Origin: a virus
Taxonomy: Duplodnaviria; Caudoviricetes
Virus record (IMG/VR): IMGVR_UViG_3300047558_000101
Coordinates: 1 to 60,734 of that record
Direction: 5' to 3' (one strand)
DNA: 60,734 bases
The position numbers and the translations under genes are program-made. This document shows positions 1 to 60,734 of the stretch, piece by piece. Numbering within the stretch: the stretch's first letter is position 1; each line of letters begins with the position of its first letter. The notes beneath the pieces were generated by a model. That model was not told where the DNA came from and did not search any database. It was given only the letters and a program-made list of their open reading frames with translations.

Positions 1-79
1 CTACTACTATCATCCCTGCCCTGCCTGCGCGCCGCCATGCCACTGTACAATTAAGGTACTAACTTACTGGAGATTCACC

Positions 80-163
80 ATGAAAGACTTGATCACTGCA
101 CTCACCATCGCCGCCGCACTCGTCGTGCTCGCACTTGAATACTTCGATGTGCTGGTGCGCTGA
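80..163 (+). CDS. 27-aa hydrophobic peptide MKDLITALTIAAALVVLALEYFDVLVR
   Basis: GGAG RBS in ACTTACTGGAGATTCACC-ATG, the same leader style as other early genes. One predicted TM helix. Below the ORF-track cutoff. Confidence 0.55.
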   Translation: MKDLITALTIAAALVVLALEYFDVLVR

Positions 164-301
164 GCCATGCCCTTCGGGGCAACCCTACTACTATCATGTC
201 TGCCACGCTCCAGTATGCGTCGGGCCGCGCCATGGGCCTCTACTACTATCATGCGGCGGGCTAATTCTGTGGGATTAAATTACGGGCTTACCCGCCAGTT
301 G

Positions 302-310
302 TGTTATACT
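302..310 (+). promoter_or_regulatory. Extended -10 promoter (TGtTATACT) for the 388 gene
   Basis: TGnTATACT about 80 nt upstream of the ATG, with no good -35. Confidence 0.45.
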
Positions 311-387
311 TGTTTCCAAGTTGAAAGGGATTTCAACCCGCCGCCGGTGCTTACCGGTTAACTTGTTCACTTATTGGAGATTTCATC

Positions 388-1026
388 ATGGCAAAAGCAA
401 AAGCCCCCGCCGCAACTATTGTTGCAACCCGTATTGCCGCCGTTGGCACATTGATCAACGAAGCTGGCCAAGCCGCCAGCACAATGTTGGCAAAATGCAA
501 AGAAGCGGCCAAAGCCGCCAGCGCACAATTGGATGCGAAAAAACCCCTAGGGGAAAGAATCGCCGCCGTTGTGGCATTGTATGCGGATGATTTCAAAGCC
601 GCTGGTCACAATGTAAAGTCACTTTTCACGGATGCGTTAACTTTGCACGCCGCCGAAGCCGCCCCCGTTGTAGTATCGGTTATCGGTAAGGACGGCAAAA
701 AAGCGGACGAAGCCACTACAGCCGCAAAAGCCGTTGATTTATCTAAGCACAATATGCGGGACGCCGCAAAACAGGTACGGGAACAAAACGGCCTAGGCCG
801 CAAAGCCGGTGCTGGACGCAAACCCGCAAAACCCGCCGCCAGCTTACCCGCCGCCCCCGATATGAAAACCGAAGCGGACGCATTTTCGGCATGGCTGGAC
901 AATTTGCCAGAGTATTTGCTGGATGCGGTTTATCACCCCCGCATTGTTGCCCGATTGATCGAAAACGGGTACCGCTTGGAAAAAGCCGTGAAAGGCACCA
1001 AGATCACCGGCAAAGCCAGCGCCTAA
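388..1026 (+). CDS. Ala/Lys-rich early protein, possibly DNA-binding
   Basis: 212-aa ORF with a strong RBS and its own terminator. Basic low-complexity segment GRKAGAGRKPAKPAA. Confidence 0.8.
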   Translation: MAKAKAPAATIVATRIAAVGTLINEAGQAASTMLAKCKEAAKAASAQLDAKKPLGERIAAVVALYADDFKAAGHNVKSLFTDALTLHAAEAAPVVVSVIGKDGKKADEATTAAKAVDLSKHNMRDAAKQVREQNGLGRKAGAGRKPAKPAASLPAAPDMKTEADAFSAWLDNLPEYLLDAVYHPRIVARLIENGYRLEKAVKGTKITGKASA

Positions 1027-1037
1027 GCCGCCAGCCG

Positions 1038-1063
1038 AAGCCCCCCGCAAGGGGGGCTTTTTT
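1038..1063 (+). terminator. Rho-independent terminator
   Basis: AAGCCCCCC-GCAA-GGGGGGCTTTTTT directly after the 388..1026 stop. Confidence 0.9.
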
Positions 1064-1159
1064 GCGCCCAAAATTTGCCAATACCAGACTACTATCATGC
1101 TGCGCACACTACTATCATGCGGCGGCGTTGCGTGCGTGATGGCTAATCCCACGGGATTA

Positions 1160-1760
1160 CTCGCCACGAGTGATGTATTACCGAGGTATCGCCGACGAAT
1201 TTCAGACCACCTTGCAAACCCAAGCCCACATTGAAAAATTGCTGCTAAAGCCCTAGGCATGCGGGTTTGCGACACTTTAGACGATGTAGGGCGCATAGAG
1301 CCTAGGGGCACTTTTTGCTGCTATAACTTTTAATTGCGAGTAAATCCGTGAGATAAAAAAGCCTTTAAAATCAACGACTTACGGGGCTTGCACCCCCCTT
1401 TTATTTATTTATTAGTTTAATAGCTTTAGCAGATAGATTTAAGACAGGAATGTTGGAACGATTTCGGCCAGTGCCGACCGCCAAGCCCAACCCGTTACCC
1501 CCCGCCATAAAAATCTCTCTCATGCCTAAAATTGCTGCTAATCTGCTAAAGTCAGTATCCATGCGGGTTCCAGCGATTTCTATCTGCTAAAGTTATCATA
1601 TTGACATCTTTATTGCTGCTATAAACTCAACATCCTACAAAATTTCCCGACTTTTTAATCATAATTCCACGAAATTTATAAACTTGTTTGGCATCTGCTA
1701 AAGTCCAACCAACATCCTACAAAATTTCCCGATATTTTGTTTGTAAAAACACCCCATACG
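1160..1760. other. AT-rich non-coding region with short repeats (candidate origin or end-associated region)
   Basis: GCTAAAG x5 (one inverted), TTGCTGCTA x4, a 23-bp direct repeat at 1628-1650 and 1710-1732, and an IHF-like AATCAACGACTTA at 1369-1381. Confidence 0.6.
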
Positions 1761-1761
1761 C

Positions 1762-1790
1762 TTGACACGCCACGAGTATTCCGCTATAAT
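1762..1790 (+). promoter_or_regulatory. Consensus sigma70 early promoter
   Basis: TTGACA-17 bp-TATAAT, a perfect consensus. Confidence 0.92.
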
Positions 1791-1878
1791 GTAGTCTGTT
1801 GGGTCGTAAAGCGACTCAGCACCTCCCCTAATCCCACGGGATTAGATTCACTTGTTCACTTACTTTATGGAGTTCACC

Positions 1879-2127
1879 ATGGCAAAAACGCTCAAGCACA
1901 ACCCCGAGCACATCACCACCTATCGCACACGATCAGGTGCAACCCAGTACCGCCCATCCGTCGCTTATGGCATGTCTCTTGCTGCACTTGACCACGGATT
2001 CTGTCTTGCATGCGGCAACGATCAACCCGGCGTCGAGCCCGATGCACGCAAATACACATGCGACCATTGCGATGCTGACAAGGTTTACGGCATCGAAGAA
2101 TTGGCCCTGATGGGTCTCTTGTTTTAA
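1879..2127 (+). CDS. Small zinc-ribbon-like protein
   Basis: CLAC...CDHC motif and GGAG RBS. Its TAA stop is the first three bases of the palindrome at 2125. Confidence 0.75.
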   Translation: MAKTLKHNPEHITTYRTRSGATQYRPSVAYGMSLAALDHGFCLACGNDQPGVEPDARKYTCDHCDADKVYGIEELALMGLLF

Positions 2128-2151
2128 TCCCACGGAATTAAGGAATTCGTT

Positions 2152-2796
2152 ATGTCAAATTCACACGCAACAGTCGGCAAGCAGTTCGGCAAACTTAAAG
2201 CATGCAATGGCTCACGGATGAGCTCAGCACTTGTCGTGACACCCGGCCCACACAACGACGATATGGCCATCCATGCCAACAGGGTGTTTTACCGAGTGCA
2301 AGACGGCATCAGTTATCGCACCCCGGTTGCACGCATCATGCGCAATGCCCACACCAAAGAAAACGAGCTATGGCTCACATCACGATATTACTCGTCAAGC
2401 ACTCAGCGTCACAAAGGTTATTTCCGTGATGGGTTCGTCGCCGCTGGCAACAGCCCAGACAACATATACATAACCCCCGTGGTTGACCAACTGCTACACC
2501 GCCACAACCCAGACATCGTGCGCAACTCCATCGGGTTCGTCAACTGCATGCTCAAAGAGGTGGACAAGCCACGACTGCGTGAGGCTACCCGCAGGGGCAC
2601 CATCGACAGCTGTATTCACCATGCCGAGCGTGTCATGCACAACTTCACCCACAAGATACCGCTCGACCTGATTGACGCCGACGCCTATTACGACCTGCAA
2701 GCCATGATGGGCTTTTTACACAATCTCAAGAACGAGCCAGACATTGACGCCGTGCGTGCCGCTGTCAAGGGTCACTTTGCTTTATTGGAGGGTTAA
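2152..2796 (+). CDS. Hypothetical early protein
   Basis: 214-aa ORF with AAGGA RBS and phage-like codon use. Confidence 0.75.
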   Translation: MSNSHATVGKQFGKLKACNGSRMSSALVVTPGPHNDDMAIHANRVFYRVQDGISYRTPVARIMRNAHTKENELWLTSRYYSSSTQRHKGYFRDGFVAAGNSPDNIYITPVVDQLLHRHNPDIVRNSIGFVNCMLKEVDKPRLREATRRGTIDSCIHHAERVMHNFTHKIPLDLIDADAYYDLQAMMGFLHNLKNEPDIDAVRAAVKGHFALLEG

Positions 2797-2798
2797 TC

Positions 2799-3182
2799 AT
2801 GGGATACCGGTCAGAAGTCAAATACATTCTGTTGTTCAGCACTGAAGAACAGATCAACACTTTCAGGGCACATGCCCAGCTCACACTCGGCGACACCGAT
2901 GGTGGCAGGGAGATACTCGACCAGATGGACATACAAGTGATGGACTACGACACCGAGTTCAAGCACCGGCTGTATGTGTCGTGGGACGATGTAAAGTGGT
3001 ACGAGTCGTACCCGTGGGTACAGGTGCAAGAGGGGCTCATGGACTATGTGGGCGAGATGGATGGGTGCGCCTATGCGTTTGCCCGTTCGGGTGAGGAGCA
3101 TGGCGATGTTGAGACAAAAGCCAGCGACAACATCCACTTCTATGACTATATGGATGTACGCACCAGCGTAGATTTTGTTTGA
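2799..3182 (+). CDS. Hypothetical acidic protein (MGYRSEV... type)
   Basis: 127-aa ORF with GGAGG RBS. Confidence 0.75.
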   Translation: MGYRSEVKYILLFSTEEQINTFRAHAQLTLGDTDGGREILDQMDIQVMDYDTEFKHRLYVSWDDVKWYESYPWVQVQEGLMDYVGEMDGCAYAFARSGEEHGDVETKASDNIHFYDYMDVRTSVDFV

Positions 3183-3193
3183 GGGGAAATGCA

Positions 3194-3349
3194 ATGAATT
3201 ACAAACGACGAGCCAATGCCATCCACCCGTGGTCGATGTGGTACTGGACAACTGCGACCGAGGACTTACTCACGCTCGACAAGATGACGCTATACACATT
3301 CCGTCTGCTTGTTGACGAGGCTTTTAAAACACTTGACTGGAAGGACTAA
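3194..3349 (+). CDS. 51-aa hypothetical protein
   Basis: GAGGGG RBS. Fills the gap and ends at the TAA of the palindrome at 3347. Confidence 0.55.
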   Translation: MNYKRRANAIHPWSMWYWTTATEDLLTLDKMTLYTFRLLVDEAFKTLDWKD

Positions 3350-3353
3350 TCCC

Positions 3354-3560
3354 ATGGAATTAAACATCACATTCACCGAGCTCGCTCTGTTCTGCTGGGC
3401 GATCATCGCCACCGCTGGTGCGTTCAAATACTCAGACGAGGCGCGCACTGCCAAGCGCATGCTGTCGATCTTCACTGAGGACGAGAGCGTGCGCAACCAA
3501 GTGTTGCATGCACATGCCGAGTTCAAAGCCAAGGTCGAGGCGTGGAGGGCTAACTCGTGA
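3354..3560 (+). CDS. Small membrane-anchored protein
   Basis: ATG lies inside the palindrome, with AAGGA upstream. Hydrophobic N-terminus. Confidence 0.65.
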   Translation: MELNITFTELALFCWAIIATAGAFKYSDEARTAKRMLSIFTEDESVRNQVLHAHAEFKAKVEAWRANS

Positions 3561-3757
3561 AGCGAAAGCCAAGCCAAGCGACGCTAGCGATAGCGTTCAA
3601 GCAAGCGCAAGATGTAATGAATACGCTCGAGCCCGTGTTCGAGCGTGGCGACATCGACGAAGAACAGTTCAAACAGGCCGTGTATTTGTACACACAAGCA
3701 GTGCTGTCACGAGCACGCATCACCTCACTTCAATCAGTCAGGAGTAAATTCCAATGA
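3557..3757 (+). CDS. Hypothetical protein
   Basis: GTGA overlap with the upstream gene and GGAGG RBS. Confidence 0.6.
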   Translation: MKRKPSQATLAIAFKQAQDVMNTLEPVFERGDIDEEQFKQAVYLYTQAVLSRARITSLQSVRSKFQ

Positions 3758-4140
3758 ACGCCGCATTTTTTAAGACATCCATGCTATTGCGTGTAGCAAA
3801 GAAAGAGCTGTCGTGGGTTAATCCCATGGGATTATGCCAAGCCATTGGTGTGACGGCACACAAACTCGCTTGTTTAGGTGCAATACTCACAGCAAACGAA
3901 CTCGAAATACTTATCGAACACCGCATTCAACCCTTCGCCTATGCACACAGCTGGCTTGGGTGGAAGATGACATACCCACAGTACAAACTCAAAGACCTTG
4001 AGAAGTGGCCAAGCTGTGTGTGGGACAGAGCGTGCGACTGGGGCAACGATGTGCGCAACAACAACCCGATGGGGTTGCAAGCATGGCGACATGCGTGGCT
4101 AGATAAATTGATCGCTGAGTTTGAAGCGAAGGGAGATTGA
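3754..4140 (+). CDS. Hypothetical protein containing NPMGL twice
   Basis: AGGAG RBS and ATGA overlap. Confidence 0.7.
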   Translation: MNAAFFKTSMLLRVAKKELSWVNPMGLCQAIGVTAHKLACLGAILTANELEILIEHRIQPFAYAHSWLGWKMTYPQYKLKDLEKWPSCVWDRACDWGNDVRNNNPMGLQAWRHAWLDKLIAEFEAKGD

Positions 4141-4141
4141 G

Positions 4142-4351
4142 ATGAGTAAAGTTTTAGATTCGATCTGGTTCACACCGATGGGTGGTGCGTGCATCGGTGT
4201 CGTTGCAGTCGAGACCGAGTTCGATGGCCTTTGCTTTTATATCGGCCTTGGTGCTGGTGTTGACGAGGCACGGGATGCACAACATATTGCAGAGCGTGGC
4301 GCAAGATTCCCTTACGCCGCTGGTGTTGAATTATTGGGGGTAGAGATATGA
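4142..4351 (+). CDS. Hypothetical protein
   Basis: GGGAG RBS, coupled to the next gene. Confidence 0.65.
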   Translation: MSKVLDSIWFTPMGGACIGVVAVETEFDGLCFYIGLGAGVDEARDAQHIAERGARFPYAAGVELLGVEI

Positions 4352-4953
4352 GCAAAGATATTTACCAAAGCGAGACCTACGAGCACAAGAATGGGCTCAA
4401 GTACCATGTGTGCTGGTACCAAGACTATGACTCACAATCGCCACTGGAGTGGTCGGACTGCCACGGCGTGACCGAGCGCATGGACTGGAACCCCACCAAT
4501 GCAGAGCAGCTCGAGCAACACATCGCTGACTGTGAGCCCGAGGTTGAGGAGGTTGCACGACTGACGCTCATGCGCCAGCTATGCCGACCATCTAACTATT
4601 ACGACACAGGGCTGTATTACGATGTGCTCACCTCGTTGCACAATGCAAAGACTGAGTGGGGTTGCAAGACCCATGAAGATTGTGTCGCCGCTGTAGAGCG
4701 TGACTTCGCTTACCTCAAGGGCTGGTACGACAACGACTGGTTCTGGTTGACCATCGGCGTGGCACCGATAGACGAGGACGGCGAGCCCATCGAAGATGAT
4801 CGTGAATATTGTGGCGGGTATGAGAGCACCATACTCAACAACGACGATGACAACAAAGCATGGCGCATCGAGGTGATCGAGAATCAGATCGCTGAGGTCG
4901 AGTGGACGAGGCGCAAGAGCATACACAAAAACCAGCTGGAGTTGGCGTTATGA
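4348..4953 (+). CDS. Hypothetical acidic protein
   Basis: 201-aa ORF with ATGA overlaps on both sides. Confidence 0.75.
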   Translation: MSKDIYQSETYEHKNGLKYHVCWYQDYDSQSPLEWSDCHGVTERMDWNPTNAEQLEQHIADCEPEVEEVARLTLMRQLCRPSNYYDTGLYYDVLTSLHNAKTEWGCKTHEDCVAAVERDFAYLKGWYDNDWFWLTIGVAPIDEDGEPIEDDREYCGGYESTILNNDDDNKAWRIEVIENQIAEVEWTRRKSIHKNQLELAL

Positions 4954-5258
4954 GTAGACGATCGAACCGACGAAGCAAGGCCAAGCGTGCCCAAGCCTTA
5001 CTATCATGCCGCGCCGAGCTCGTGCTGTTGTATGACGGCGAGCGGATGCCCGACCACTACCTCGAGTGCGGGCTCACTGCAACGCGTGAGCTGATCAGCA
5101 TGAAAAAGTATTTGATCTGGAACGGATTCACACGACCATCTGGTTCAGTACCACTGAGCGCATACCAAGCCCAACTTGACATTGCTGCGAAGCAGTTGCA
5201 AAACGACCTCGACAGGGAACTCATCCGATCGTTGATGACCCCTTCACTTGACAAGTAG
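4950..5258 (+). CDS. Hypothetical protein
   Basis: ATGA overlap and GGAG RBS. Confidence 0.6.
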   Translation: MSRRSNRRSKAKRAQALLSCRAELVLLYDGERMPDHYLECGLTATRELISMKKYLIWNGFTRPSGSVPLSAYQAQLDIAAKQLQNDLDRELIRSLMTPSLDK

Positions 5259-5276
5259 CGGGTATCCTGCTACAAT
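5248..5276 (+). promoter_or_regulatory. sigma70 promoter
   Basis: TTGACA-17 bp-TACAAT, followed by a hairpin, the palindrome at 5329 and the leader motif. Confidence 0.88.
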
Positions 5277-5373
5277 ACTACCCATGAGCTGAGGAAACCG
5301 CTTCGGCTCATACAACTGACTCATTCACTAATCCCACGGGATTAACACACTTGTTTACTTACTGGAGATTTTT

Positions 5374-5805
5374 ATGGAAACACTTTCACCGACAGCCCCG
5401 CTGTTCGCTTCGTTCGTGCTGGACTTAGCGAAATACATCGTGCCTCATGTTGTTGCAGAGCTCAAAGCACAGACCAACGCCGAGGGCATGGGCATGATCG
5501 CACTTGACCCCAACAACTTGGCATTGCCCGTGTACACGCTGATGCAACACGACAGCAACATCCGTGACTTCCTCACGGGGATGATTGATGGCCATTACAA
5601 CGACAACATGCGCAGCATGAGCAAAAAGATCGACGAGCTCGACAACAAGGTTGATGACTTGGAGTCCAAGGTTGATGACATGGATAGCAAAGTCGATGAC
5701 TTTGATGACGAGCTCAACGCGGTGAAGAAAAACACCCCCAAAGTTGACGCTGACGACAGCGACTTCCAAGACGCAGTCATGTCCGTACTGCGCAAAAACA
5801 TTTAA
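5374..5805 (+). CDS. Acidic coiled-coil protein
   Basis: Heptad repeats KIDELDN/KVDDLES/KVDDMDS/KVDDFDD. Confidence 0.75.
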   Translation: METLSPTAPLFASFVLDLAKYIVPHVVAELKAQTNAEGMGMIALDPNNLALPVYTLMQHDSNIRDFLTGMIDGHYNDNMRSMSKKIDELDNKVDDLESKVDDMDSKVDDFDDELNAVKKNTPKVDADDSDFQDAVMSVLRKNI

Positions 5806-5815
5806 GGAGCAAACC

Positions 5816-6298
5816 ATGAAAGTTACTAAACTGCAAAAAGAAGCCATCGTTCGTGCCATCATGAATGATGTACCCAAGCCAAACAAGGCCACGCGCCATG
5901 CCAAAGTGCAAGCTGCGCTGGTCAAGGCCATGTCACCCGAGTGCCGCAAACTCTATGGCAAACGCCCTGACATCTTCACATCCGAGCACACAGGCGACAT
6001 CACCTATGACGGATGCAACTGGGCACTGCGCCATGTGATCATCGGCGACGCACCCAAAGAGAAACTGAAAGAAATCCTCGAGCCATACAAAGCCGAGGAC
6101 GAGAAATTCTACGAGGCCAAGCGCAACCTGACCAACGCCATCATGGCGTGCACCACGCTCAAAGCCTTGGAGACAACTTTCCCTGAGTTCAAAAAGTATT
6201 TCCCCACTGAGACACAACCCACCAAGAACTTGCCAGCACTTGCCAATGTGGTCGCTGACCTGAGCAAACTCGGCTGGCCGAAGGGAGAGAAAAAATGA
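5816..6298 (+). CDS. Nmad5-like (nucleotide-modification-associated) protein
   Basis: N-terminal TKLQKEAIVRAIMND and C-terminal TTLKALETTFPE resemble this phage family, recalled rather than searched. AAGGAG RBS. Confidence 0.55.
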   Translation: MKVTKLQKEAIVRAIMNDVPKPNKATRHAKVQAALVKAMSPECRKLYGKRPDIFTSEHTGDITYDGCNWALRHVIIGDAPKEKLKEILEPYKAEDEKFYEAKRNLTNAIMACTTLKALETTFPEFKKYFPTETQPTKNLPALANVVADLSKLGWPKGEKK

Positions 6299-6477
6299 GC
6301 GACATCATCAACATCGACAGCTACGAGCCCGACTACACCCACACCTGCGAGGTGTGTGGTGCCAACCATGTTGTCACCGGCGTGAAGGATGGCAAGGTGG
6401 TGTACCAAGGCGAGATGTGTGGCGTGTGTACATGGGGCGAGAGCGCCATGCGTGACCCGAAGGAGTGGAACAAATGA
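6295..6477 (+). CDS. Small Cys-rich protein
   Basis: CEVC...CGVC motif and ATGA overlap. Confidence 0.65.
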   Translation: MSDIINIDSYEPDYTHTCEVCGANHVVTGVKDGKVVYQGEMCGVCTWGESAMRDPKEWNK

Positions 6478-6797
6478 CAGACAAAACCGACATGACCGAA
6501 GAAGAACTCAAGCGTGAGGTCGATGCGCAAGCCTTGGCCGATCGTGTGTGGGAGATTCTTGTGCAGCGTGCCAATTCACAACTCGATGGTGTGATCGCAC
6601 TGGAGCCAACGATTCTGTACCCGCACATCGACCTCTGGTTTGCCGAAAGGACAGGCCACCATCACATCAAGGTAGGTAACCACACAATGACTAACCTGAT
6701 CGCCGATTCACTGACAGGCAACTACCGCATGCAGTCGTGGTTCAAACGAGAGATGCGTAATGAGATGCTAAACATCGTTCAACGCATGAATTTTTAA
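6474..6797 (+). CDS. Hypothetical protein
   Basis: AAGGAG RBS. The stop is the TAA of the palindrome at 6795. Confidence 0.7.
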   Translation: MTDKTDMTEEELKREVDAQALADRVWEILVQRANSQLDGVIALEPTILYPHIDLWFAERTGHHHIKVGNHTMTNLIADSLTGNYRMQSWFKREMRNEMLNIVQRMNF

Positions 6798-6821
6798 TCC
6801 CATGGAATTAAGGAGCAAACT

Positions 6822-7703
6822 ATGAGTATCAAAAACCACGCACTGCTGGTCTCACTTAGCGTGAGTAAGCCACAGATGACGAAGAAAGACGACAAAGCAA
6901 CTCGTGACGCCGAGAGTGCCAACAACGCACACGGCGCTGGTCAGTTCCGCAAGGACTTGTACCCCAAGTCGCTGGTGCAACCCATTCTCACAGTGGAGTC
7001 AAGTGCCCGTGCCTACATCGAGAGCGTGACCTATATGTGGACACGAGGCGAGTATCTCTTGCCGACTGCCAAGTTCATGGAGTTCACCGAGCGCATCGGC
7101 AAATACCAAGTCGAGTTCGATCAGTGCGTCACCGCATTCTTGAACAACTGGAGCAATGTGATGCAACAAGCACAGACATCGCAAGGTGAGCTGTTCGATG
7201 CCAACGCATACCCTGACTTGACCGACCTGAAGAATGACTTCCGCTTCCGTGTCAACTACCGCCCAGTGACTGATGCTGGTGACTTCCGTGTGCAGATGCA
7301 AGACGACGAGATGGACGCACTGCGTGCCGAGGTCGAGACTGCAACCCGTGAGTCCATGAACAACATGTTGCGTGCACCACTGGAGCGCCTCAAAGAAGTC
7401 GTACAGCGACTGCACGAGGTGACTGCCAAGGGCGACCGCGAGGTGTTGAACAAAAAGACCGGTGTGATTGACCTGCGCCCACCGATCTTCCGTGACTCAG
7501 TGGTGGACAACATCATGGAGGAAATTAACTTGCTGCATGCGTTCGCTGATGTCATGCCTGACAATGTGCTTGCCATTGCCAAGGAGATCGCTGACACCAC
7601 GCCGCACCCACAACAACTGCGTGACAACCCCGATGCACGCAAAGAGGTCAACACACAGACCGCCGCTTTACTCAACTCAATCAACGCTATGCTGGAGGAA
7701 TAA
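6822..7703 (+). CDS. DUF3150-like helical protein
   Basis: 293 aa. Resembles from memory the protein that accompanies AAA/vWA pairs in phages and ICEs. AAGGAG RBS. Confidence 0.55.
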   Translation: MSIKNHALLVSLSVSKPQMTKKDDKATRDAESANNAHGAGQFRKDLYPKSLVQPILTVESSARAYIESVTYMWTRGEYLLPTAKFMEFTERIGKYQVEFDQCVTAFLNNWSNVMQQAQTSQGELFDANAYPDLTDLKNDFRFRVNYRPVTDAGDFRVQMQDDEMDALRAEVETATRESMNNMLRAPLERLKEVVQRLHEVTAKGDREVLNKKTGVIDLRPPIFRDSVVDNIMEEINLLHAFADVMPDNVLAIAKEIADTTPHPQQLRDNPDARKEVNTQTAALLNSINAMLEE

Positions 7704-7706
7704 ACC

Positions 7707-8045
7707 ATGTCAATCAAAGAGAAAACAATCGAGCGCCTTGTCAATCAACTTGCCAACTTGGGCTGCGAGTTCAAAGTCATCACAGAGGACGGCACCGAAT
7801 ACGGCGAGCTGACTGCTGTCAGCAAAAAGCACAAGACCGATGTGCTCAAGCATGTGGACTACAAAACTGTTCTGGCCAACATGAAAGCCGGTGATGTCGA
7901 GGTGCTGGTGTGTCCCGAAGGCATCCCGCTGGAGTCACTGCGCTCATCAATCAGCGGACATGGTGCTGCAAACTATGGTGCTGGCACATTCGCCACCATG
8001 ATCAACAAAGACAACAACACTGTTGAAGTGTTGCGTATGGAATAA
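7707..8045 (+). CDS. Hypothetical protein
   Basis: 112-aa ORF with GGAGG RBS. Confidence 0.75.
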   Translation: MSIKEKTIERLVNQLANLGCEFKVITEDGTEYGELTAVSKKHKTDVLKHVDYKTVLANMKAGDVEVLVCPEGIPLESLRSSISGHGAANYGAGTFATMINKDNNTVEVLRME

Positions 8046-8047
8046 CC

Positions 8048-8290
8048 ATGGCCGACGACAACAAGTACGAACCCAAAGCGTTGCTCGAGTTCAGTGGCTC
8101 GTCAATTCTGTTGCCGGTGGATGAAGCCATCATGGCGTTCAAGATGCTGTGCAACGGCGAGCCCGTGCAATACGACTGGAGTAAAAAAGGCTACAAGCGA
8201 GAAAAGGCTCACTCGAATACTGGAATATCTCTCAAGATGTTCACAATCACAGACTATGCTTCGCTTGCACTCAACTCGGTCGATGAGTAA
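8048..8290 (+). CDS. Hypothetical protein
   Basis: 80-aa ORF within the operon. Confidence 0.65.
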   Translation: MADDNKYEPKALLEFSGSSILLPVDEAIMAFKMLCNGEPVQYDWSKKGYKREKAHSNTGISLKMFTITDYASLALNSVDE

Positions 8291-8293
8291 AAT
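8265..8293 (+). promoter_or_regulatory. Putative sigma70 promoter
   Basis: TTGCAC-17 bp-TAAAAT upstream of the 8332 gene. Confidence 0.5.
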
Positions 8294-8331
8294 CATCGTT
8301 CACTTATCCACTCAACTACTTAGGAAAACCG

Positions 8332-8544
8332 ATGGACTTCAACATCAAACTCGATCTCAAACTTGACCTCAATGGTGTCAACGCTTTGCTCAACTTGCTG
8401 AACACTGGTGCTCATGGCTTGGTGCGTCCCATCATCGACGACATCGTGTTGCAAGCACAAGAGCAAGAGAAAGCTGCACAACAACCCGTGCCACCTGCAC
8501 CCACTGATGTCGAGCCAAAAACATCTGCCGAAGCAGTCATCTAA
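8332..8544 (+). CDS. Hypothetical protein
   Basis: 70 aa. The stop is the TAA of the palindrome at 8542. Confidence 0.7.
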   Translation: MDFNIKLDLKLDLNGVNALLNLLNTGAHGLVRPIIDDIVLQAQEQEKAAQQPVPPAPTDVEPKTSAEAVI

Positions 8545-8602
8545 TCCCACGGGATTAACCCGTTGCCAGTGCGGTTCACTGGCACATCAACAACTTGTTT
8601 AC

Positions 8603-8631
8603 TTGACTGTACACGCATATGCGTGTATAAT
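8603..8631 (+). promoter_or_regulatory. sigma70 promoter of the HNH gene with a perfect 18-bp palindrome in its spacer
   Basis: TTGACT-17-TATAAT, with TACACGCATATGCGTGTA at 8610-8627. Confidence 0.75.
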
Positions 8632-8638
8632 AGACACC

Positions 8639-9118
8639 ATGACATCAGAACTTACACGAAACGAACTGCATCGCGTACTGCACTACAGCAAACGAACTGG
8701 TGTATTCACATGGTTAGTAGACAGTGGCGCGCGCAAAGTGGCTGGCCTAGAGGCTGGGACGCTAGGCGCTCGCAATGTGGTGTATATAAGCATCAAGCGT
8801 AAAAAGTACTTGGCTCATAGGCTAGCATGGTTTTATGTGCACGGCGTTTGGCCAGCAGCGCAGATAGACCATATAGACGGTGATCCAACAAACAACAGGT
8901 TCTCGAATTTGCGTGAGGCAACTAACGCACAGAACCAGCAGAACTTACGTAATCCCAAGGGATTAAACCCATACGTAGGAGTGCACTATGCCCGCGAACA
9001 TAAACGCTGGGCAGCTAGGATAAATGGTAAGCATATTGGGTACGCAGCGACCGCTGAAGATGCCCGAGTGGTATACCTGAAAGCAAAGTCGAAGCTGCAT
9101 ACGCATGCTCCGAAATAA
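8639..9118 (+). CDS. HNH homing endonuclease
   Basis: YLAHRLAW...IDHIDGDPTNNRFSNLREAT motif with an AP2-like C-terminus. Confidence 0.9.
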   Translation: MTSELTRNELHRVLHYSKRTGVFTWLVDSGARKVAGLEAGTLGARNVVYISIKRKKYLAHRLAWFYVHGVWPAAQIDHIDGDPTNNRFSNLREATNAQNQQNLRNPKGLNPYVGVHYAREHKRWAARINGKHIGYAATAEDARVVYLKAKSKLHTHAPK

Positions 9119-9171
9119 CCGGCTCCGCAGCGGCCCTGCGGTAAAAACTTGTTTACTTATTGGAGAAAATT

Positions 9172-10179
9172 GTGAGAATTGCACATGTGACCCCTATTCT
9201 CGTCAAGCGTTATTTGAACGACAACACTCGTCGTCGCACAACCTTCTTGCGTGGCCCATCGGGTATCGGCAAATCCGAAGTTGTGTTCCAAACATCACAA
9301 CTCTTGGCCGAGCATGTCCCAAACTGGAAAGGTGTCATCGACCTGCGCTTGGCACAGATGGAGCCCACCGACTTGCGTGGTATTCCTCATGTCGTCGAGG
9401 GTCGTACACACTGGGCACGCCCTGACTTCTTACCCGCTGATGGCTCAGGCATTCTGTTCTTGGATGAGATCACATCAGCTCCACCGTCAGTGCAAGCAGC
9501 TGCGTACCAGCTGTGCCTGACACCCGAGGACTTCGGTATCCCTGACTCATGGATGGTGATCGCCGCTGGCAACCGCAAGACCGATCGTGGTGTGACATTC
9601 AACCTTGCCGCACCATTGCAAAACCGCATGTGTGACATCGAGGTGAGCACAACCATCGACGACTTCACAGCACACGCTATCGGTCGTGGCATTCGCCCAG
9701 AGATTCTGTCTCTGTTGCAAGACCGCCCTGACCTGTTGCACAAGTTCGAGCCCACTGGTGACATCAAGCCTTTCCCATCACCACGCTCGTGGTTCGCCGC
9801 ATCGCATGTGGTTGACCTCGACTTGCCCACGCAAGATCGTGTCGAGTTGATCAAGGGTGACATCGGTGAAGAAGCAGCCATGATCTTCGAGACACACCTG
9901 CGCGTGTGGGAGTCCATGCCTCGCATCGAGGACATCTTGCAAGGCAAGGATGTGGCGTTGCCCAAAGAAATGAATGTGCGCTATTGTGTTGCGATGGGCT
10001 TGGCCACGCGCCTCGATGCTGACAACTTCGACAAGGCATGGAAGTTCTTGGAGAAGATGCCCGGCGAGATTCAGACCCTCACCATCAAGCTGGCACACAA
10101 GCGTGACAAGTCAATCACCAAGTCACCTGCGTTCAGCAAGTGGGCTGTGGCTAACCAAGCTGCTTTCAGCATGAAGTAA
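9172..10179 (+). CDS. MoxR-like AAA+ ATPase
   Basis: Walker A GPSGIGKS, Walker B ILFLDE, then AAGN, LQNR and PSPRSW motifs. GTG start after GGAG. Confidence 0.9.
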   Translation: MRIAHVTPILVKRYLNDNTRRRTTFLRGPSGIGKSEVVFQTSQLLAEHVPNWKGVIDLRLAQMEPTDLRGIPHVVEGRTHWARPDFLPADGSGILFLDEITSAPPSVQAAAYQLCLTPEDFGIPDSWMVIAAGNRKTDRGVTFNLAAPLQNRMCDIEVSTTIDDFTAHAIGRGIRPEILSLLQDRPDLLHKFEPTGDIKPFPSPRSWFAASHVVDLDLPTQDRVELIKGDIGEEAAMIFETHLRVWESMPRIEDILQGKDVALPKEMNVRYCVAMGLATRLDADNFDKAWKFLEKMPGEIQTLTIKLAHKRDKSITKSPAFSKWAVANQAAFSMK

Positions 10180-10181
10180 TC

Positions 10182-10478
10182 ATGGCGATCAAACACCCCG
10201 TATCGGGCAGGCCATCGCTGGCATGGGAGTTGCAGAACATGGGTATCCATGTCGCCACCCGCATACAGCAAGCTAAGTATCGGCGTGGCCAAGCCTACAT
10301 CGTGCGTGAATCGTTTGCACAGATTCGCCCAGCCTACAACACTGCGGGTTTACTCGACAGCAAAGGCGGGTGGGTTGTGACACGCAACTCGTTCGATGAG
10401 ATCAGGGAGTTCAGCGACATCGAGTCAGCTAAGCTGTATGTCGAGGCGCTGTTCGCATTGGAAACAAACGCGGAGTAA
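10182..10478 (+). CDS. Hypothetical protein (paralog 1)
   Basis: C-terminal DIESAKLYVEALFAL. The stop lies inside the palindrome at 10476. Confidence 0.7.
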   Translation: MAIKHPVSGRPSLAWELQNMGIHVATRIQQAKYRRGQAYIVRESFAQIRPAYNTAGLLDSKGGWVVTRNSFDEIREFSDIESAKLYVEALFALETNAE

Positions 10479-10482
10479 TCCC

Positions 10483-10782
10483 ATGGGATTAAGACAACTT
10501 GAGTGGCATGAACATGCTGGCGGGTGGGTAGCGAGGATTGCAATTCCGTTCGACACGAATGCAGAACGCACAAAGTATCGACGCTACGCACATGTCAACA
10601 TATTTGATTGGGCTGTTAAACGCAAGGGGGCACTTGTCCCCGTGCAGTTTCAGTTCTACAAACAAGGGTACGATGTCACTTGGCACGAGGACATCGACTC
10701 TGCTAAACTACATGTCGAGGCGATCTTCGCCTTAGACAATGACGAGATTGACAATACTGATTCACTTACTCACTGGAGATAA
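10483..10782 (+). CDS. Hypothetical protein (paralog 2)
   Basis: C-terminal DIDSAKLHVEAIFAL. The start ATG lies inside the palindrome at 10476. Confidence 0.7.
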   Translation: MGLRQLEWHEHAGGWVARIAIPFDTNAERTKYRRYAHVNIFDWAVKRKGALVPVQFQFYKQGYDVTWHEDIDSAKLHVEAIFALDNDEIDNTDSLTHWR

Positions 10783-10784
10783 TC

Positions 10785-11921
10785 ATGGCATTGATGGACA
10801 GAATTGATCTTGCATATAGCAAGCTAGGACTGCGCGAAGCATTCATCGCAGCAGTGATGACACGCGTCAAGCGTGAGGTATCCGACAAGGTAACCACCGC
10901 TGGTACCAACGGCACATGGGTGCGGTTCAACGAAGCGTTCTGCGAACCACTGAGCGATGAGGAGTTGTTCGGTCTGGTGTTGCACGAGTCATGCCATGTG
11001 GTGCTGATGCACATGTGGCGTCGTGAGGGTCGTGACCCCAAGTTGTGGAACATCGCCAACGATGCGCTGATCAACGCGTACATCAAGAGCCGCAACTGGC
11101 AACTGCCCAAGGGCGGTGTGCACATCAACTGGGTGCGTGAGGAGATGTCATCCGAGGAGGTGTACAACCGACTCAAAGAGCAACAGCAAGCGCAACAGCA
11201 GTCCGGCGGCGGTGACGGCGATGGCGAAGGTGACTCTGACGGCGGTGGCTTTGACGGCCACGGCGACCTGTACGATGCACAAGACGAGGCGACCCGTGTT
11301 GACATGGAAGCATCCATCGTTGCAGCTGCCAAGATGGCCAAAGAGTGTGGTCAAGGTTCATCGCTCATCGACCGCGTGCTGGAGAAAGTCGGCGACGCCA
11401 AGGTGCGCTGGCAAGATGTGACACGCTCGATGATGACCGAGAGTGCCGCAGCAGATTACTCGTACATTCGCCCATCACGCCGCTTCATCGGCTCGGGTCT
11501 GTATATGCCATCGTTGCGCTCTGATGCACTGGGTGGTCTTGCCATTGGCTTTGATACATCGGGCTCCATGGGCCCGAGCGAGTGCAACCAGATTGCCGCT
11601 GAGTTGCAAGCCATCGTTGACGACCTCAACCCTGCGTTCGTCGAGGTGGTGTACTGCGACTGGGATGTGACACGCGTCGAACGCTTCGAGCGTGACGAGC
11701 CACTTGAGCTCAAACCCAAGGGCGGTGGCGGTACTCGGTTCCAACCTGTGTTCGAGCACTTTGCCAACACCGGCGAGCGGTACTGTGGCATGATATTTTT
11801 CACTGACATGGAAGGTAACCTTGACGAGTGTGTTGAGCCCACCATGCCAATGATCTGGGCTGACATCGGTTACAGCCATCCACGCGAACCATTCGGCACC
11901 CGTGTCGAGGTTCCACTATGA
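10785..11921 (+). CDS. DUF2201-type metallopeptidase-like domain plus vWA-like domain
   Basis: HESCH (HExxH), WNIAND, MIDAS-like DTSGS, GGGGT and FTD motifs. Confidence 0.88.
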   Translation: MALMDRIDLAYSKLGLREAFIAAVMTRVKREVSDKVTTAGTNGTWVRFNEAFCEPLSDEELFGLVLHESCHVVLMHMWRREGRDPKLWNIANDALINAYIKSRNWQLPKGGVHINWVREEMSSEEVYNRLKEQQQAQQQSGGGDGDGEGDSDGGGFDGHGDLYDAQDEATRVDMEASIVAAAKMAKECGQGSSLIDRVLEKVGDAKVRWQDVTRSMMTESAAADYSYIRPSRRFIGSGLYMPSLRSDALGGLAIGFDTSGSMGPSECNQIAAELQAIVDDLNPAFVEVVYCDWDVTRVERFERDEPLELKPKGGGGTRFQPVFEHFANTGERYCGMIFFTDMEGNLDECVEPTMPMIWADIGYSHPREPFGTRVEVPL

Positions 11922-11930
11922 AAGAAAACT

Positions 11931-12212
11931 ATGCTTTACAAACTCGAAAAAGAATTGTTGAACCGCCTCGTGCGAATTGAATCCAAACTCGTGCGAGGGT
12001 TCGAGGAGCTGGGCGTAAACATCGACAAGGACAACGAGTGGTTAACCCTCGACGAAGAGTCCGCCGTGGTGTATGTGTCTACGCTCGGTCGTTCCATGAC
12101 TGTGTTGCTCAGCGACATGGCGCGTGCAGGTGCGACCAAAGAGGGCAAGCAGTATGACATCGTGCATCGTGGCGACATCATTGGCAACATCACATTTAGG
12201 AAAATCACATGA
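11931..12212 (+). CDS. Hypothetical protein
   Basis: 93-aa ORF within the operon. Confidence 0.65.
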   Translation: MLYKLEKELLNRLVRIESKLVRGFEELGVNIDKDNEWLTLDEESAVVYVSTLGRSMTVLLSDMARAGATKEGKQYDIVHRGDIIGNITFRKIT

Positions 12213-12403
12213 CAAACTATCATGCACTCCCCGACCTCAACCCGACAACGCGGTGCTTTCCGCGCTCGTTGCTGCAAGCGTGGCCCAACGATTACCCTGA
12301 GTGGTTCGAGCCGCACGAGCGTAAATCCCATGGGATTAGCGTGTGGTTAGGTCTAGGCTGTTGGGTTGTTGGTGCACTTGTTTACTGGAGGTATGTGTTA
12401 TGA
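12209..12403 (+). CDS. Small protein with a C-terminal TM segment
   Basis: TRCFPRSL motif and hydrophobic tail. Contains the palindrome at 12323. Confidence 0.6.
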   Translation: MTNYHALPDLNPTTRCFPRSLLQAWPNDYPEWFEPHERKSHGISVWLGLGCWVVGALVYWRYVL

Positions 12404-12522
12404 ATTGCAAGCATAGGTACGAGCCGACAAACTTCGGCATCAAGTATCGCACCCCAAACAGTTACTGGTGGAGTTGCGTGCGTTGTGGCAACACGATCTT
12501 TTCTGAACTCAAGGAGAGGTGA
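12400..12522 (+). CDS. 40-aa Cys/His peptide
   Basis: CKH...CVRC motif, GGAGG RBS and ATGA overlap. Confidence 0.5.
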   Translation: MNCKHRYEPTNFGIKYRTPNSYWWSCVRCGNTIFSELKER

Positions 12523-12911
12523 TGACAAGCTATTCATGGAATGCCAGCAACACTTCGCATGGTGTCGTTGCACAAGAGATTGAAAGCGTTATTCCATACT
12601 CAACAATAAATATTGTTGACTCAAATCAGCAGCCAGCTAACATCGTATTCTTCAACAACAACGACAACACTGAATTACTTCGCATAACTGCTGACGGCGT
12701 GACTGCAAACCCGAATGTGCCGGTCGATGAGATTGCACAGCGAGTGCTGGTAGCGCTGAATAGCGGCATCAAACAGATGGTGCGTAAGAAGTGGAAACCG
12801 CTGACGCCAGAAGAATTGCGCCAGTGCTACTCGCACGCGCTTGAGTACGACAAAGATTTGGCTGATGTGATTCATCAGGCATTGGTAGATAAACATCACT
12901 GGGAGGATTGA
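12522..12911 (+). CDS. Hypothetical protein with tail-fibre-like motifs
   Basis: GVVAQEIE and ELLRITADG motifs. AAGGAG RBS. Confidence 0.65.
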   Translation: MTSYSWNASNTSHGVVAQEIESVIPYSTINIVDSNQQPANIVFFNNNDNTELLRITADGVTANPNVPVDEIAQRVLVALNSGIKQMVRKKWKPLTPEELRQCYSHALEYDKDLADVIHQALVDKHHWED

Positions 12912-12912
12912 C

Positions 12913-14379
12913 ATGAGAGAAATTAAATTGATCGGCAGCACCATGCTGCCATTCGTGGTGACATTCTTCGCCATGTACTTGGTGGGTTCGTTCGTGTCTG
13001 TGAGCTGGGACATTGCAGCATGGACATGGGAGCTTCGTGTGCTGATGGCGACATTCGGCATTACCTTTGGCTTTGCATTGTGGATGCGCTTGGAGGTGGG
13101 ACGATGAGTAACAAACAACCGGCAGCGTGGGGCATGGAGCATCCAGATGGGGACATCATTGATGTGATTACGCCAGAAGAACACGCTAAAAAAGAAGGCC
13201 AGTACACAGTTGCGCTTTATCGTTGGTGTGAGCCGTTAACTGAACGCGAGATTGAACTAATTGACGGGATGATTGAGGTGCAACTGCAACACGCTATGCA
13301 ATGCGATCGTATTAGTAACCGCACGATGGCTGACAAGCAAAAGGGGTGGGACATGGAACGAGTCGCGTTACTGCAAAAACTAAAGGAACTCAACACATGA
13401 CATGGCCATTCCCAACTACACCGATACCTGCGGGTGGCAAGCCACCTAAGTACAACCCAAACAATGAGGAGGACGCACCACTGTGAAAACCGTGCTTGCA
13501 CCGGGTGCGCCTTGGTACAACACTGCCAAGCCCAAAGTGGTGGCCACCAAGCCGAAAAAAGAAAAGGTGCCAAAGCGTAGACGCGCTAGGCCGAGTCAGA
13601 TCGACGACAACTTTAGAAACTGGTTAATCAAACAGGGGTTTATAAATGACTGATGAAGATGATGAGTTCGCACGCATCGAGCGTGAACAAGCAAGCGGAT
13701 GGCGCAAGCGCCAGATTACAAACACACAAACAGCCGAGCAAAGCCACATGTATGAAATGGGCTGGAACTCTGGTTTGGAAATGGCGGCGTACAGAATCGT
13801 GCACGACTTCAAGCATGCGTTCGGCGAGGACACAGTTGCAAGTTTTGCAGCGTACATAAAGGGGCTGAAAAAATGAGTGATCTATTACTTTTCTTTGGCA
13901 CCATCGTTGGTGTGATCGTCATCGTGCTGACCTTATACACGATAGATAAGATGAGCGGCTGCTGGCACAAATTCGACAAGTGGATGGACGACAGCACAGA
14001 TGTGGCTTATGTGCAATGGCGCAGCTGCACAAAGTGCGGGTACATAGAGCGAGAGCAGTTCAGAAAGTTTAAGGAGCGCAAAGATGACAGCACTTGAGAA
14101 CATTGCACTAATGGCTGTGCTGATGATGCTTGGCGTTGGAGTGACTGTTGCTATGTTGCTTGGGTTCGTATACTGGCTGGAGATTCAAGACGAGTGAAAG
14201 CCATGATCGAGATCGTAAAAACATACAGCGGCGTACCACGGGTACGGCAGGGGTGGGGTGGAGTTGTCGAGCAAAAAGCTAGGGTGACCATCAGCTATCT
14301 CTATCGCTGCACGTTTTGCGGTCGTCTGTTTACTGACAAAGCAAAAGCGAAAGAGCACAGCCATGAGGAAACGAAGTAA
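12913..14379 (+). CDS. Run of small translationally coupled hypothetical genes (12913-13107, 13104-13400, 13397-13486, 13483-13653, 13646-13876, 13873-14097, 14084-14197, 14194-14379)
   Basis: Abutting or overlapping ORFs with RBSs. Several are hydrophobic or Cys-containing. Confidence 0.6.
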
Positions 14380-14830
14380 GTACAAACCAAAGGGGCAGCT
14401 ACCTGACCCGGTGACATGGGTGCTTGCTGGCATCAAACCATTCAAGGAGGTACCGAGCAGCATCGACATACGCATCAAGAACCATGCAGCCATGGATGCA
14501 CTGCGCAAAGGTGAAGCGGGAAAACCAGAGGTTGACATTTTGATTGGTGCGTTTAACATGACGGAAGCGTATGCAAGACTACGCCCCGAATTAGGTGCTG
14601 ACTGGGCTGACGAGATTAAGAATGGACAAGACGCGTTGCTCGCTGTTGCGAAGCGTGGTGTTGAGACAGGCAGGTTTATTCTGAAGGCATCAGAGCTGAC
14701 AGCTATGAACCTTGTCATGGAGTTGCACGATGTGCAGCTGGACAACACGACTGTGCGTGACATGGAGCTGGCAATGGATGTGATCGACAAAGAGTACAAA
14801 CTACGCAAGATGCGTGCAGTGAAGGAGTGA
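14363..14830 (+). CDS. Hypothetical protein
   Basis: 155 aa with a basic N-terminus, MRKRSKYKPK. Confidence 0.75.
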   Translation: MRKRSKYKPKGQLPDPVTWVLAGIKPFKEVPSSIDIRIKNHAAMDALRKGEAGKPEVDILIGAFNMTEAYARLRPELGADWADEIKNGQDALLAVAKRGVETGRFILKASELTAMNLVMELHDVQLDNTTVRDMELAMDVIDKEYKLRKMRAVKE

Positions 14831-14863
14831 TGAAATGATTGAAGTACTGAACGGGAGCAAAGA

Positions 14864-15265
14864 ATGAATATTGAAAAAGACTGGATAACAGCGGCAGGGT
14901 TGCGTGCTGTGATTGTTGCTACGCCGATGGGGCACCGCTGTGGGTATGTGGGCGTGCCACTAGGCCATGTGCACTACGGCAAGTTCTATGACGATATGCC
15001 CCACGAGATAGAGGTGCATGGTGGGCTGACATATTCAAGCAATGACAACAACTACCCAGTTGAGTCTGACCTATATTGGTTTGGATATGACTGCGCACAC
15101 TTGGGCGACAAAAAAGACCCGGCGTTGATGAGCGATAGGTACAAAGAGGTGTACAGCGTGATGCTAGACCTACTTCGCATGGACGAGGTTGTTCGTGATT
15201 TGCCGTTCTGCATAAATGAATGCGAGAACTTGGCGATTCAACTACAAGGGGGGTCGTTGCCATGA
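14864..15265 (+). CDS. Phage hypothetical protein (CGYVGVP...VHGGLTY...GYDCAH)
   Basis: Recognisable recurrent phage motif set. Confidence 0.75.
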   Translation: MNIEKDWITAAGLRAVIVATPMGHRCGYVGVPLGHVHYGKFYDDMPHEIEVHGGLTYSSNDNNYPVESDLYWFGYDCAHLGDKKDPALMSDRYKEVYSVMLDLLRMDEVVRDLPFCINECENLAIQLQGGSLP

Positions 15266-15462
15266 AAGGCTCGAGCATGGTGAGATGGGCTGTGCAGTTC
15301 AAAGGTCGATTCATACGAGTTGGCACAGCGAACTTGTACAGTTTGTTTTTAACACGCAAAGAGGCAGAAGAATCGTTTGTGCATGCTGTTGAAAGCAGCA
15401 AGTACAGAGCGGTAAAAGTGAAAATTCGATTAACTGAAACTACGGAAGGTGTAAACAAATGA
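15262..15462 (+). CDS. Hypothetical protein
   Basis: ATGA overlaps on both sides. Confidence 0.55.
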   Translation: MKGSSMVRWAVQFKGRFIRVGTANLYSLFLTRKEAEESFVHAVESSKYRAVKVKIRLTETTEGVNK

Positions 15463-15824
15463 GAGCAAAGAAACCAGTGATGCGTAAGACAACACGCGCA
15501 GAAAAAATCAGCAGACCAGCTGTGTATGAAGTGGAAGATAAAAAGCCACTGACCACAACAGAGATGCTGAAGCAACGAGGTAATCGCTATGGCTCGTTCG
15601 TCGGCCATGCAAAAGTGACACAGGATTTGAAAGAGTTAATCCGCATGCACCTTGAGCAACGAGATAAGGCATTGTCGGATGATCAGCAAGAAGCCATGGA
15701 TATGATCTGTCACAAAATAGGTCGCATTATTAACGGCGATGCGGATTACTTTGACAGCTGGAAAGACATCGCTGGCTATGCACAGCTGGTGTCAGATCGT
15801 TTGGAAAAAGGAGTAGAGCTATGA
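15459..15824 (+). CDS. DUF6378-like protein
   Basis: RGNRYGSF...KIGRIINGD...DSWKDIAGYAQL motif. Confidence 0.75.
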   Translation: MRAKKPVMRKTTRAEKISRPAVYEVEDKKPLTTTEMLKQRGNRYGSFVGHAKVTQDLKELIRMHLEQRDKALSDDQQEAMDMICHKIGRIINGDADYFDSWKDIAGYAQLVSDRLEKGVEL

Positions 15825-16342
15825 GTGAAGTAATGGTTGACCTAGAGACCCTAGGTAACGGCAGCAATGCTGCCATCATCTCCATCGGTGCAGTTGCATT
15901 CGACCCTGCGAGCGGACAGATCGAGAGCGAGTTCTATGTGAATGTTGACCCACAGAGTTGCGTGGACGCTGGCTTGAAGATGGATGTCAGCACAGTGATG
16001 TGGTGGATGAAACAGTCCGATGACGCACGAGCTGCGTTCACCAAGCCGAGCGTGCCACTGGCGCTGGCACTGGATATGTTCAAAGGCTGGTACCCACAAG
16101 GTGCAGGTATGTGGGGCAACGGTGCCACATTCGACAATGTGATTCTGGACAACGCGTTCAAAGCCACAGGCATCAACCGCCCATGGCACTTCACCAAAGA
16201 TCGCTGCTACCGCACGCTCAAAGCACTGCGCCCTGACGTCAAGCAAGAGCGAGTGGGCACACACCACAACGCGTTGGATGATGCAAAGTTCCAAGCCCTG
16301 CACGCGTGCAAACTGCTGCGTGCGTTGGGGGCAAAGACATGA
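15821..16342 (+). CDS. DEDD 3'-5' exonuclease (Rv2179c-like / exonuclease VIII-like)
   Basis: VMVDLETLG, WGNGATFD and HNALDDA motifs. Confidence 0.88.
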   Translation: MSEVMVDLETLGNGSNAAIISIGAVAFDPASGQIESEFYVNVDPQSCVDAGLKMDVSTVMWWMKQSDDARAAFTKPSVPLALALDMFKGWYPQGAGMWGNGATFDNVILDNAFKATGINRPWHFTKDRCYRTLKALRPDVKQERVGTHHNALDDAKFQALHACKLLRALGAKT

Positions 16343-16758
16343 GCGACGAAGTAGACGCATTCACATATTCGTCCATGCGTGGCATGACAACGAAAGAACT
16401 GCAAGAAGTGCAAGCTAAACGCTTGTCAGCAGCAACACAACGGCAAATTAACGGAGGTCTTATGAATACAGGTATAGCAGGTGCGATGGGTAACGCAGCA
16501 CAAGGCAGCGTTCTTGCAAGCAACGCCGCAATTTCCAACACACCGCTGGTGATGAAAACTAGCCCCGGCCCCGACCGCATCATTCGCTCGAAGGTTGAGT
16601 TGAGCTTAAACATCATCCAAGCCGAGAACGGATTCATTGTGCATGTCGGCAATCACTACGGCGGGTTAACTGATGTGCATATTGCCGCAACGCTCGAAGA
16701 TGTGAACACCATCATCACATCGCAACTGGCGTCACGCATGCTTGATCGGACTGAGTAA
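16339..16758 (+). CDS. Hypothetical protein
   Basis: ATGA overlap and IIQAENGFIV motif. Confidence 0.65.
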   Translation: MSDEVDAFTYSSMRGMTTKELQEVQAKRLSAATQRQINGGLMNTGIAGAMGNAAQGSVLASNAAISNTPLVMKTSPGPDRIIRSKVELSLNIIQAENGFIVHVGNHYGGLTDVHIAATLEDVNTIITSQLASRMLDRTE

Positions 16759-16991
16759 TGTCGGGCATGGTTTTTTACAAAGAGGCCATGCGCCTCGACT
16801 CGAGCGGCAACATAGGTATAGGTTCATTCCCGCAACGCAGTAAAAATATTCTGGACTTCACAGTGTATGAAGATGGTAGCGGGTACACAGTTATTGCAGG
16901 TAGTGGCGACGCTGTTACTGTAAAAACTTATGAAGAAGTTGAAGAGCTGTTCCGCCTTCGCTTTGCTGAGTGGAAATTGGAGCGTGACTGA
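16758..16991 (+). CDS. Hypothetical protein
   Basis: TAATG overlap. N-terminal EAMRLDSSGNIGIG. Confidence 0.55.
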   Translation: MSGMVFYKEAMRLDSSGNIGIGSFPQRSKNILDFTVYEDGSGYTVIAGSGDAVTVKTYEEVEELFRLRFAEWKLERD

Positions 16992-17029
16992 TGTATACTG
17001 TAAGCACGTAAACATACTAAGGAAAGCAA

Positions 17030-17530
17030 ATGAGCGCAAAAAATACACCCGAATCATTTTGGGGACGCGTAGACCAATCTAGCTCTGGTTGCTGGGAGTG
17101 GCGGGGTTCTAAAACTAGCTCTGGATATGGCAATTTGTCATGGCATGGGGCGCGAGTTCAGGCTCACCGCGTCGCGTATTTTTTGTCGTTCGGCGGAATT
17201 AAGTTAGAAACTCAATTTCGTCAAGACGGTCGGGCAAAGGCGTACAGGCGATTCGTGCTACACAAGTGTGATAACAGAGCGTGCTGTCGCCCAGATCACC
17301 TATTTCTAGGCTCCATGCGTGCTAACTTAATAGACGCGTACGCCAAGGGTAGAAAGTCGCAACCAAAAAGCGAGCATGTAAACGCCAAACTAACAAAGAA
17401 ACATGTCAAAGAAATACGTGAAGAGTACACCATAAAAGGTACAAGGCAGGTTGAGTTAGCGGCTCGCTATGGCGTAAGTCAACGAGTAATTAGCCTAGTT
17501 GTTAGGCACGAAACTTATAAGGACACATGA
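17030..17530 (+). CDS. HNH homing endonuclease with C-terminal HTH
   Basis: CWEWRG...AHRVAY...VLHKCDNRACCRPDHL, then AKLT...LAARYGVS. Confidence 0.9.
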   Translation: MSAKNTPESFWGRVDQSSSGCWEWRGSKTSSGYGNLSWHGARVQAHRVAYFLSFGGIKLETQFRQDGRAKAYRRFVLHKCDNRACCRPDHLFLGSMRANLIDAYAKGRKSQPKSEHVNAKLTKKHVKEIREEYTIKGTRQVELAARYGVSQRVISLVVRHETYKDT

Positions 17531-19362
17531 TGGATATTCTTACAATAGACATGGAAACCTACTACGACAAGGATTACTCTTTGTCGAAGATGCAGACAGA
17601 CGCATACATCAGCGACGACCTCTTTGAAGTCATCGGTGTGGCTGTCATTAAGAACGACGAAGATGCTGTGTGGTTCAGTGGCACAGAGCTGGAGGTCGCA
17701 GGGTGGTTGTATAGATACGACTGGGCCAACAGCGCTGTGCGCTGCCACAACACTTTGTTCGATGGGTACATCTTGACGCAACGCTTTGGCATATCGCCTA
17801 AGCTGTGGATGGACACCCTCGCACAAGGGCGCATGCTGTTGCCGTACTTGCAGTACCACTCGTTGGCCAACCTCGCCAAGCAATACAACCTGCCCGACAA
17901 AGGCACAGCGGTTGTGAAGGCGCTGGGCAAACGCCGTGAGGACTTTAATCCCATGGAATTAAACGAGTACGCCGAATACTGCAAACACGACACATGGCTG
18001 TGTAAAGAGTTGGGCAAACGCTTCGACCCCTACACACCTGCACTGGAGTTGAAGCTCATCGACATGACGGTGCGCATGTTCACTGAGCCGATGCTGGTGG
18101 GTGACCAAGCCAAGATGCAAGAGCTGTACGACCTAGAGATCGCACGCAAAGAAGAACTGTTGAAAGCCGCCAATGTAGATCGCACGATCATCATGTCCAA
18201 CGATAAGTTCGCTGCGAAGTTGATGGAGCTGGGTGTGACACCACCCACAAAGACAAGCAAAACCACTGGAAAGGAAACCTATGCCTTCGCAAAATCAGAC
18301 AAAGAATTCACCGACCTCTTGGAGTCCGATGATGCGGATGTACAGGCGCTGGTTGCAGCTCGTCTGGGTGTTAAAACAACCATTGCGGAAACGCGAGCGC
18401 TGAAGTTCTTAGAGACCGCCAAGCGTGGCCCGTTGCCTGTGTACCTCAATTTCTGGGGCGCTAAGACCACGGGGCGCTACTCTGGTGGCAATTCCATCAA
18501 CTGGCAAAACATCCCTGCGCGCGGCCCTTCAGCGGGCCTGCGTGATGCGCTGCTGGCACCGCTCGGACACACCGTGCTGGTGGGTGACTCATCCAACATT
18601 GAACTCCGCACAGTGATGGCGCTGGCTGGCCAAGACGATGTGTTGCTCAAGCTGCAAAACGGCGTTGACCTGTACTGTGACTTCGCATCGAAGTTGTTCG
18701 GGCGCACGATCACCAAGGCTGACAAGGGCGAGCGCTTCTTGGGTAAGACAGCGATGCTGGGCTTGCAGTACGGCGCTGGTGCCAAGCGATTCCAAGAGAT
18801 GGTTCGCCTTGCAAAACGCACAGACCCCACAGTGGAGCTGATCGACCTCGATCGTGCCTATGCCATCGTGGACTTGTACCGCTCGGTGCACTACAAGGTG
18901 GTGGAGTTGTGGAAGCGTTGCGACAAGGTGATCTTGCCTGACATCGCCAATGGATGCAGCATGCTCAATGTGGATGTGAACGGCTGGTTCATCACCCAGT
19001 GGGATGGCTTTGGTCGCCCCGGCGAGCCCGGTGTCATGTACAACGACCTGAAGTATGACGGCAACGAGTGGACATACCTGATGGGTAAACAGCGCGTGGG
19101 CATCCACGGCGCAAAAGTTGTAGAAAATTTATCGCAACATGCTGCAATGCGCATCGTTATGTGGCAAACTGCGCGTATCAATCAACGCTACCCAGTCAAA
19201 CTGTCCGTTCACGATGAGGCTGTCTGTGTGGTGAAGAATGATGAACTTGATGAAGCGCGTGCGTATATGGAAGAGTGCCTTGCAATGACACCCAAGTGGT
19301 GCCGCAGCATTCCCGTTGCGTGTGAAACTGGAGTAGGAGGGAGCTATGGAGATGCTAAGTAA
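17527..19362 (+). CDS. polA: Family A DNA polymerase with 3'-5' exonuclease domain
   Basis: IDMET exo I, HNTLFD, TTGRYSG, motif A DSSNIELR, motif B KTAMLGLQYG, motif C VHDE. Confidence 0.95.
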   Translation: MMDILTIDMETYYDKDYSLSKMQTDAYISDDLFEVIGVAVIKNDEDAVWFSGTELEVAGWLYRYDWANSAVRCHNTLFDGYILTQRFGISPKLWMDTLAQGRMLLPYLQYHSLANLAKQYNLPDKGTAVVKALGKRREDFNPMELNEYAEYCKHDTWLCKELGKRFDPYTPALELKLIDMTVRMFTEPMLVGDQAKMQELYDLEIARKEELLKAANVDRTIIMSNDKFAAKLMELGVTPPTKTSKTTGKETYAFAKSDKEFTDLLESDDADVQALVAARLGVKTTIAETRALKFLETAKRGPLPVYLNFWGAKTTGRYSGGNSINWQNIPARGPSAGLRDALLAPLGHTVLVGDSSNIELRTVMALAGQDDVLLKLQNGVDLYCDFASKLFGRTITKADKGERFLGKTAMLGLQYGAGAKRFQEMVRLAKRTDPTVELIDLDRAYAIVDLYRSVHYKVVELWKRCDKVILPDIANGCSMLNVDVNGWFITQWDGFGRPGEPGVMYNDLKYDGNEWTYLMGKQRVGIHGAKVVENLSQHAAMRIVMWQTARINQRYPVKLSVHDEAVCVVKNDELDEARAYMEECLAMTPKWCRSIPVACETGVGGSYGDAK

Positions 19363-19594
19363 TCGCATGCCGCAATGGGTTCGCGCTGAGTACCGGATAG
19401 ATTACAGAGACATGTGTAGTTACGCGGATGTTGGTGTGAAGGTTGCGGACGGATGGGTGCACTTGTTGCACCTACAACTCCAAGAGTACCAACAACACGA
19501 CCGAGTAATTAGAAAGACACGGCTCGAGGTTCTCCAAGAAGCGCACAAACACATCACAACCGAACTTGCAAAACTAACCTTGGAAGAAACATGA
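19346..19594 (+). CDS. Hypothetical protein
   Basis: Fills the gap, with an AGGAGG RBS. Confidence 0.6.
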   Translation: MEMLSNRMPQWVRAEYRIDYRDMCSYADVGVKVADGWVHLLHLQLQEYQQHDRVIRKTRLEVLQEAHKHITTELAKLTLEET

Positions 19595-20310
19595 CCCACC
19601 CAATGCCCCTGTCGTTCAGCCGACTGTCTACATTCGAGCAATGCCCTGCGCAGTTCGATTACCTGTATGTCTCCAAGCGTGTGCAGAACACGATGAACGA
19701 GGCGTCTGAGTATGGTGATCGTGTGCACAAGGTACTCGAGGCGTATGGCAATGCCATCGTGGCTGGTAGCGAGGCAACAGTTGCTGCTGTCGCACTGGAA
19801 GATACCCTTGAAGCGAAGCAGTCACTTGAGCGTTGGGGGCCACTGGTCGAGAAGATCACATCACGCAACGGCGACAAATACTTTGAGCACCAGATGTCTG
19901 TGAACCGCCAGCTGCAACCCGTTGATTGGTTTGCCAAAGATGTGTGGATTCGTTCGATTGCCGATGTGCTGGTTGTTGACGGCGACACTGCGTACTGCCT
20001 TGACTACAAGACGGGCAAGGTCAAAGAGAACCCCACCCAGTTGCAGTTGTTCGCAGCCATGGTGATGTGGCATTTCCCGCAGGTGACGAAGGTCAAGACA
20101 TCGTTCGTGTGGTTGAAGTTCGACCAAGTGACGAACGCTGTGTACGAGCGCCGATTCTTGGACGCACTGTGGCGTGCACTGGAGCCACGCTTTGACAAGG
20201 TGCAAGAGGTGATCGACCTCGGTGTGTTCGACACCAAGCCAAGCGGCCTGTGCCCTTGGTGCCCAGCGAAAGGGTTCTGCCCTGACGCACGATTGAAAGG
20301 TAAGAGATGA
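19591..20310 (+). CDS. PD-(D/E)XK nuclease (Cas4/RecB-like)
   Basis: SFSRLSTFEQCP, GDRVH, IAD...DYKTG, QLQLF and C-terminal CPWCP..C. Confidence 0.9.
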   Translation: MTHPMPLSFSRLSTFEQCPAQFDYLYVSKRVQNTMNEASEYGDRVHKVLEAYGNAIVAGSEATVAAVALEDTLEAKQSLERWGPLVEKITSRNGDKYFEHQMSVNRQLQPVDWFAKDVWIRSIADVLVVDGDTAYCLDYKTGKVKENPTQLQLFAAMVMWHFPQVTKVKTSFVWLKFDQVTNAVYERRFLDALWRALEPRFDKVQEVIDLGVFDTKPSGLCPWCPAKGFCPDARLKGKR

Positions 20311-20758
20311 CGCTAGGCTGGTTGCAATTCCACGGCAAGAATGCGAAGGGGTACAGAGTCGTGCACATCATCCCAAACGAAGACACCTTCGAGCATGAGC
20401 TGGATATTTGCTGCTGGTGCCAACCAGTGGTTGACGATGAAGATTTGAGTGTGGTTGTGCACAACTCGCATGACCAGCGTGAACTGTACGAAACAGGCAA
20501 AAGGAAATTGATGTGACTGATCGCTACTTATGTGATAACCGCCACTGTGATTGGATTGGCGATGAGAGTGAAATGTTGCGTGCGCCAGACCCGTTTAATG
20601 AGGGTGACATGTTGTACGCATGCCCTAAGTGTCGTGACCAGTCGCTTGTGCTGGCGTGCGACGAACCGGGTTGTAAGAAACAAGCAACATGCGGAACACC
20701 AACACCAGAAGGATACCGACGAGTTTGTGGCGACCACTGGAGGGAGTTAGATAAATGA
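20307..20758 (+). CDS. Two small Cys/His-rich proteins (20307-20516, 20513-20758)
   Basis: Coupled ORFs with CWCQP/HNS and multiple CxxC motifs. Confidence 0.6.
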
Positions 20759-21147
20759 AGAAAGATTTATGGCTTGAGCGTGGCTTGTTTGTTGGTGGGT
20801 ACCTTGCCTTCGTTACATCACAAGAGGAATTTGTCGAAGCGCTGAAAGACATTGAGTGTGATGACTACACAGACTTATTCGTCCCCAACGGATGGCCAGC
20901 ATGCACGCACAGCTTCGATAATGTAAAGGGCAGTGTTGCTTGTATCGTTGGGCTTGACTTGGAACGCTGCGCCGAAGAAGACCCCATCGACGTGGCGGCT
21001 CTGCTGGTGCATGAGGCGGTGCATGTGTGGCAGCACGCCGAGAAAAAGGCTGGCAAGCTTGGTTGCTTCGGTGACGAAGGTGAAGCGTACGCAATCCAAA
21101 ACATCAGCACGCGTCTAATGACTGCATATGTGGAGAAAACTAAATGA
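20755..21147 (+). CDS. Hypothetical protein with HExxH motif
   Basis: LLVHEAVH...EGEAY. Confidence 0.7.
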   Translation: MKKDLWLERGLFVGGYLAFVTSQEEFVEALKDIECDDYTDLFVPNGWPACTHSFDNVKGSVACIVGLDLERCAEEDPIDVAALLVHEAVHVWQHAEKKAGKLGCFGDEGEAYAIQNISTRLMTAYVEKTK

Positions 21148-21455
21148 AGAACGAAGGCGATGTTAAAAAGATTGTCAAGAAAACTCTCGCTGGTACTGAG
21201 CGTTGCTGGTGGTTTATGCCACCTGCTAACGGCTATGGTCGGGCTGGTATCCCTGACTTTGTTGGCTGGGTTAATGGCATGCCATTTGCTGTTGAAACTA
21301 AGTTTGGCAAAGGCGTCACAACTGCTAACCAAAACCGTGAGATCAACGATGCAACGCACGCGGGTGGCGAAGTCTGGATTGTCAGAGAAACAAACGTTGA
21401 CCAGTGGGTCATCGAGTTCAAAGCGTGGGTGGCGTTAAATGCTAGTGATTCCTGA
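21144..21455 (+). CDS. VRR-NUC domain nuclease / resolvase
   Basis: E..V, GIPDF, AVETK and Q motifs. Confidence 0.85.
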   Translation: MKNEGDVKKIVKKTLAGTERCWWFMPPANGYGRAGIPDFVGWVNGMPFAVETKFGKGVTTANQNREINDATHAGGEVWIVRETNVDQWVIEFKAWVALNASDS

Positions 21456-22992
21456 AAAGCGTAAGATCATCATCAACAGCACAGAGAACGCTGCTGTTGC
21501 GCAGTACATCCCTCACGCAAAGACATTCACACACAATGGTGAAGACCTCGTTGCGTTGCCCTACGGCGTTGATGAGTCGATGGTTCTGAAGAACCTCGGC
21601 TTCAGTGTGCCAGCACCGATCTTGCAGTATTACAACTGGCCCGGTCGCTTTACGCCGATGGATCACCAGAAAGAAACTGCGGCATTCTTGACCACGCATA
21701 AGCGTGCGTTGTGTCTCAACGCTCCGGGCACTGGTAAATCCATCAGCTCGATCTGGGCTGCTGACTTCTTGCTGGACGAAGGCATCGCACGCAAGGTGTT
21801 GATCGTCGCACCGCTATCGACTGTGAAGGTCGTGTGGGGTCGTGAGTTAAAGCATCACTTGCCGCACCGCTCGTTCGTGATTTGCACGGGTACCAAGCAA
21901 AAGCGCCTCGACCTGTTAAACACACCGGGTGTGCAGTATGTGATCATCAACCACGATGGCTTCACGAACATGCAAGCCGAGCTCAATGGTTTCGATGTGG
22001 TGATCTATGACGAGGCGACAGCGCTCAAGTCACCCAGCTCACAACGCTACAAGATATTTGCTAAGTGGATGCAGAAGCATCAGCCTTGGCTGTGGTTGCT
22101 GACGGGCACACCGATTTCGCAAACACCTGCTGACGCATGGACACTGGCACGCCTTGTTGATTCGCCCAATGTACCCAAGAGCTTCACCACATTCAAAGAC
22201 TTGGTGATGCAGAAGGTAACTACATTTCGCTGGATTCCACGCAACGATTCGTTGGAGACATGCAGACGTGTGTTGCAGCCTTCGATTCGTTTCTCGTTGG
22301 ACGAGTGTAAAGACTTGCCTGACACCAACTTTGTTGGTCGCAAGACCGAGCTGACCAAGCAACAAGTCAAAGCGTTTGCCGACATGAAGGACAAAGCAGT
22401 GACGGTGTTCGCTGCTGGTGAAGTGACTGCTGCCAACACGGCGGTGATGTTGAGTAAGCTGTTGCAGATTTGTTGCGGCGTTGTGTATGGTGATGACACT
22501 ACGATTGCCATCGACGCCTCGGAGCGTTATAATACGCTCACTGAATTACTCACTGAGATCGGTGACAAAGCAATCATTTTCGTGCCACTCAAAGGCGTGC
22601 AGAACTGGCTTCAACAGAAGCTGACTGCTGATGGTTTCGATGTTGCAATGGTCAATGGTGATACGAGCAAGAAAGATCGTGATCAGATATTCAATGACTT
22701 CCAACACACGGACAAGCCACAGATTCTGTTGGCACACCCAAAGGTTGCAGCTCATGGATTGACACTCACGAGAGCGAAGGACATCATTTGGTACGCACCT
22801 ATTTATTCACTTGAACAATATGAGCAAGCCAATGCACGAATTCGTCGGTTGACCACAACCGGCAAAACCTCCGTGTGGCACATCTGGGCCACGGGCTTTG
22901 AAGCAGAGTTGTACCGCAGACTCCGCGCAAAGAAAAACACACTTGCGGAATTTTTGAACTTAGTACAAGGCATCAACAGTGACGATGAGTAA
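21439..22992 (+). CDS. SNF2-like SF2 helicase
   Basis: PGTGKS, IYDEA, LLTGTP, HGLTL and QANARIRR motifs. Confidence 0.92.
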   Translation: MLVIPEKRKIIINSTENAAVAQYIPHAKTFTHNGEDLVALPYGVDESMVLKNLGFSVPAPILQYYNWPGRFTPMDHQKETAAFLTTHKRALCLNAPGTGKSISSIWAADFLLDEGIARKVLIVAPLSTVKVVWGRELKHHLPHRSFVICTGTKQKRLDLLNTPGVQYVIINHDGFTNMQAELNGFDVVIYDEATALKSPSSQRYKIFAKWMQKHQPWLWLLTGTPISQTPADAWTLARLVDSPNVPKSFTTFKDLVMQKVTTFRWIPRNDSLETCRRVLQPSIRFSLDECKDLPDTNFVGRKTELTKQQVKAFADMKDKAVTVFAAGEVTAANTAVMLSKLLQICCGVVYGDDTTIAIDASERYNTLTELLTEIGDKAIIFVPLKGVQNWLQQKLTADGFDVAMVNGDTSKKDRDQIFNDFQHTDKPQILLAHPKVAAHGLTLTRAKDIIWYAPIYSLEQYEQANARIRRLTTTGKTSVWHIWATGFEAELYRRLRAKKNTLAEFLNLVQGINSDDE

Positions 22993-23003
22993 AGGAGTCA
23001 AAC

Positions 23004-23396
23004 ATGAACTATGACATTGCAACAGAGCGGTACATTGCAGTCCGCAGTGAGATCGAAGCGTTAGAGCGTGAACACAAGGCAACCAAAGCAAAGTTAACAG
23101 AGAAACTGGTAGCGATTGAAAACTGGATTACTGCTAAGGCACAAGAAGATGGTTTAGAAACCGTCAAGACACCGTCCGGTACAGGGTACTGGTCAACACA
23201 TCACACAGCAACAGTGGGTTCTCGTGAAGAGTTCTTCCGCTTTTGCAAAGAGCATGATGCGTGGGATATGGTCGAGTCCCGTGCGTCAAAGACCGGAGTC
23301 AAGAGTTACATCGAGGCTAACGGCGCACCACCACCGGGGGTGAATTTTTCTTCGACTCGTGTTTTCAATTTGCGTAAAGCGCAAGCAAAGGACTAA
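23004..23396 (+). CDS. Coiled-coil replication-cluster protein
   Basis: 130 aa ending PPPGVN, typical of genes beside phage SSB genes. Confidence 0.7.
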   Translation: MNYDIATERYIAVRSEIEALEREHKATKAKLTEKLVAIENWITAKAQEDGLETVKTPSGTGYWSTHHTATVGSREEFFRFCKEHDAWDMVESRASKTGVKSYIEANGAPPPGVNFSSTRVFNLRKAQAKD

Positions 23397-23399
23397 TTT

Positions 23400-23801
23400 A
23401 TGAATGCGATAGAACAAATGTCTGAAGAAGACATCGTGAGCATGTTCATGGTGCACACAGCCCGTGTATGCCACGAGGTGAATCGTGCGTATTGCCAAGC
23501 GATTGGTGATGACAGCCAGCCCACATGGGAGGACGCACCTGACTGGCAAAAACAAAGCGCGTTGATGGGCGTTGATCTGCACATGCACAACGATGTTGGG
23601 CCTGAAGCCAGCCATGAAAGCTGGATGGCACAGAAGATTGCAGACGGGTGGGAGTACGGCTTGGTCAAAGACCCAGTGCTGAAGATTCACCCTTGCATCA
23701 AACCCTTTGCCGACCTGCCCAAAGAGCAGCAAATCAAAGACCACCTTTTCCGCGCAGTGGTTCACGCCATGCGCCCACCCAAAGCTCAAACACAGGAGTA
23801 A
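23400..23801 (+). CDS. RyR-domain protein
   Basis: SHESWMAQKIADGWEYG..KD...KIHPCIKPFADLP..QQIKD. Confidence 0.8.
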   Translation: MNAIEQMSEEDIVSMFMVHTARVCHEVNRAYCQAIGDDSQPTWEDAPDWQKQSALMGVDLHMHNDVGPEASHESWMAQKIADGWEYGLVKDPVLKIHPCIKPFADLPKEQQIKDHLFRAVVHAMRPPKAQTQE

Positions 23802-23804
23802 ACC

Positions 23805-24722
23805 ATGAGCAACACAATCGCAAACGTCCCAGCACACATTGCAGCGCGTATCGCTGCCCGTCAACAAGCAGGCACTAAGTCTGCCGTTGCATCAGCCATC
23901 GTCACTGACGGCTTAAACATCCCACGCATCAGCATCCGTGCTGGTCGCTATCGCCTGAACGAAGACGGCGTTGAGACAACCGTGGGCGTGACACTGGACA
24001 CCATCATCGTAGGTGCAAACCCTAGAGTGTCGAAAGTGTTCTACGGCAAAGCGTTCGATGCCTCTGCATCTGATGTGCGCCCTGACTGCTGGTCAAACGA
24101 TGGCTTGAAGCCCGATGCAAGCGTGCAGAACCCCGTGCACACTGGTTGCGCTGATTGCCCACACAATGTGCTCGGCTCAAAAATTCTGCCCTCTGGTGCC
24201 AAGTCAAAGATGTGTGCTGACCAACGCCACCTCGCTGTCGTTGCAGCTGCTGACCCCACCAAGGTGTACAGCCTGACCGTGCCTGTCTCTGGCATGAAAG
24301 CCTTACGCGAATATTTCAAAGAGCTGGGTAACTACGGCATCGGCCCTGAAGAAGTTGTAACCGAGTTGGGCTTTGATGACCAAGCCAGCTACCCCAAGAT
24401 CACATTCAAACAAAAAGGTTATGTGCCAGAAAAAGCAATCACACGCATCGACGAGTTGGTGTCGAGTGATGCAACCAAGGTCGCTACCCGCGTGTTAGCA
24501 CCATCTGGTGCCACAGCACTTGCTGCACCAGCTGCCAAGGCTGCGATTGCTGCGCCCACCCCTGCGCCAGCTCCTGCTGCCCCCGCTGTTGATGACGCCT
24601 ATGAAGAGGAGCCAGCACCAGCACCTGTGCAAGCAAAAGCTGCGCCAGCTAAACCAACTGTTGCCCCCGTGAAAGCATCGGATGAATTGGCTGCAAAGAT
24701 CGACAGCCTGTTCGACGAGTAA
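23805..24722 (+). CDS. Putative ssDNA-binding/annealing protein
   Basis: Replication-cluster position, Cys cluster, Pro/Ala linker and acidic-aromatic C-terminus (IDSLFDE). Confidence 0.65.
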   Translation: MSNTIANVPAHIAARIAARQQAGTKSAVASAIVTDGLNIPRISIRAGRYRLNEDGVETTVGVTLDTIIVGANPRVSKVFYGKAFDASASDVRPDCWSNDGLKPDASVQNPVHTGCADCPHNVLGSKILPSGAKSKMCADQRHLAVVAAADPTKVYSLTVPVSGMKALREYFKELGNYGIGPEEVVTELGFDDQASYPKITFKQKGYVPEKAITRIDELVSSDATKVATRVLAPSGATALAAPAAKAAIAAPTPAPAPAAPAVDDAYEEEPAPAPVQAKAAPAKPTVAPVKASDELAAKIDSLFDE

Positions 24723-24742
24723 TAGAATCTCGGCATAAGGTT

Positions 24743-24767
24743 CCCTCGGCTAAGGCCGAGGGTTTTT
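24743..24767 (+). terminator. Rho-independent terminator
   Basis: CCCTCGGC-TAAG-GCCGAGGG-TTTTT. Confidence 0.8.
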
Positions 24768-24783
24768 CATCTAGGGGCATGAT

Positions 24784-27750
24784 TTGGACACGAAAAACTT
24801 TCTTACTCGCATATTTCCCCAGATCGACGAACTGGTAATCTGCACGCACAAACCAGACCCATCAGGGCAAAACCCTCGTGGCATATTTTGGAATCGTGGC
24901 TCATTCGCCAACATCGACGATGCTGTCAATGCAATCTCAAAGTGGGACACAGAACCCACAACAACCGTTTACTTTGGCGTGGGCTCATTCGCAGGCCACG
25001 CATACACCGATGATCGTGGTCGCAACAAGTGGACACGCAAACAAGAACAAGCAACGTGGTTCAAAGCCCTCGCGCTAGACCTCGACATTGGTGAAGATAA
25101 GCCGTACGCAACACAGAAAGAAGGCTGGACTGCAATGGCTGCTGCGCTTCAAGCGATTGGTATGCCGGGGCCCATGGTCATCTCATCAGGCAAAGGCATT
25201 CACTGCTATTGGCCGCTGACCGTTGCAATCAAAAACGCTGACTGGGTGAAGCTATCAACAGCTTTGCGACTCGCACTCGAAGAGCACGGCGTGCAGATCG
25301 ACACAAGTAAGATTCACGACCCATCAATGGTGTTGCGCCCAGTGGGCACACACCACAAAAAACAAACGCCGTGGAAACCAGTCGAGTGCAAGCGTGACTG
25401 CCCAGACTACGACCCACGCACACTGGTGCCAGTGTTGTCGCAGTGGATTGGCAAAGCAGCACAAGTGTCACGCCCAACGACGGCGCGCGCTGCAAAGAAG
25501 TCATCTATTCTTGATGCAGTGTTGAACTCCAACGATGTAATCATCGAAGCCGTGGCGCAACGATGCAATCAAGTCAAAGCGTTGGTAGCTTCTGGTGGTG
25601 TGCTTGATGCTGCTGGCCGCAATGTTGAAGAGCCGTTATGGCGTGCATCTCTTGGCTTGGTAAAGCATGCGACCGATGTGCCAGCGGCAGTGATTTTGAT
25701 TGCTGGTGCACACCCAGACTTCGATCTCGACAGCAACATGGAAAAGATCAACGGCTGGCACGGGACAGGGCCAACGACATGCGCTAAGTTCGAGCAGCTG
25801 TGCTCATCGGGTTGCGAAGGTTGCCCACACAAAGGAAAGATAACAAGCCCTGCCCAGTTGTCCGTGGTTACAGAGAGCAAGGTCGAAACACCAGAGGGCG
25901 AGACCGTGTCGTTCACACTGCCCAAGGGTTATGTGGTGAACAACAGCCAAGTGTTCCGCGAAGTGAAGACCGAGATTACAACGACCGACGCCAATGGCAA
26001 CGATGTCGCACAAGAGGTAGTTGAACTGGATTTGGTGAGCCCATACGAGATGCACATCACCGGTGTGTACAACGACCCATCGAGTAAAAAGTCAGCGTTC
26101 AAGTTGCTGATCAAATACCCGATGACGGGCTGGAAAGAAGAAGAGCATGAGATGGTCGTATTGGCCACAGTGGGGAAAGAATTTTCGACGTTCCTGTTGA
26201 ATAGACAGGTGTTTATGAAACACATCGGACAGTACGAAAAGGTGAGGAGCTTTTTAATGGATTACTTAACCATGGTGCAACAACAGACACCAACGGGACT
26301 TGATTACGTGGCGTTCGGCTGGCAGGAAGATGGCTCGTTTATGTGCGGTAGCACAGTGCTTGGCCACGTGCATGGCGTTTCTGATTTGCGTTTGCGTGGC
26401 CCTGCCGCCGAGTTCAAAGACAAGATCGGTACGCACGGCTCGCGTGATGAGTGGGTGCGTGGTATGCAGATGCTTGACCGCCCCGGTACCGACACACTGC
26501 GCTCGGCTGTGCTGCTGGCCACCGCTGGCATCATCGGCCCTTCAGCCGGTAACGCTACATGCGTGGTGTCGATCTATTCCACCGAGACAACCACAGGCAA
26601 GACGCTAGCATTGATTGCAGCCAACAGCCTGATCGGTACTCCAAAAGAATTGTTCCTCAGCAAGACCGACACATCCAATGCGATGTACAAAATCCGTGGC
26701 GTGCTCAACCACCTGCCATGCTGCATCGACGAGCTGACCACGGCTGAAGACAATGATGTGGCGGACATGGCGTACACGCTCAGTCAGGGTCGTGAAAAGA
26801 TTGCCATGACCAAAGAGCGCGAGCTGCGCAAACCAGCCACATGGGCAGGGCCAACGCTCGTCACCACCAACATCTCAATCCACCAGAAATTCGAGGGTGC
26901 ACAGGCTGGCAATGACCCGCTCAAAGCCCGTTGCTTGGAGTTGCCACAACATGACCGTACTTTCGTTGAAACCCGCGCTGATGGTAAGAGTGATGGTTAC
27001 GAGTTCTTCGACATTATGGCCAAAAACAACGGATGGGCATTCCCAGAACTGGTCGAGGTTGTGCTGGCAAAAGGTGGGCCGGATGCAGTATGGCAGTGGG
27101 CAGAGACCTCTTTCAACAAAACCTTTAACTTTCTCTTCGAGCCCCAAGAGCGCTTCTACCGCACAGCCATCATCTCTGCTTGGGGAATGGGCCGTATCGG
27201 GCATGCACTGGGTCTCTTCCCCTTCAACATCCAAGACACCATTCAGTACCTGATTGAGCGCGTCAAGGCCACACGCCAACTCGCCGAAGACAACAAGACG
27301 GACGTGTTCGACACCATCGGCCAGTTCTTGGCCGAGCACAACGACCAGCTGGTTGAGTGCAAAGAAACCTATGGCTCAGGCGTCGAGCAAGTTGTGCTGC
27401 CAGCACCAGAACGTGCAGTGGCACGGGTCAAAATCGTTTACGACAAGACTAACCCCATCATGCCGGGTAGCGTGGTATCCATCGGTGCTGAAAAATTGCG
27501 CATGTGGTTGCGTCAGAAGCGTGACGGACTTGACCGCATCGAGCGGGAACTGGACAACGAGGGTGCGTTGATAAAGCGCCGTGAGCGCATCACGCTGTTT
27601 AAGGGTTGCCCCAAGCATGCGCCGGGTCAGATGCAGTGCATTGTGCTGAACCTGAACCACCCACGATTCGTTGAGAGCTTGACTGGCACAAACTCACGCC
27701 CACAAAGTAAAATCACCCTAGCAGTATTGCAAGGTGACAACGCCGCTTGA
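24784..27750 (+). CDS. Primase-helicase (AEP/RepB-like primase plus DUF927-type helicase)
   Basis: LDLD, SSGKGIHCYW, VLRPVGT, a Cys cluster, FGWQ, Walker A TTTGKT and CIDE. TTG start. Confidence 0.88.
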   Translation: MDTKNFLTRIFPQIDELVICTHKPDPSGQNPRGIFWNRGSFANIDDAVNAISKWDTEPTTTVYFGVGSFAGHAYTDDRGRNKWTRKQEQATWFKALALDLDIGEDKPYATQKEGWTAMAAALQAIGMPGPMVISSGKGIHCYWPLTVAIKNADWVKLSTALRLALEEHGVQIDTSKIHDPSMVLRPVGTHHKKQTPWKPVECKRDCPDYDPRTLVPVLSQWIGKAAQVSRPTTARAAKKSSILDAVLNSNDVIIEAVAQRCNQVKALVASGGVLDAAGRNVEEPLWRASLGLVKHATDVPAAVILIAGAHPDFDLDSNMEKINGWHGTGPTTCAKFEQLCSSGCEGCPHKGKITSPAQLSVVTESKVETPEGETVSFTLPKGYVVNNSQVFREVKTEITTTDANGNDVAQEVVELDLVSPYEMHITGVYNDPSSKKSAFKLLIKYPMTGWKEEEHEMVVLATVGKEFSTFLLNRQVFMKHIGQYEKVRSFLMDYLTMVQQQTPTGLDYVAFGWQEDGSFMCGSTVLGHVHGVSDLRLRGPAAEFKDKIGTHGSRDEWVRGMQMLDRPGTDTLRSAVLLATAGIIGPSAGNATCVVSIYSTETTTGKTLALIAANSLIGTPKELFLSKTDTSNAMYKIRGVLNHLPCCIDELTTAEDNDVADMAYTLSQGREKIAMTKERELRKPATWAGPTLVTTNISIHQKFEGAQAGNDPLKARCLELPQHDRTFVETRADGKSDGYEFFDIMAKNNGWAFPELVEVVLAKGGPDAVWQWAETSFNKTFNFLFEPQERFYRTAIISAWGMGRIGHALGLFPFNIQDTIQYLIERVKATRQLAEDNKTDVFDTIGQFLAEHNDQLVECKETYGSGVEQVVLPAPERAVARVKIVYDKTNPIMPGSVVSIGAEKLRMWLRQKRDGLDRIERELDNEGALIKRRERITLFKGCPKHAPGQMQCIVLNLNHPRFVESLTGTNSRPQSKITLAVLQGDNAA

Positions 27751-27760
27751 AAGGACAGAC

Positions 27761-28012
27761 ATGCCACGCAACTACAAACAAGAGTACGCCAACTACCAAG
27801 GGCGACCTGAGCAAATTGCCAACCGCGCAAAGCGCAACGCGGCTCGTGCCGAGATGGAGAAAAAGGGTGTGGTGTCGAAAGGTGACGGCAAGGACGTTGA
27901 CCACAAGACGCCCATCGTCAAAGGCGGCGGCAACGGAAAAGGCAATCTGCGTGCAGTGCCTAAATCCGCCAACCGCTCATTTGCCCGTACCCGCACAGCG
28001 GGTATGAAGTGA
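27761..28012 (+). CDS. Small HNH-fold protein
   Basis: KDVDHKTP..KGG...NLR......NRS. Confidence 0.8.
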   Translation: MPRNYKQEYANYQGRPEQIANRAKRNAARAEMEKKGVVSKGDGKDVDHKTPIVKGGGNGKGNLRAVPKSANRSFARTRTAGMK

Positions 28013-28168
28013 TTACTTCTTAGCCTTGGGCTTTACGCCCTTGGCTTTCTGGTCTTCACGAACGAACTTCGTGGCGACTTTCTTGGACACGCCCACCTTC
28101 TTTGCGAAGGCGGGGTCGTGCATTGCAGCACGCATCAAGTTTGCTTGTTTGGCTGACTTGAACGGCAT
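28013..28168 (-). CDS. 51-aa basic protein MPFKSAKQANLMRAAMHDPAFAKKVGV...
   Basis: ORF below the track cutoff that abuts its neighbours. Confidence 0.65.
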   Translation of the reverse strand: MPFKSAKQANLMRAAMHDPAFAKKVGVSKKVATKFVREDQKAKGVKPKAKK

Positions 28169-28170
28169 GA

Positions 28171-28356
28171 TTACTTCTTCTTACCCTTGTGCATACCGGG
28201 TTCGTATTTCTTTTCCATGGCGGCATAGGCTTTCTTGCTACCGGTCATTTTCTTTTCCATGGCTTCCATTTTCTTGGACTCACCCATGCCGAATGGGTTC
28301 ATCTTCTTGGCCTTGTTGGTGGCGGTGCGCTGACCGCGCATTGGCATAGCTTTCAT
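28171..28356 (-). CDS. Lys/Met-rich small protein
   Basis: AAGGAG RBS, 61 aa. Confidence 0.7.
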   Translation of the reverse strand: MKAMPMRGQRTATNKAKKMNPFGMGESKKMEAMEKKMTGSKKAYAAMEKKYEPGMHKGKKK

Positions 28357-28381
28357 TGTCTGCTCCTTGCAGTGGTTGGGG

Positions 28382-28612
28382 TTAACGGTAGTTTGCGGTT
28401 TTCGCAGCAATCTTTTTGGGTTGCGCTACGAACTGTTTGCCACGGGCGTTGCCCTTGGCTTTGGCCTTGTTGGTCGCCGCTTTCTCAGCGGGACTCAATG
28501 ACTTCCATGCTGCATCGGGCAGGTAGCGCTTTTTGCCCTTCGATGGGCTGCCGTCGCTTGTGCGCCACTTCTGCGCTGTCCAGTCTTTTAGAGATTGCTG
28601 TGGGTTTTTCAC
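28382..28612 (-). CDS. DUF5872-like C-terminal half
   Basis: SLKDWTAQKWRT...RYLP..AW..LS...KQFV. GTG start overlaps the upstream TGA. Confidence 0.7.
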   Translation of the reverse strand: MKNPQQSLKDWTAQKWRTSDGSPSKGKKRYLPDAAWKSLSPAEKAATNKAKAKGNARGKQFVAQPKKIAAKTANYR

Positions 28613-28800
28613 GACTTGTAACCCCCGCCTGCGGCCTTGTATTTCTTGGCCAGCAGCTGCGCTTTTCGGGCTGACCACTCGCCGGGGTCGCCACCCTTGG
28701 TGCCAGCTTTGATCGACTTGAACAGCGACTCACGCATACCGGGCTTGGTGTAGACGCCTGCGGCGTTCACTTTGGATTTGGTTTTAGGTTTGGTAGCCAT
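28609..28800 (-). CDS. DUF5872-like N-terminal half
   Basis: YTKP..R......IKAG.KGG.PGEWSARKAQLLA..Y...GGGY. Confidence 0.7.
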   Translation of the reverse strand: MATKPKTKSKVNAAGVYTKPGMRESLFKSIKAGTKGGDPGEWSARKAQLLAKKYKAAGGGYKS

Positions 28801-28801
28801 G

Positions 28802-29056
28802 TCAGCAGTTCCATGCACGCAACGATTTGTTGATGCGGCTGTTGGGGTCTTTGGCTGTTTTGGCGCTGGTCAGCTTTTTCTTCATGCCTTCCATGCGTGC
28901 ACAGAACGAGTCGCGGCGTGGGCCACCCTCTGGCTGTGGTGCCTTCAAACCGGGTTTGCCGGGATTGGCTTTGTTGTACGAGGCACGCCCCTTGGCGTTG
29001 AGTCCGCCGTTGGGGTTCTTGCCTTCTTTACGCTGCCATGCTGGTGTCTTAGCCAT
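28802..29056 (-). CDS. Small basic protein (DUF6321-like)
   Basis: GGLNAKGRASY...RRDSFCARM...SLRAWNC. Confidence 0.75.
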   Translation of the reverse strand: MAKTPAWQRKEGKNPNGGLNAKGRASYNKANPGKPGLKAPQPEGGPRRDSFCARMEGMKKKLTSAKTAKDPNSRINKSLRAWNC

Positions 29057-29058
29057 GT

Positions 29059-32000
29059 TTACTCCTCAGCGCCACCACGGGCTTTTTCGATCTCTTTTTC
29101 CATGCGAGTTTGCAAGTCGTCGAGTTTCTCGTCGAGTGCATCGTAGTCAGGGTAGGCTTTGCGGTACTCATCACGCTTGGCTTGCGTCATAGCAGTTTTA
29201 AAGTCACGTTCGATACGCTTCACGACGATCTCGTTGATTGCCGCCTGTTCGTTGACATTGTAATCATAGAACTTGAAACCGAACGCACGGGCAATCGGCA
29301 GGCTTGATGGCTCATTACCGGTGATGCCGGTCTTGCCTTCAATAATGTCGTCCACCTTGCCGATGTTGCGGGTGCTGATCACTGGCAAAGTCATGATGTC
29401 GTAAGCAAACTTGGTGCTCGTCCACAACTTCTGCCACTCGGTGTCGGTAGGCTTGTGCAAAGCCTTACCGGTGTAGGGATCGACGCCGCCAACTAGCCCA
29501 AGAAGTGCGCTCACAAACGGGCCGCTAGGGGTCAACGATGCTGGAATCCATGACTGACCCATCACGCCGTTTGGCAACCCGCGTGTGAACGATGCCAGTG
29601 GGAAGTAGTCGCCGAGTTTGTAGTACACGGGGTTCTCTTCGTCGCCCATGAACGGGATGCGGATGTGCAGGTATGGGCCAATAGAGCCGAACATGCGCTC
29701 ACGGATGGACTCAGGCCCTTCTTTGCGTGTCTCTTCGTCGTCACCACCGGCTGCGCCAGCCATGGCGGCTTCGAGAATCATGTAGGCACCGAGCACGTTG
29801 ACCAGTTTCCATGGTTCGTACACAGCGATGCGGCCAATGACCGGTGCCATGGCGTAGAACCAAGAGACGAACGGCAACGCGGTTTGGCGTGCGATCTTCA
29901 CAGCCTTAGAGTCGATGTCGTAATCACCGAATGCCTTGCGGGCAAACAAGCCAGCTTCTTGCAGCATTTCTGCGGATGGAGTTTTGGCACCAGCACGCTG
30001 TTGCAAGGCACCAGCGGTCTTCAAGAACGCAGCCATGCGGAAGATGTTATCTTCAGCGGCGTACATCTGGGTTGAGACTTCGTCGATGTATTCGACGCCC
30101 TTGCCGACCTTCTTGGCTTGGGCTTGCAGCCATTCAGCTTTGGATTTCTCAACACCGAGCCAGCCGCCGACACGACGCATCAAGGACACATCTTCACCAC
30201 CACGCAAGTTTTGCTCGTGGGCTTTGTAGATCGCCTCTTTCACTTCAGCGCTTGAATAGTCTGCAAGCATAGCGCCAGAGTCACGGAACGCCATCACAAG
30301 GTCGAGTTCTTCTTTGGTCAACGCCTTTGCATTGACTTCGTACTTGGCCAGCATCTTGGCAGCGTCACGCATGGTACCGAACGAGATGTCGTGCATCATC
30401 GCCATGGTCACGTTGGACGCAGTGTTGGTCACATGGGTGCCGAAGTTCCACACGGTCTTGGACTTCTTAAACCAGCGCATGGTGTTGTTCACGGCACGCA
30501 GGTTGACCAGAGGTTGACGATCGGACATATCGCCCATGGCGTTCCACACAGGGCCGGGGATGTATTTGCCAGACAACTCGCCGTACACACCGGACTCAGG
30601 CAACTTTACCCAAGTGCCAGATTGGCGGTACAGGGCTTTGGTCTGTGGCGAACGAGAGATTTCCCGCGACACTGGCAGCACCATGTCCTCACGGATGACC
30701 ACGCGTTGATCGGCAGGTACGCCCTCGTTCATGAACTTGTTTACAGCTTCAAGCGAGTCAAATGCCACTTGTGCATGCGCACTATTTCCACGGCCCATGT
30801 CGTAGATCGACTTGATGAAGTTTTTGCTGGCGTAGTTGTTCGCCAGTGCTGCAACAGTGTTGCGCAAGGCGTTTGCCACATCGTCAGCTTTCTCGTTGTC
30901 GATCTTTTCTTTGGCTGTCGTGTTGGTTGTGAATGTGTGCTTACCCTTGACCACACCACCGTATGTCCAGCGGCGCGAGGTGTCAACAGTGAAGCCCATG
31001 GGGTTCTTGCCACCGAGTTCGGCGAAGCGTGATGCAGACATGAAGCCAGCAGAGATCATCTCACCGTTGTTCTTGATGCGGTTAGGCTCGAACACGCGGT
31101 ACATGTCACCGGTCAGAATCAGGTCACCGTTCTCGTCTTTGCGGAACCAATCTTGGTCGAGCTCAGCTTCGCGCTCAGTCTTGATGCCGAGCACTTCATT
31201 GATCTTGCCAAGGCCGAATGTGCCACCGGCAACTTGCTCGGTGGTTGATGGGAACAGCAGGGTCTCGCTGAACTTGCGGTTGCTGAACCATTGCTGCTCG
31301 ACGGGGGTCAGTTCTGCAACATACAGCTTGAACCAGTCGTTGAGCTTGTCGGCCACGGCCTTTAGCTTCACAGCATCGGGCAAACCGTCCAACGCCTTGG
31401 TGTTGCCGTCGAGGTAAGCAAATAACGCTTTGACATCGGCAGCAGGGCGACGTGCGATCACATTGGCCAAGTCCTCAGCGTATTGATAGCCGATACCTTT
31501 GTTGAGCTTGAACCGATCCATGATTTGGGACACGGTCTCGTTGACGTTGTAGCGCGAGTTGATCCAGCCCAGCACGATCTCTGCGCCGGGGAAGTTCTTG
31601 CTGATGAACGCACGAGTTTTATCGCCAGCAGAGCCAAGCATCTTCTGCGCGTTTTCCTTGCTCCAACCCACTGCCTCAAACAGCCGTTGCGTGGCTTGCA
31701 GTTGAGCGGCGTTGGCCTTGCTCCACTTGCTGTAATCTTGCTCAGGCACTTCTAATGCCGCAGCTATTTTGGCGTCGCTCACTGGCTTTTCAGTTTTGAT
31801 GGCGGCTTCGAGCACTTGGCCTTGACCTGCAACAGCGGTCTGCTTCTGTGCTTTTTCCAACAACTCAAGTGATGACTCGAGCACATCGTTGGCCAGAGAG
31901 CGCTTGCCGCCCAGCAAACGGGTGGCGATATTCTTGATGGCTTCCCATGCCTTGTTGACCGACTCTAAGAACGACTTGGGTACCTTCTTGTCGGACTTCA

Positions 32001-34902
32001 TGGTCTGAAGCGCTTTACGGAACTCAGCTAGGGTATTCCCGTAGGAGACCAGTTCGAGTACGGCGTCCAACTCGTTGCCTTTTGCAACCAAGTCTTTGAG
32101 CAAGGTCTGCACTTCTAACGCCTTGCCGGTGAGCTGGCCCTTGTAGCCGGTCACAGCCTTGAGCGATTTCTTGAGCTGCACCACGGCAGGGTTATTGGGG
32201 TTGCGGTAGACGAACGATTGCAGCGCGGCGTGGAACGCCTCGTGCAAGATGACCTCTGGCGATTCCTCTTTGTTGAGGTACACCGTGTTGGTCTTGGGGT
32301 CGAATCGGGGTTTACCCTCAGTGATGAACTCGAGCTTGATGTCGCTCTGGCTCTCAACAATCGACTCACGCAACGCCAAAGCCAGTGCACGCTCCATAGG
32401 CGTGCCGTTGGTGCGCATGTATTGCAAGATGGCTGGCAAGCCTTTGAGCGTGCTACCACCCTCGCCCTTGATGCCTTCTGTGGCGACTTGAACGAGCTTT
32501 GGCACCTTGCCTTGGCCCTTGACTTCAACAGAAGTGCGGATGGCACCGGTGCGGATGTCAGCAGTGTCTGGTTCCTTGCCCATGAAGGCTTCACGCTTGG
32601 CGGCTGCCCATGCCTGTGACAGCATTGTGTCGAGTTTCTGTAGCGCCTTGATAGCTTCGCCACGGCTTTTTCCGGGGGCGACTACCTTACCTTGCACCAT
32701 GTCTTTGACGAGGCGCACGACTGCTTCCACATCCTTGGCGTTGCCACCCACGGCGTCACCGAGCTCGGCCAGTGCTTGCTGCACATTGGCAGCTTGCATC
32801 TCGATTGCGGACGCAGCCTCTTCAGCGAACTGAGCACCGGTTTTCTTTTTAGCGATCTTGTTGCGGCGTGACAACGCCTGACCACCTTGGTCGGAATATT
32901 TTTTGTAGGCTTCTGCGAAGTTTTGGAGGGCTGCAACGATGCGTGCAGATTTCTCGTCAGCGACTTCTTTGCCCTTTACCAACGCGTCGCGGATACCTTT
33001 GAGGCCGTCTTGGCCAATCGAGGTGCGACCGGGCACAGCCTTGGCGTTGGACTTGACCGATGCGGGCAACACATTCTTGACATCCACGCTGTCAACATCG
33101 TCCAGCAGTTTTTTCAGTTGCGCATCTTCAGTTGAAGAAGCACCCGCTGCCACCGGAGCAGCGGGTGAAACGGCGCTTGGAGACACGCCGGGGGGAGGTG
33201 ACGCGGGACGTTCTGTGATCTGACTCACAGGTGCTGGTGCTTGTGGCAACAGCGAAGACGAATAGGTTGGCTCTGGCGTCAACAAAGAAGCCGAAGGCGC
33301 TTGTTGCTCTTGCACAGCAAAGGGTGATGAGGTCTGCTTGAGGCGCTTGCCTTTGGGCCCGAGCAACGCTTGGCGCTGTGCCTTGGTTAAGCCGGTACTA
33401 ACAGGCTGTGGCAATTCAGCGGCAAGTTGTTGCCACTCACGACCGATGTCCTCGATGCCGAACTGCTGCTTGAGGCGCTCTGCACGCATCTCTTGCCACT
33501 GCTCACCAGCTTGGGTGGCGGCTGCAAGTCCGCGCTCTTTCTGCGCTTGTTGTTGCTGCCACTCTTGGCCAACATCTTGTGCGGACATCAAACCAGACGC
33601 TTGGCGACCAATCAGGTCTTGATATTGCTGACCAACCTCGGCAACGCGGCGCTCGCCCAAACCCATCAGGTCTTGCTCGAACTGTTGCTGTTGGCCAACA
33701 GATGAGAACGGTGTCTGCAAGTTGATACCGGACATGCCCTGCTCGAACTGGCGTTGCTGGTCGAGTGACGAAAACGCCTGCGGCTGTTGCATGAATGGCA
33801 ACTGCTGGGCTTCGCTGCCCATCAGGTCTACAGTGCGGTTCAATGCGTCTTGTTTGACGCGGTTGTTGAACTCTAACTCGGCAGCTAGTTGCTGATTAAA
33901 CCAAGCACCGACATCAGACTCAGGTACGCCTTGGCGGCGAGCTTCAGCGGTCACTGCCTTGAGTGCTTGCGCACGAATTTCTGGGGGAGCGTCTTCGCTC
34001 AACGCAGCTTGCAAAACGTCAGCCTTGCGAGCGCGTGCGACATGGCCACCCAGCGACAATGGGCCCAGAATCATGGTGAGGCCAGCGCCACCCAAAGCGG
34101 ACTGCTTAGCGATCTCGTATGGGTCTTCGGCTTTAGCGCCATAGGCTTTTTCCACCGCGTAAGTGCCCAAGTCTTGCAACACCTCAGTGCCGGGCTGTAC
34201 GACCATGTTTGTCGCCATGCTCTTTGCAAAGGGTTTGATGACGGCTGTGTCGGTGAGGCCAGCGGCTACGCCAGCTGTTGTTTTCCCGCCGATGCCGAGC
34301 ACCGGTGCCAAGCCTTTGGCAGCACGCAATCCAGTAGCAGTGGCAACACCCTCAAGTGGACCTTGGATGAGGCCGACTCGTCGTGCGGCTGCGGTAGCGT
34401 CTTCTTCGGAGACGCCTTGTTCACGCAGTTTGTCGTAGGTTTCTTGCGCAGACGATGTGCCAAACAATCCAGCAGCGACCACGGGTGCTGCGACCTGACC
34501 ACCGGGCAAGAAGCTGGCGGCGATTGCAGGTGCCATAGGCGCGACGGCGCGGGAACCCAACACACCGGCTTGGCCAACGAGGCCACGGCCACGCATGTCA
34601 GGCACATAATCCACTGCACGGGCTTCGGCAGCTTGCGCCATTTCACGCCCGTACTCGGGTGCTAAGCCTGTGTATTCGAGTGATTGACCCACCATCTTTG
34701 GTAGGTCAACAACAGCACCGCCCACCAGCTGACGACCCATCTCTGAGAGGGTGCCACGGGGCTTGTAGCCGAAGTAGTCGGCGGTTTCTTCAAAGGTTTT
34801 ACCTACGCGCTGGCTGTAGTCTCGCAAAAGTGCATCGTCTGACAAGCCACGTAATTCGGGGGGTACCGCCTCACGAAGTTCTTTTAGCGAGAAAATGGCC
34901 AT
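29059..34902 (-). CDS. Giant internal virion / ejection protein (polyvalent-protein-like)
   Basis: 1947 aa at the end of the structural operon. Hydrophobic Ala/Gly N-terminal third and an internal HEAFH (HExxH). Confidence 0.8.
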   Translation of the reverse strand: MAIFSLKELREAVPPELRGLSDDALLRDYSQRVGKTFEETADYFGYKPRGTLSEMGRQLVGGAVVDLPKMVGQSLEYTGLAPEYGREMAQAAEARAVDYVPDMRGRGLVGQAGVLGSRAVAPMAPAIAASFLPGGQVAAPVVAAGLFGTSSAQETYDKLREQGVSEEDATAAARRVGLIQGPLEGVATATGLRAAKGLAPVLGIGGKTTAGVAAGLTDTAVIKPFAKSMATNMVVQPGTEVLQDLGTYAVEKAYGAKAEDPYEIAKQSALGGAGLTMILGPLSLGGHVARARKADVLQAALSEDAPPEIRAQALKAVTAEARRQGVPESDVGAWFNQQLAAELEFNNRVKQDALNRTVDLMGSEAQQLPFMQQPQAFSSLDQQRQFEQGMSGINLQTPFSSVGQQQQFEQDLMGLGERRVAEVGQQYQDLIGRQASGLMSAQDVGQEWQQQQAQKERGLAAATQAGEQWQEMRAERLKQQFGIEDIGREWQQLAAELPQPVSTGLTKAQRQALLGPKGKRLKQTSSPFAVQEQQAPSASLLTPEPTYSSSLLPQAPAPVSQITERPASPPPGVSPSAVSPAAPVAAGASSTEDAQLKKLLDDVDSVDVKNVLPASVKSNAKAVPGRTSIGQDGLKGIRDALVKGKEVADEKSARIVAALQNFAEAYKKYSDQGGQALSRRNKIAKKKTGAQFAEEAASAIEMQAANVQQALAELGDAVGGNAKDVEAVVRLVKDMVQGKVVAPGKSRGEAIKALQKLDTMLSQAWAAAKREAFMGKEPDTADIRTGAIRTSVEVKGQGKVPKLVQVATEGIKGEGGSTLKGLPAILQYMRTNGTPMERALALALRESIVESQSDIKLEFITEGKPRFDPKTNTVYLNKEESPEVILHEAFHAALQSFVYRNPNNPAVVQLKKSLKAVTGYKGQLTGKALEVQTLLKDLVAKGNELDAVLELVSYGNTLAEFRKALQTMKSDKKVPKSFLESVNKAWEAIKNIATRLLGGKRSLANDVLESSLELLEKAQKQTAVAGQGQVLEAAIKTEKPVSDAKIAAALEVPEQDYSKWSKANAAQLQATQRLFEAVGWSKENAQKMLGSAGDKTRAFISKNFPGAEIVLGWINSRYNVNETVSQIMDRFKLNKGIGYQYAEDLANVIARRPAADVKALFAYLDGNTKALDGLPDAVKLKAVADKLNDWFKLYVAELTPVEQQWFSNRKFSETLLFPSTTEQVAGGTFGLGKINEVLGIKTEREAELDQDWFRKDENGDLILTGDMYRVFEPNRIKNNGEMISAGFMSASRFAELGGKNPMGFTVDTSRRWTYGGVVKGKHTFTTNTTAKEKIDNEKADDVANALRNTVAALANNYASKNFIKSIYDMGRGNSAHAQVAFDSLEAVNKFMNEGVPADQRVVIREDMVLPVSREISRSPQTKALYRQSGTWVKLPESGVYGELSGKYIPGPVWNAMGDMSDRQPLVNLRAVNNTMRWFKKSKTVWNFGTHVTNTASNVTMAMMHDISFGTMRDAAKMLAKYEVNAKALTKEELDLVMAFRDSGAMLADYSSAEVKEAIYKAHEQNLRGGEDVSLMRRVGGWLGVEKSKAEWLQAQAKKVGKGVEYIDEVSTQMYAAEDNIFRMAAFLKTAGALQQRAGAKTPSAEMLQEAGLFARKAFGDYDIDSKAVKIARQTALPFVSWFYAMAPVIGRIAVYEPWKLVNVLGAYMILEAAMAGAAGGDDEETRKEGPESIRERMFGSIGPYLHIRIPFMGDEENPVYYKLGDYFPLASFTRGLPNGVMGQSWIPASLTPSGPFVSALLGLVGGVDPYTGKALHKPTDTEWQKLWTSTKFAYDIMTLPVISTRNIGKVDDIIEGKTGITGNEPSSLPIARAFGFKFYDYNVNEQAAINEIVVKRIERDFKTAMTQAKRDEYRKAYPDYDALDEKLDDLQTRMEKEIEKARGGAEE

Positions 34903-34914
34903 TTCTACTCCGTG

Positions 34915-36240
34915 TTATCTGGCGTAAGGGTTGCTACCTAAACCTGATTCTACTTTAGCGGAGCCCGGATTGAGCAACTCGTAAATACCTAGATCACGTG
35001 CCTTGCGCTCTTTTTCAGCGGGTGACAATTTAGCGTTCTTAGAGTCTTTTTCCCAGTCGCGGTAATAGCGCAAATTCTCTTTTTCGAGGTCAGTCATGGT
35101 AGCCCCGGGGCGCCCTGCGGAGCCTGTGGGGATCACTTTGCCTGCGGCTGCACTGATCATGTTGAACTGGCGAGCCAAGCCGACGCCAATTGGGCCAGCT
35201 TTCTCTGCATCAGTCAGTGCTGCGTACTGGTCACGAATGTCGTTGAGTTGAGATTCACGGCTTTGCAAGTCTTGCAGTGATTTAACGCGTGCATTGGACA
35301 GGCCAACAGAGGCGTCGCTTGCGCGGACATTGGCTTGAGAGGCTGCGATCTGCTGCTCTTTGCTTTGAACACCCAGCATCCATGAACCCAAAGTCTCCGG
35401 CTCAACTGCTTGTTTCACAAGGTATTCTGTGGCCAAGGCTTCGTTTTTGAACGACTGCGTGCCAGTGATCTTGCCACTTGCTTTGTCAATGAAGTTCAAA
35501 GTGACCGCACCACCTTTGCCGGGAACAATGGCCAAGTCAGTCTTGTCATCAAAGTCAGGGTCAGAGTTGTACAACGACCCGAGCTGAGCCAAGTTTTTAC
35601 CCTGCACCTTTTTCTGCACATTCAGCTTGAACGAGTCGTAGTCAGCTTTGTCGATGTTGAGCCGCTGGGTAACATATTTTTCAACTTGCCCCGGATTGAG
35701 TTTGAACTGCTCAACAGCAGCCTTTTTCAATTCAGCACCCGTCAAATTGGGGTTCTGCGCAGCATAGTCGCTGAAGTTTGCGTAACGAGTTTCAGCAGTG
35801 TCTTCACGCTCTAACTTGCCAACCTGTAGAGCAGCGGCACGGCCTTGTAAAGCGCGAGATTCCAGCTCGCTAGCCTTATCTTCCATGCCGTAGCCACGAT
35901 AGACATCAGCCAACCCTGCTGTGCGCATGGGCGTGGCCGCACGCTGAGCTTCTTGCATAGTGGCAAAGTTCTGCCCGCCGCTGGCGACTGAGTAGTCAGG
36001 TGCAGTCAAGCCTTGGCGGCGCTGCAACTCAGCGATAGCTGGTTCGTATTGGTTGGCCAACTCAGGGTTTTGCTGTTGCAAACCGCGCAGCTGCTCGATA
36101 TTGCTGCCGAGTTCGGAACCATACGCCCCCTCAGTCACTTTGTACTTCTTGGCTTCTTCAGCCAAGTCGCGCTCTATTTGCCCTTGGCGAATCGTCTCAC
36201 CTAGGCGGATACCTGCTTGTAAACCTGATGCCCATCCCAT
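34915..36240 (-). CDS. Internal virion / DNA ejection protein
   Basis: Starts MGWASGLQAG after an AAGGAG RBS. Gln/Ala-rich, in the expected position. Confidence 0.7.
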   Translation of the reverse strand: MGWASGLQAGIRLGETIRQGQIERDLAEEAKKYKVTEGAYGSELGSNIEQLRGLQQQNPELANQYEPAIAELQRRQGLTAPDYSVASGGQNFATMQEAQRAATPMRTAGLADVYRGYGMEDKASELESRALQGRAAALQVGKLEREDTAETRYANFSDYAAQNPNLTGAELKKAAVEQFKLNPGQVEKYVTQRLNIDKADYDSFKLNVQKKVQGKNLAQLGSLYNSDPDFDDKTDLAIVPGKGGAVTLNFIDKASGKITGTQSFKNEALATEYLVKQAVEPETLGSWMLGVQSKEQQIAASQANVRASDASVGLSNARVKSLQDLQSRESQLNDIRDQYAALTDAEKAGPIGVGLARQFNMISAAAGKVIPTGSAGRPGATMTDLEKENLRYYRDWEKDSKNAKLSPAEKERKARDLGIYELLNPGSAKVESGLGSNPYAR

Positions 36241-36250
36241 GGTGTGCTCC

Positions 36251-37261
36251 TTAGACTTTCTTGAACTCGATGCCGAGTGTTTCGTAGTTGACGGCGTCGA
36301 AGCCATCAGGCATTGTGAACACGGCGTGCGGGAATTTCTCTTTCACTTCGTCAGCCATGACGCCGATGTACTTGGTGCCGCTGCCGCCCTTGTACAAGAA
36401 CTCATACAGGTTGAGGCCAGTGCTTTCATCTACGCCGATGAGTTTGATGTCTTCTTTCAAGCGGCGATCTGATTTTGCGTACACTGCGCCAGCGCCGAGG
36501 GCTGCGCCCAACATCTCACCCTGAGCGTTGATGCCGGTGTTGTACGCGCTTGTCTGTGCGTTGAGAATGTTGCCAGCGCCTTGTACGCCGAGTCGAGCGC
36601 CTTCCATCATGGTGTTGACACCTGCGTTGTTGGCGTTTGTGAACTGGTTGCCAGCGGCCATGGCTGTGTTGGCACCTGCGGTACCTGCGCCTGTAGCGCC
36701 GCCGTAGGCTGCGGTTGATGCACCGGCGAGGCCACGGCCCAAACCAGCAGCATCCATGCGGCGTGCCCAGCCCATTTGTTCGGCTGAGGTGCGTGCACCT
36801 GTCATTGCGTTGGCGCGTTGGGCGGCGAGGCCCAGCATGTTTTGGTTCTGCATGGCGAGCGCCGCGCCGGAATTGGGGTTTACCCCACGGGCAGCAGCTG
36901 CACGAGAGGCCATGTCTTGGGTGAGTCCGAACGCTTTGGCGGAAGCTGCGGCTGCGTCACGGGCAAGTTGCTCGCGGTAGCCTGCGGTGCTGAAATCTTG
37001 AGCTTCTTTGACGAGACCTTGTTCCAGCGGGCGGAACGTTTTTGTCTGGTAGTCGTAGTAGTCTTTGGCTTGGCCCATCTGCTGCTCTTGTGCAGCCATT
37101 TGCTGATCTGCAATGCGCTGGAGCAGGGGCTTCATTTCCTCATACTGCCGTTGGGCAAAGTCCATCTGGCGGTTGCCGAGTCGTTCTGCTACAGCAACAC
37201 CTTTTTCGGTGGCTGCTGCCATGGCGCTGTAGTCTGGTGCTGGTGCTGATTTTCCACCCAT
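36251..37261 (-). CDS. Ejection/pilot-like protein with C-terminal S74 chaperone-like domain
   Basis: MGGKSAPAPDY start, Ala/Gln/Gly-rich body, then SDRRLKEDI...GVMADEV...VNY. Confidence 0.75.
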   Translation of the reverse strand: MGGKSAPAPDYSAMAAATEKGVAVAERLGNRQMDFAQRQYEEMKPLLQRIADQQMAAQEQQMGQAKDYYDYQTKTFRPLEQGLVKEAQDFSTAGYREQLARDAAAASAKAFGLTQDMASRAAAARGVNPNSGAALAMQNQNMLGLAAQRANAMTGARTSAEQMGWARRMDAAGLGRGLAGASTAAYGGATGAGTAGANTAMAAGNQFTNANNAGVNTMMEGARLGVQGAGNILNAQTSAYNTGINAQGEMLGAALGAGAVYAKSDRRLKEDIKLIGVDESTGLNLYEFLYKGGSGTKYIGVMADEVKEKFPHAVFTMPDGFDAVNYETLGIEFKKV

Positions 37262-37264
37262 GAT

Positions 37265-37681
37265 TTACTCCTTGCGTAGCCAACGACACTTGTCAGGCCA
37301 CATAACCAAAACGTGCATATCAGCGCCGGGTGCGCCGTCTTTCATCACAAACTCTTCTTCAAAGCCGATGTGCTTGTCAAATGCCAGTATTTTAGGCTCA
37401 TTTGATGGAACCATGCCAGTTAATCTTTTGAGCTTGCAAAAGTTAAAAGCGTAGTCGCATGAGGCTTCGATCATCTTGTGCACCAGCCGAGTCTGGCGGG
37501 CAATGGCAATGTGGGCGGTGGCATTGGCACCGTTGTAATTGTTGAACACCACACCGGCAATGATCTCCCCGTCGCGCATGACGCCAAGGGCGTAGAAGCT
37601 GCCCCACTCACAAGTTTGTCCAACCTGCTGGGCGACCCATGCACCGATGGCTTCTTTCTGATCGAGTACAAGTGTGTCCAT
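37265..37681 (-). CDS. GNAT-fold acetyltransferase-like protein
   Basis: YAFNFCKLKRLTGMV...HIGFEEE, a typical podovirus pre-ejection-gene position. Confidence 0.75.
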   Translation of the reverse strand: MDTLVLDQKEAIGAWVAQQVGQTCEWGSFYALGVMRDGEIIAGVVFNNYNGANATAHIAIARQTRLVHKMIEASCDYAFNFCKLKRLTGMVPSNEPKILAFDKHIGFEEEFVMKDGAPGADMHVLVMWPDKCRWLRKE

Positions 37682-37683
37682 GC

Positions 37684-37827
37684 TTACTCAGAGCTAGGTT
37701 GTTCAGCCTCAATGGCGGCTATTGCAGCCTCATATTCTTCGCTGTCGGGGGTAATGACTCTCAGGTTTACAGTTCCGTCGCCCTGATCTTCTACCTTCCA
37801 AACTTCGTCGTTCATCCGTTTATACAT
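37684..37827 (-). CDS. 47-aa acidic protein
   Basis: Fills the gap exactly and is coupled to the upstream stop. Confidence 0.55.
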   Translation of the reverse strand: MYKRMNDEVWKVEDQGDGTVNLRVITPDSEEYEAAIAAIEAEQPSSE

Positions 37828-39275
37828 CATGTGACCTTGTACAAATACCAATTCCAATCAGCCGAAACATAGTTGACGAGTCGGGTGTAAACGCTTACCT
37901 TCAAAAAGATTCGCGCATTCCCAGACCAACGCGTAATCGGCACTACCAGTGCTGACGCACCCCACTGAATGTTTTGAGGTTGGTTGGTTACATCAGACAC
38001 GTTTGCGTTAACGGTTGCGTTCGACAAAGAAATCAAAGCCAAAAATGTTGTTTCAGTACCTGACCACGCGGAAGACGCCGTGTTGGTTTCGATATAAAAA
38101 GTCGCTTTATCAGCTAAGGTGTTGTTGTTTGTCGTGTTGACTAAACCAGAAAAAGTACCTGAGTCGAACAAAAGCTGTCGTGAGATAACAACATCATTAA
38201 ATTCAGCCGCGCCGCTTTTAAGAATTTGCCAACCAGTGCTGCCAGATACAAACGTCGTTGACTGAATCGTGTCGCCAATCTTTGCGTTGGTAATCTCGCC
38301 ATCACCGATCTTTGCTGATGTGATTGCAGCGTTGGCTATTTTTGCGTTGGTAATGTTGGCATCTGCAATCTTGGCAGTTGTGATGTTGGCATCTGCAATC
38401 TTGGCCGTCGTAATGTTGGCGTCAGCGATCTTCGCAGTTGTGATTGCAGCGTTTGCAATTTTTGCGGTGCCGACTTCAGCGTCACCAATTTTTGCGCTTG
38501 TAATGTTCGCGTCAGCAATCTTAGCTGTCGTGATGTTTGCGTCAGCGATTTTGGCCGTTGTGATATTGGCGTCAGCAATTTTTGCGGTAGTCACAGACGC
38601 GCTTGCCAGCTTGGCCGAATCGACTGCAAGGTTTGCAATTTTTGCGTTGGTGATCTCTGCGTCATAGATGAACGCAGCTTTCATGTAGGTGCCTGCCGGT
38701 ATAGTGACACCGCCAATTACTGTGGGCGAGTTGAGCTGAAAGAACGGTGCTTCGCTGGTGCCACCATAAGTGTCGCGCAGCAAACCCATTGTGTAGGCAA
38801 GATCAGCACCGGTGGTTGCCACGGTGCCAGTGGTGGAGTTGTACGGCCCAGCCACGTTCTCTGTATTGACGTATCTAACCCAGTAATAGCGGGTGGACGA
38901 CGGCCCAAGCGAATCGGTGTATGTGAAGCCGGGCGTTTGGCCTAGAAGTTCGGCAGCGCCCAGATCGTTAGTGCTTGCGCCCCACACCTCCGCATAAGCG
39001 TGACCGGGGTAGGTAACTTCATCCCAATCAACTATCACGTTGCGTATGGCAGCTGTCGCTGTAACACCAGTAGGTGCCGGAGGAGTACCAAACACAGTGG
39101 TAATTGGATTTAGATTGCCGCTAGCATCAACGGACACGACTCCCGCATTAGCCAAATCTTGTGCACTTACGAGACGGCCCGCCCCATTACCATTGATGAG
39201 TTCACGCAGGCGATCGACAAAGTTGCGCAGGTCACGCGGGATGACCGAGGTTACGGATGGAAGGTTTTTAGACAC
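37827..39275 (-). CDS. Tail tip/fibre protein with decapeptide repeats
   Basis: FN3-like segment, about 13 TTAKIADANI-type repeats and GWQILKSGAAEFN. Confidence 0.8.
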   Translation of the reverse strand: MSKNLPSVTSVIPRDLRNFVDRLRELINGNGAGRLVSAQDLANAGVVSVDASGNLNPITTVFGTPPAPTGVTATAAIRNVIVDWDEVTYPGHAYAEVWGASTNDLGAAELLGQTPGFTYTDSLGPSSTRYYWVRYVNTENVAGPYNSTTGTVATTGADLAYTMGLLRDTYGGTSEAPFFQLNSPTVIGGVTIPAGTYMKAAFIYDAEITNAKIANLAVDSAKLASASVTTAKIADANITTAKIADANITTAKIADANITSAKIGDAEVGTAKIANAAITTAKIADANITTAKIADANITTAKIADANITNAKIANAAITSAKIGDGEITNAKIGDTIQSTTFVSGSTGWQILKSGAAEFNDVVISRQLLFDSGTFSGLVNTTNNNTLADKATFYIETNTASSAWSGTETTFLALISLSNATVNANVSDVTNQPQNIQWGASALVVPITRWSGNARIFLKVSVYTRLVNYVSADWNWYLYKVT

Positions 39276-40887
39276 CGCTCAACTCCGTCATGCTCTGGGC
39301 CATGGCAAAACCAAAAACCTCGGTGTTGCCTTCGATCTGCACTTCCCAGTCACGACCTGAACCATCAGGCAAACGGAATGGTGTGCGGCTTGCGGCGGTC
39401 TCGGTGTGGATCAGCGAACCGTCTACATAGAACTTCACAGTAACTGGGTAGGCTTCGGCATCCAGCTGTGCGCACGCCATGCTCATGGGTTTTGGAAAGG
39501 TGAACTTTTTCGACTTCCATGTGTAGGTCTTGTTGCTGCCTGTCAACCATGGCTTGACAGAGCGATCGCTGAAGGCCAAGAACAACTTGTCGATCTGCAA
39601 GTCATTGAAACCAGCCGTGGCGTAGATGTCGTGCAGAGTCAAAACACCAGAGGTGGTGTCGTAGATGAAGCCGCCCGATGTCGTGCCGTTGTTGTAGAAC
39701 CCAATGTACTTCAGGTCATGCTGGTATGCGTGGATGGATGTCGGTAAGAAATACGCCTGCCACTGTGCACGAGTGAAATACTGTTCAGTGATGATCTTGG
39801 AGCCGTTGGACGACAACATCACCAGACCGTCAGGGCTGGCGTAGATCACGGCACCATTGAAGCTCACAATGCTGCGCTTGGATGCACAGGCTTGCTCCAG
39901 CTCGGATTTCACCACGGTCATCGAGTCAGGGTGGCTACCTTGAATCAGGTACGGCACACCGGTGGTCATCACAGCCAGCGTAGTATCCATGCGGCCAAGG
40001 CCAACCACGGGGTAGTCCAGCGACTGCATGTACTGCACAGGCCACGCGTGCGGGTGGTAGGGGTCACAGAAATACACATCGCGGCCCTTGAAGCCAGCCA
40101 TGACACCGCCGGGCAAGTTGATCAAGCCCTTGAGTGTGTCGGGTGGTGGCAACCATGTGGTGGTTGGGATGGCTTCGCCCAAGTCCTCAGCAAGCTTTGA
40201 GTCAGCGTATGACGACGTGGCTGCAGTGATCTCTGCCACGAACAGGTAGGTGCCTGCGGTAGCGCGGTAGATGCGGCGATGGGTGACGTTGTAGCCAGAG
40301 GGGATGGATGCAAAAGTGCCAACAGTGATGGTCTGCCCGGGCACAGCATCAACATCCAGCGAGGCAGCGGCAGGTGCGGATTCAAACTCGAATCCAGATT
40401 CTTTAGACACCATGGTGTAGGTGTAGTTGCGAGTCTCAGGTGTGGCGGTAGAACCAACGGGCACCGAGCCAGCGGATACCGAGCATGCAGAAGTGGGTGC
40501 AGGCAAACCCAGTGGACGTGACACCGTGGGGTAATCCGAGCCAGACAGCGCCAGCGTGTTGTAAGTCGCCTTGGGCTGTGTGCCATCAGTGTAGAACGTC
40601 CACTCAGAAGTGTCACCAGCAATCTGGCTGCGTGCTACGTCAACGTCGGTTGTCCAGTGGAACCAGTAGTTGGTGTCCGAGACGGCGTCTTGGCCAAAGC
40701 GGTAGATGGTCAGCGGCGTGCCCACCTTTGTAAGCGTGGTGACAGACGAGCCGACGTTGGGCAGCGGGATCAGCGTGCCTGAAAACACAGAACAATTCAG
40801 CGCTGTCTGCGCTTGATTGTCTGCAAGCAAACGAGGTGACACCTTCGGCGAAATGCCACCAAACGTTTTCATCTGTACCAGTGCCAT
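39268..40887 (-). CDS. Tail nozzle / stabilisation protein (beta-propeller-like)
   Basis: 539 aa with FGGISPKVSPRLL and PYHPHAWP, in the expected position. Confidence 0.7.
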   Translation of the reverse strand: MALVQMKTFGGISPKVSPRLLADNQAQTALNCSVFSGTLIPLPNVGSSVTTLTKVGTPLTIYRFGQDAVSDTNYWFHWTTDVDVARSQIAGDTSEWTFYTDGTQPKATYNTLALSGSDYPTVSRPLGLPAPTSACSVSAGSVPVGSTATPETRNYTYTMVSKESGFEFESAPAAASLDVDAVPGQTITVGTFASIPSGYNVTHRRIYRATAGTYLFVAEITAATSSYADSKLAEDLGEAIPTTTWLPPPDTLKGLINLPGGVMAGFKGRDVYFCDPYHPHAWPVQYMQSLDYPVVGLGRMDTTLAVMTTGVPYLIQGSHPDSMTVVKSELEQACASKRSIVSFNGAVIYASPDGLVMLSSNGSKIITEQYFTRAQWQAYFLPTSIHAYQHDLKYIGFYNNGTTSGGFIYDTTSGVLTLHDIYATAGFNDLQIDKLFLAFSDRSVKPWLTGSNKTYTWKSKKFTFPKPMSMACAQLDAEAYPVTVKFYVDGSLIHTETAASRTPFRLPDGSGRDWEVQIEGNTEVFGFAMAQSMTELSGV

Positions 40888-40924
40888 GCGAACCCCTTAA
40901 AACCACTGCTGCGATTGTAGTTGC

Positions 40925-41539
40925 TTAGGCCAGTGCTGTGCCAGCGTCAATCACTGCCATGGCGTGCACAGTGTGTGAAATGCGCTCGTTGAGGCCGATG
41001 GTGCCGCCGTTGATACGCTTGGTCAGTCCAGTCCAGTTGGCAGCGTCTGCAAGCTCATTGCAGCCGTGTGTTGACCAGAACCAGCCAGCAGTCAGCACAG
41101 CGTACTTGGGCGTGGCCACCAGATCAGGGTTCATCACGAAGTCAACGCCGAGGGCTTGTCCAGCGTGGTAGTAACCGCTATGGCCGGTCAATTGGATGCA
41201 CCCGCGCCCACGGAAACGGTACCCATCCCCTGACGCTTCATCGCGGTTTCCCATACGGTTCGCGTAAACGCTGTTGGCAATTTTTCGCGGATTTCGCTCG
41301 AACTGCTTGGCAAACTCTAGCGTCGGAAAACGCTTAGGCCACAACTTGCACAGAGTCTCTGCGCGGTAGTTTAAATTTTCAGATAAAAGCTTAAACCCAC
41401 CGCTTTCATGGCCGCATTGAGCTATGAACGCTGCTTGTCTCTTTGGGGTATCTATACCGAATTTTAAAAAAGTATCGTTAAGGGGCTCGACCCATTCGGC
41501 ACTGATGTGAAGTTTTGCTAGTTGCTCTGCTGTAACCAT
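40925..41539 (-). CDS. Endolysin, glycoside hydrolase family 19
   Basis: AQCGHESGGF, ENLNY, FRGRGCIQLTG and TKRINGG motifs. Confidence 0.93.
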   Translation of the reverse strand: MVTAEQLAKLHISAEWVEPLNDTFLKFGIDTPKRQAAFIAQCGHESGGFKLLSENLNYRAETLCKLWPKRFPTLEFAKQFERNPRKIANSVYANRMGNRDEASGDGYRFRGRGCIQLTGHSGYYHAGQALGVDFVMNPDLVATPKYAVLTAGWFWSTHGCNELADAANWTGLTKRINGGTIGLNERISHTVHAMAVIDAGTALA

Positions 41540-41623
41540 TTACATCTCCTATAATGGCGCAACGGCCCGATGCGTCAACACCGAGCCGTCACTTTTCAAA
41601 CCATTGCATAGAGGTGCAACAGC

Positions 41624-42115
41624 ATGAACAATTTTGATTTTACAGCTTTGGAAAAACGATTGCGGTATGACCGCGAATCTGGTGACTTTTTTTGGCTTGT
41701 TCGCGTTAATAGCAAAGTACCAGCTGGGGCAAAAGCCGGAAATCGAATGAACACTGGGTACTGGCATATAACCATAAAAGGCAAAAAGTTTTTGGCTCAT
41801 AGACTTGCATGGGTTTTTGTTTATGGAAAATGGCCCAGCGGTCAGATAGATCACATTAATGGCGTTCGTACAGATAACCGAATAGCAAATTTGCGCGATG
41901 TAACAAGTTCCGAAAACTTGCAGAATAGAAAACGAGCGGGTAAAAATAATCCATATATTGGTGTGAGTTCGGTAAAAGGAACTACTAAATGGCAGGCGCA
42001 CATAGGTTTTGGCGGCAAGCAAAAAAATCTCGGACACTTTGACACGCCCGAGGCTGCACGCAAAGCGTATCTTGACGCCAAAAAGATTTACCACCCTACA
42101 GCCCCTGTGAATTAA
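41624..42115 (+). CDS. HNH homing endonuclease (antisense within the lysis cassette)
   Basis: LAHRLAW...IDHINGVRTDNRIANLRDV with an AP2-like tail. AT-rich. Confidence 0.9.
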   Translation: MNNFDFTALEKRLRYDRESGDFFWLVRVNSKVPAGAKAGNRMNTGYWHITIKGKKFLAHRLAWVFVYGKWPSGQIDHINGVRTDNRIANLRDVTSSENLQNRKRAGKNNPYIGVSSVKGTTKWQAHIGFGGKQKNLGHFDTPEAARKAYLDAKKIYHPTAPVN

Positions 42116-42569
42116 CCTGCTCGCGCACTGCATTGTAAGCATCTATACAAGCGTTTAATTGCGCTGTGTTTCTTTCGCCTTGGGCGATGATTTCTCCAAT
42201 AAGTTTAAGTATCTGTCCATCAGATTCGCTTCCCGCTTCTTGGCTATTTCCGGCGGCAGGGGCGGCACTTGAACTGGCTTGTACGCAACTTGAGGAGGGG
42301 AGGCGCACGCGCCCAGCGCTGATAGCACGATCAAGAGCAGACTGTTTTTGAGTGATGGCATCGTTGGCCTCCGTGAGTTGGGTTGATGTTTGGGTGATCT
42401 GCTTTTGCAGCTCCTGTTCTTTGGCGCGGGACTCTTCGTTGCGCTTGCCGATCTCAACCTGCATCTCCATGTCACGCTCCCACCAGCCTTTGTGGTGGCC
42501 GTAGTAGAACGCCATGATGCAAGCGATCAGGGCGATGAGAATGAATTTGGGGTTGGGTAGACCGATCAT
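42096..42569 (-). CDS. Inner-membrane spanin (Rz-like)
   Basis: N-terminal TM, coiled coil and C-terminal LNACIDAY. Confidence 0.82.
   Translation of the reverse strand: MIGLPNPKFILIALIACIMAFYYGHHKGWWERDMEMQVEIGKRNEESRAKEQELQKQITQTSTQLTEANDAITQKQSALDRAISAGRVRLPSSSCVQASSSAAPAAGNSQEAGSESDGQILKLIGEIIAQGERNTAQLNACIDAYNAVREQVNSQGL
42155..42361 (-). CDS. Outer-membrane spanin lipoprotein (Rz1-like), embedded in Rz
   Basis: GGAGG RBS, signal peptide with lipobox LGAC and a Pro-rich mature part, in an alternate frame inside Rz. Confidence 0.82.
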   Translation of the reverse strand: MPSLKNSLLLIVLSALGACASPPQVAYKPVQVPPLPPEIAKKREANLMDRYLNLLEKSSPKAKETQRN

Positions 42570-43078
42570 GTTTCAGCCCTCGCAGCAGCTCGCTCGTGAG
42601 CGATTTCTTCTTTGGATGGGTCAACGTAGTCTGGCGGTGTTGTAGGTGGCGGGGGTGCACGCCACTCTTCGTCCAGCTCAGGGTTCTTGAACCCGTTGAA
42701 GTTGAAGTCAAACATGCCCGAGGAAGCCGTAGGCGCGGGGCTATTACTTGGCGCTACGGCTTGGGGCTGTGGGGGTGTGGGCCCTTGCATGGAGGCAATC
42801 TTCTCAGACACTGCCTGTACGCCCTTGCGACTCATCACACCGCCGATACCACCCACCACGAGCAGCACGATGTCGTTGAGCATCTTGGCGAACGCCTGAT
42901 CCATGGGTGCCATGGACTTCAGAGGCTGGGTCACATAGGCCAAGCTGTAGAGCATGAACGCCACGATGCCAGCCAGAATAAACGTGACAACGATGACGAC
43001 CACGGCCCATACGCGGACCTCGATCTCTTCAGCGGTCAGAAGACGCTGCGGCTGCTGGGGTGTTTGATTGTTGAACAA
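42566..43078 (-). CDS. Two-TM membrane protein with Pro-rich tail (holin candidate)
   Basis: Two hydrophobic segments, located in the lysis cassette. Confidence 0.65.
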   Translation of the reverse strand: MFNNQTPQQPQRLLTAEEIEVRVWAVVVIVVTFILAGIVAFMLYSLAYVTQPLKSMAPMDQAFAKMLNDIVLLVVGGIGGVMSRKGVQAVSEKIASMQGPTPPQPQAVAPSNSPAPTASSGMFDFNFNGFKNPELDEEWRAPPPPTTPPDYVDPSKEEIAHERAAARAET

Positions 43079-43259
43079 TTTGTTTCTCCAATACAGGGGC
43101 TACGAGGTAATCGGGGCAATCTTGTGTGAACAAGCAGTCAGGGCGTTGGCAGCGCTTGGCTTGGAAGTTTTTCGGGTCTTGGCATGCGTATCTGTAGCGG
43201 TCTTCGCAAGCACCCAGTAACAATAGCGCAGCTAGCGCTACAAATAGTTTTGACTTCAT
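43029..43259 (-). CDS. Cys-rich lipoprotein
   Basis: Lipobox LGAC, then RYRYACQDP..C..P.C....CPD. Confidence 0.75.
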   Translation of the reverse strand: MKSKLFVALAALLLLGACEDRYRYACQDPKNFQAKRCQRPDCLFTQDCPDYLVAPVLEKQIVQQSNTPAAAASSDR

Positions 43260-43284
43260 TAGCTATTCCTCTTAGAATACTGCC

Positions 43285-43779
43285 ATGAGTGAATCAGATT
43301 TAACATTGTCTTTCGTCCTTGAAATGCTAGAGTACGACTCGGCTACGGGGCTGCTGCTTCAGAAAAAAGCGCGCCCAAAAATCAAAGTTGGCTCCATTGC
43401 GGGAGCGGTCACCCCTTTCGGCTACCGGTATATTCAGCTCAAAGGCAGAAAATACGCAGCGCATAGACTTGTATGGTTCATCGAAAATGGGCATTTCCCT
43501 CCGCATGACATTGACCACATTGATGGTAACAAACTCAACAACCAGATTACAAACCTTAGAGCCGCAACACGCAAGCAAAATTGCGAAAATAAGGGCGCTC
43601 AACGCAATAACAAACTCGGCTTGCGCGGGGTAAGCTACAACACTCGACTCAAAAAGTATATTGCGCAGATACAACATAACGGAACTAACCACCACTTAGG
43701 TGTGTTTTTAGACCCACACGCAGCGCACAAAGCGTACCTAGAAGCAGCAAACTCACTGTTTACTCACTTTCAACGTTAG
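43285..43779 (+). CDS. HNH homing endonuclease (antisense)
   Basis: AAHRLVW...IDHIDGNKLNNQITNLR. Own promoter TTGACT-17-TAGAAT at 43250-43278. Confidence 0.9.
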   Translation: MSESDLTLSFVLEMLEYDSATGLLLQKKARPKIKVGSIAGAVTPFGYRYIQLKGRKYAAHRLVWFIENGHFPPHDIDHIDGNKLNNQITNLRAATRKQNCENKGAQRNNKLGLRGVSYNTRLKKYIAQIQHNGTNHHLGVFLDPHAAHKAYLEAANSLFTHFQR

Positions 43780-43951
43780 GCTTAGGATCAGTGCGAGCTT
43801 TTTCACGTTTCTTTTCCTTTTCTTCCAATCGTAGCAACAAGGCTTCGGCTTTATTGAGTTGCTTGTGCGTGTGCACGACGCCAAACGATACCAACATAAT
43901 GCAAAAAAGCAACAATGTCACGATGGCAACCCATAACCAAAACTCTCTCAT
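43760..43951 (-). CDS. Small signal-anchor membrane protein
   Basis: MREFWLWVAIV... TM followed by a charged coil. ATGA overlap. Confidence 0.65.
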   Translation of the reverse strand: MREFWLWVAIVTLLLFCIMLVSFGVVHTHKQLNKAEALLLRLEEKEKKREKARTDPKPNVESE

Positions 43952-44676
43952 AGAGTTAAAAACAGTCCCGTCATCCACAGCGCCGCGAGTGCTACCACTA
44001 TCGCGTAGCCCAGCTTTGCCATTCTGATTCGTTGCCGGTACTCGCGTTGCCATTTTGCGTCGATTTCCTGTTTGCGCTTTAGCGCTCTGTCGAACTCACG
44101 CTCTTCCAAAATCTGGTCGTACATCTTGAGAAAGCGACTGTAAATGCTTTGAAGACCAATCTCCTTCGGAGTGTAAATCATGGTCTCGCGAATCTGTACA
44201 GTCATTTGTTCAAGCTGCATTTCAATCTGAATTCTGTCTAACGCCGCCCCTTCGATGTCTGACGTGGTTTTGCTTTCTTCTTCGAGCTGGTGGCAGTATT
44301 CGATGAGCTGTCGGCGGATTTCAAAGAACTGCTTGAGCTGCTCGCAGATTTTGTGGACCGCTTGGGTTTGGTACTCTTCGTAGGTGAGCTGCTCAACTGG
44401 CTTTTGCTTGTAGTTGATTCTGCTTGCAGATTTTGGCTCGACTGTGACAGCGGGTTTTGCTGTAGGCTTGGCGGCTGGCTTGGCACCAAATAGGCCCGTA
44501 ATCCAGCTCCAAAGTCCCGCAACTTCTGAGTAAATCGCTTTAGCATCGGCTACGCCCCCTTCGACGGTTTTCTTGAGCTTGGTAATCTCTTGCTTGCCTT
44601 GAGAGAGCAATTCGCACCCCTGACGGATTCCAGCCACAATGCCTTGTGCTGCCATGAGGAGTGTGAACGGGTCCAC
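43948..44676 (-). CDS. Coiled-coil protein with C-terminal TM
   Basis: 242 aa, MDPFTLL start and hydrophobic C-terminus. Confidence 0.75.
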   Translation of the reverse strand: MDPFTLLMAAQGIVAGIRQGCELLSQGKQEITKLKKTVEGGVADAKAIYSEVAGLWSWITGLFGAKPAAKPTAKPAVTVEPKSASRINYKQKPVEQLTYEEYQTQAVHKICEQLKQFFEIRRQLIEYCHQLEEESKTTSDIEGAALDRIQIEMQLEQMTVQIRETMIYTPKEIGLQSIYSRFLKMYDQILEEREFDRALKRKQEIDAKWQREYRQRIRMAKLGYAIVVALAALWMTGLFLTL

Positions 44677-44677
44677 A

Positions 44678-44884
44678 TTACAGGCCGATCAATCGCTTGA
44701 AGAATTCAGCAGCCGCACCGGGGCCGAGCAACACAGCCGCCAGCACCGCCCAGATCGAGTATTCGATTTTGGTCATGCGCTTGTCACCCTTGTCGAGCGT
44801 GTGCGTGATGTGCTCGTAGCGCTGAGCGCAGATGGCCTCGTGCGTCTGCAACTTTGCTTCGGTTGTAGAGATCATGTCGGTCAC
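44678..44884 (-). CDS. XhlA/holin-like small membrane protein
   Basis: HEAICAQRY...RMTKIE followed by a TM segment. Confidence 0.7.
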   Translation of the reverse strand: MTDMISTTEAKLQTHEAICAQRYEHITHTLDKGDKRMTKIEYSIWAVLAAVLLGPGAAAEFFKRLIGL

Positions 44885-44887
44885 GGT

Positions 44888-45157
44888 TTACTCCACTGCT
44901 GGTTGCATTGATGCTAATGCGGTAGCTTGTTGTGCGTTGTATGCGTCGATGACTTCTTGTGTCCATGCCACGTTGCAAATTGCAACCACGTTTGCTGGAT
45001 GGCCTGTCAGGTCTTGACCGGGTGTTAGCGAAATACGGTGGTAGGTCTTGCTGAGTTCGTTGCCGTCTTCCATGATGCGTGTTGCTTCACGGTAAAAAAC
45101 GATGCCGTTCTCAGTGACGGTGATCTGGTCGACTGTGGTGGTTTTGGTGAGTGACAT
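44888..45157 (-). CDS. Tail-fibre-associated small protein
   Basis: Follows the fibre gene. ICNVAWTQEVIDAY. Confidence 0.7.
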   Translation of the reverse strand: MSLTKTTTVDQITVTENGIVFYREATRIMEDGNELSKTYHRISLTPGQDLTGHPANVVAICNVAWTQEVIDAYNAQQATALASMQPAVE

Positions 45158-45198
45158 TTTTGTTTCCTTTGTGCGTTTGTACAACTTAGTACAAATAA

Positions 45199-46635
45199 TT
45201 AAACCCGATAAAACCCAGAAATTCCTAAATATCCAGTGCTTAAATTTGAAGCGCTGTCCGTTGCTGGTGAACCATAAACTGCATTTCCTTGAGTAACGCC
45301 AACAGGAATAATTACAAGGCTTGAGCCACTGACATACGCCGTCTTAAATGCCGTGTCAAAAACATCGTTGTAGCCGATTAAACAAACATTTTCATAGCTA
45401 TATCCGGTTCCCGCAAAAGGCAGACCGCCAACTAGGATGTTTCCTGTACCCTGAGAAGAAACCCCTGTAAGAACTACTAAAATATTAAAATAAACACGAT
45501 TGCCAATTTTTGTGTATTTGCCTTCTTGAACCGAATAAGTTACTGTTGGGTTTGTTGAACTACCTGAAAAATTTGGCGTAAAACTACCCTCTTCATAATC
45601 ATCCAGCGTGTTTGCGTCAGATGATGCAACTTGGGCGGCTGGAAATTTGATGCCTGTACCATCTGTGTACGAAACGTTACCAAGCGCAATACCATTGTTC
45701 AGCAAAATGTTGCCGCCAGAAGTGATGCGGAATTTTTCGTTAGTCGTGCCACCACTTGCAACAGCAATAGCAAAAAAGCCATCAAGCGCAGACGTGCTGG
45801 TGGTTGTCCGGCTGACAAAAATTTCAGCCATGCGAGTGTCACCACTTGCCTGTGATCGGTTTACGAAATCAATGATGCCGTAATTCGAGTTGGCGGCGGT
45901 TCCAGTAGACTCAATCGTCAAAAGGCTATTGCCCGATGACGCTGCGATTACCGCCAACTGTGAAGTAACAGCACCAGTAGCTGTTGACGACGAAGGCCCG
46001 CCGACAAACAATTTACCGCTAGAGTCGATACGGGCACGTTCAGTGCCGTTAGTGCCAAAAACCGTAGCTGAATTTTCGTAGTTCCACAGATAGACGTTAG
46101 CGTCACTCCACATCTGTACAGCAAAACCATCTGAAGCCGTTGCGCCTGATCCAGTATTGTGTAGACGAATTTCTGTAGCTGAGGCTCCAGCAATGTTTAA
46201 AAATTTGTTGGCGGACGCCGTAGGGCTTGCCGTACCGATACCGATGTTGCCTGACGAGTCTTTCACAAACTGGTTTGTGCCAATCGTGATCGCGCCAGTG
46301 CCGCCTGTCAGCGTGCCTGTGTAGCTTGGGTTGGCAATCGTCAGATATTTCGCATCAGCTTCGCTCTTGAGGTAGCCGTCGGACAAACCGCGTGGGAACG
46401 ATGCCACGATAACGATGGAGTCGCCTGATGCTGCGCCTGTGGCGAGCGTGACTGTTACACCGTCAGATGCTGTGTAGTCGTCGCCGTTGACGAGCTTGAC
46501 ACCGTTTTGGTACACGTCGCAGTACCCGAGCGTGTAACCGCTCGAGGGTGTGAACGCTGTCTGGTTCGATGTCGCCGTGAACGCGGTTTCTACACGCTGC
46601 GACGCGACGCCGGGGGAATTTCCGATGTAGGCCAT
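45199..46635 (-). CDS. Tail fibre protein
   Basis: MAYIGN start, DSSGNIGIGT/ERARIDSSG repeats and a C-terminal DANTLDDYEEG domain. Confidence 0.85.
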   Translation of the reverse strand: MAYIGNSPGVASQRVETAFTATSNQTAFTPSSGYTLGYCDVYQNGVKLVNGDDYTASDGVTVTLATGAASGDSIVIVASFPRGLSDGYLKSEADAKYLTIANPSYTGTLTGGTGAITIGTNQFVKDSSGNIGIGTASPTASANKFLNIAGASATEIRLHNTGSGATASDGFAVQMWSDANVYLWNYENSATVFGTNGTERARIDSSGKLFVGGPSSSTATGAVTSQLAVIAASSGNSLLTIESTGTAANSNYGIIDFVNRSQASGDTRMAEIFVSRTTTSTSALDGFFAIAVASGGTTNEKFRITSGGNILLNNGIALGNVSYTDGTGIKFPAAQVASSDANTLDDYEEGSFTPNFSGSSTNPTVTYSVQEGKYTKIGNRVYFNILVVLTGVSSQGTGNILVGGLPFAGTGYSYENVCLIGYNDVFDTAFKTAYVSGSSLVIIPVGVTQGNAVYGSPATDSASNLSTGYLGISGFYRV

Positions 46636-48342
46636 TTATTGGGTCTCCAGCGCAGTGATGCGTTCTGTCAGGGATTCGATTATCGCTTGTTGTTCTTGGA
46701 TGGCTTTGATGAGCATAGGAACGAACACGCTGTATTTGACGGACTTAGTTGTTGTGCCCGTTGGGACTTCATTGGTGACCTCTTGGCCATCTTCCCCAAC
46801 AGTTGTAACACGCTCTGTGTCTGGCGACTCCTCAACCATACCCGGAAAGATTTGCTCGAGCTCCTGCGCTACAACACCAAGTTGTTTTTCATTGCTTCCG
46901 ATAAAGTTGTAGTTCACCACACGAACTTGGTTCAACTGCGCCAGTTTGGGAGTGGCATCTGTAATGTTTTCTTTCAGCTTGACGTCGGAAATAGCACCAT
47001 AACTGCCGTTAGTGTTGGTCACATTACCTGAGTCGGCTACACGGAACTTATATGTGCTACTTGCGTAGTTGTAGTAACCGATTGCATAAAACGTATTGTT
47101 CGTAGTTCCTCGCGCAGCTCCAACAAAGAACAACGCATCTTGAGTAATCGAACTACTGTTGTTGTAAACAATAAACGTCTGGTTAACAGATACATCATTT
47201 GAAATAAATTCATAGTACGGCCCACTTGCGTTGATATAGCCGCCTGTGTTTGTAGCCTTGAAGAAACCGCTGGCATTGATGCGGGCTGCTTCTGTGCCAC
47301 TACCTACGGTCCAAATATGGTTGGTAACCGTTGCAGCAGTAGCAGTGCCGCCGTTGGTAATCTTGTACGCGGCAACATCGCCGCCACCGCCACCGCTATA
47401 ACCAGAGCGAAGGTTGATGTAGTACCCCGCACCAGACCCACCGACAGTGCCGGTCATCCAGTATGGGTTGGCGTTTGAAACGCTAGCTGTGGCAGGGAAG
47501 TTAACCGATGCGTATGCGCTAGTTAAAACAATGTTGCCTTGGTCACTCCAAAGCACACCTGCATTGTTGTTGTACGCCAGTGAAGTTCCAGAATAGCCCT
47601 TCAGAATAACGCCGCCAGAACCACTGCTGGATGTTGCACCAACTAAGAAAACTCCGCTGGCGTCGATACGGACGCGCTCTGCTGGCGTTCCTGATCCTGT
47701 GTAAAAGCGATGCGACGCAGTTGTTGATGTGCGAGGTATGTAAATTACATCGCCATTCGTGCCGCCAAAAACTGTATCCGTACCCCAAAGGATATATGCG
47801 TTGGTGTCTGATGAGGGAACAGCCCCGACAAGCCCAAAGTTGATGCCTGTGTTTGCGTCGTATCCCGCTTTGATGTTGCCAACCACGGTTAACTTTTGAG
47901 TTGGGCTTGCAACGCCAATGCCAACATTGCCGCCAAACGGGTTGAGCAAAAGGTCATATGCCGTGGTGCCGCTACCGTTTGACCGTTGAATTGTTGCCGC
48001 GCCACTGCTTGTTCCACCAAATGAAGTGACGGTGCTGTCAGAGCTGTGCGTCTTAAGAAGGGTTACTGCATTTGTTACGGAGTCGGCTAGGCTGGATGTA
48101 TAGCTGGTAATGCCGGATGCAACATGCAGCCTAACACTTGGCGATGCAGTACCAATGCCAAAGTTACTTGAGGTATCCCAAGTCGGCGCACCGGTAGAAA
48201 GCTTTGCGGGAGTGATAACTGCCGAAGCAATCTTTGCAGCCGTGACGGCGCTGTCCTTAATGTCCGGTGTATCGACCGTACCATCTTGGATGTTGGCCCC
48301 GCTGATGAGACCTTGGGCTAGGCTGTTGCCGATCATTCCCAT
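46636..48342 (-). CDS. Tail fibre protein with C-terminal intramolecular chaperone (S74)
   Basis: GNVGIG repeats and SDVKLKENI...GVVAQELE...VKYS...LIKAIQE. Confidence 0.88.
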   Translation of the reverse strand: MGMIGNSLAQGLISGANIQDGTVDTPDIKDSAVTAAKIASAVITPAKLSTGAPTWDTSSNFGIGTASPSVRLHVASGITSYTSSLADSVTNAVTLLKTHSSDSTVTSFGGTSSGAATIQRSNGSGTTAYDLLLNPFGGNVGIGVASPTQKLTVVGNIKAGYDANTGINFGLVGAVPSSDTNAYILWGTDTVFGGTNGDVIYIPRTSTTASHRFYTGSGTPAERVRIDASGVFLVGATSSSGSGGVILKGYSGTSLAYNNNAGVLWSDQGNIVLTSAYASVNFPATASVSNANPYWMTGTVGGSGAGYYINLRSGYSGGGGGDVAAYKITNGGTATAATVTNHIWTVGSGTEAARINASGFFKATNTGGYINASGPYYEFISNDVSVNQTFIVYNNSSSITQDALFFVGAARGTTNNTFYAIGYYNYASSTYKFRVADSGNVTNTNGSYGAISDVKLKENITDATPKLAQLNQVRVVNYNFIGSNEKQLGVVAQELEQIFPGMVEESPDTERVTTVGEDGQEVTNEVPTGTTTKSVKYSVFVPMLIKAIQEQQAIIESLTERITALETQ

Positions 48343-48352
48343 GGACTACTCC

Positions 48353-48679
48353 TTAGACGAGGTATGACACAACTGCGTCGGCTGATGTACCTGCGCTGGC
48401 GTAGGCCGTGACAGAGTCACCAGCCTCAAGCACGAGTTTTTGATCGCCACCCACGATGGCGAGCGCACCGCCGGGCAACACCGTGGCATCCTTTACCAAA
48501 AACGCGTTTGATGTGTCAGCCTTGACCAGCTTCGCAGACACTGTAATGTTTGCTGCTGTTGTGTTGGCCAACGACAAACCGACCAGCGTGTGAGTCGTGC
48601 CAGAACTCACCGTCGCTGAGACGGTAGAGGGGCTACCCGATGTGCCGATGTTTGCGGTTACTTTTGATTTGAATGCCAT
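48353..48679 (-). CDS. Small virion structural protein
   Basis: Beta-rich, 108 aa, in the tail cluster. Confidence 0.7.
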   Translation of the reverse strand: MAFKSKVTANIGTSGSPSTVSATVSSGTTHTLVGLSLANTTAANITVSAKLVKADTSNAFLVKDATVLPGGALAIVGGDQKLVLEAGDSVTAYASAGTSADAVVSYLV

Positions 48680-48688
48680 GGTATTTCC

Positions 48689-48901
48689 TTACCCAAGAGC
48701 GATAGCGAACGCGATCGCCTGCTCTTGAACCTCTGTAGTGCTATACACGCCCAGATTGGTTCGTGCGGTCGATGTGCTCGACAGATCACTGAGGTTGTTG
48801 GACTTTTCCATCTTGTCGGTGTTCAAGTTTGAAAAGTTGTCATCAACCTCAGTGTTTGTTAAGGGCGAACCCTTGACGTTGCGAAGTGTTAGCGTAGACA
48901 T
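48689..48901 (-). CDS. Small tail protein
   Basis: KGSPLTNTEVDDNF, NNLSDL and C-terminal IAFAIALG. Confidence 0.7.
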   Translation of the reverse strand: MSTLTLRNVKGSPLTNTEVDDNFSNLNTDKMEKSNNLSDLSSTSTARTNLGVYSTTEVQEQAIAFAIALG

Positions 48902-48913
48902 GTCAACCTCCTA

Positions 48914-49363
48914 TTAGGAGACTGTGATCGCCCATGTAATGCTCATGGCGTCGTCAGCACCCTTGTTCACCACAGCGAACACAGTGCGGCACAACAATGT
49001 GCCAGAGCTCGAGGCGTTCAAGATACCAGCTTCCACAACAGCACCAGTACCGGTACCAGCCGGGAATGTTGCGGTGTAAGTGGTCACTGCGCCAGAATTG
49101 GTGGCAGAAGCTAAGCTCACGCGACCGAGTTCGCTACCCAAGGCTGTGTCGCCGTTGGCAGCTGCGGTGTTGTTTGAGCCAATGGCCATGTGGCTCATCG
49201 CTGCGGGTGAGTTGGTAGTGGTCTTGAGCATGCTCGCGGCAATGAATCCCTTACCAGCGGTGACGACCAAGTTCTTGATCTCGCGCTTGTCTTTGACGTT
49301 GCCGTCTTTGTCGAACAATTGCACCAACACATTGCCGGTGACTTTGATGTTTTCCTGAAGCAT
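48914..49363 (-). CDS. Tail/fibre-anchoring structural protein
   Basis: KNLVVTAG...MAIG...DTALGSE...VEAGILN. Confidence 0.75.
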   Translation of the reverse strand: MLQENIKVTGNVLVQLFDKDGNVKDKREIKNLVVTAGKGFIAASMLKTTTNSPAAMSHMAIGSNNTAAANGDTALGSELGRVSLASATNSGAVTTYTATFPAGTGTGAVVEAGILNASSSGTLLCRTVFAVVNKGADDAMSITWAITVS

Positions 49364-49371
49364 GTTTACTC

Positions 49372-50283
49372 CTAAAAGGTTCTGTACGCGCCGACGTAAT
49401 CGGATGCGAAGTAGGTTAAATCGCAGTACCCCTGCGAATACAGGTATCCGGCGTCGGCAGTCGACGCAGATTCAGACAAGCCCTTGATAGGCGTTAGTAT
49501 AGAAGCATCTGACAAACTAATCGAGTCGGTTCTGTCTGACAGGACGAAATTAATCGCTGGCGAGTCAGACAAAGAAACAGAATCAGTTTTCGGCAGGTCA
49601 ATCAAGTACGCGAGCGCGTCGGCGACCGTCGCAGTTTCTGCTAATGCTTTGCTGTTATCAAGACTCAACGCATCCAAGATCGTGGAGGTCTCAGAGAACG
49701 GCTTTTCAAAAATAGCTGAGTAGTCGTCAGTAGCAAATGTGATGTTGCTAACGCCTTTGTCAAACACCCAGACCGATCCGTCGGTAGTGTCGAAGCCGTC
49801 ATTCATCGCCACGCCATCAGACACTGACTTGTCTACGTTGCGAGCCGCAGATTCGCTGATTGTGGCTATCTCCGTCAACGCCTTTGTCAGAGTAAACGCC
49901 TTGGCGTCCGTGATGCTGGCAGAGTCTGCAAAATTGCGAATGTAGACCAAAACGCGAGAGAACGAATCGCTCATTGTCACGTTCTCGGTCAAACCCTTGG
50001 TAACGTCCAAAACTGGAGCGCTATCCGAGACACTAAGCGCGTCTGTTACCGCCTTGGTAAACGCAATTACTTTGGCGTCATCCAAAACGACAGAATCCAC
50101 CACATACTTGAAGCGACCTGTTGTATCAGCGTATGCTGAGGGCACGATCAAGATGTAGTCGATAAGCGCTACTGGAACAGCTACAGTCACGCCCGCGACT
50201 GGCGCAACAACAGACACACTAGCCCGGGCTTTTACAACCGAGACAGTAGCTCTTGTTACGTTGGGCGTGATGTTTGCAGACAT
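49372..50283 (-). CDS. Ser/Asp/Thr-rich repetitive tail protein
   Basis: About 19-aa quasi-repeats (K.L.E...SD). Confidence 0.7.
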   Translation of the reverse strand: MSANITPNVTRATVSVVKARASVSVVAPVAGVTVAVPVALIDYILIVPSAYADTTGRFKYVVDSVVLDDAKVIAFTKAVTDALSVSDSAPVLDVTKGLTENVTMSDSFSRVLVYIRNFADSASITDAKAFTLTKALTEIATISESAARNVDKSVSDGVAMNDGFDTTDGSVWVFDKGVSNITFATDDYSAIFEKPFSETSTILDALSLDNSKALAETATVADALAYLIDLPKTDSVSLSDSPAINFVLSDRTDSISLSDASILTPIKGLSESASTADAGYLYSQGYCDLTYFASDYVGAYRTF

Positions 50284-50615
50284 CAGAAGTCCTCGCGCAT
50301 CTTGAACTTGATAACGTCGTAAACCGTCTGTTTGGTGTTGTCAGAGAATGTGATCTCAATCTCACCCTCGTAGTCGCCTGCATCGCCAGTCAACATTTCA
50401 GGGGCTGACGCAGGGTAAAAAGCACATTGGCCAGCAGCGCCGTCGGTCACAGAGCCGGTAATCGTGGCTTGAAGGGTGGTGCTACCCACAGCACGAAAAC
50501 GCATCACCACAGTGGCACCCGTGATGTTGATAGCCTCTTCGGTGGTATCGTCAGTCAGAGTGACAACAATCGCTGGTCGTGTGTCGCCTTGAACGAGTTT
50601 GATTTTTTCAGCCAT
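50283..50615 (-). CDS. BppU N-terminal-like domain protein
   Basis: LVQGDT.P...AINITGATV...GDYEGEIEITF. Confidence 0.7.
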   Translation of the reverse strand: MAEKIKLVQGDTRPAIVVTLTDDTTEEAINITGATVVMRFRAVGSTTLQATITGSVTDGAAGQCAFYPASAPEMLTGDAGDYEGEIEITFSDNTKQTVYDVIKFKMREDF

Positions 50616-50617
50616 GA

Positions 50618-51277
50618 TTAATCCTTCGGTGCCACGCCTGCTGTGCCACTCAACTCAGTGTTCAGCAGGTTTTGATAGAGCTGGTAGAAGCTTGCGGCGA
50701 GCTGTGCGTTCATCGCGTTCTCAGAATCTTTGCTGTAGGCGCGGTACAAGATGTAGTTCACCAACGCGTTGACATAGATGTCTGCCACGCTGATGTTGCC
50801 GGTCACATCCGTGTACAAGGCGCTGCCGCCGGGTTCGGTGATGTCGGTTGGGTACGCAGAGTAAATCAGCTCCACAGAAGCGTTTGACGAGGCTGCGGGC
50901 GGGTACACATAGAAGATGCGTGGCTCACGGGGATCGTATGTGTAGTGGCGGATGTCGGTCACGCCGGTTTTGTTGTACCAGTCAGGCACCTGTGCGTCCA
51001 GAATGACACGGCTGGTGAGGCGAATGGCACGTTTGGTACCACCGGTGTTGCGGATGATCTCGAGCAGTTTTGCGCCAGTAGAAGGCAAAGTCTGCCGTGC
51101 GCCTCCGGTCAATGCCAGTGTGGCAGTGGTTGAGGTAGCGTCTGGGCGCACGAGCGCAATGTCACGCTGACCGTCGTTGAGGTACCGCACCAATTCAGCG
51201 GTTGGCCAGCGCACGGCGTTGGCGTCTTGTAGCGTGATCACCACGCGTTTGAGTACGTTTTGGGCTGAAAATGCCAT
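50618..51277 (-). CDS. Head-tail adaptor-like protein
   Basis: LQD...VRW...EL..YLNDGQR...RPDA and YRAYSKD. Confidence 0.7.
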   Translation of the reverse strand: MAFSAQNVLKRVVITLQDANAVRWPTAELVRYLNDGQRDIALVRPDATSTTATLALTGGARQTLPSTGAKLLEIIRNTGGTKRAIRLTSRVILDAQVPDWYNKTGVTDIRHYTYDPREPRIFYVYPPAASSNASVELIYSAYPTDITEPGGSALYTDVTGNISVADIYVNALVNYILYRAYSKDSENAMNAQLAASFYQLYQNLLNTELSGTAGVAPKD

Positions 51278-51285
51278 GGTCTACC

Positions 51286-51918
51286 TCAAGCGAAAGGGCG
51301 GCTGCGCACGCGCATGGAGCCACGGGCAAGGCCGAAGTTACTCTCGATGCGCGAAGAGACGGTCATACGCGAAGCAGCGTCGAGCAGCTCTTGTGCGCGT
51401 GCGTAATTCGTAAAAGGCTGATCTGGAATCTGCATGGCGCGAGCGATTGCACCCGACACGATGGGGTCGATCCAGATGTTGTACATGTCGTCGTCCAGCT
51501 GTGTAGCACTACGCGCAGGGCGCAAGGTCACAGCGACAACCACGGGGTAGACTTTGTCAGGTGGAGGTGACAAACGCAGTGTGAATGTGTTGTCCGTGCG
51601 GTCAGTGTAGAAGCCGCGTGGGATTGCGTTGGCGGTAGGTAAATCGTTGCGAATTACCTCGGCCAAGCCAGCGCCAAGTTCTTTGCCATTCACAGCAACG
51701 CTCATCACGCGGTTAATGTCGTGTTGTGCTGTTGGTGGATCAAGATCGTATTGAGTAAGACCAACGATGGTGTAGAACGTGTCTAAGTTTTGGCGAAGAG
51801 TGAGGGAACTTTCCGCGAATTCAATCGCGGAATTGAGTAGAACCTGATCGACCATCGGCTCTGAGCAGCCGGGTAGGTACGGCAGAATTCGTGGGTAGAA
51901 CGCGCTCAGAGCTTTCAT
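51286..51918 (-). CDS. Head-tail adaptor-like protein
   Basis: 210 aa after the capsid genes. LPGCSEP motif. Confidence 0.65.
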   Translation of the reverse strand: MKALSAFYPRILPYLPGCSEPMVDQVLLNSAIEFAESSLTLRQNLDTFYTIVGLTQYDLDPPTAQHDINRVMSVAVNGKELGAGLAEVIRNDLPTANAIPRGFYTDRTDNTFTLRLSPPPDKVYPVVVAVTLRPARSATQLDDDMYNIWIDPIVSGAIARAMQIPDQPFTNYARAQELLDAASRMTVSSRIESNFGLARGSMRVRSRPFA

Positions 51919-51927
51919 GGTTTTACC

Positions 51928-52239
51928 TTATTCGGCAGCAGGTTGTTCAGTTTCTGCTGGCGCATCGACAGCAGTCTCGGGTGTCTCAGCCTGCGGTTCC
52001 TGCTCTGGCTGTGCATCAGATTCTACCTGAGCAGCTTTAGATTTGCGAGTTTTTGTTGGCTTTGCTTCTTCAGCAGCCAAGTTCGAGTGCAAATTCATCA
52101 GCGCGGTGCCTTCTTCAGTAGGCTCCCACTCAGTGCCGTTCAACACAGCAGCGACAACAGTTTTGCCGTCTACAACAACGCGAACACGGTTCATCACGAT
52201 TTCACCGCCGAGGCGATCCATCAATTCGAGTGCAGTCAT
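51928..52239 (-). CDS. Hypothetical protein
   Basis: GGAG RBS and acidic tail. Confidence 0.7.
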   Translation of the reverse strand: MTALELMDRLGGEIVMNRVRVVVDGKTVVAAVLNGTEWEPTEEGTALMNLHSNLAAEEAKPTKTRKSKAAQVESDAQPEQEPQAETPETAVDAPAETEQPAAE

Positions 52240-52256
52240 TAAGTTCTCCAGAAGTT

Positions 52257-52281
52257 AAAAGGGGCCCCGAAGGGCCCCTTT
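52257..52281 (-). terminator. Rho-independent terminator
   Basis: Minus strand AAAGGGGCCC-TTCG-GGGCCCCTTTT. Confidence 0.85.
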
Positions 52282-52294
52282 ATTGTGCCATCAC

Positions 52295-52663
52295 TTAGGC
52301 GGGAGTAGCTACAGCGCCGAGGATTGCCAACCAGCTCAAACCGTCAGTACCGATTTGCACGAGTTGAACAACTTGTTGCTGACCAACCACCAAAGCGGCG
52401 TTGGCTGAACCACCGTTGATCGAGCCACCAGTGTTGGGATACACCTTGATGTCTTGAGCAGCGTCGAGGTTAGCAACCACGACCACGTCGCCTTGGCCAC
52501 GGCCAGCGGGCAAGATCACACCGTCGTTGTCAGCAGCGACAACAGTAACAGTGTTCAGAGCGCCGGTCAGCGCGGTAGCGCCAGCAGCAGTTTGAGTTGT
52601 ACCAGCGGTCAAACCGGTGGTAACGCCGCCAACCATGCGGCCAAAAGAAGTAACGTTAGGCAT
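52295..52663 (-). CDS. Capsid decoration/cement-like protein
   Basis: Gly/Ala/Thr-rich, 122 aa, directly after the MCP. Confidence 0.65.
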   Translation of the reverse strand: MPNVTSFGRMVGGVTTGLTAGTTQTAAGATALTGALNTVTVVAADNDGVILPAGRGQGDVVVVANLDAAQDIKVYPNTGGSINGGSANAALVVGQQQVVQLVQIGTDGLSWLAILGAVATPA

Positions 52664-52689
52664 TTGAAAATCTCCAGAAAATTGAGTTC

Positions 52690-52712
52690 AAAAAGAGGGG
52701 CCGAAGCCCCTC
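52690..52712 (-). terminator. Rho-independent terminator after the MCP
   Basis: Minus strand GAGGGGC-TTCG-GCCCCTC-TTTTT. Confidence 0.88.
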
Positions 52713-52717
52713 AGTTT

Positions 52718-53719
52718 TTAGCTGGCAGAGCCAACTTGTGCGACCACCAAAGCTTGTGGCTTCACCACTTTGCGACCGTACACAGCCAAACCGCGAACGA
52801 TGTCGCCGAAGTCTGTTTGGTTGCGCAGGGGCTCAGTCTTGTTCACGGTCATCGCGAACGACACAGCAGCCTTAGTACCAGCGATCATGGTACGGCGAGC
52901 CTTGGCGTTGGCCACAGAACCACCGGTAGAAGTGTCGGTCAAGCCAGACACCAAAGCCTTACCAGCAGCGCCGCGTGGCAACAAGTTAGACACATACACG
53001 CTGAAGCGGTCCAACATGCCGATCTTGCCAGTACGGATGGTGCTGGATTGGTCGCCAGTGAAGTAGGCTTGAGCGATGCTAGATTGCATCAACAGGTGAC
53101 GATCGTAGGGAGACAAGATCAACCAACGGCCATCTTCGGGCACGTTCTGCTCGTCCAACACGGTAGACATACGCAAGATCGCCTTCAACACGTTTTCAGG
53201 TGTTGCTTGGTCGATAGGAGTAGTGTCTGTACCCAAGTTGTAGGCAGCAGAGATTGCACCAGCGGTAGCGCCGTAGTTGGCAGCGTCAGCACCTTCGGTC
53301 ACGAAGCTGTTGAAGAACACTTCGTTTTCGATTTGGATTTTCAACTGCTTGGCAGCGTCTTCGGTGAACATGTTCATCAAGTTCATGTCTGACTGATAGG
53401 CCAACACGTCGTTCACTTGAACGCCGAAGTATTTGCCCTTGTTCACTTGCATATCTTGGTAGATAGGAGTGGGGACTTCGTAGTTCAGGTTTTGACCTGC
53501 GGTGTAGTCAGAGATGGTGATGGTGGGAGCCAAACGGATACGGATGGTATCGCCTTGGTTCTTCAACTCGCCTTCGTAGTCGGTGTTAGCGACTTCAGAC
53601 AACATGGTGTTTTGGTAGAACTTGGCCAACAGTTTGCCAGACCACAAGGTCGGGATAAACGCGCCAGAGTATGAAGTGCTCGTATTGAACGGAGCTTGTA
53701 CGGGGAAAACAGCAGCCAT
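52718..53719 (-). CDS. Major capsid protein
   Basis: FIPTLWSGKLL, YEGELKNQGDTIRI, VPEDGRWLIL and DIVRGLAVYGRKVVKP. Follows the scaffold gene. Confidence 0.92.
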   Translation of the reverse strand: MAAVFPVQAPFNTSTSYSGAFIPTLWSGKLLAKFYQNTMLSEVANTDYEGELKNQGDTIRIRLAPTITISDYTAGQNLNYEVPTPIYQDMQVNKGKYFGVQVNDVLAYQSDMNLMNMFTEDAAKQLKIQIENEVFFNSFVTEGADAANYGATAGAISAAYNLGTDTTPIDQATPENVLKAILRMSTVLDEQNVPEDGRWLILSPYDRHLLMQSSIAQAYFTGDQSSTIRTGKIGMLDRFSVYVSNLLPRGAAGKALVSGLTDTSTGGSVANAKARRTMIAGTKAAVSFAMTVNKTEPLRNQTDFGDIVRGLAVYGRKVVKPQALVVAQVGSAS

Positions 53720-53754
53720 TTTGGCCTCCTAAAAGTTAAACAGGTTGGTTCGAC

Positions 53755-54735
53755 CTACGCTGCTACACGATTCTCCATGTACGCGAGGTCAATTTCAGCT
53801 TCAAGTTTGCGTGCCTCTTCCAACTTGCCCTGTGCACCCAACAATGCGGCCTTTTGAAACATCTTTTCGACGTCCTTAACAGACAACATCTTGCCTGTCG
53901 GCGCTGGGGTAGCAGCGGGGGTTGTTCGATTCGGCTGAATTTGGCGTTCGATCTCTTCGGTTTTGCTTGGTGTTGGCTCTACGGGTGCCAATGTTTGCTT
54001 AAACATTGCAACGTAGTGTGCTACACCTGCGGCGTCGCCTTTGTTGAACGCTTCTTGTGCAACAGTCATTCGTGGGCCGCGCAACAGTGGGTCAACTTCT
54101 TGCAACCACGCAATCCACTTGGGATCAGCGTTTACTGCTTCGAAGTCGGGCACCAAACGGTGCAACCGCTGCTCGAATGTAGCTTCAGACACTTGAGAGC
54201 CTGTGGCGCTAAGCTGCTCGCGCAACTTCTCGTTTTCGGCTTTCATGGCGTCTAACTCACCACGAAACTCTGCTGCAACTTCGCGTGCAACCTTGCGTTG
54301 GACTTCAATTAAGTCCTTACCGAATGCTTCTTCGTCAGCTTCCGTTACCAGTTTCTCTGGTGTTGCTGGCTTAGCGGGCTCCGCTGGCTTGGCCTCAGCA
54401 GCTTGGCGGAGAGACTCCACTTGGCTTTTGAGCTCACGCAAGTCTGCGTGCAAGCGAGGGACTTCGGCGTCATACATACCCTTGAGGGTTTTGTATTTCT
54501 GCTCCCATTTCTCTTCAGAAACAACAGGTTCAGCTGGCTGAGGCGTTGGGTCAACAGGTGTTGGCTCGGCTGGGGCGGGTGCTGGGTCAGGTGTGGGCTC
54601 TGCGGGCGCTGGGTCAGGGTTTGGCGCGGGATCAGCCGGGGCTGGGTCTGCGCTGTTTTTCTGGCTATCAGCGATCTGCTGCTCTAACTTTTCCAGTTCC
54701 TTCAACTGGGCTTCAACTTGTTTTGGCAATGCCAT
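53755..54735 (-). CDS. Capsid scaffolding protein
   Basis: Pro-rich acidic coiled coil, WEQKYKTLKG and C-terminal IDLAYMENRV, upstream of the MCP. Confidence 0.8.
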   Translation of the reverse strand: MALPKQVEAQLKELEKLEQQIADSQKNSADPAPADPAPNPDPAPAEPTPDPAPAPAEPTPVDPTPQPAEPVVSEEKWEQKYKTLKGMYDAEVPRLHADLRELKSQVESLRQAAEAKPAEPAKPATPEKLVTEADEEAFGKDLIEVQRKVAREVAAEFRGELDAMKAENEKLREQLSATGSQVSEATFEQRLHRLVPDFEAVNADPKWIAWLQEVDPLLRGPRMTVAQEAFNKGDAAGVAHYVAMFKQTLAPVEPTPSKTEEIERQIQPNRTTPAATPAPTGKMLSVKDVEKMFQKAALLGAQGKLEEARKLEAEIDLAYMENRVAA

Positions 54736-54819
54736 CAAAATCTCCTAAAAGCTCCAACTCCGTTTCGGCTCCTACTGCGGTCTGCCTACGCGTAATGGTT
54801 TGCTCGGACTAAAAACCGG

Positions 54820-55065
54820 TCAGTTCCCCAACCGGGCGAGAATCTCGGGCGATTTTTCAACCGCTTCGAGAAAATCTGATAAGACTTCTGCTCGACCCTG
54901 AAGGCGATAAATTCGTGCTGGCTCTTCTGCGGACATCAACGAGACCTTGGTCTCCTCGAGTTTCGTCTTAAAGAGGGCTAGCAGTGCTTCGCTTTCTGGA
55001 AGCTTGCAGCGAGTGAGTGCTTGCATCTGCTTCCGGTCAGGCTTTGTGCCTACAAAAATCTTCAT
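54820..55065 (-). CDS. Small protein after the portal
   Basis: IYRLQGRA motif typical of the portal-adjacent gene. Confidence 0.7.
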   Translation of the reverse strand: MKIFVGTKPDRKQMQALTRCKLPESEALLALFKTKLEETKVSLMSAEEPARIYRLQGRAEVLSDFLEAVEKSPEILARLGN

Positions 55066-55112
55066 GTTCAAATTCTATATCAACTTACCCGACAGGTGTC
55101 AAGAAAATTTTC

Positions 55113-57197
55113 TTAAACACCGTTGGGGCGTGGCGACATCATGTTGCCTTCACGACCGCCCACTTGTGAGCCATCGGGAAGAATGTTTTTGGGTGCGGGG
55201 CCCTGCGTCATACCGGGCGCTGCGGGCGCTTGTAGCGTACCCATGATGCCTTGCAGTTGTCCCTGCAATTCAGAGATCATGTTCTGCTGCTGTTGGATGG
55301 TGCTGATCTGCTGGCGATCAGGCACGATGCGATCGACGTTGCCGCTCAAGTGTTTGGCTTGATCACGCAACAACTCTGCTGCGCCATCCATACCAACAAT
55401 CTGTTGCGCAACGGGGCTGTTAAGCACCACTTGCAAGAACTCATTGCGGCGGATGGCCTCGGCTTCTTTGATCACCAAGCTGTTGGCGCCCTTGGCCACG
55501 ATGTTCACATCGCCGATCAAGTCTGGGTCGTCGCTGTAGCGCAAGTTGTCTTGGTACAGACGCTCGATCGCAGGCATGATCACATTGTGGTCGATGTTGC
55601 TGATCACCTGCTTGATGCCCTTGCCAGCGTTGCTGATGAGCATGGACAAGCCAGACGATGTGCGGCCCGCGCCGGGGGTATTCTCTCCAGTCATGTAGCG
55701 AGGGATCATGGTGTCTTCATCAGCGCGTGCGCTGAATTTCTCGAACACACCCATCAACTCTTGCGCGTTGCTTTGTGGCTGGAAGAATGTGATGGGCTGC
55801 GTACTATCACTGATCTCGGACTGCGTGAACTGCCAGATTTTCCATGGGTGCATGTCAGTGATGTCTTCACCGGGTGGCAAGCGTGAAATGTTGATACCCA
55901 CCTGTGGGCCCGAGCTGATGCCCATGTTGTTGGCCAAGGCACGACCTGCGGCGTTCACCATGGCTTGAGCGTCACGGCACAAGTCGGTCACGCCCTTGCC
56001 GTCCACGGAGCCGGGGAGGTTCTCGTAGCTGGTCAAGTAGTAGGGCTTGCGACCCAGTGGGTCGTAGTTGAGCACTGCGCGAATCACAGTGTTGCCAATT
56101 AACCACACTTCACAAGGGTAGTTCAGCGCAGGGTCTGGAATTTCTTTCGAAGTGAGTCCCCACTCAATGAGCAAGCTACCTTTGACGGAGTCCCACAACT
56201 GCAAGGCGTCGATCAAGTCACCGGTGATGATCGCCTCGGTGACATACTTGCCCTCGGCTTGCGCCTTCGATGCGTCAGTCCACAACCACTCTTTCATGCC
56301 GCCGGTGTCAAACTCATTGAGCACGGTGCGGATGGCCGCGTCGTTGTAGCCGGGCACGCCGATCAACGCTTGCAAGTCTTCAGCTGTGAGGCGGTGGCGC
56401 TCGATCACATAGCCGTCGCCCAGTTCCCATGACCATGGTGCCCAGTAGAGCATGAACGGGTCAACGCGTGCCCACTCGTTGCGGATGGTCTCGGTGGGGA
56501 CGAGCTTGCCATTTTTCCACTCCAGTGTTTTGCGACGGCGCTTGATGGGCCCCTTCATCACGGCGTAGGGGAATGTGACGATGTCGTCGAGGAACTCGTT
56601 GAACGCTTTGTACCAGCCGCCCTCGGCCAACTGGTCTTCCATCTTGCGCTCCATGCGAGCCACGCGCTCGGCGGACTCCTCTTTCATTTTGTGGAACGCT
56701 TGGTCTTTCATCGCCATGGCGGTCTGGCGCAACTCTTCAGGCGTGGGCGGGATGCCACCCTGCTCGATGTGCGTCATCAACTGTTGCGACAACTCTTGCT
56801 GCAAAGCCTGAATGATCTCTGGTGGCATGTCTGGGTTAGGTGTGCCCTCGATGCTCCATGGCTTGTCAGCGCCTGAGCCCAGCAGTGTGTCACGCAACCA
56901 GCTGGTGGCCGCGCGGCACTTCACCGATGTCAGGTTGATGTAAATGTCCGAGCCGCCTTGTTCAGCGAGCTCTTGTGCTTTGTCGGGGTCGTACTCACCG
57001 TTGCGCTGGCGCAGACACTGAAGCATGCGCTCCTCGAGTTTGCGTTTGGCCGTACGAGCGCTGTCCCATCGTGTGCGCACATGAGCTGCAAGACCTTGAA
57101 TGACGGGTTTGTTCTGTAGTTCCTCACTGCGGCGTTTGTCTTGCGCCTCGAGGTCAGACGCGCGTGCGACGGGGATGAGTGCGATGCCTGTAGCCAT
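55113..57197 (-). CDS. Portal protein
   Basis: 694 aa between TerL and the scaffold, with RTSSGLSML and a Gln-rich C-terminal barrel-like segment. Confidence 0.88.
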   Translation of the reverse strand: MATGIALIPVARASDLEAQDKRRSEELQNKPVIQGLAAHVRTRWDSARTAKRKLEERMLQCLRQRNGEYDPDKAQELAEQGGSDIYINLTSVKCRAATSWLRDTLLGSGADKPWSIEGTPNPDMPPEIIQALQQELSQQLMTHIEQGGIPPTPEELRQTAMAMKDQAFHKMKEESAERVARMERKMEDQLAEGGWYKAFNEFLDDIVTFPYAVMKGPIKRRRKTLEWKNGKLVPTETIRNEWARVDPFMLYWAPWSWELGDGYVIERHRLTAEDLQALIGVPGYNDAAIRTVLNEFDTGGMKEWLWTDASKAQAEGKYVTEAIITGDLIDALQLWDSVKGSLLIEWGLTSKEIPDPALNYPCEVWLIGNTVIRAVLNYDPLGRKPYYLTSYENLPGSVDGKGVTDLCRDAQAMVNAAGRALANNMGISSGPQVGINISRLPPGEDITDMHPWKIWQFTQSEISDSTQPITFFQPQSNAQELMGVFEKFSARADEDTMIPRYMTGENTPGAGRTSSGLSMLISNAGKGIKQVISNIDHNVIMPAIERLYQDNLRYSDDPDLIGDVNIVAKGANSLVIKEAEAIRRNEFLQVVLNSPVAQQIVGMDGAAELLRDQAKHLSGNVDRIVPDRQQISTIQQQQNMISELQGQLQGIMGTLQAPAAPGMTQGPAPKNILPDGSQVGGREGNMMSPRPNGV

Positions 57198-57211
57198 GTG
57201 TTTTCCTTAAA

Positions 57212-57766
57212 TCACAACTCAGTCCACAAGGCTTTGACCAAGCCAGCTGCCGATGAGTTGTCAGTGTTCGTGACGCGGATGTAATATGTCCCTGCTGGGA
57301 ACCCGATGGCGAAGTCTTCACCGCTCGTAACGCCCGAGGACTGGTTCACATTATCACCTGTGTTGACGAGGAACAAGTCCATGGTGGTGCCACCGGTGAG
57401 CGTGCCACCCGATGTCATGGTGGTTGTGGTGTTGCGCGGCACTGCTGTAGACATGCCGTTGACTGGGAAGATTGGTATCGCTTGGTTGAACGACCCACCC
57501 TCAGTGCCACCGGCAACGATCTCGACACGGGCCTTACCGGACATGACTTTGATAGAGAACGCGTTCATCACAGTGTCGCCGGTGATCACAACCTTGACAA
57601 CTTCCGTTGCCCCCGCGTTCATCGAGAATTCATGGAACATGAAATACTGGCGGTTTTCAGACGGATCAATGCTGCCAGTTTCCACGAAGATGCGACCGTG
57701 CATGCCATGGGCTTGCTCAAAGAACCCTGATTTCGGGTTCAAATAGTTTGTGGTCATGTGACTCAT
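57212..57766 (-). CDS. Hypothetical beta-rich protein
   Basis: 184-aa ORF between TerL and the portal. Confidence 0.7.
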   Translation of the reverse strand: MSHMTTNYLNPKSGFFEQAHGMHGRIFVETGSIDPSENRQYFMFHEFSMNAGATEVVKVVITGDTVMNAFSIKVMSGKARVEIVAGGTEGGSFNQAIPIFPVNGMSTAVPRNTTTTMTSGGTLTGGTTMDLFLVNTGDNVNQSSGVTSGEDFAIGFPAGTYYIRVTNTDNSSAAGLVKALWTEL

Positions 57767-57814
57767 GGGGCACCCTTCGTAAGTTGCCGAATTGTAACCC
57801 TCATCATCCCACGG

Positions 57815-59260
57815 TCAAGTGTATGCGTAGCGTACCCGCTTAACTTCACGGCGTGTGTTCTGTAACCCGAAGCCTCTGATGTTCATGTCGATCACTGCCG
57901 AGCCGTACTGCAAAGCGTCGTGGATGTGACTGAACTCGTTCTTGTCCGGCTTGTCTTCCATCTCGCCATTTTTCTTGACTTTGTACCGGTACCCTGAGCG
58001 AAAGCCCTTGATCAGCTGCGTGCAGCGCGGGTCGATGAGGAACATGGCCTTGCCCTCGAGCTGCTGCGCCAACAGGCGCTCCACGGCGGCGATGCGTTTC
58101 TCCGGGTCGTTGGTCGGCGGCTTGACGCACTTGTACCCCGCGTTTTTCAACGCGTCCACGAGCGTCATCTCGTTCAACTGCTGCTTCATAAACCCCGCTG
58201 GGTCTGGTGCGCAAATGAACTGGTAGCCGGGGTAGGTGTTGCCGATGTGCGGGTTGAGCACTGTCTGAATAAAAGTCTCGATGCCCATGTTGACGCTGTT
58301 GAGCTCACCTAACACCAGTATGCGACCACGCGGGTCTCGCTGCATGAACACGGCGGACGGCGTGCGCCCAAAGTCAATACCGATCGTGATGGGATATTCC
58401 GAACTCTGTATGGGCTTGAGGTTGTCTTTGGCCACATGAAAGTCTTGGGTGAATGAGCGCTGGTAAACCGGCGTGCCACTGAGGGAGCGCCCCCACTTGC
58501 CGTGCACATACACGTCGATCCAGTCCTCACTCTTACCCTCGCACAAGTCCTCGTAATAGTTCGATGGCAAGTGCTGCACCCAGTCCGCCTCTTCGCTGAG
58601 ACCGCTGGGCTGTATGGTGACATGCACTTTCTCTGGGTCGGCGTTGGTGAGGTACTGCTCCCAGTGTGCGTCCATGTCGGGCGGGTTGGTCGCGCCCCAC
58701 ACTTTCTTCATCTGCCGCCCGTTGTCGTCCACGCAGCCCTGCACTGGGTTGCCCTTCTCGTCCACACCCCACTGTGGCTTGTGCGGCACCATCATGCCGT
58801 TGGGATAGCGACCCAAACGACCGGTCAGGGCGTCGAACACATCCGCATTGATCTCGCGCACCTCGTCCACCATGGCGAAAGACAGCTGTAAGGAAAGGAG
58901 GCGACGCACGTCGTTGGCGTCATCAAGCCCTCGGAACAGCACATCCACTTCGACATCATCGAACTTCAAAATATATCGAAGCTCAGTGCGTAAATACGTC
59001 CCAGCCTGCCCTTCAGGGAACAGCGCTAAGAAGTCTTTGATGGTGGAGTCCTTAAGCATTTGGGCCGTGTTTCGGACAACGGCTACCCTAGACCTGCGAA
59101 TCCCATCTTTGCAAGGGGCCATCTTTTTGGCTTCTAGTGGTATCTTCATCAACGACGCGGTTGTTTTTGTTGAGCCGACAGGGCCGACAATAAATGACTG
59201 AAACTTATCGCTCATCAAGTATGGAACGACTGACCCAGCAGGTGTGTAATTAACGCCCAT
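57815..59260 (-). CDS. terL: Terminase large subunit
   Basis: Walker A GPVGSTKT, VVRNT, MVDE, ATNPP and nuclease motifs GIDFG, DPAG, SHIHDALQY. Confidence 0.93.
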   Translation of the reverse strand: MGVNYTPAGSVVPYLMSDKFQSFIVGPVGSTKTTASLMKIPLEAKKMAPCKDGIRRSRVAVVRNTAQMLKDSTIKDFLALFPEGQAGTYLRTELRYILKFDDVEVDVLFRGLDDANDVRRLLSLQLSFAMVDEVREINADVFDALTGRLGRYPNGMMVPHKPQWGVDEKGNPVQGCVDDNGRQMKKVWGATNPPDMDAHWEQYLTNADPEKVHVTIQPSGLSEEADWVQHLPSNYYEDLCEGKSEDWIDVYVHGKWGRSLSGTPVYQRSFTQDFHVAKDNLKPIQSSEYPITIGIDFGRTPSAVFMQRDPRGRILVLGELNSVNMGIETFIQTVLNPHIGNTYPGYQFICAPDPAGFMKQQLNEMTLVDALKNAGYKCVKPPTNDPEKRIAAVERLLAQQLEGKAMFLIDPRCTQLIKGFRSGYRYKVKKNGEMEDKPDKNEFSHIHDALQYGSAVIDMNIRGFGLQNTRREVKRVRYAYT

Positions 59261-59954
59261 TTTTCCCCCTTTTCGGTGTGAGAAGCGCCTTTTCTAAACT
59301 CCAACCACGCTGCATGCGTGAGCGAACGGCGTAATAGTCAACGACCCCGAACTTTTCAGTGAGCATAGTAACGCTACCTGTGCAGCCACGAAATGTTAGG
59401 TTAGCTCCTTTGAACCCCGTGTTGTTTACTTTGCGAGAAATCGCGCTGATTTTTCCACGTTCCGCCTTTGGCGTTGATGGAGTGAGTACAGCGTCTTCAA
59501 CAGACATACCACGCACCACCATACGCCACTGTGCGCACTGCTTTGTCACAACCCCAAAGTGTTTGCATAACGTATGCAGACCACCGGTTACACCTCGCAC
59601 AGTGTATTGGTTGGCTGGTCGTCCTTTTTTAGCATTGGTTTTTGCGCTCCACTTTATACCCAAGTTAGATTTAGCTTCAACCCTCGTGTTGTACTTAGGT
59701 CGTAGCTTGTCAATGTACCTCTGCTCGGTAAAAACACACATCTCAGCAGCGCAAAACTCAAGCACCACAAACGCAAATGCGTCTTCTCCATATTTATCCC
59801 ATGCAGCTTGTAGCTTAGGCGGGCTTTTCTTGTGGTGTCGCAAAGCGTACTTGTGCGTACGCCACCGCATACCTATGTTCACTGCGCTACCAACATATTG
59901 AGCGCCAGTTTTTATGTTCGTGATGGCGTAAACGCCCGGTTGCTTTGTGTCCAT
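59250..59954 (-). CDS. GIY-YIG homing endonuclease
   Basis: GVYAITN...YVGSA...RW..H...E..YI..L.PKYN and two C-terminal RM.RG.S.E.A.LTP repeats. Confidence 0.88.
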   Translation of the reverse strand: MDTKQPGVYAITNIKTGAQYVGSAVNIGMRWRTHKYALRHHKKSPPKLQAAWDKYGEDAFAFVVLEFCAAEMCVFTEQRYIDKLRPKYNTRVEAKSNLGIKWSAKTNAKKGRPANQYTVRGVTGGLHTLCKHFGVVTKQCAQWRMVVRGMSVEDAVLTPSTPKAERGKISAISRKVNNTGFKGANLTFRGCTGSVTMLTEKFGVVDYYAVRSRMQRGWSLEKALLTPKRGKNGR

Positions 59955-59982
59955 TAGCATATTATACACTATGCTACATGAC

Positions 59983-60588
59983 TCATGTGTAGTCCTCGCC
60001 GCCGTACTCGTAATTTTCGTCCTCAAGCAAAAATAAAGGCGCTTTTTGCACTTTTTCTGCATTTGGGAGCTCGAAATCACCTGTAAGGGCCTCGAAACTG
60101 TCGTTTTCGAGCATTTTTGACGAAAAATCGTCAATTTTTGGGGTTTCAGCCTCCAAAATCAGGGTCTGTTGGGGCGTATTTGCAGTGCTTGGTATGTTGA
60201 TTGTGATCGAAAAACCGGGGCCAGTTTGTGCAATTTGGTTGGTTTTTGGCTTCAATTCTGCCCATTCGACGATGTCTGTGATGGCTTGGCGGCGTACAGC
60301 AGCTGGTGTGTCCAAATCTTTAGCCATGTGATAAAGCGTCGGCAACAAATCCTCCGCCAAGACCCGAGCTTTGGCAGAAAATGAGAACCCAGAATCCTTG
60401 AGTTCTTTCGTATACATATCCACATAGCGTTGAAACTGTGGATTTGCTGCTATGGCATCGTATTCAGTCTGCGTGAGCCCCTCTCCTGCAACAATCTCGT
60501 GAGTTGGCCGCATGGCACCCACGGAATTTCTGGCTATGGAAAGAGCAAGTTCACGCAGCAGCTGATCCGCGTTGATTGAGCTGTGCAT
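59983..60588 (-). CDS. Putative terminase small subunit
   Basis: First late gene upstream of TerL. Helical, with a GFSITINI strand and an acidic tail. Confidence 0.65.
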   Translation of the reverse strand: MHSSINADQLLRELALSIARNSVGAMRPTHEIVAGEGLTQTEYDAIAANPQFQRYVDMYTKELKDSGFSFSAKARVLAEDLLPTLYHMAKDLDTPAAVRRQAITDIVEWAELKPKTNQIAQTGPGFSITINIPSTANTPQQTLILEAETPKIDDFSSKMLENDSFEALTGDFELPNAEKVQKAPLFLLEDENYEYGGEDYT

Positions 60589-60734
60589 GTGCGGAATGTA
60601 TCACAGGTAAAAAATTTTTGGAACGCCTTTGATGAGGGGGTGGGTAAAATAAATAGCGAGTATTCTGTGGGTGTGTAGGGTATTAAAAAATTGGCCTTGT
60701 TATGAGCGTGACGGATAAAGGCTAGGGGTGTGGG

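Follow-up and report, generated by a model that had tools for sequence, protein, structure and literature searches.

A 16-bp palindrome conserved in the early genes of uncultured freshwater phages, and its possible role as the operator of a phage-encoded regulator

One arm of the genome of an uncultured freshwater phage (IMGVR_UViG_3300047558_000101, listed as 'linear', CheckV 76%) carries copies of a short palindrome that it shares with many relatives, which raises the question of what reads these sites, and whether they are read as DNA or as RNA. The window, i.e. the whole stretch of DNA that was analysed, measures 60,734 nt. The site has the architecture TAATCCC-RY-GGGATTA, 16 bp in all, with a perfect dyad formed by 7-bp arms around a fixed 2-bp centre. 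Scanning the window returned ten exact matches to TAATCCCAYGGRATTA, all on the + strand (at 1144, 1829, 2125, 3347, 3819, 5329, 6795, 8542, 10476 and 17946), and three copies with one mismatch (262, 8950 and 12323). All 13 lie within 262-17961, as the first-pass annotation had claimed, and the spacing is also as described there, with gaps of 296-1847 bp followed by a last, outlying gap of 5623 bp. Exact matches were absent from all of 100 shuffles of the window, and allowing up to three mismatches gave 28 strand-matches over both strands against 0.38 expected. Two of these, at 1341 (-) and 1662 (+), are the weaker matches that had been proposed earlier, both with three mismatches; beyond 17961 the palindrome is absent from the window even at this tolerance. 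Under uniform placement, the probability of finding 13 of 13 sites in the first 17961 of 60734 bases is, by our own arithmetic, P ~1e-7. Both the abundance of the palindrome and its confinement to the early arm are far beyond chance.

The palindrome is a hallmark of the family and not peculiar to one genome. It is carried by 77 of 80 loci that were chosen by VWA-protein homology alone, and in five of five complete relatives all of the 6-12 copies fall inside an early region of 8-16 kb, so that the proposed left-arm confinement extends to related phages. While the proteins of these relatives have diverged to 40-60% identity, the 14-base sequence has remained unchanged, which argues for a sequence-specific reader. 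In one sub-clade (L318, L319, L321 and L322) the site has changed in concert: the junctions are the same, but all of the 1-8 copies per locus there read WATTCCC-RY-GGGAATW. At three sites, which are hybrids, the dyad combines one TAATCCC-type arm with one WATTCCC-type arm, and since this breaks self-complementarity, the arms behave as independent half-sites. A cultured, related Rhizobium phage carries a different palindrome, in 38 copies that are spread genome-wide.

Within the window, most sites lie at cistron junctions. The first site, a degenerate copy TAATTCTGTGGGATTA at 262..277 that is preceded by ACTACTATCAT and best read on the - strand with one mismatch, lies 5' of the promoter of the first gene (388..1026, +), whose 212-aa basic product belongs to no known family; a start-associated leader motif, AACTTGTTYACTTAYTGGAGA, occupies 360..380 (+), and more copies of it start at 5348 and 9146. 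An intrinsic terminator (1041..1062, +) lies 3' of the first gene, and 85 nt past it a perfect copy (1144..1159) sits in non-coding DNA, with the next start codon 735 nt on. The three-mismatch site at 1341..1356 is a decayed copy, two relatives (L033 and L260) having a perfect copy between matching flanks, and the weak three-mismatch match at 1662..1677 is a doubtful member, without support from relatives. The perfect copy at 1829..1844 lies in a 5' leader, 3' of a consensus sigma-70-type promoter (TTGACA-17-TATAAT, 1762..1790, +) and 35 nt before ATG 1879. At five sites the TAA of the motif is itself the stop codon of the upstream ORF, namely at the GAATTA-arm copies 2125..2140 (ORF 1879-2127, with an SD and ATG 2152 directly after), 3347..3362 (ORF 3194-3349) and 6795..6810 (ORF 6474-6797, with the DUF3150-like gene 6822-7703 following 11 nt on), and at the perfect copies 8542..8557 (ORF 8332-8544), which lies 5' of a near-consensus sigma-70-type promoter (TTGACT-17-TATAAT, 8603..8631, +), and 10476..10491 (symmetric; ORF 10182-10478). 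A further perfect leader copy, at 5329..5344, follows a near-consensus sigma-70-type promoter with TG (TTGACA-17-TACAAT, 5248..5276, +) and has the leader motif and then ATG 5374 on its 3' side, and a CAAG-centre copy (8950..8965) lies 5' of an AAA ATPase gene. The first-pass annotation had placed sites in leaders, at junctions and inside coding sequences; the first two hold, whereas inside genes we find only the GAATTA-arm copy at 17946..17961 in the PolA gene, its TAA out of frame, and perhaps the perfect, fully symmetric copy at 3819..3834, which falls within predicted ORF 3754-4140 or at its beginning, and the one-mismatch copy (AAATCCC) that the mismatch scan placed at 12323..12338. No T-run follows the palindrome.

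Of 282 contexts among the relatives, 133 have the TAA as the stop of an upstream ORF and 211 have an SD with a start codon within 150 nt, mostly at 10-30 nt; a site precedes the DUF3150-like gene in all six genomes compared. The leader motif ACTTGTTYACTTAYTGGAG is found downstream of 72 of the 282 sites, in gene sense throughout (72 against 0 on the other strand), with the order of leader and palindrome sometimes reversed (G004). The sites had also been described as unlike operators that overlap promoters, a view that needs changing, since each genome has two or three near-consensus sigma-70 promoters to which sites stand in a regular relation. Some lie 50-80 nt 3' of such promoters and others just 5' of the first-gene promoter. 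Promoter-like matches whose -10 element precedes the site centre by 60-80 nt number 49, against 0.7 expected per bin, and the copy preceding the first gene lies 10-25 nt 5' of that gene's -35 element. The position before the first gene holds a copy with one or two mismatches in five of six complete genomes; in G005 the copy there, at 60165, is perfect. Most copies of the palindrome have no strong promoter nearby, and promoters occur at variable distances on either side. Relative G005 also has a 127-bp end repeat, which looks like an assembly overlap because it lies inside the homologue of the first gene.

The first-pass annotation had further regarded the sites as oriented. Within the window this is correct: the CACG-centred copies (1144, 1829, 2125, 5329 and 8542) and the GAATTA-arm copies (2125, 3347, 6795 and 17946) are all on the + strand, five of five and four of four, and only 262 is flipped. 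The orientation is not intrinsic to the sites, however. The centre can be any purine-pyrimidine step, and over 348 contexts it reads, in gene sense, AC 134, AT 121, GT 69 and GC 18 times, so that CACG stands at 134 against 69 for CGTG in the relatives, and one genome (G001) has six CGTG and four CACG. Such mixed reading relative to transcription fits a symmetric dimer on double-stranded DNA. Both arms are intact (TAAT...ATTA around CCC-NN-GGG) in 285 of 311 contexts; one arm reads AAAT at 20 sites and both arms at none, and compensatory double changes were not seen. Read in gene sense, 12 non-PolA sites carry the G12-to-A change and 3 carry its mirror image.

The main rival to a reader of DNA is an RNA-level element, in which the transcribed palindrome would fold, in 5' leaders or between cistrons, into a hairpin (6-bp stem, 4-nt loop) that a phage protein binds so as to repress translation, process polycistronic RNA or stabilise the upstream message. 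Every in-operon copy is transcribed along with its genes, and the frequent use of the TAA as upstream stop, the proximity to SD and start, the tight linkage to a leader motif of fixed gene sense and the strand bias of both the centre and the G12A variant all speak for such a role. Perfect copies moreover fold as RNA at -5 to -9 kcal/mol (z about -3 against shuffles), and the similar-looking ESAS/SAS elements of Cluster K mycobacteriophages have been proposed to act in translation initiation (PMC3203893). Against this, the common G12A variant produces a C-A mismatch in the sense RNA that abolishes the fold, GAATTA variants as mRNA fold no better than shuffles (z about 0), pairing is broken in the hybrid sites, no Rfam family matches the palindrome, and some copies are ill-placed for a role in RNA, far from start codons, such as 1144 after a strong terminator and the copy 5' of the first-gene -35 element. 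From context to context it is the loop that varies and not the stem, without compensatory changes, and proteins easily read base sequence in the major groove of B-DNA, whereas they seldom do so in an RNA stem that is paired throughout. A DNA-level reader is more likely than an RNA-level one, and we consider the RNA element unlikely.

A sequence-specific reader is the best explanation of the sites, and we assign a probability of roughly 0.45 to the reading in which they are operators where a symmetric DNA-binding regulator encoded by the phage would block or tune early transcription. The operator reading is supported by the regular relation of sites to strong promoters, by the PolA site, where the motif is kept in relatives although the surrounding codons change (the encoded residues being NPMEL, NPTGL or NPMGL), and by the first-gene product 388-1026, which is predicted to self-pair. 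This prediction scored 0.83, with the best control at 0.00; 20 of 30 proteins whose solved structure is a pair of one chain attained that mark, as did 1 of 23 whose solved structure is a single chain. The dimer runs had at least 76% of contacts in common and a partner pLDDT of at least 76. The product is thus a predicted homodimer, and only a candidate reader of the sites. Its model has no recognisable DNA-binding fold (best Foldseek E 2, best VIA Z 6.9), nor has that of the second folded candidate, the 11931-12212 product (best Z 4.1), which counts against the operator reading, as does the lack of DNA-binding domains among the early ORFs scanned: in 34 of the ~55 predicted, Pfam/PHROGs found no HTH, RHH, ParB or repressor family, and Pfam no ParB-, Noc- or CI-like protein, in keeping with the first-pass annotation, which had recognised no ParB or CI-like gene. 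Repressor and integrase families were likewise absent from these 34 early ORFs, from 8 late ORFs (Pfam) and from 10 late ORFs (PHROGs), and no protein scanned gave a Pfam or PHROGs match to an RNA polymerase family, a virion or phage enzyme of this kind being a trait of N4-type hairpin-promoter systems. It also counts against operators that an in-operon palindrome is at the same time an RNA hairpin, whose position, for most copies 10-30 nt before a start, suits translational control as well. The G12A strand bias is not predicted by a purely symmetric DNA model unless the adjacent ribosome-binding site adds a constraint, and the 2:1 bias of CACG over CGTG is left unexplained.

The temperate phage phiC31 of Streptomyces, whose repressor gene is known, has conserved inverted repeats (CIRs) to which that repressor binds, a 17-bp inverted repeat with many highly conserved intergenic copies in the phage early region, and the sites of ParB-parS, Noc-NBS and the RK2 KorA/KorB operators are 12-16 bp palindromes, dispersed over a replicon and read by dimers. 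Unlike these last systems, the sites here track gene junctions in one arm, and the proteins scanned include none with a ParB-like domain. The closest known analogues are Cluster K ESAS/SAS and Cluster A stoperators. In Cluster K (PMC3203893), SAS include the ribosome-binding site and lie just 5' of many starts, in one orientation and in the non-structural half only; about half have an inverted repeat directly upstream, the ESAS repeats being imperfect, of 17 bp, with a spacer of 4-13 bp and a consensus that differs by sub-cluster, and the stop codon of the upstream gene can fall inside the element. Our phage is alike in its leader ACTTGTTYACTTAYTGGAG, which includes the SD, keeps one orientation and is limited to the non-structural half (copies start at 360, 5348 and 9146), in the inverted repeat that accompanies part of these leaders, in the upstream stop codon that can fall within the element, and in a repeat consensus specific to the sub-clade (TAATCCC against WATTCCC). 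It differs in that the palindrome has perfect 7-bp arms and a fixed 2-bp centre, occurs also without the leader motif, 5' of promoters and inside PolA, and shows no sequence likeness to ESAS, the phage lineage and host being unrelated. Stoperators (L5 gp71 and relatives; PMC9283540) are many copies of a short site, both at promoters and in the short gaps between genes of an operon, where a bound phage protein stops elongating RNA polymerase; the sites are asymmetric 13-mers, read by a monomer in one working orientation, over the whole genome of temperate phages. Our sites are similarly numerous at promoters and in short gaps inside operons, but they form a dyad of mixed orientation (AC 134 against GT 69), are found in the early arm only, and are accompanied by no lysogeny genes or HTH repressor among the ORFs scanned.

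The reader could instead come from the host. The palindrome would then be a box for one of its regulators or nucleoid proteins, exploited by the phages and retained because the host protein is retained. No phage reader emerged among the candidates, and both the sub-clade switch and the different palindrome of the Rhizobium phage could follow changes of host. A search of 185,579 species genomes gave at least 120 stretches, and among the matches listed each had a single site, entered on both strands, as chance predicts for 14 specified bases; the sole multi-copy match among those listed, L148, is a phage contig of the same family binned in a MAG. A literature search found no published occurrence of the motif sequence, and we regard a host box as improbable.

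One could also speculate that recombination is the primary role, the shared palindrome marking module boundaries for cassette swaps. Between conserved sites gene content differs widely among relatives, with sites and core genes constant, and related-strain contigs join the flank of one site to that of another, namely 2125 with 8542 (in two runs from a single study), 2127 with 1827 and 8559 with 6828. These contigs are metagenomic, were placed at 85% likeness and could combine several strains. The PeSLs of T4-type phages, promoter/stem-loop motifs between early genes, are described as lying in variable regions and as points of genetic exchange (PMC4122927). PeSLs are longer promoter and terminator units whose sequence is not strictly conserved at great evolutionary distance; the unit here is a bare 16-bp dyad, separable from promoters and without its own promoter or T-run terminator. 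Sixteen bp is short for homologous exchange, and such a role leaves unexplained why the sequence is exactly conserved between distant relatives, why it switched in concert, why the PolA site was retained and why the sites are confined to the early arm. Recombination at the sites is more likely a side effect, and as their primary role we find it quite improbable.

Another reading goes back to the first-pass annotation: by way of the sites, a protein would coat, protect or ratchet in the arm of the DNA that is injected first, and gene control would play no part. The sites are indeed confined to one arm adjoining the terminase genes, and a 1947-aa virion-module protein, without a PDB sequence match, resembles large polyvalent (injected) proteins of the LPD38, LPD39 and MuF_C clusters (score 0.98, where the first match may be its own cluster). 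Yet the sites are tied to gene junctions and promoters and are not evenly spaced, and the palindrome of the related Rhizobium phage is genome-wide, which makes this proposal hard to credit; what stands of it is the sequence-specific reader and the early-arm confinement, while polarity as a family rule and promoter independence do not. Least probable is that the sites serve antitermination as lambda N/nut or HK022 put do, with a nascent-RNA hairpin just 3' of each early promoter loading a factor onto RNA polymerase: promoter-proximal copies do lie ~40-70 nt into the transcript and are accompanied by a conserved single-stranded motif, but the 10-13 copies per genome far exceed the one site per operon of nut, the loop varies where lambda N reads the conserved boxB loop, some copies lie outside transcripts, and no N-like protein was recognised.

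If the sites are operators, we infer the following course of events at the level of DNA. A two-fold symmetric, sequence-specific protein encoded by the phage family, possibly the first-gene product, would bind TAATCCC-RY-GGGATTA. Host RNA polymerase would transcribe the early genes from the two or three near-consensus sigma-70 promoters and would meet sites 50-80 nt downstream of them, and others at junctions through the early and replication genes. As the protein accumulates it would occupy these sites, and early-arm transcription would be blocked or tuned by a roadblock of the stoperator kind, while the copy just upstream of the first-gene promoter may provide feedback on the first gene.

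The palindrome TAATCCCAYGGRATTA has ten exact matches in the window, all readable on the + strand, with none in 100 shuffles, and is by far the commonest repeated short element of the window. Allowing up to three mismatches adds sites 262, 8950 and 12323 (named by their start positions; one mismatch each) as well as 1341 and 1662 (three each), and downstream of 17961 the window holds no site even at this tolerance. The exact and mismatch scans recover every position listed in the first-pass annotation, whose site spacing is likewise right, and its claim that the sites are confined to the left arm holds beyond the window, since five complete relatives (59-61 kb) carry 6-12 copies each, all inside one 8-16 kb stretch, with no copies of a reversed-pattern control.

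The record itself is linear (60,734 bp; CheckV 76%). Its + strand encodes early and replication functions between 1 and about 28 kb (Pfam, PHROGs), and its - strand encodes virion, lysis and packaging functions between 29 and 60.7 kb. The + strand genes include those for a DUF3150-like protein (6822-7703), a MoxR-type AAA ATPase (9160-10179) and a DUF2201 metallopeptidase/VWA protein (10785-11921), which form a conserved trio, together with PolA (17527-19362), an SNF2 helicase and a DUF927 primase. The product of 5816-6298 has a Pfam match to Nmad5 (nucleotide-modification-associated domain 5; E 3.6e-10, passing the cut-off), and the phage may modify its own DNA. An HNH homing endonuclease gene (17030-17530) lies directly upstream of PolA and overlaps it, a GIY-YIG/HNH-type endonuclease gene (59250-60134) adjoins the large terminase gene, and a tail-fibre gene contains nine tandem copies of a 30-nt period (38271-38660). 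A tRNA search of the window found none, and a search of positions 1-19000 against Rfam, at E up to 1, returned no known RNA family. Megablast found no close kin of the window in deposited phage genomes; at the protein level, Rhizobium phage RHph_TM27A and its relatives and Pseudomonas phage Rollin come closest, with 24-35% identity.

A motif scan of viral contigs yielded at least 118 loci. Among the 118 listed, 105 encode homologues of window proteins, with PolA identities of 50-90%, and 11 of the 13 without a homologue have a single site. When 80 loci were drawn by VWA-protein homology alone, blind to the motif, 77 carried at least one copy at one mismatch or less. On the gene maps the sites follow a common layout throughout, from 5' of the first gene (388-1026 in the window) through to PolA, with positionally conserved copies before the DUF3150-like, ATPase and VWA genes and inside PolA. 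The PolA copy is retained where the encoded residues vary (NPMEL, NPTGL, NPMGL), indicating that selection there acts on the nucleotides. In the literature, neither the palindrome nor its core was found reported in either orientation.

At sites 2125, 3347, 6795, 8542 and 10476 the motif's initial TAA terminates the upstream ORF, and at 2125 and 6795 a ribosome-binding site follows directly 3'. Sites 1829 and 5329 lie in 5' leaders, 3' of consensus sigma-70-type promoters (1762-1790 and 5248-5276), and a third such promoter (8603-8631) is found downstream of site 8542. Site 262 is placed 5' of the first gene and site 1144 lies 3' of that gene's strong intrinsic terminator, within a non-coding stretch of roughly 700 bp; only 17946, in PolA, is clearly within a gene. 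Of 282 distinct site contexts across the family, 133 have a TAA that ends an upstream frame 40 codons long or longer, and in 211 a Shine-Dalgarno sequence and start codon follow within 150 nt, mostly at 10-30 nt. Near-consensus promoters (TTGACA-17-TAYAAT) number two or three per genome, and promoter-like matches, defined as at least 10 of 12 positions, cluster with their -10 element 60-80 nt 5' of the site centre (49 in two 10-nt bins, with 0.7 expected per bin). A second group of ten such matches, just 3' of a site, consists of the first-gene promoter and the 8603-type promoter.

Other repeats occur in the same regions. A second motif, AACTTGTTYACTTAYTGGAGA, is a start-associated leader that includes the ribosome-binding site and stands upstream of several start codons (360-380, 5348-5368 and 9146-9166, and also near 61, 1849, 10750 and 12370); it is conserved family-wide and always in gene sense (72 versus 0 in the 282 contexts), and is comparable to the start-associated SAS of Cluster K mycobacteriophages. 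Five + strand copies of ACTACTATCAY (3-13, 187-197, 242-252, 1088-1098 and 1108-1118), which have no accompanying -35 element, flank the first gene, with copies 10-25 nt 5' of sites 262 and 1144, and relatives have 3-5 copies in the same places, in forward orientation only. The non-coding stretch at about 1160-1760 (about 600 bp) contains several TGCTGCTAAAG / ATCTGCTAAAGT repeats as well as a direct repeat of 23 nt (about 1628-1650 and 1710-1732), and could be an origin or control region.

Two explanations of the palindrome as a transcription signal were rejected. The sites are not intrinsic terminators, as the motif is followed by no T-run and a terminator scan does not pick the sites. Hairpin promoters of an N4-like virion RNA polymerase seem a poor fit as well, since transcription starting 11-12 nt from the dyad centre would truncate the ribosome-binding site (at 2125 and 6795, for example) and Pfam and PHROGs showed no polymerase family: the 1947-aa virion-module protein (29059-34902, - strand) has no family in Pfam or PHROG and resembles a polyvalent protein, its closest Atlas clusters carrying the large-polyvalent-protein domains LPD38, LPD39 and MuF_C.

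The consensus is a true dyad, TAATCCC-RY-GGGATTA. The first-pass annotation had described the sites as polar, which stands for the window; over 348 distinct contexts, the centre in gene sense is AC in 134, AT in 121, GT in 69 and GC in 18, and in one complete relative CGTG outnumbers CACG by 6 to 4, so the strict polarity of the window reduces to a family bias of about 2:1 and no rule. One asymmetry holds up across the family: the variant arm GGAATTA is gene-proximal in 12 contexts outside PolA (representing about 7 independent positions), with three mirror cases, always the special site 5' of the first gene; several of these variants abut the ribosome-binding site, and as RNA they fold no better than shuffles. 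A sub-clade of four loci has WATTCCC-RY-GGGAATW at the corresponding gene junctions instead, each locus carrying 1-8 copies; PolA identity is 92-97% within the sub-clade and about 73% to its nearest relatives outside it. In three hybrid sites, a TAATCCC-type arm is paired with a WATTCCC-type arm.

Since these 14 bases stay unchanged while the proteins have diverged to 40-60% identity, a sequence-specific reader is needed. Several features of the sites favour a symmetric dimer bound to double-stranded DNA over an RNA hairpin: the dyad is exact, its RY centre is free and both orientations occur; the arms vary independently, as in the hybrid sites and in 20 one-sided AAAT variants with no double one; there is no compensatory change; and some copies lie 3' of a terminator or 5' of a promoter. 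It is rare for a protein to recognise base sequence in an RNA stem that is fully paired. A role at the RNA level, in translation, processing or stability, would fit the position of the sites close to start codons, their strand biases and the ESAS/SAS precedent from Cluster K, but it accommodates the pattern of variation poorly, and we consider it the less likely reading. The palindrome probably doubles as a place where cassettes are exchanged, given that, in metagenomes, contigs from related strains link the flank of one site to that of another (2125, 8542, 1829 and 6795) and that the genes between sites differ among relatives; we take this to be a side effect. That a host factor reads the sites is improbable, as the matches listed from a scan of a genome collection were chance-level single sites and one mis-binned phage contig; the latter, a 45-kb contig in a Sericytochromatia MAG (L148), gives no evidence for a host, being itself a phage of this family (ATPase 86%, PolA 78% identical).

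For the dimer on double-stranded DNA, the first-gene product is a candidate reader only. It is basic, has a conserved GxGRKxGGGRKP stretch, belongs to a family of more than 380 metagenomic clusters, all unnamed, and is predicted to form a homodimer; its score of 0.83, against 0.00 for the best control, is a level attained by 20 of 30 homomers and 1 of 23 monomers of solved structure. No DNA-binding domain was found in the 34 early ORFs scanned, the fold models of 388-1026 (pLDDT 88) and 11931-12212 (pLDDT 78) gave no convincing Foldseek or VIA-align match, and profile searches with three protein families against PDB sequences gave none. We also counted columns at least 95% conserved in TAATCCC-type phages and changed in all WATTCCC-type phages, finding 6 of 78 in the DUF3150-like protein, 1 of 20 in 388-1026 (H74A), 8 of 258 in SNF2 and 0 of 25 in 11931-12212. 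As a pointer to the reader this co-variation is suggestive at most, because the sub-clade is phylogenetically separate and H74 was not invariant in a first alignment.

The layout of the sites suggests a roadblock or shut-off role. A regulator bound there could act as a roadblock or early shut-off in the manner of the stoperators of Cluster A mycobacteriophages, with one copy some 40-70 nt from the start of each transcript that has a strong promoter and more at downstream junctions, and the copy 5' of the first-gene promoter could give feedback. In a more far-reaching form of this reading, to which we assign a probability of roughly one in five, the reader would be a family-specific homodimer lacking any known DNA-binding fold, either the 388-1026 product or a different core early protein, making it a lytic-phage counterpart of the stoperator system that shuts off the whole early arm, and its specificity would have been re-set from TAATCCC to WATTCCC between phages whose candidates are about 85% identical, as is the first-gene product of one TAATCCC-type locus (L040) to that of the switched clade. 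If true, this would mean a new DNA-recognition fold and naturally orthogonal pairs of roadblock repressor and operator.

A cultured analogue is found in Rhizobium phage RHph_TM27A (MN988461.1; loci L254, L325 and L326), which shares the early gene order at a PolA identity of 35% and carries GTTACC-N6-GGTAAC genome-wide in 38 copies at up to one mismatch (control 0), about 25 of them at gene junctions by a reading of the annotation and one right after the major capsid gene. No paper that names these Rhizobium phages or describes this palindrome was found, and the first early gene of RHph_TM27A has no homology to the 388-1026 family (hhalign probability 0.2). In Pseudomonas phage Rollin, GTTACC-N6-GGTAAC is absent from the whole record and no repeated palindrome occurs in the 17 kb examined. 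The ATPase and VWA protein are common to the window family and the Rhizobium phage, both with dispersed palindromes, and the VWA gene is absent from Rollin; three lineages are too few for a link.

The ESAS/SAS elements (PMC3203893) share the layout seen here, and the palindrome belongs neither to them nor to the stoperators: it is a perfect dyad, short and fixed at its centre, in an uncultured phage group that looks lytic and is unrelated to either. The finding is also relevant to the unsolved ESAS/SAS, which have this layout in mycobacteriophages, a lineage of no relation. The natural specificity switch and the 38-copy palindrome of the cultured Rhizobium phage provide a direct way to track down the reader and work out its recognition code. 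Should our reading hold, freshwater phages of a large and widespread group would run their whole early programme through one short operator at every transcription unit, recognised by a reader of no described family.
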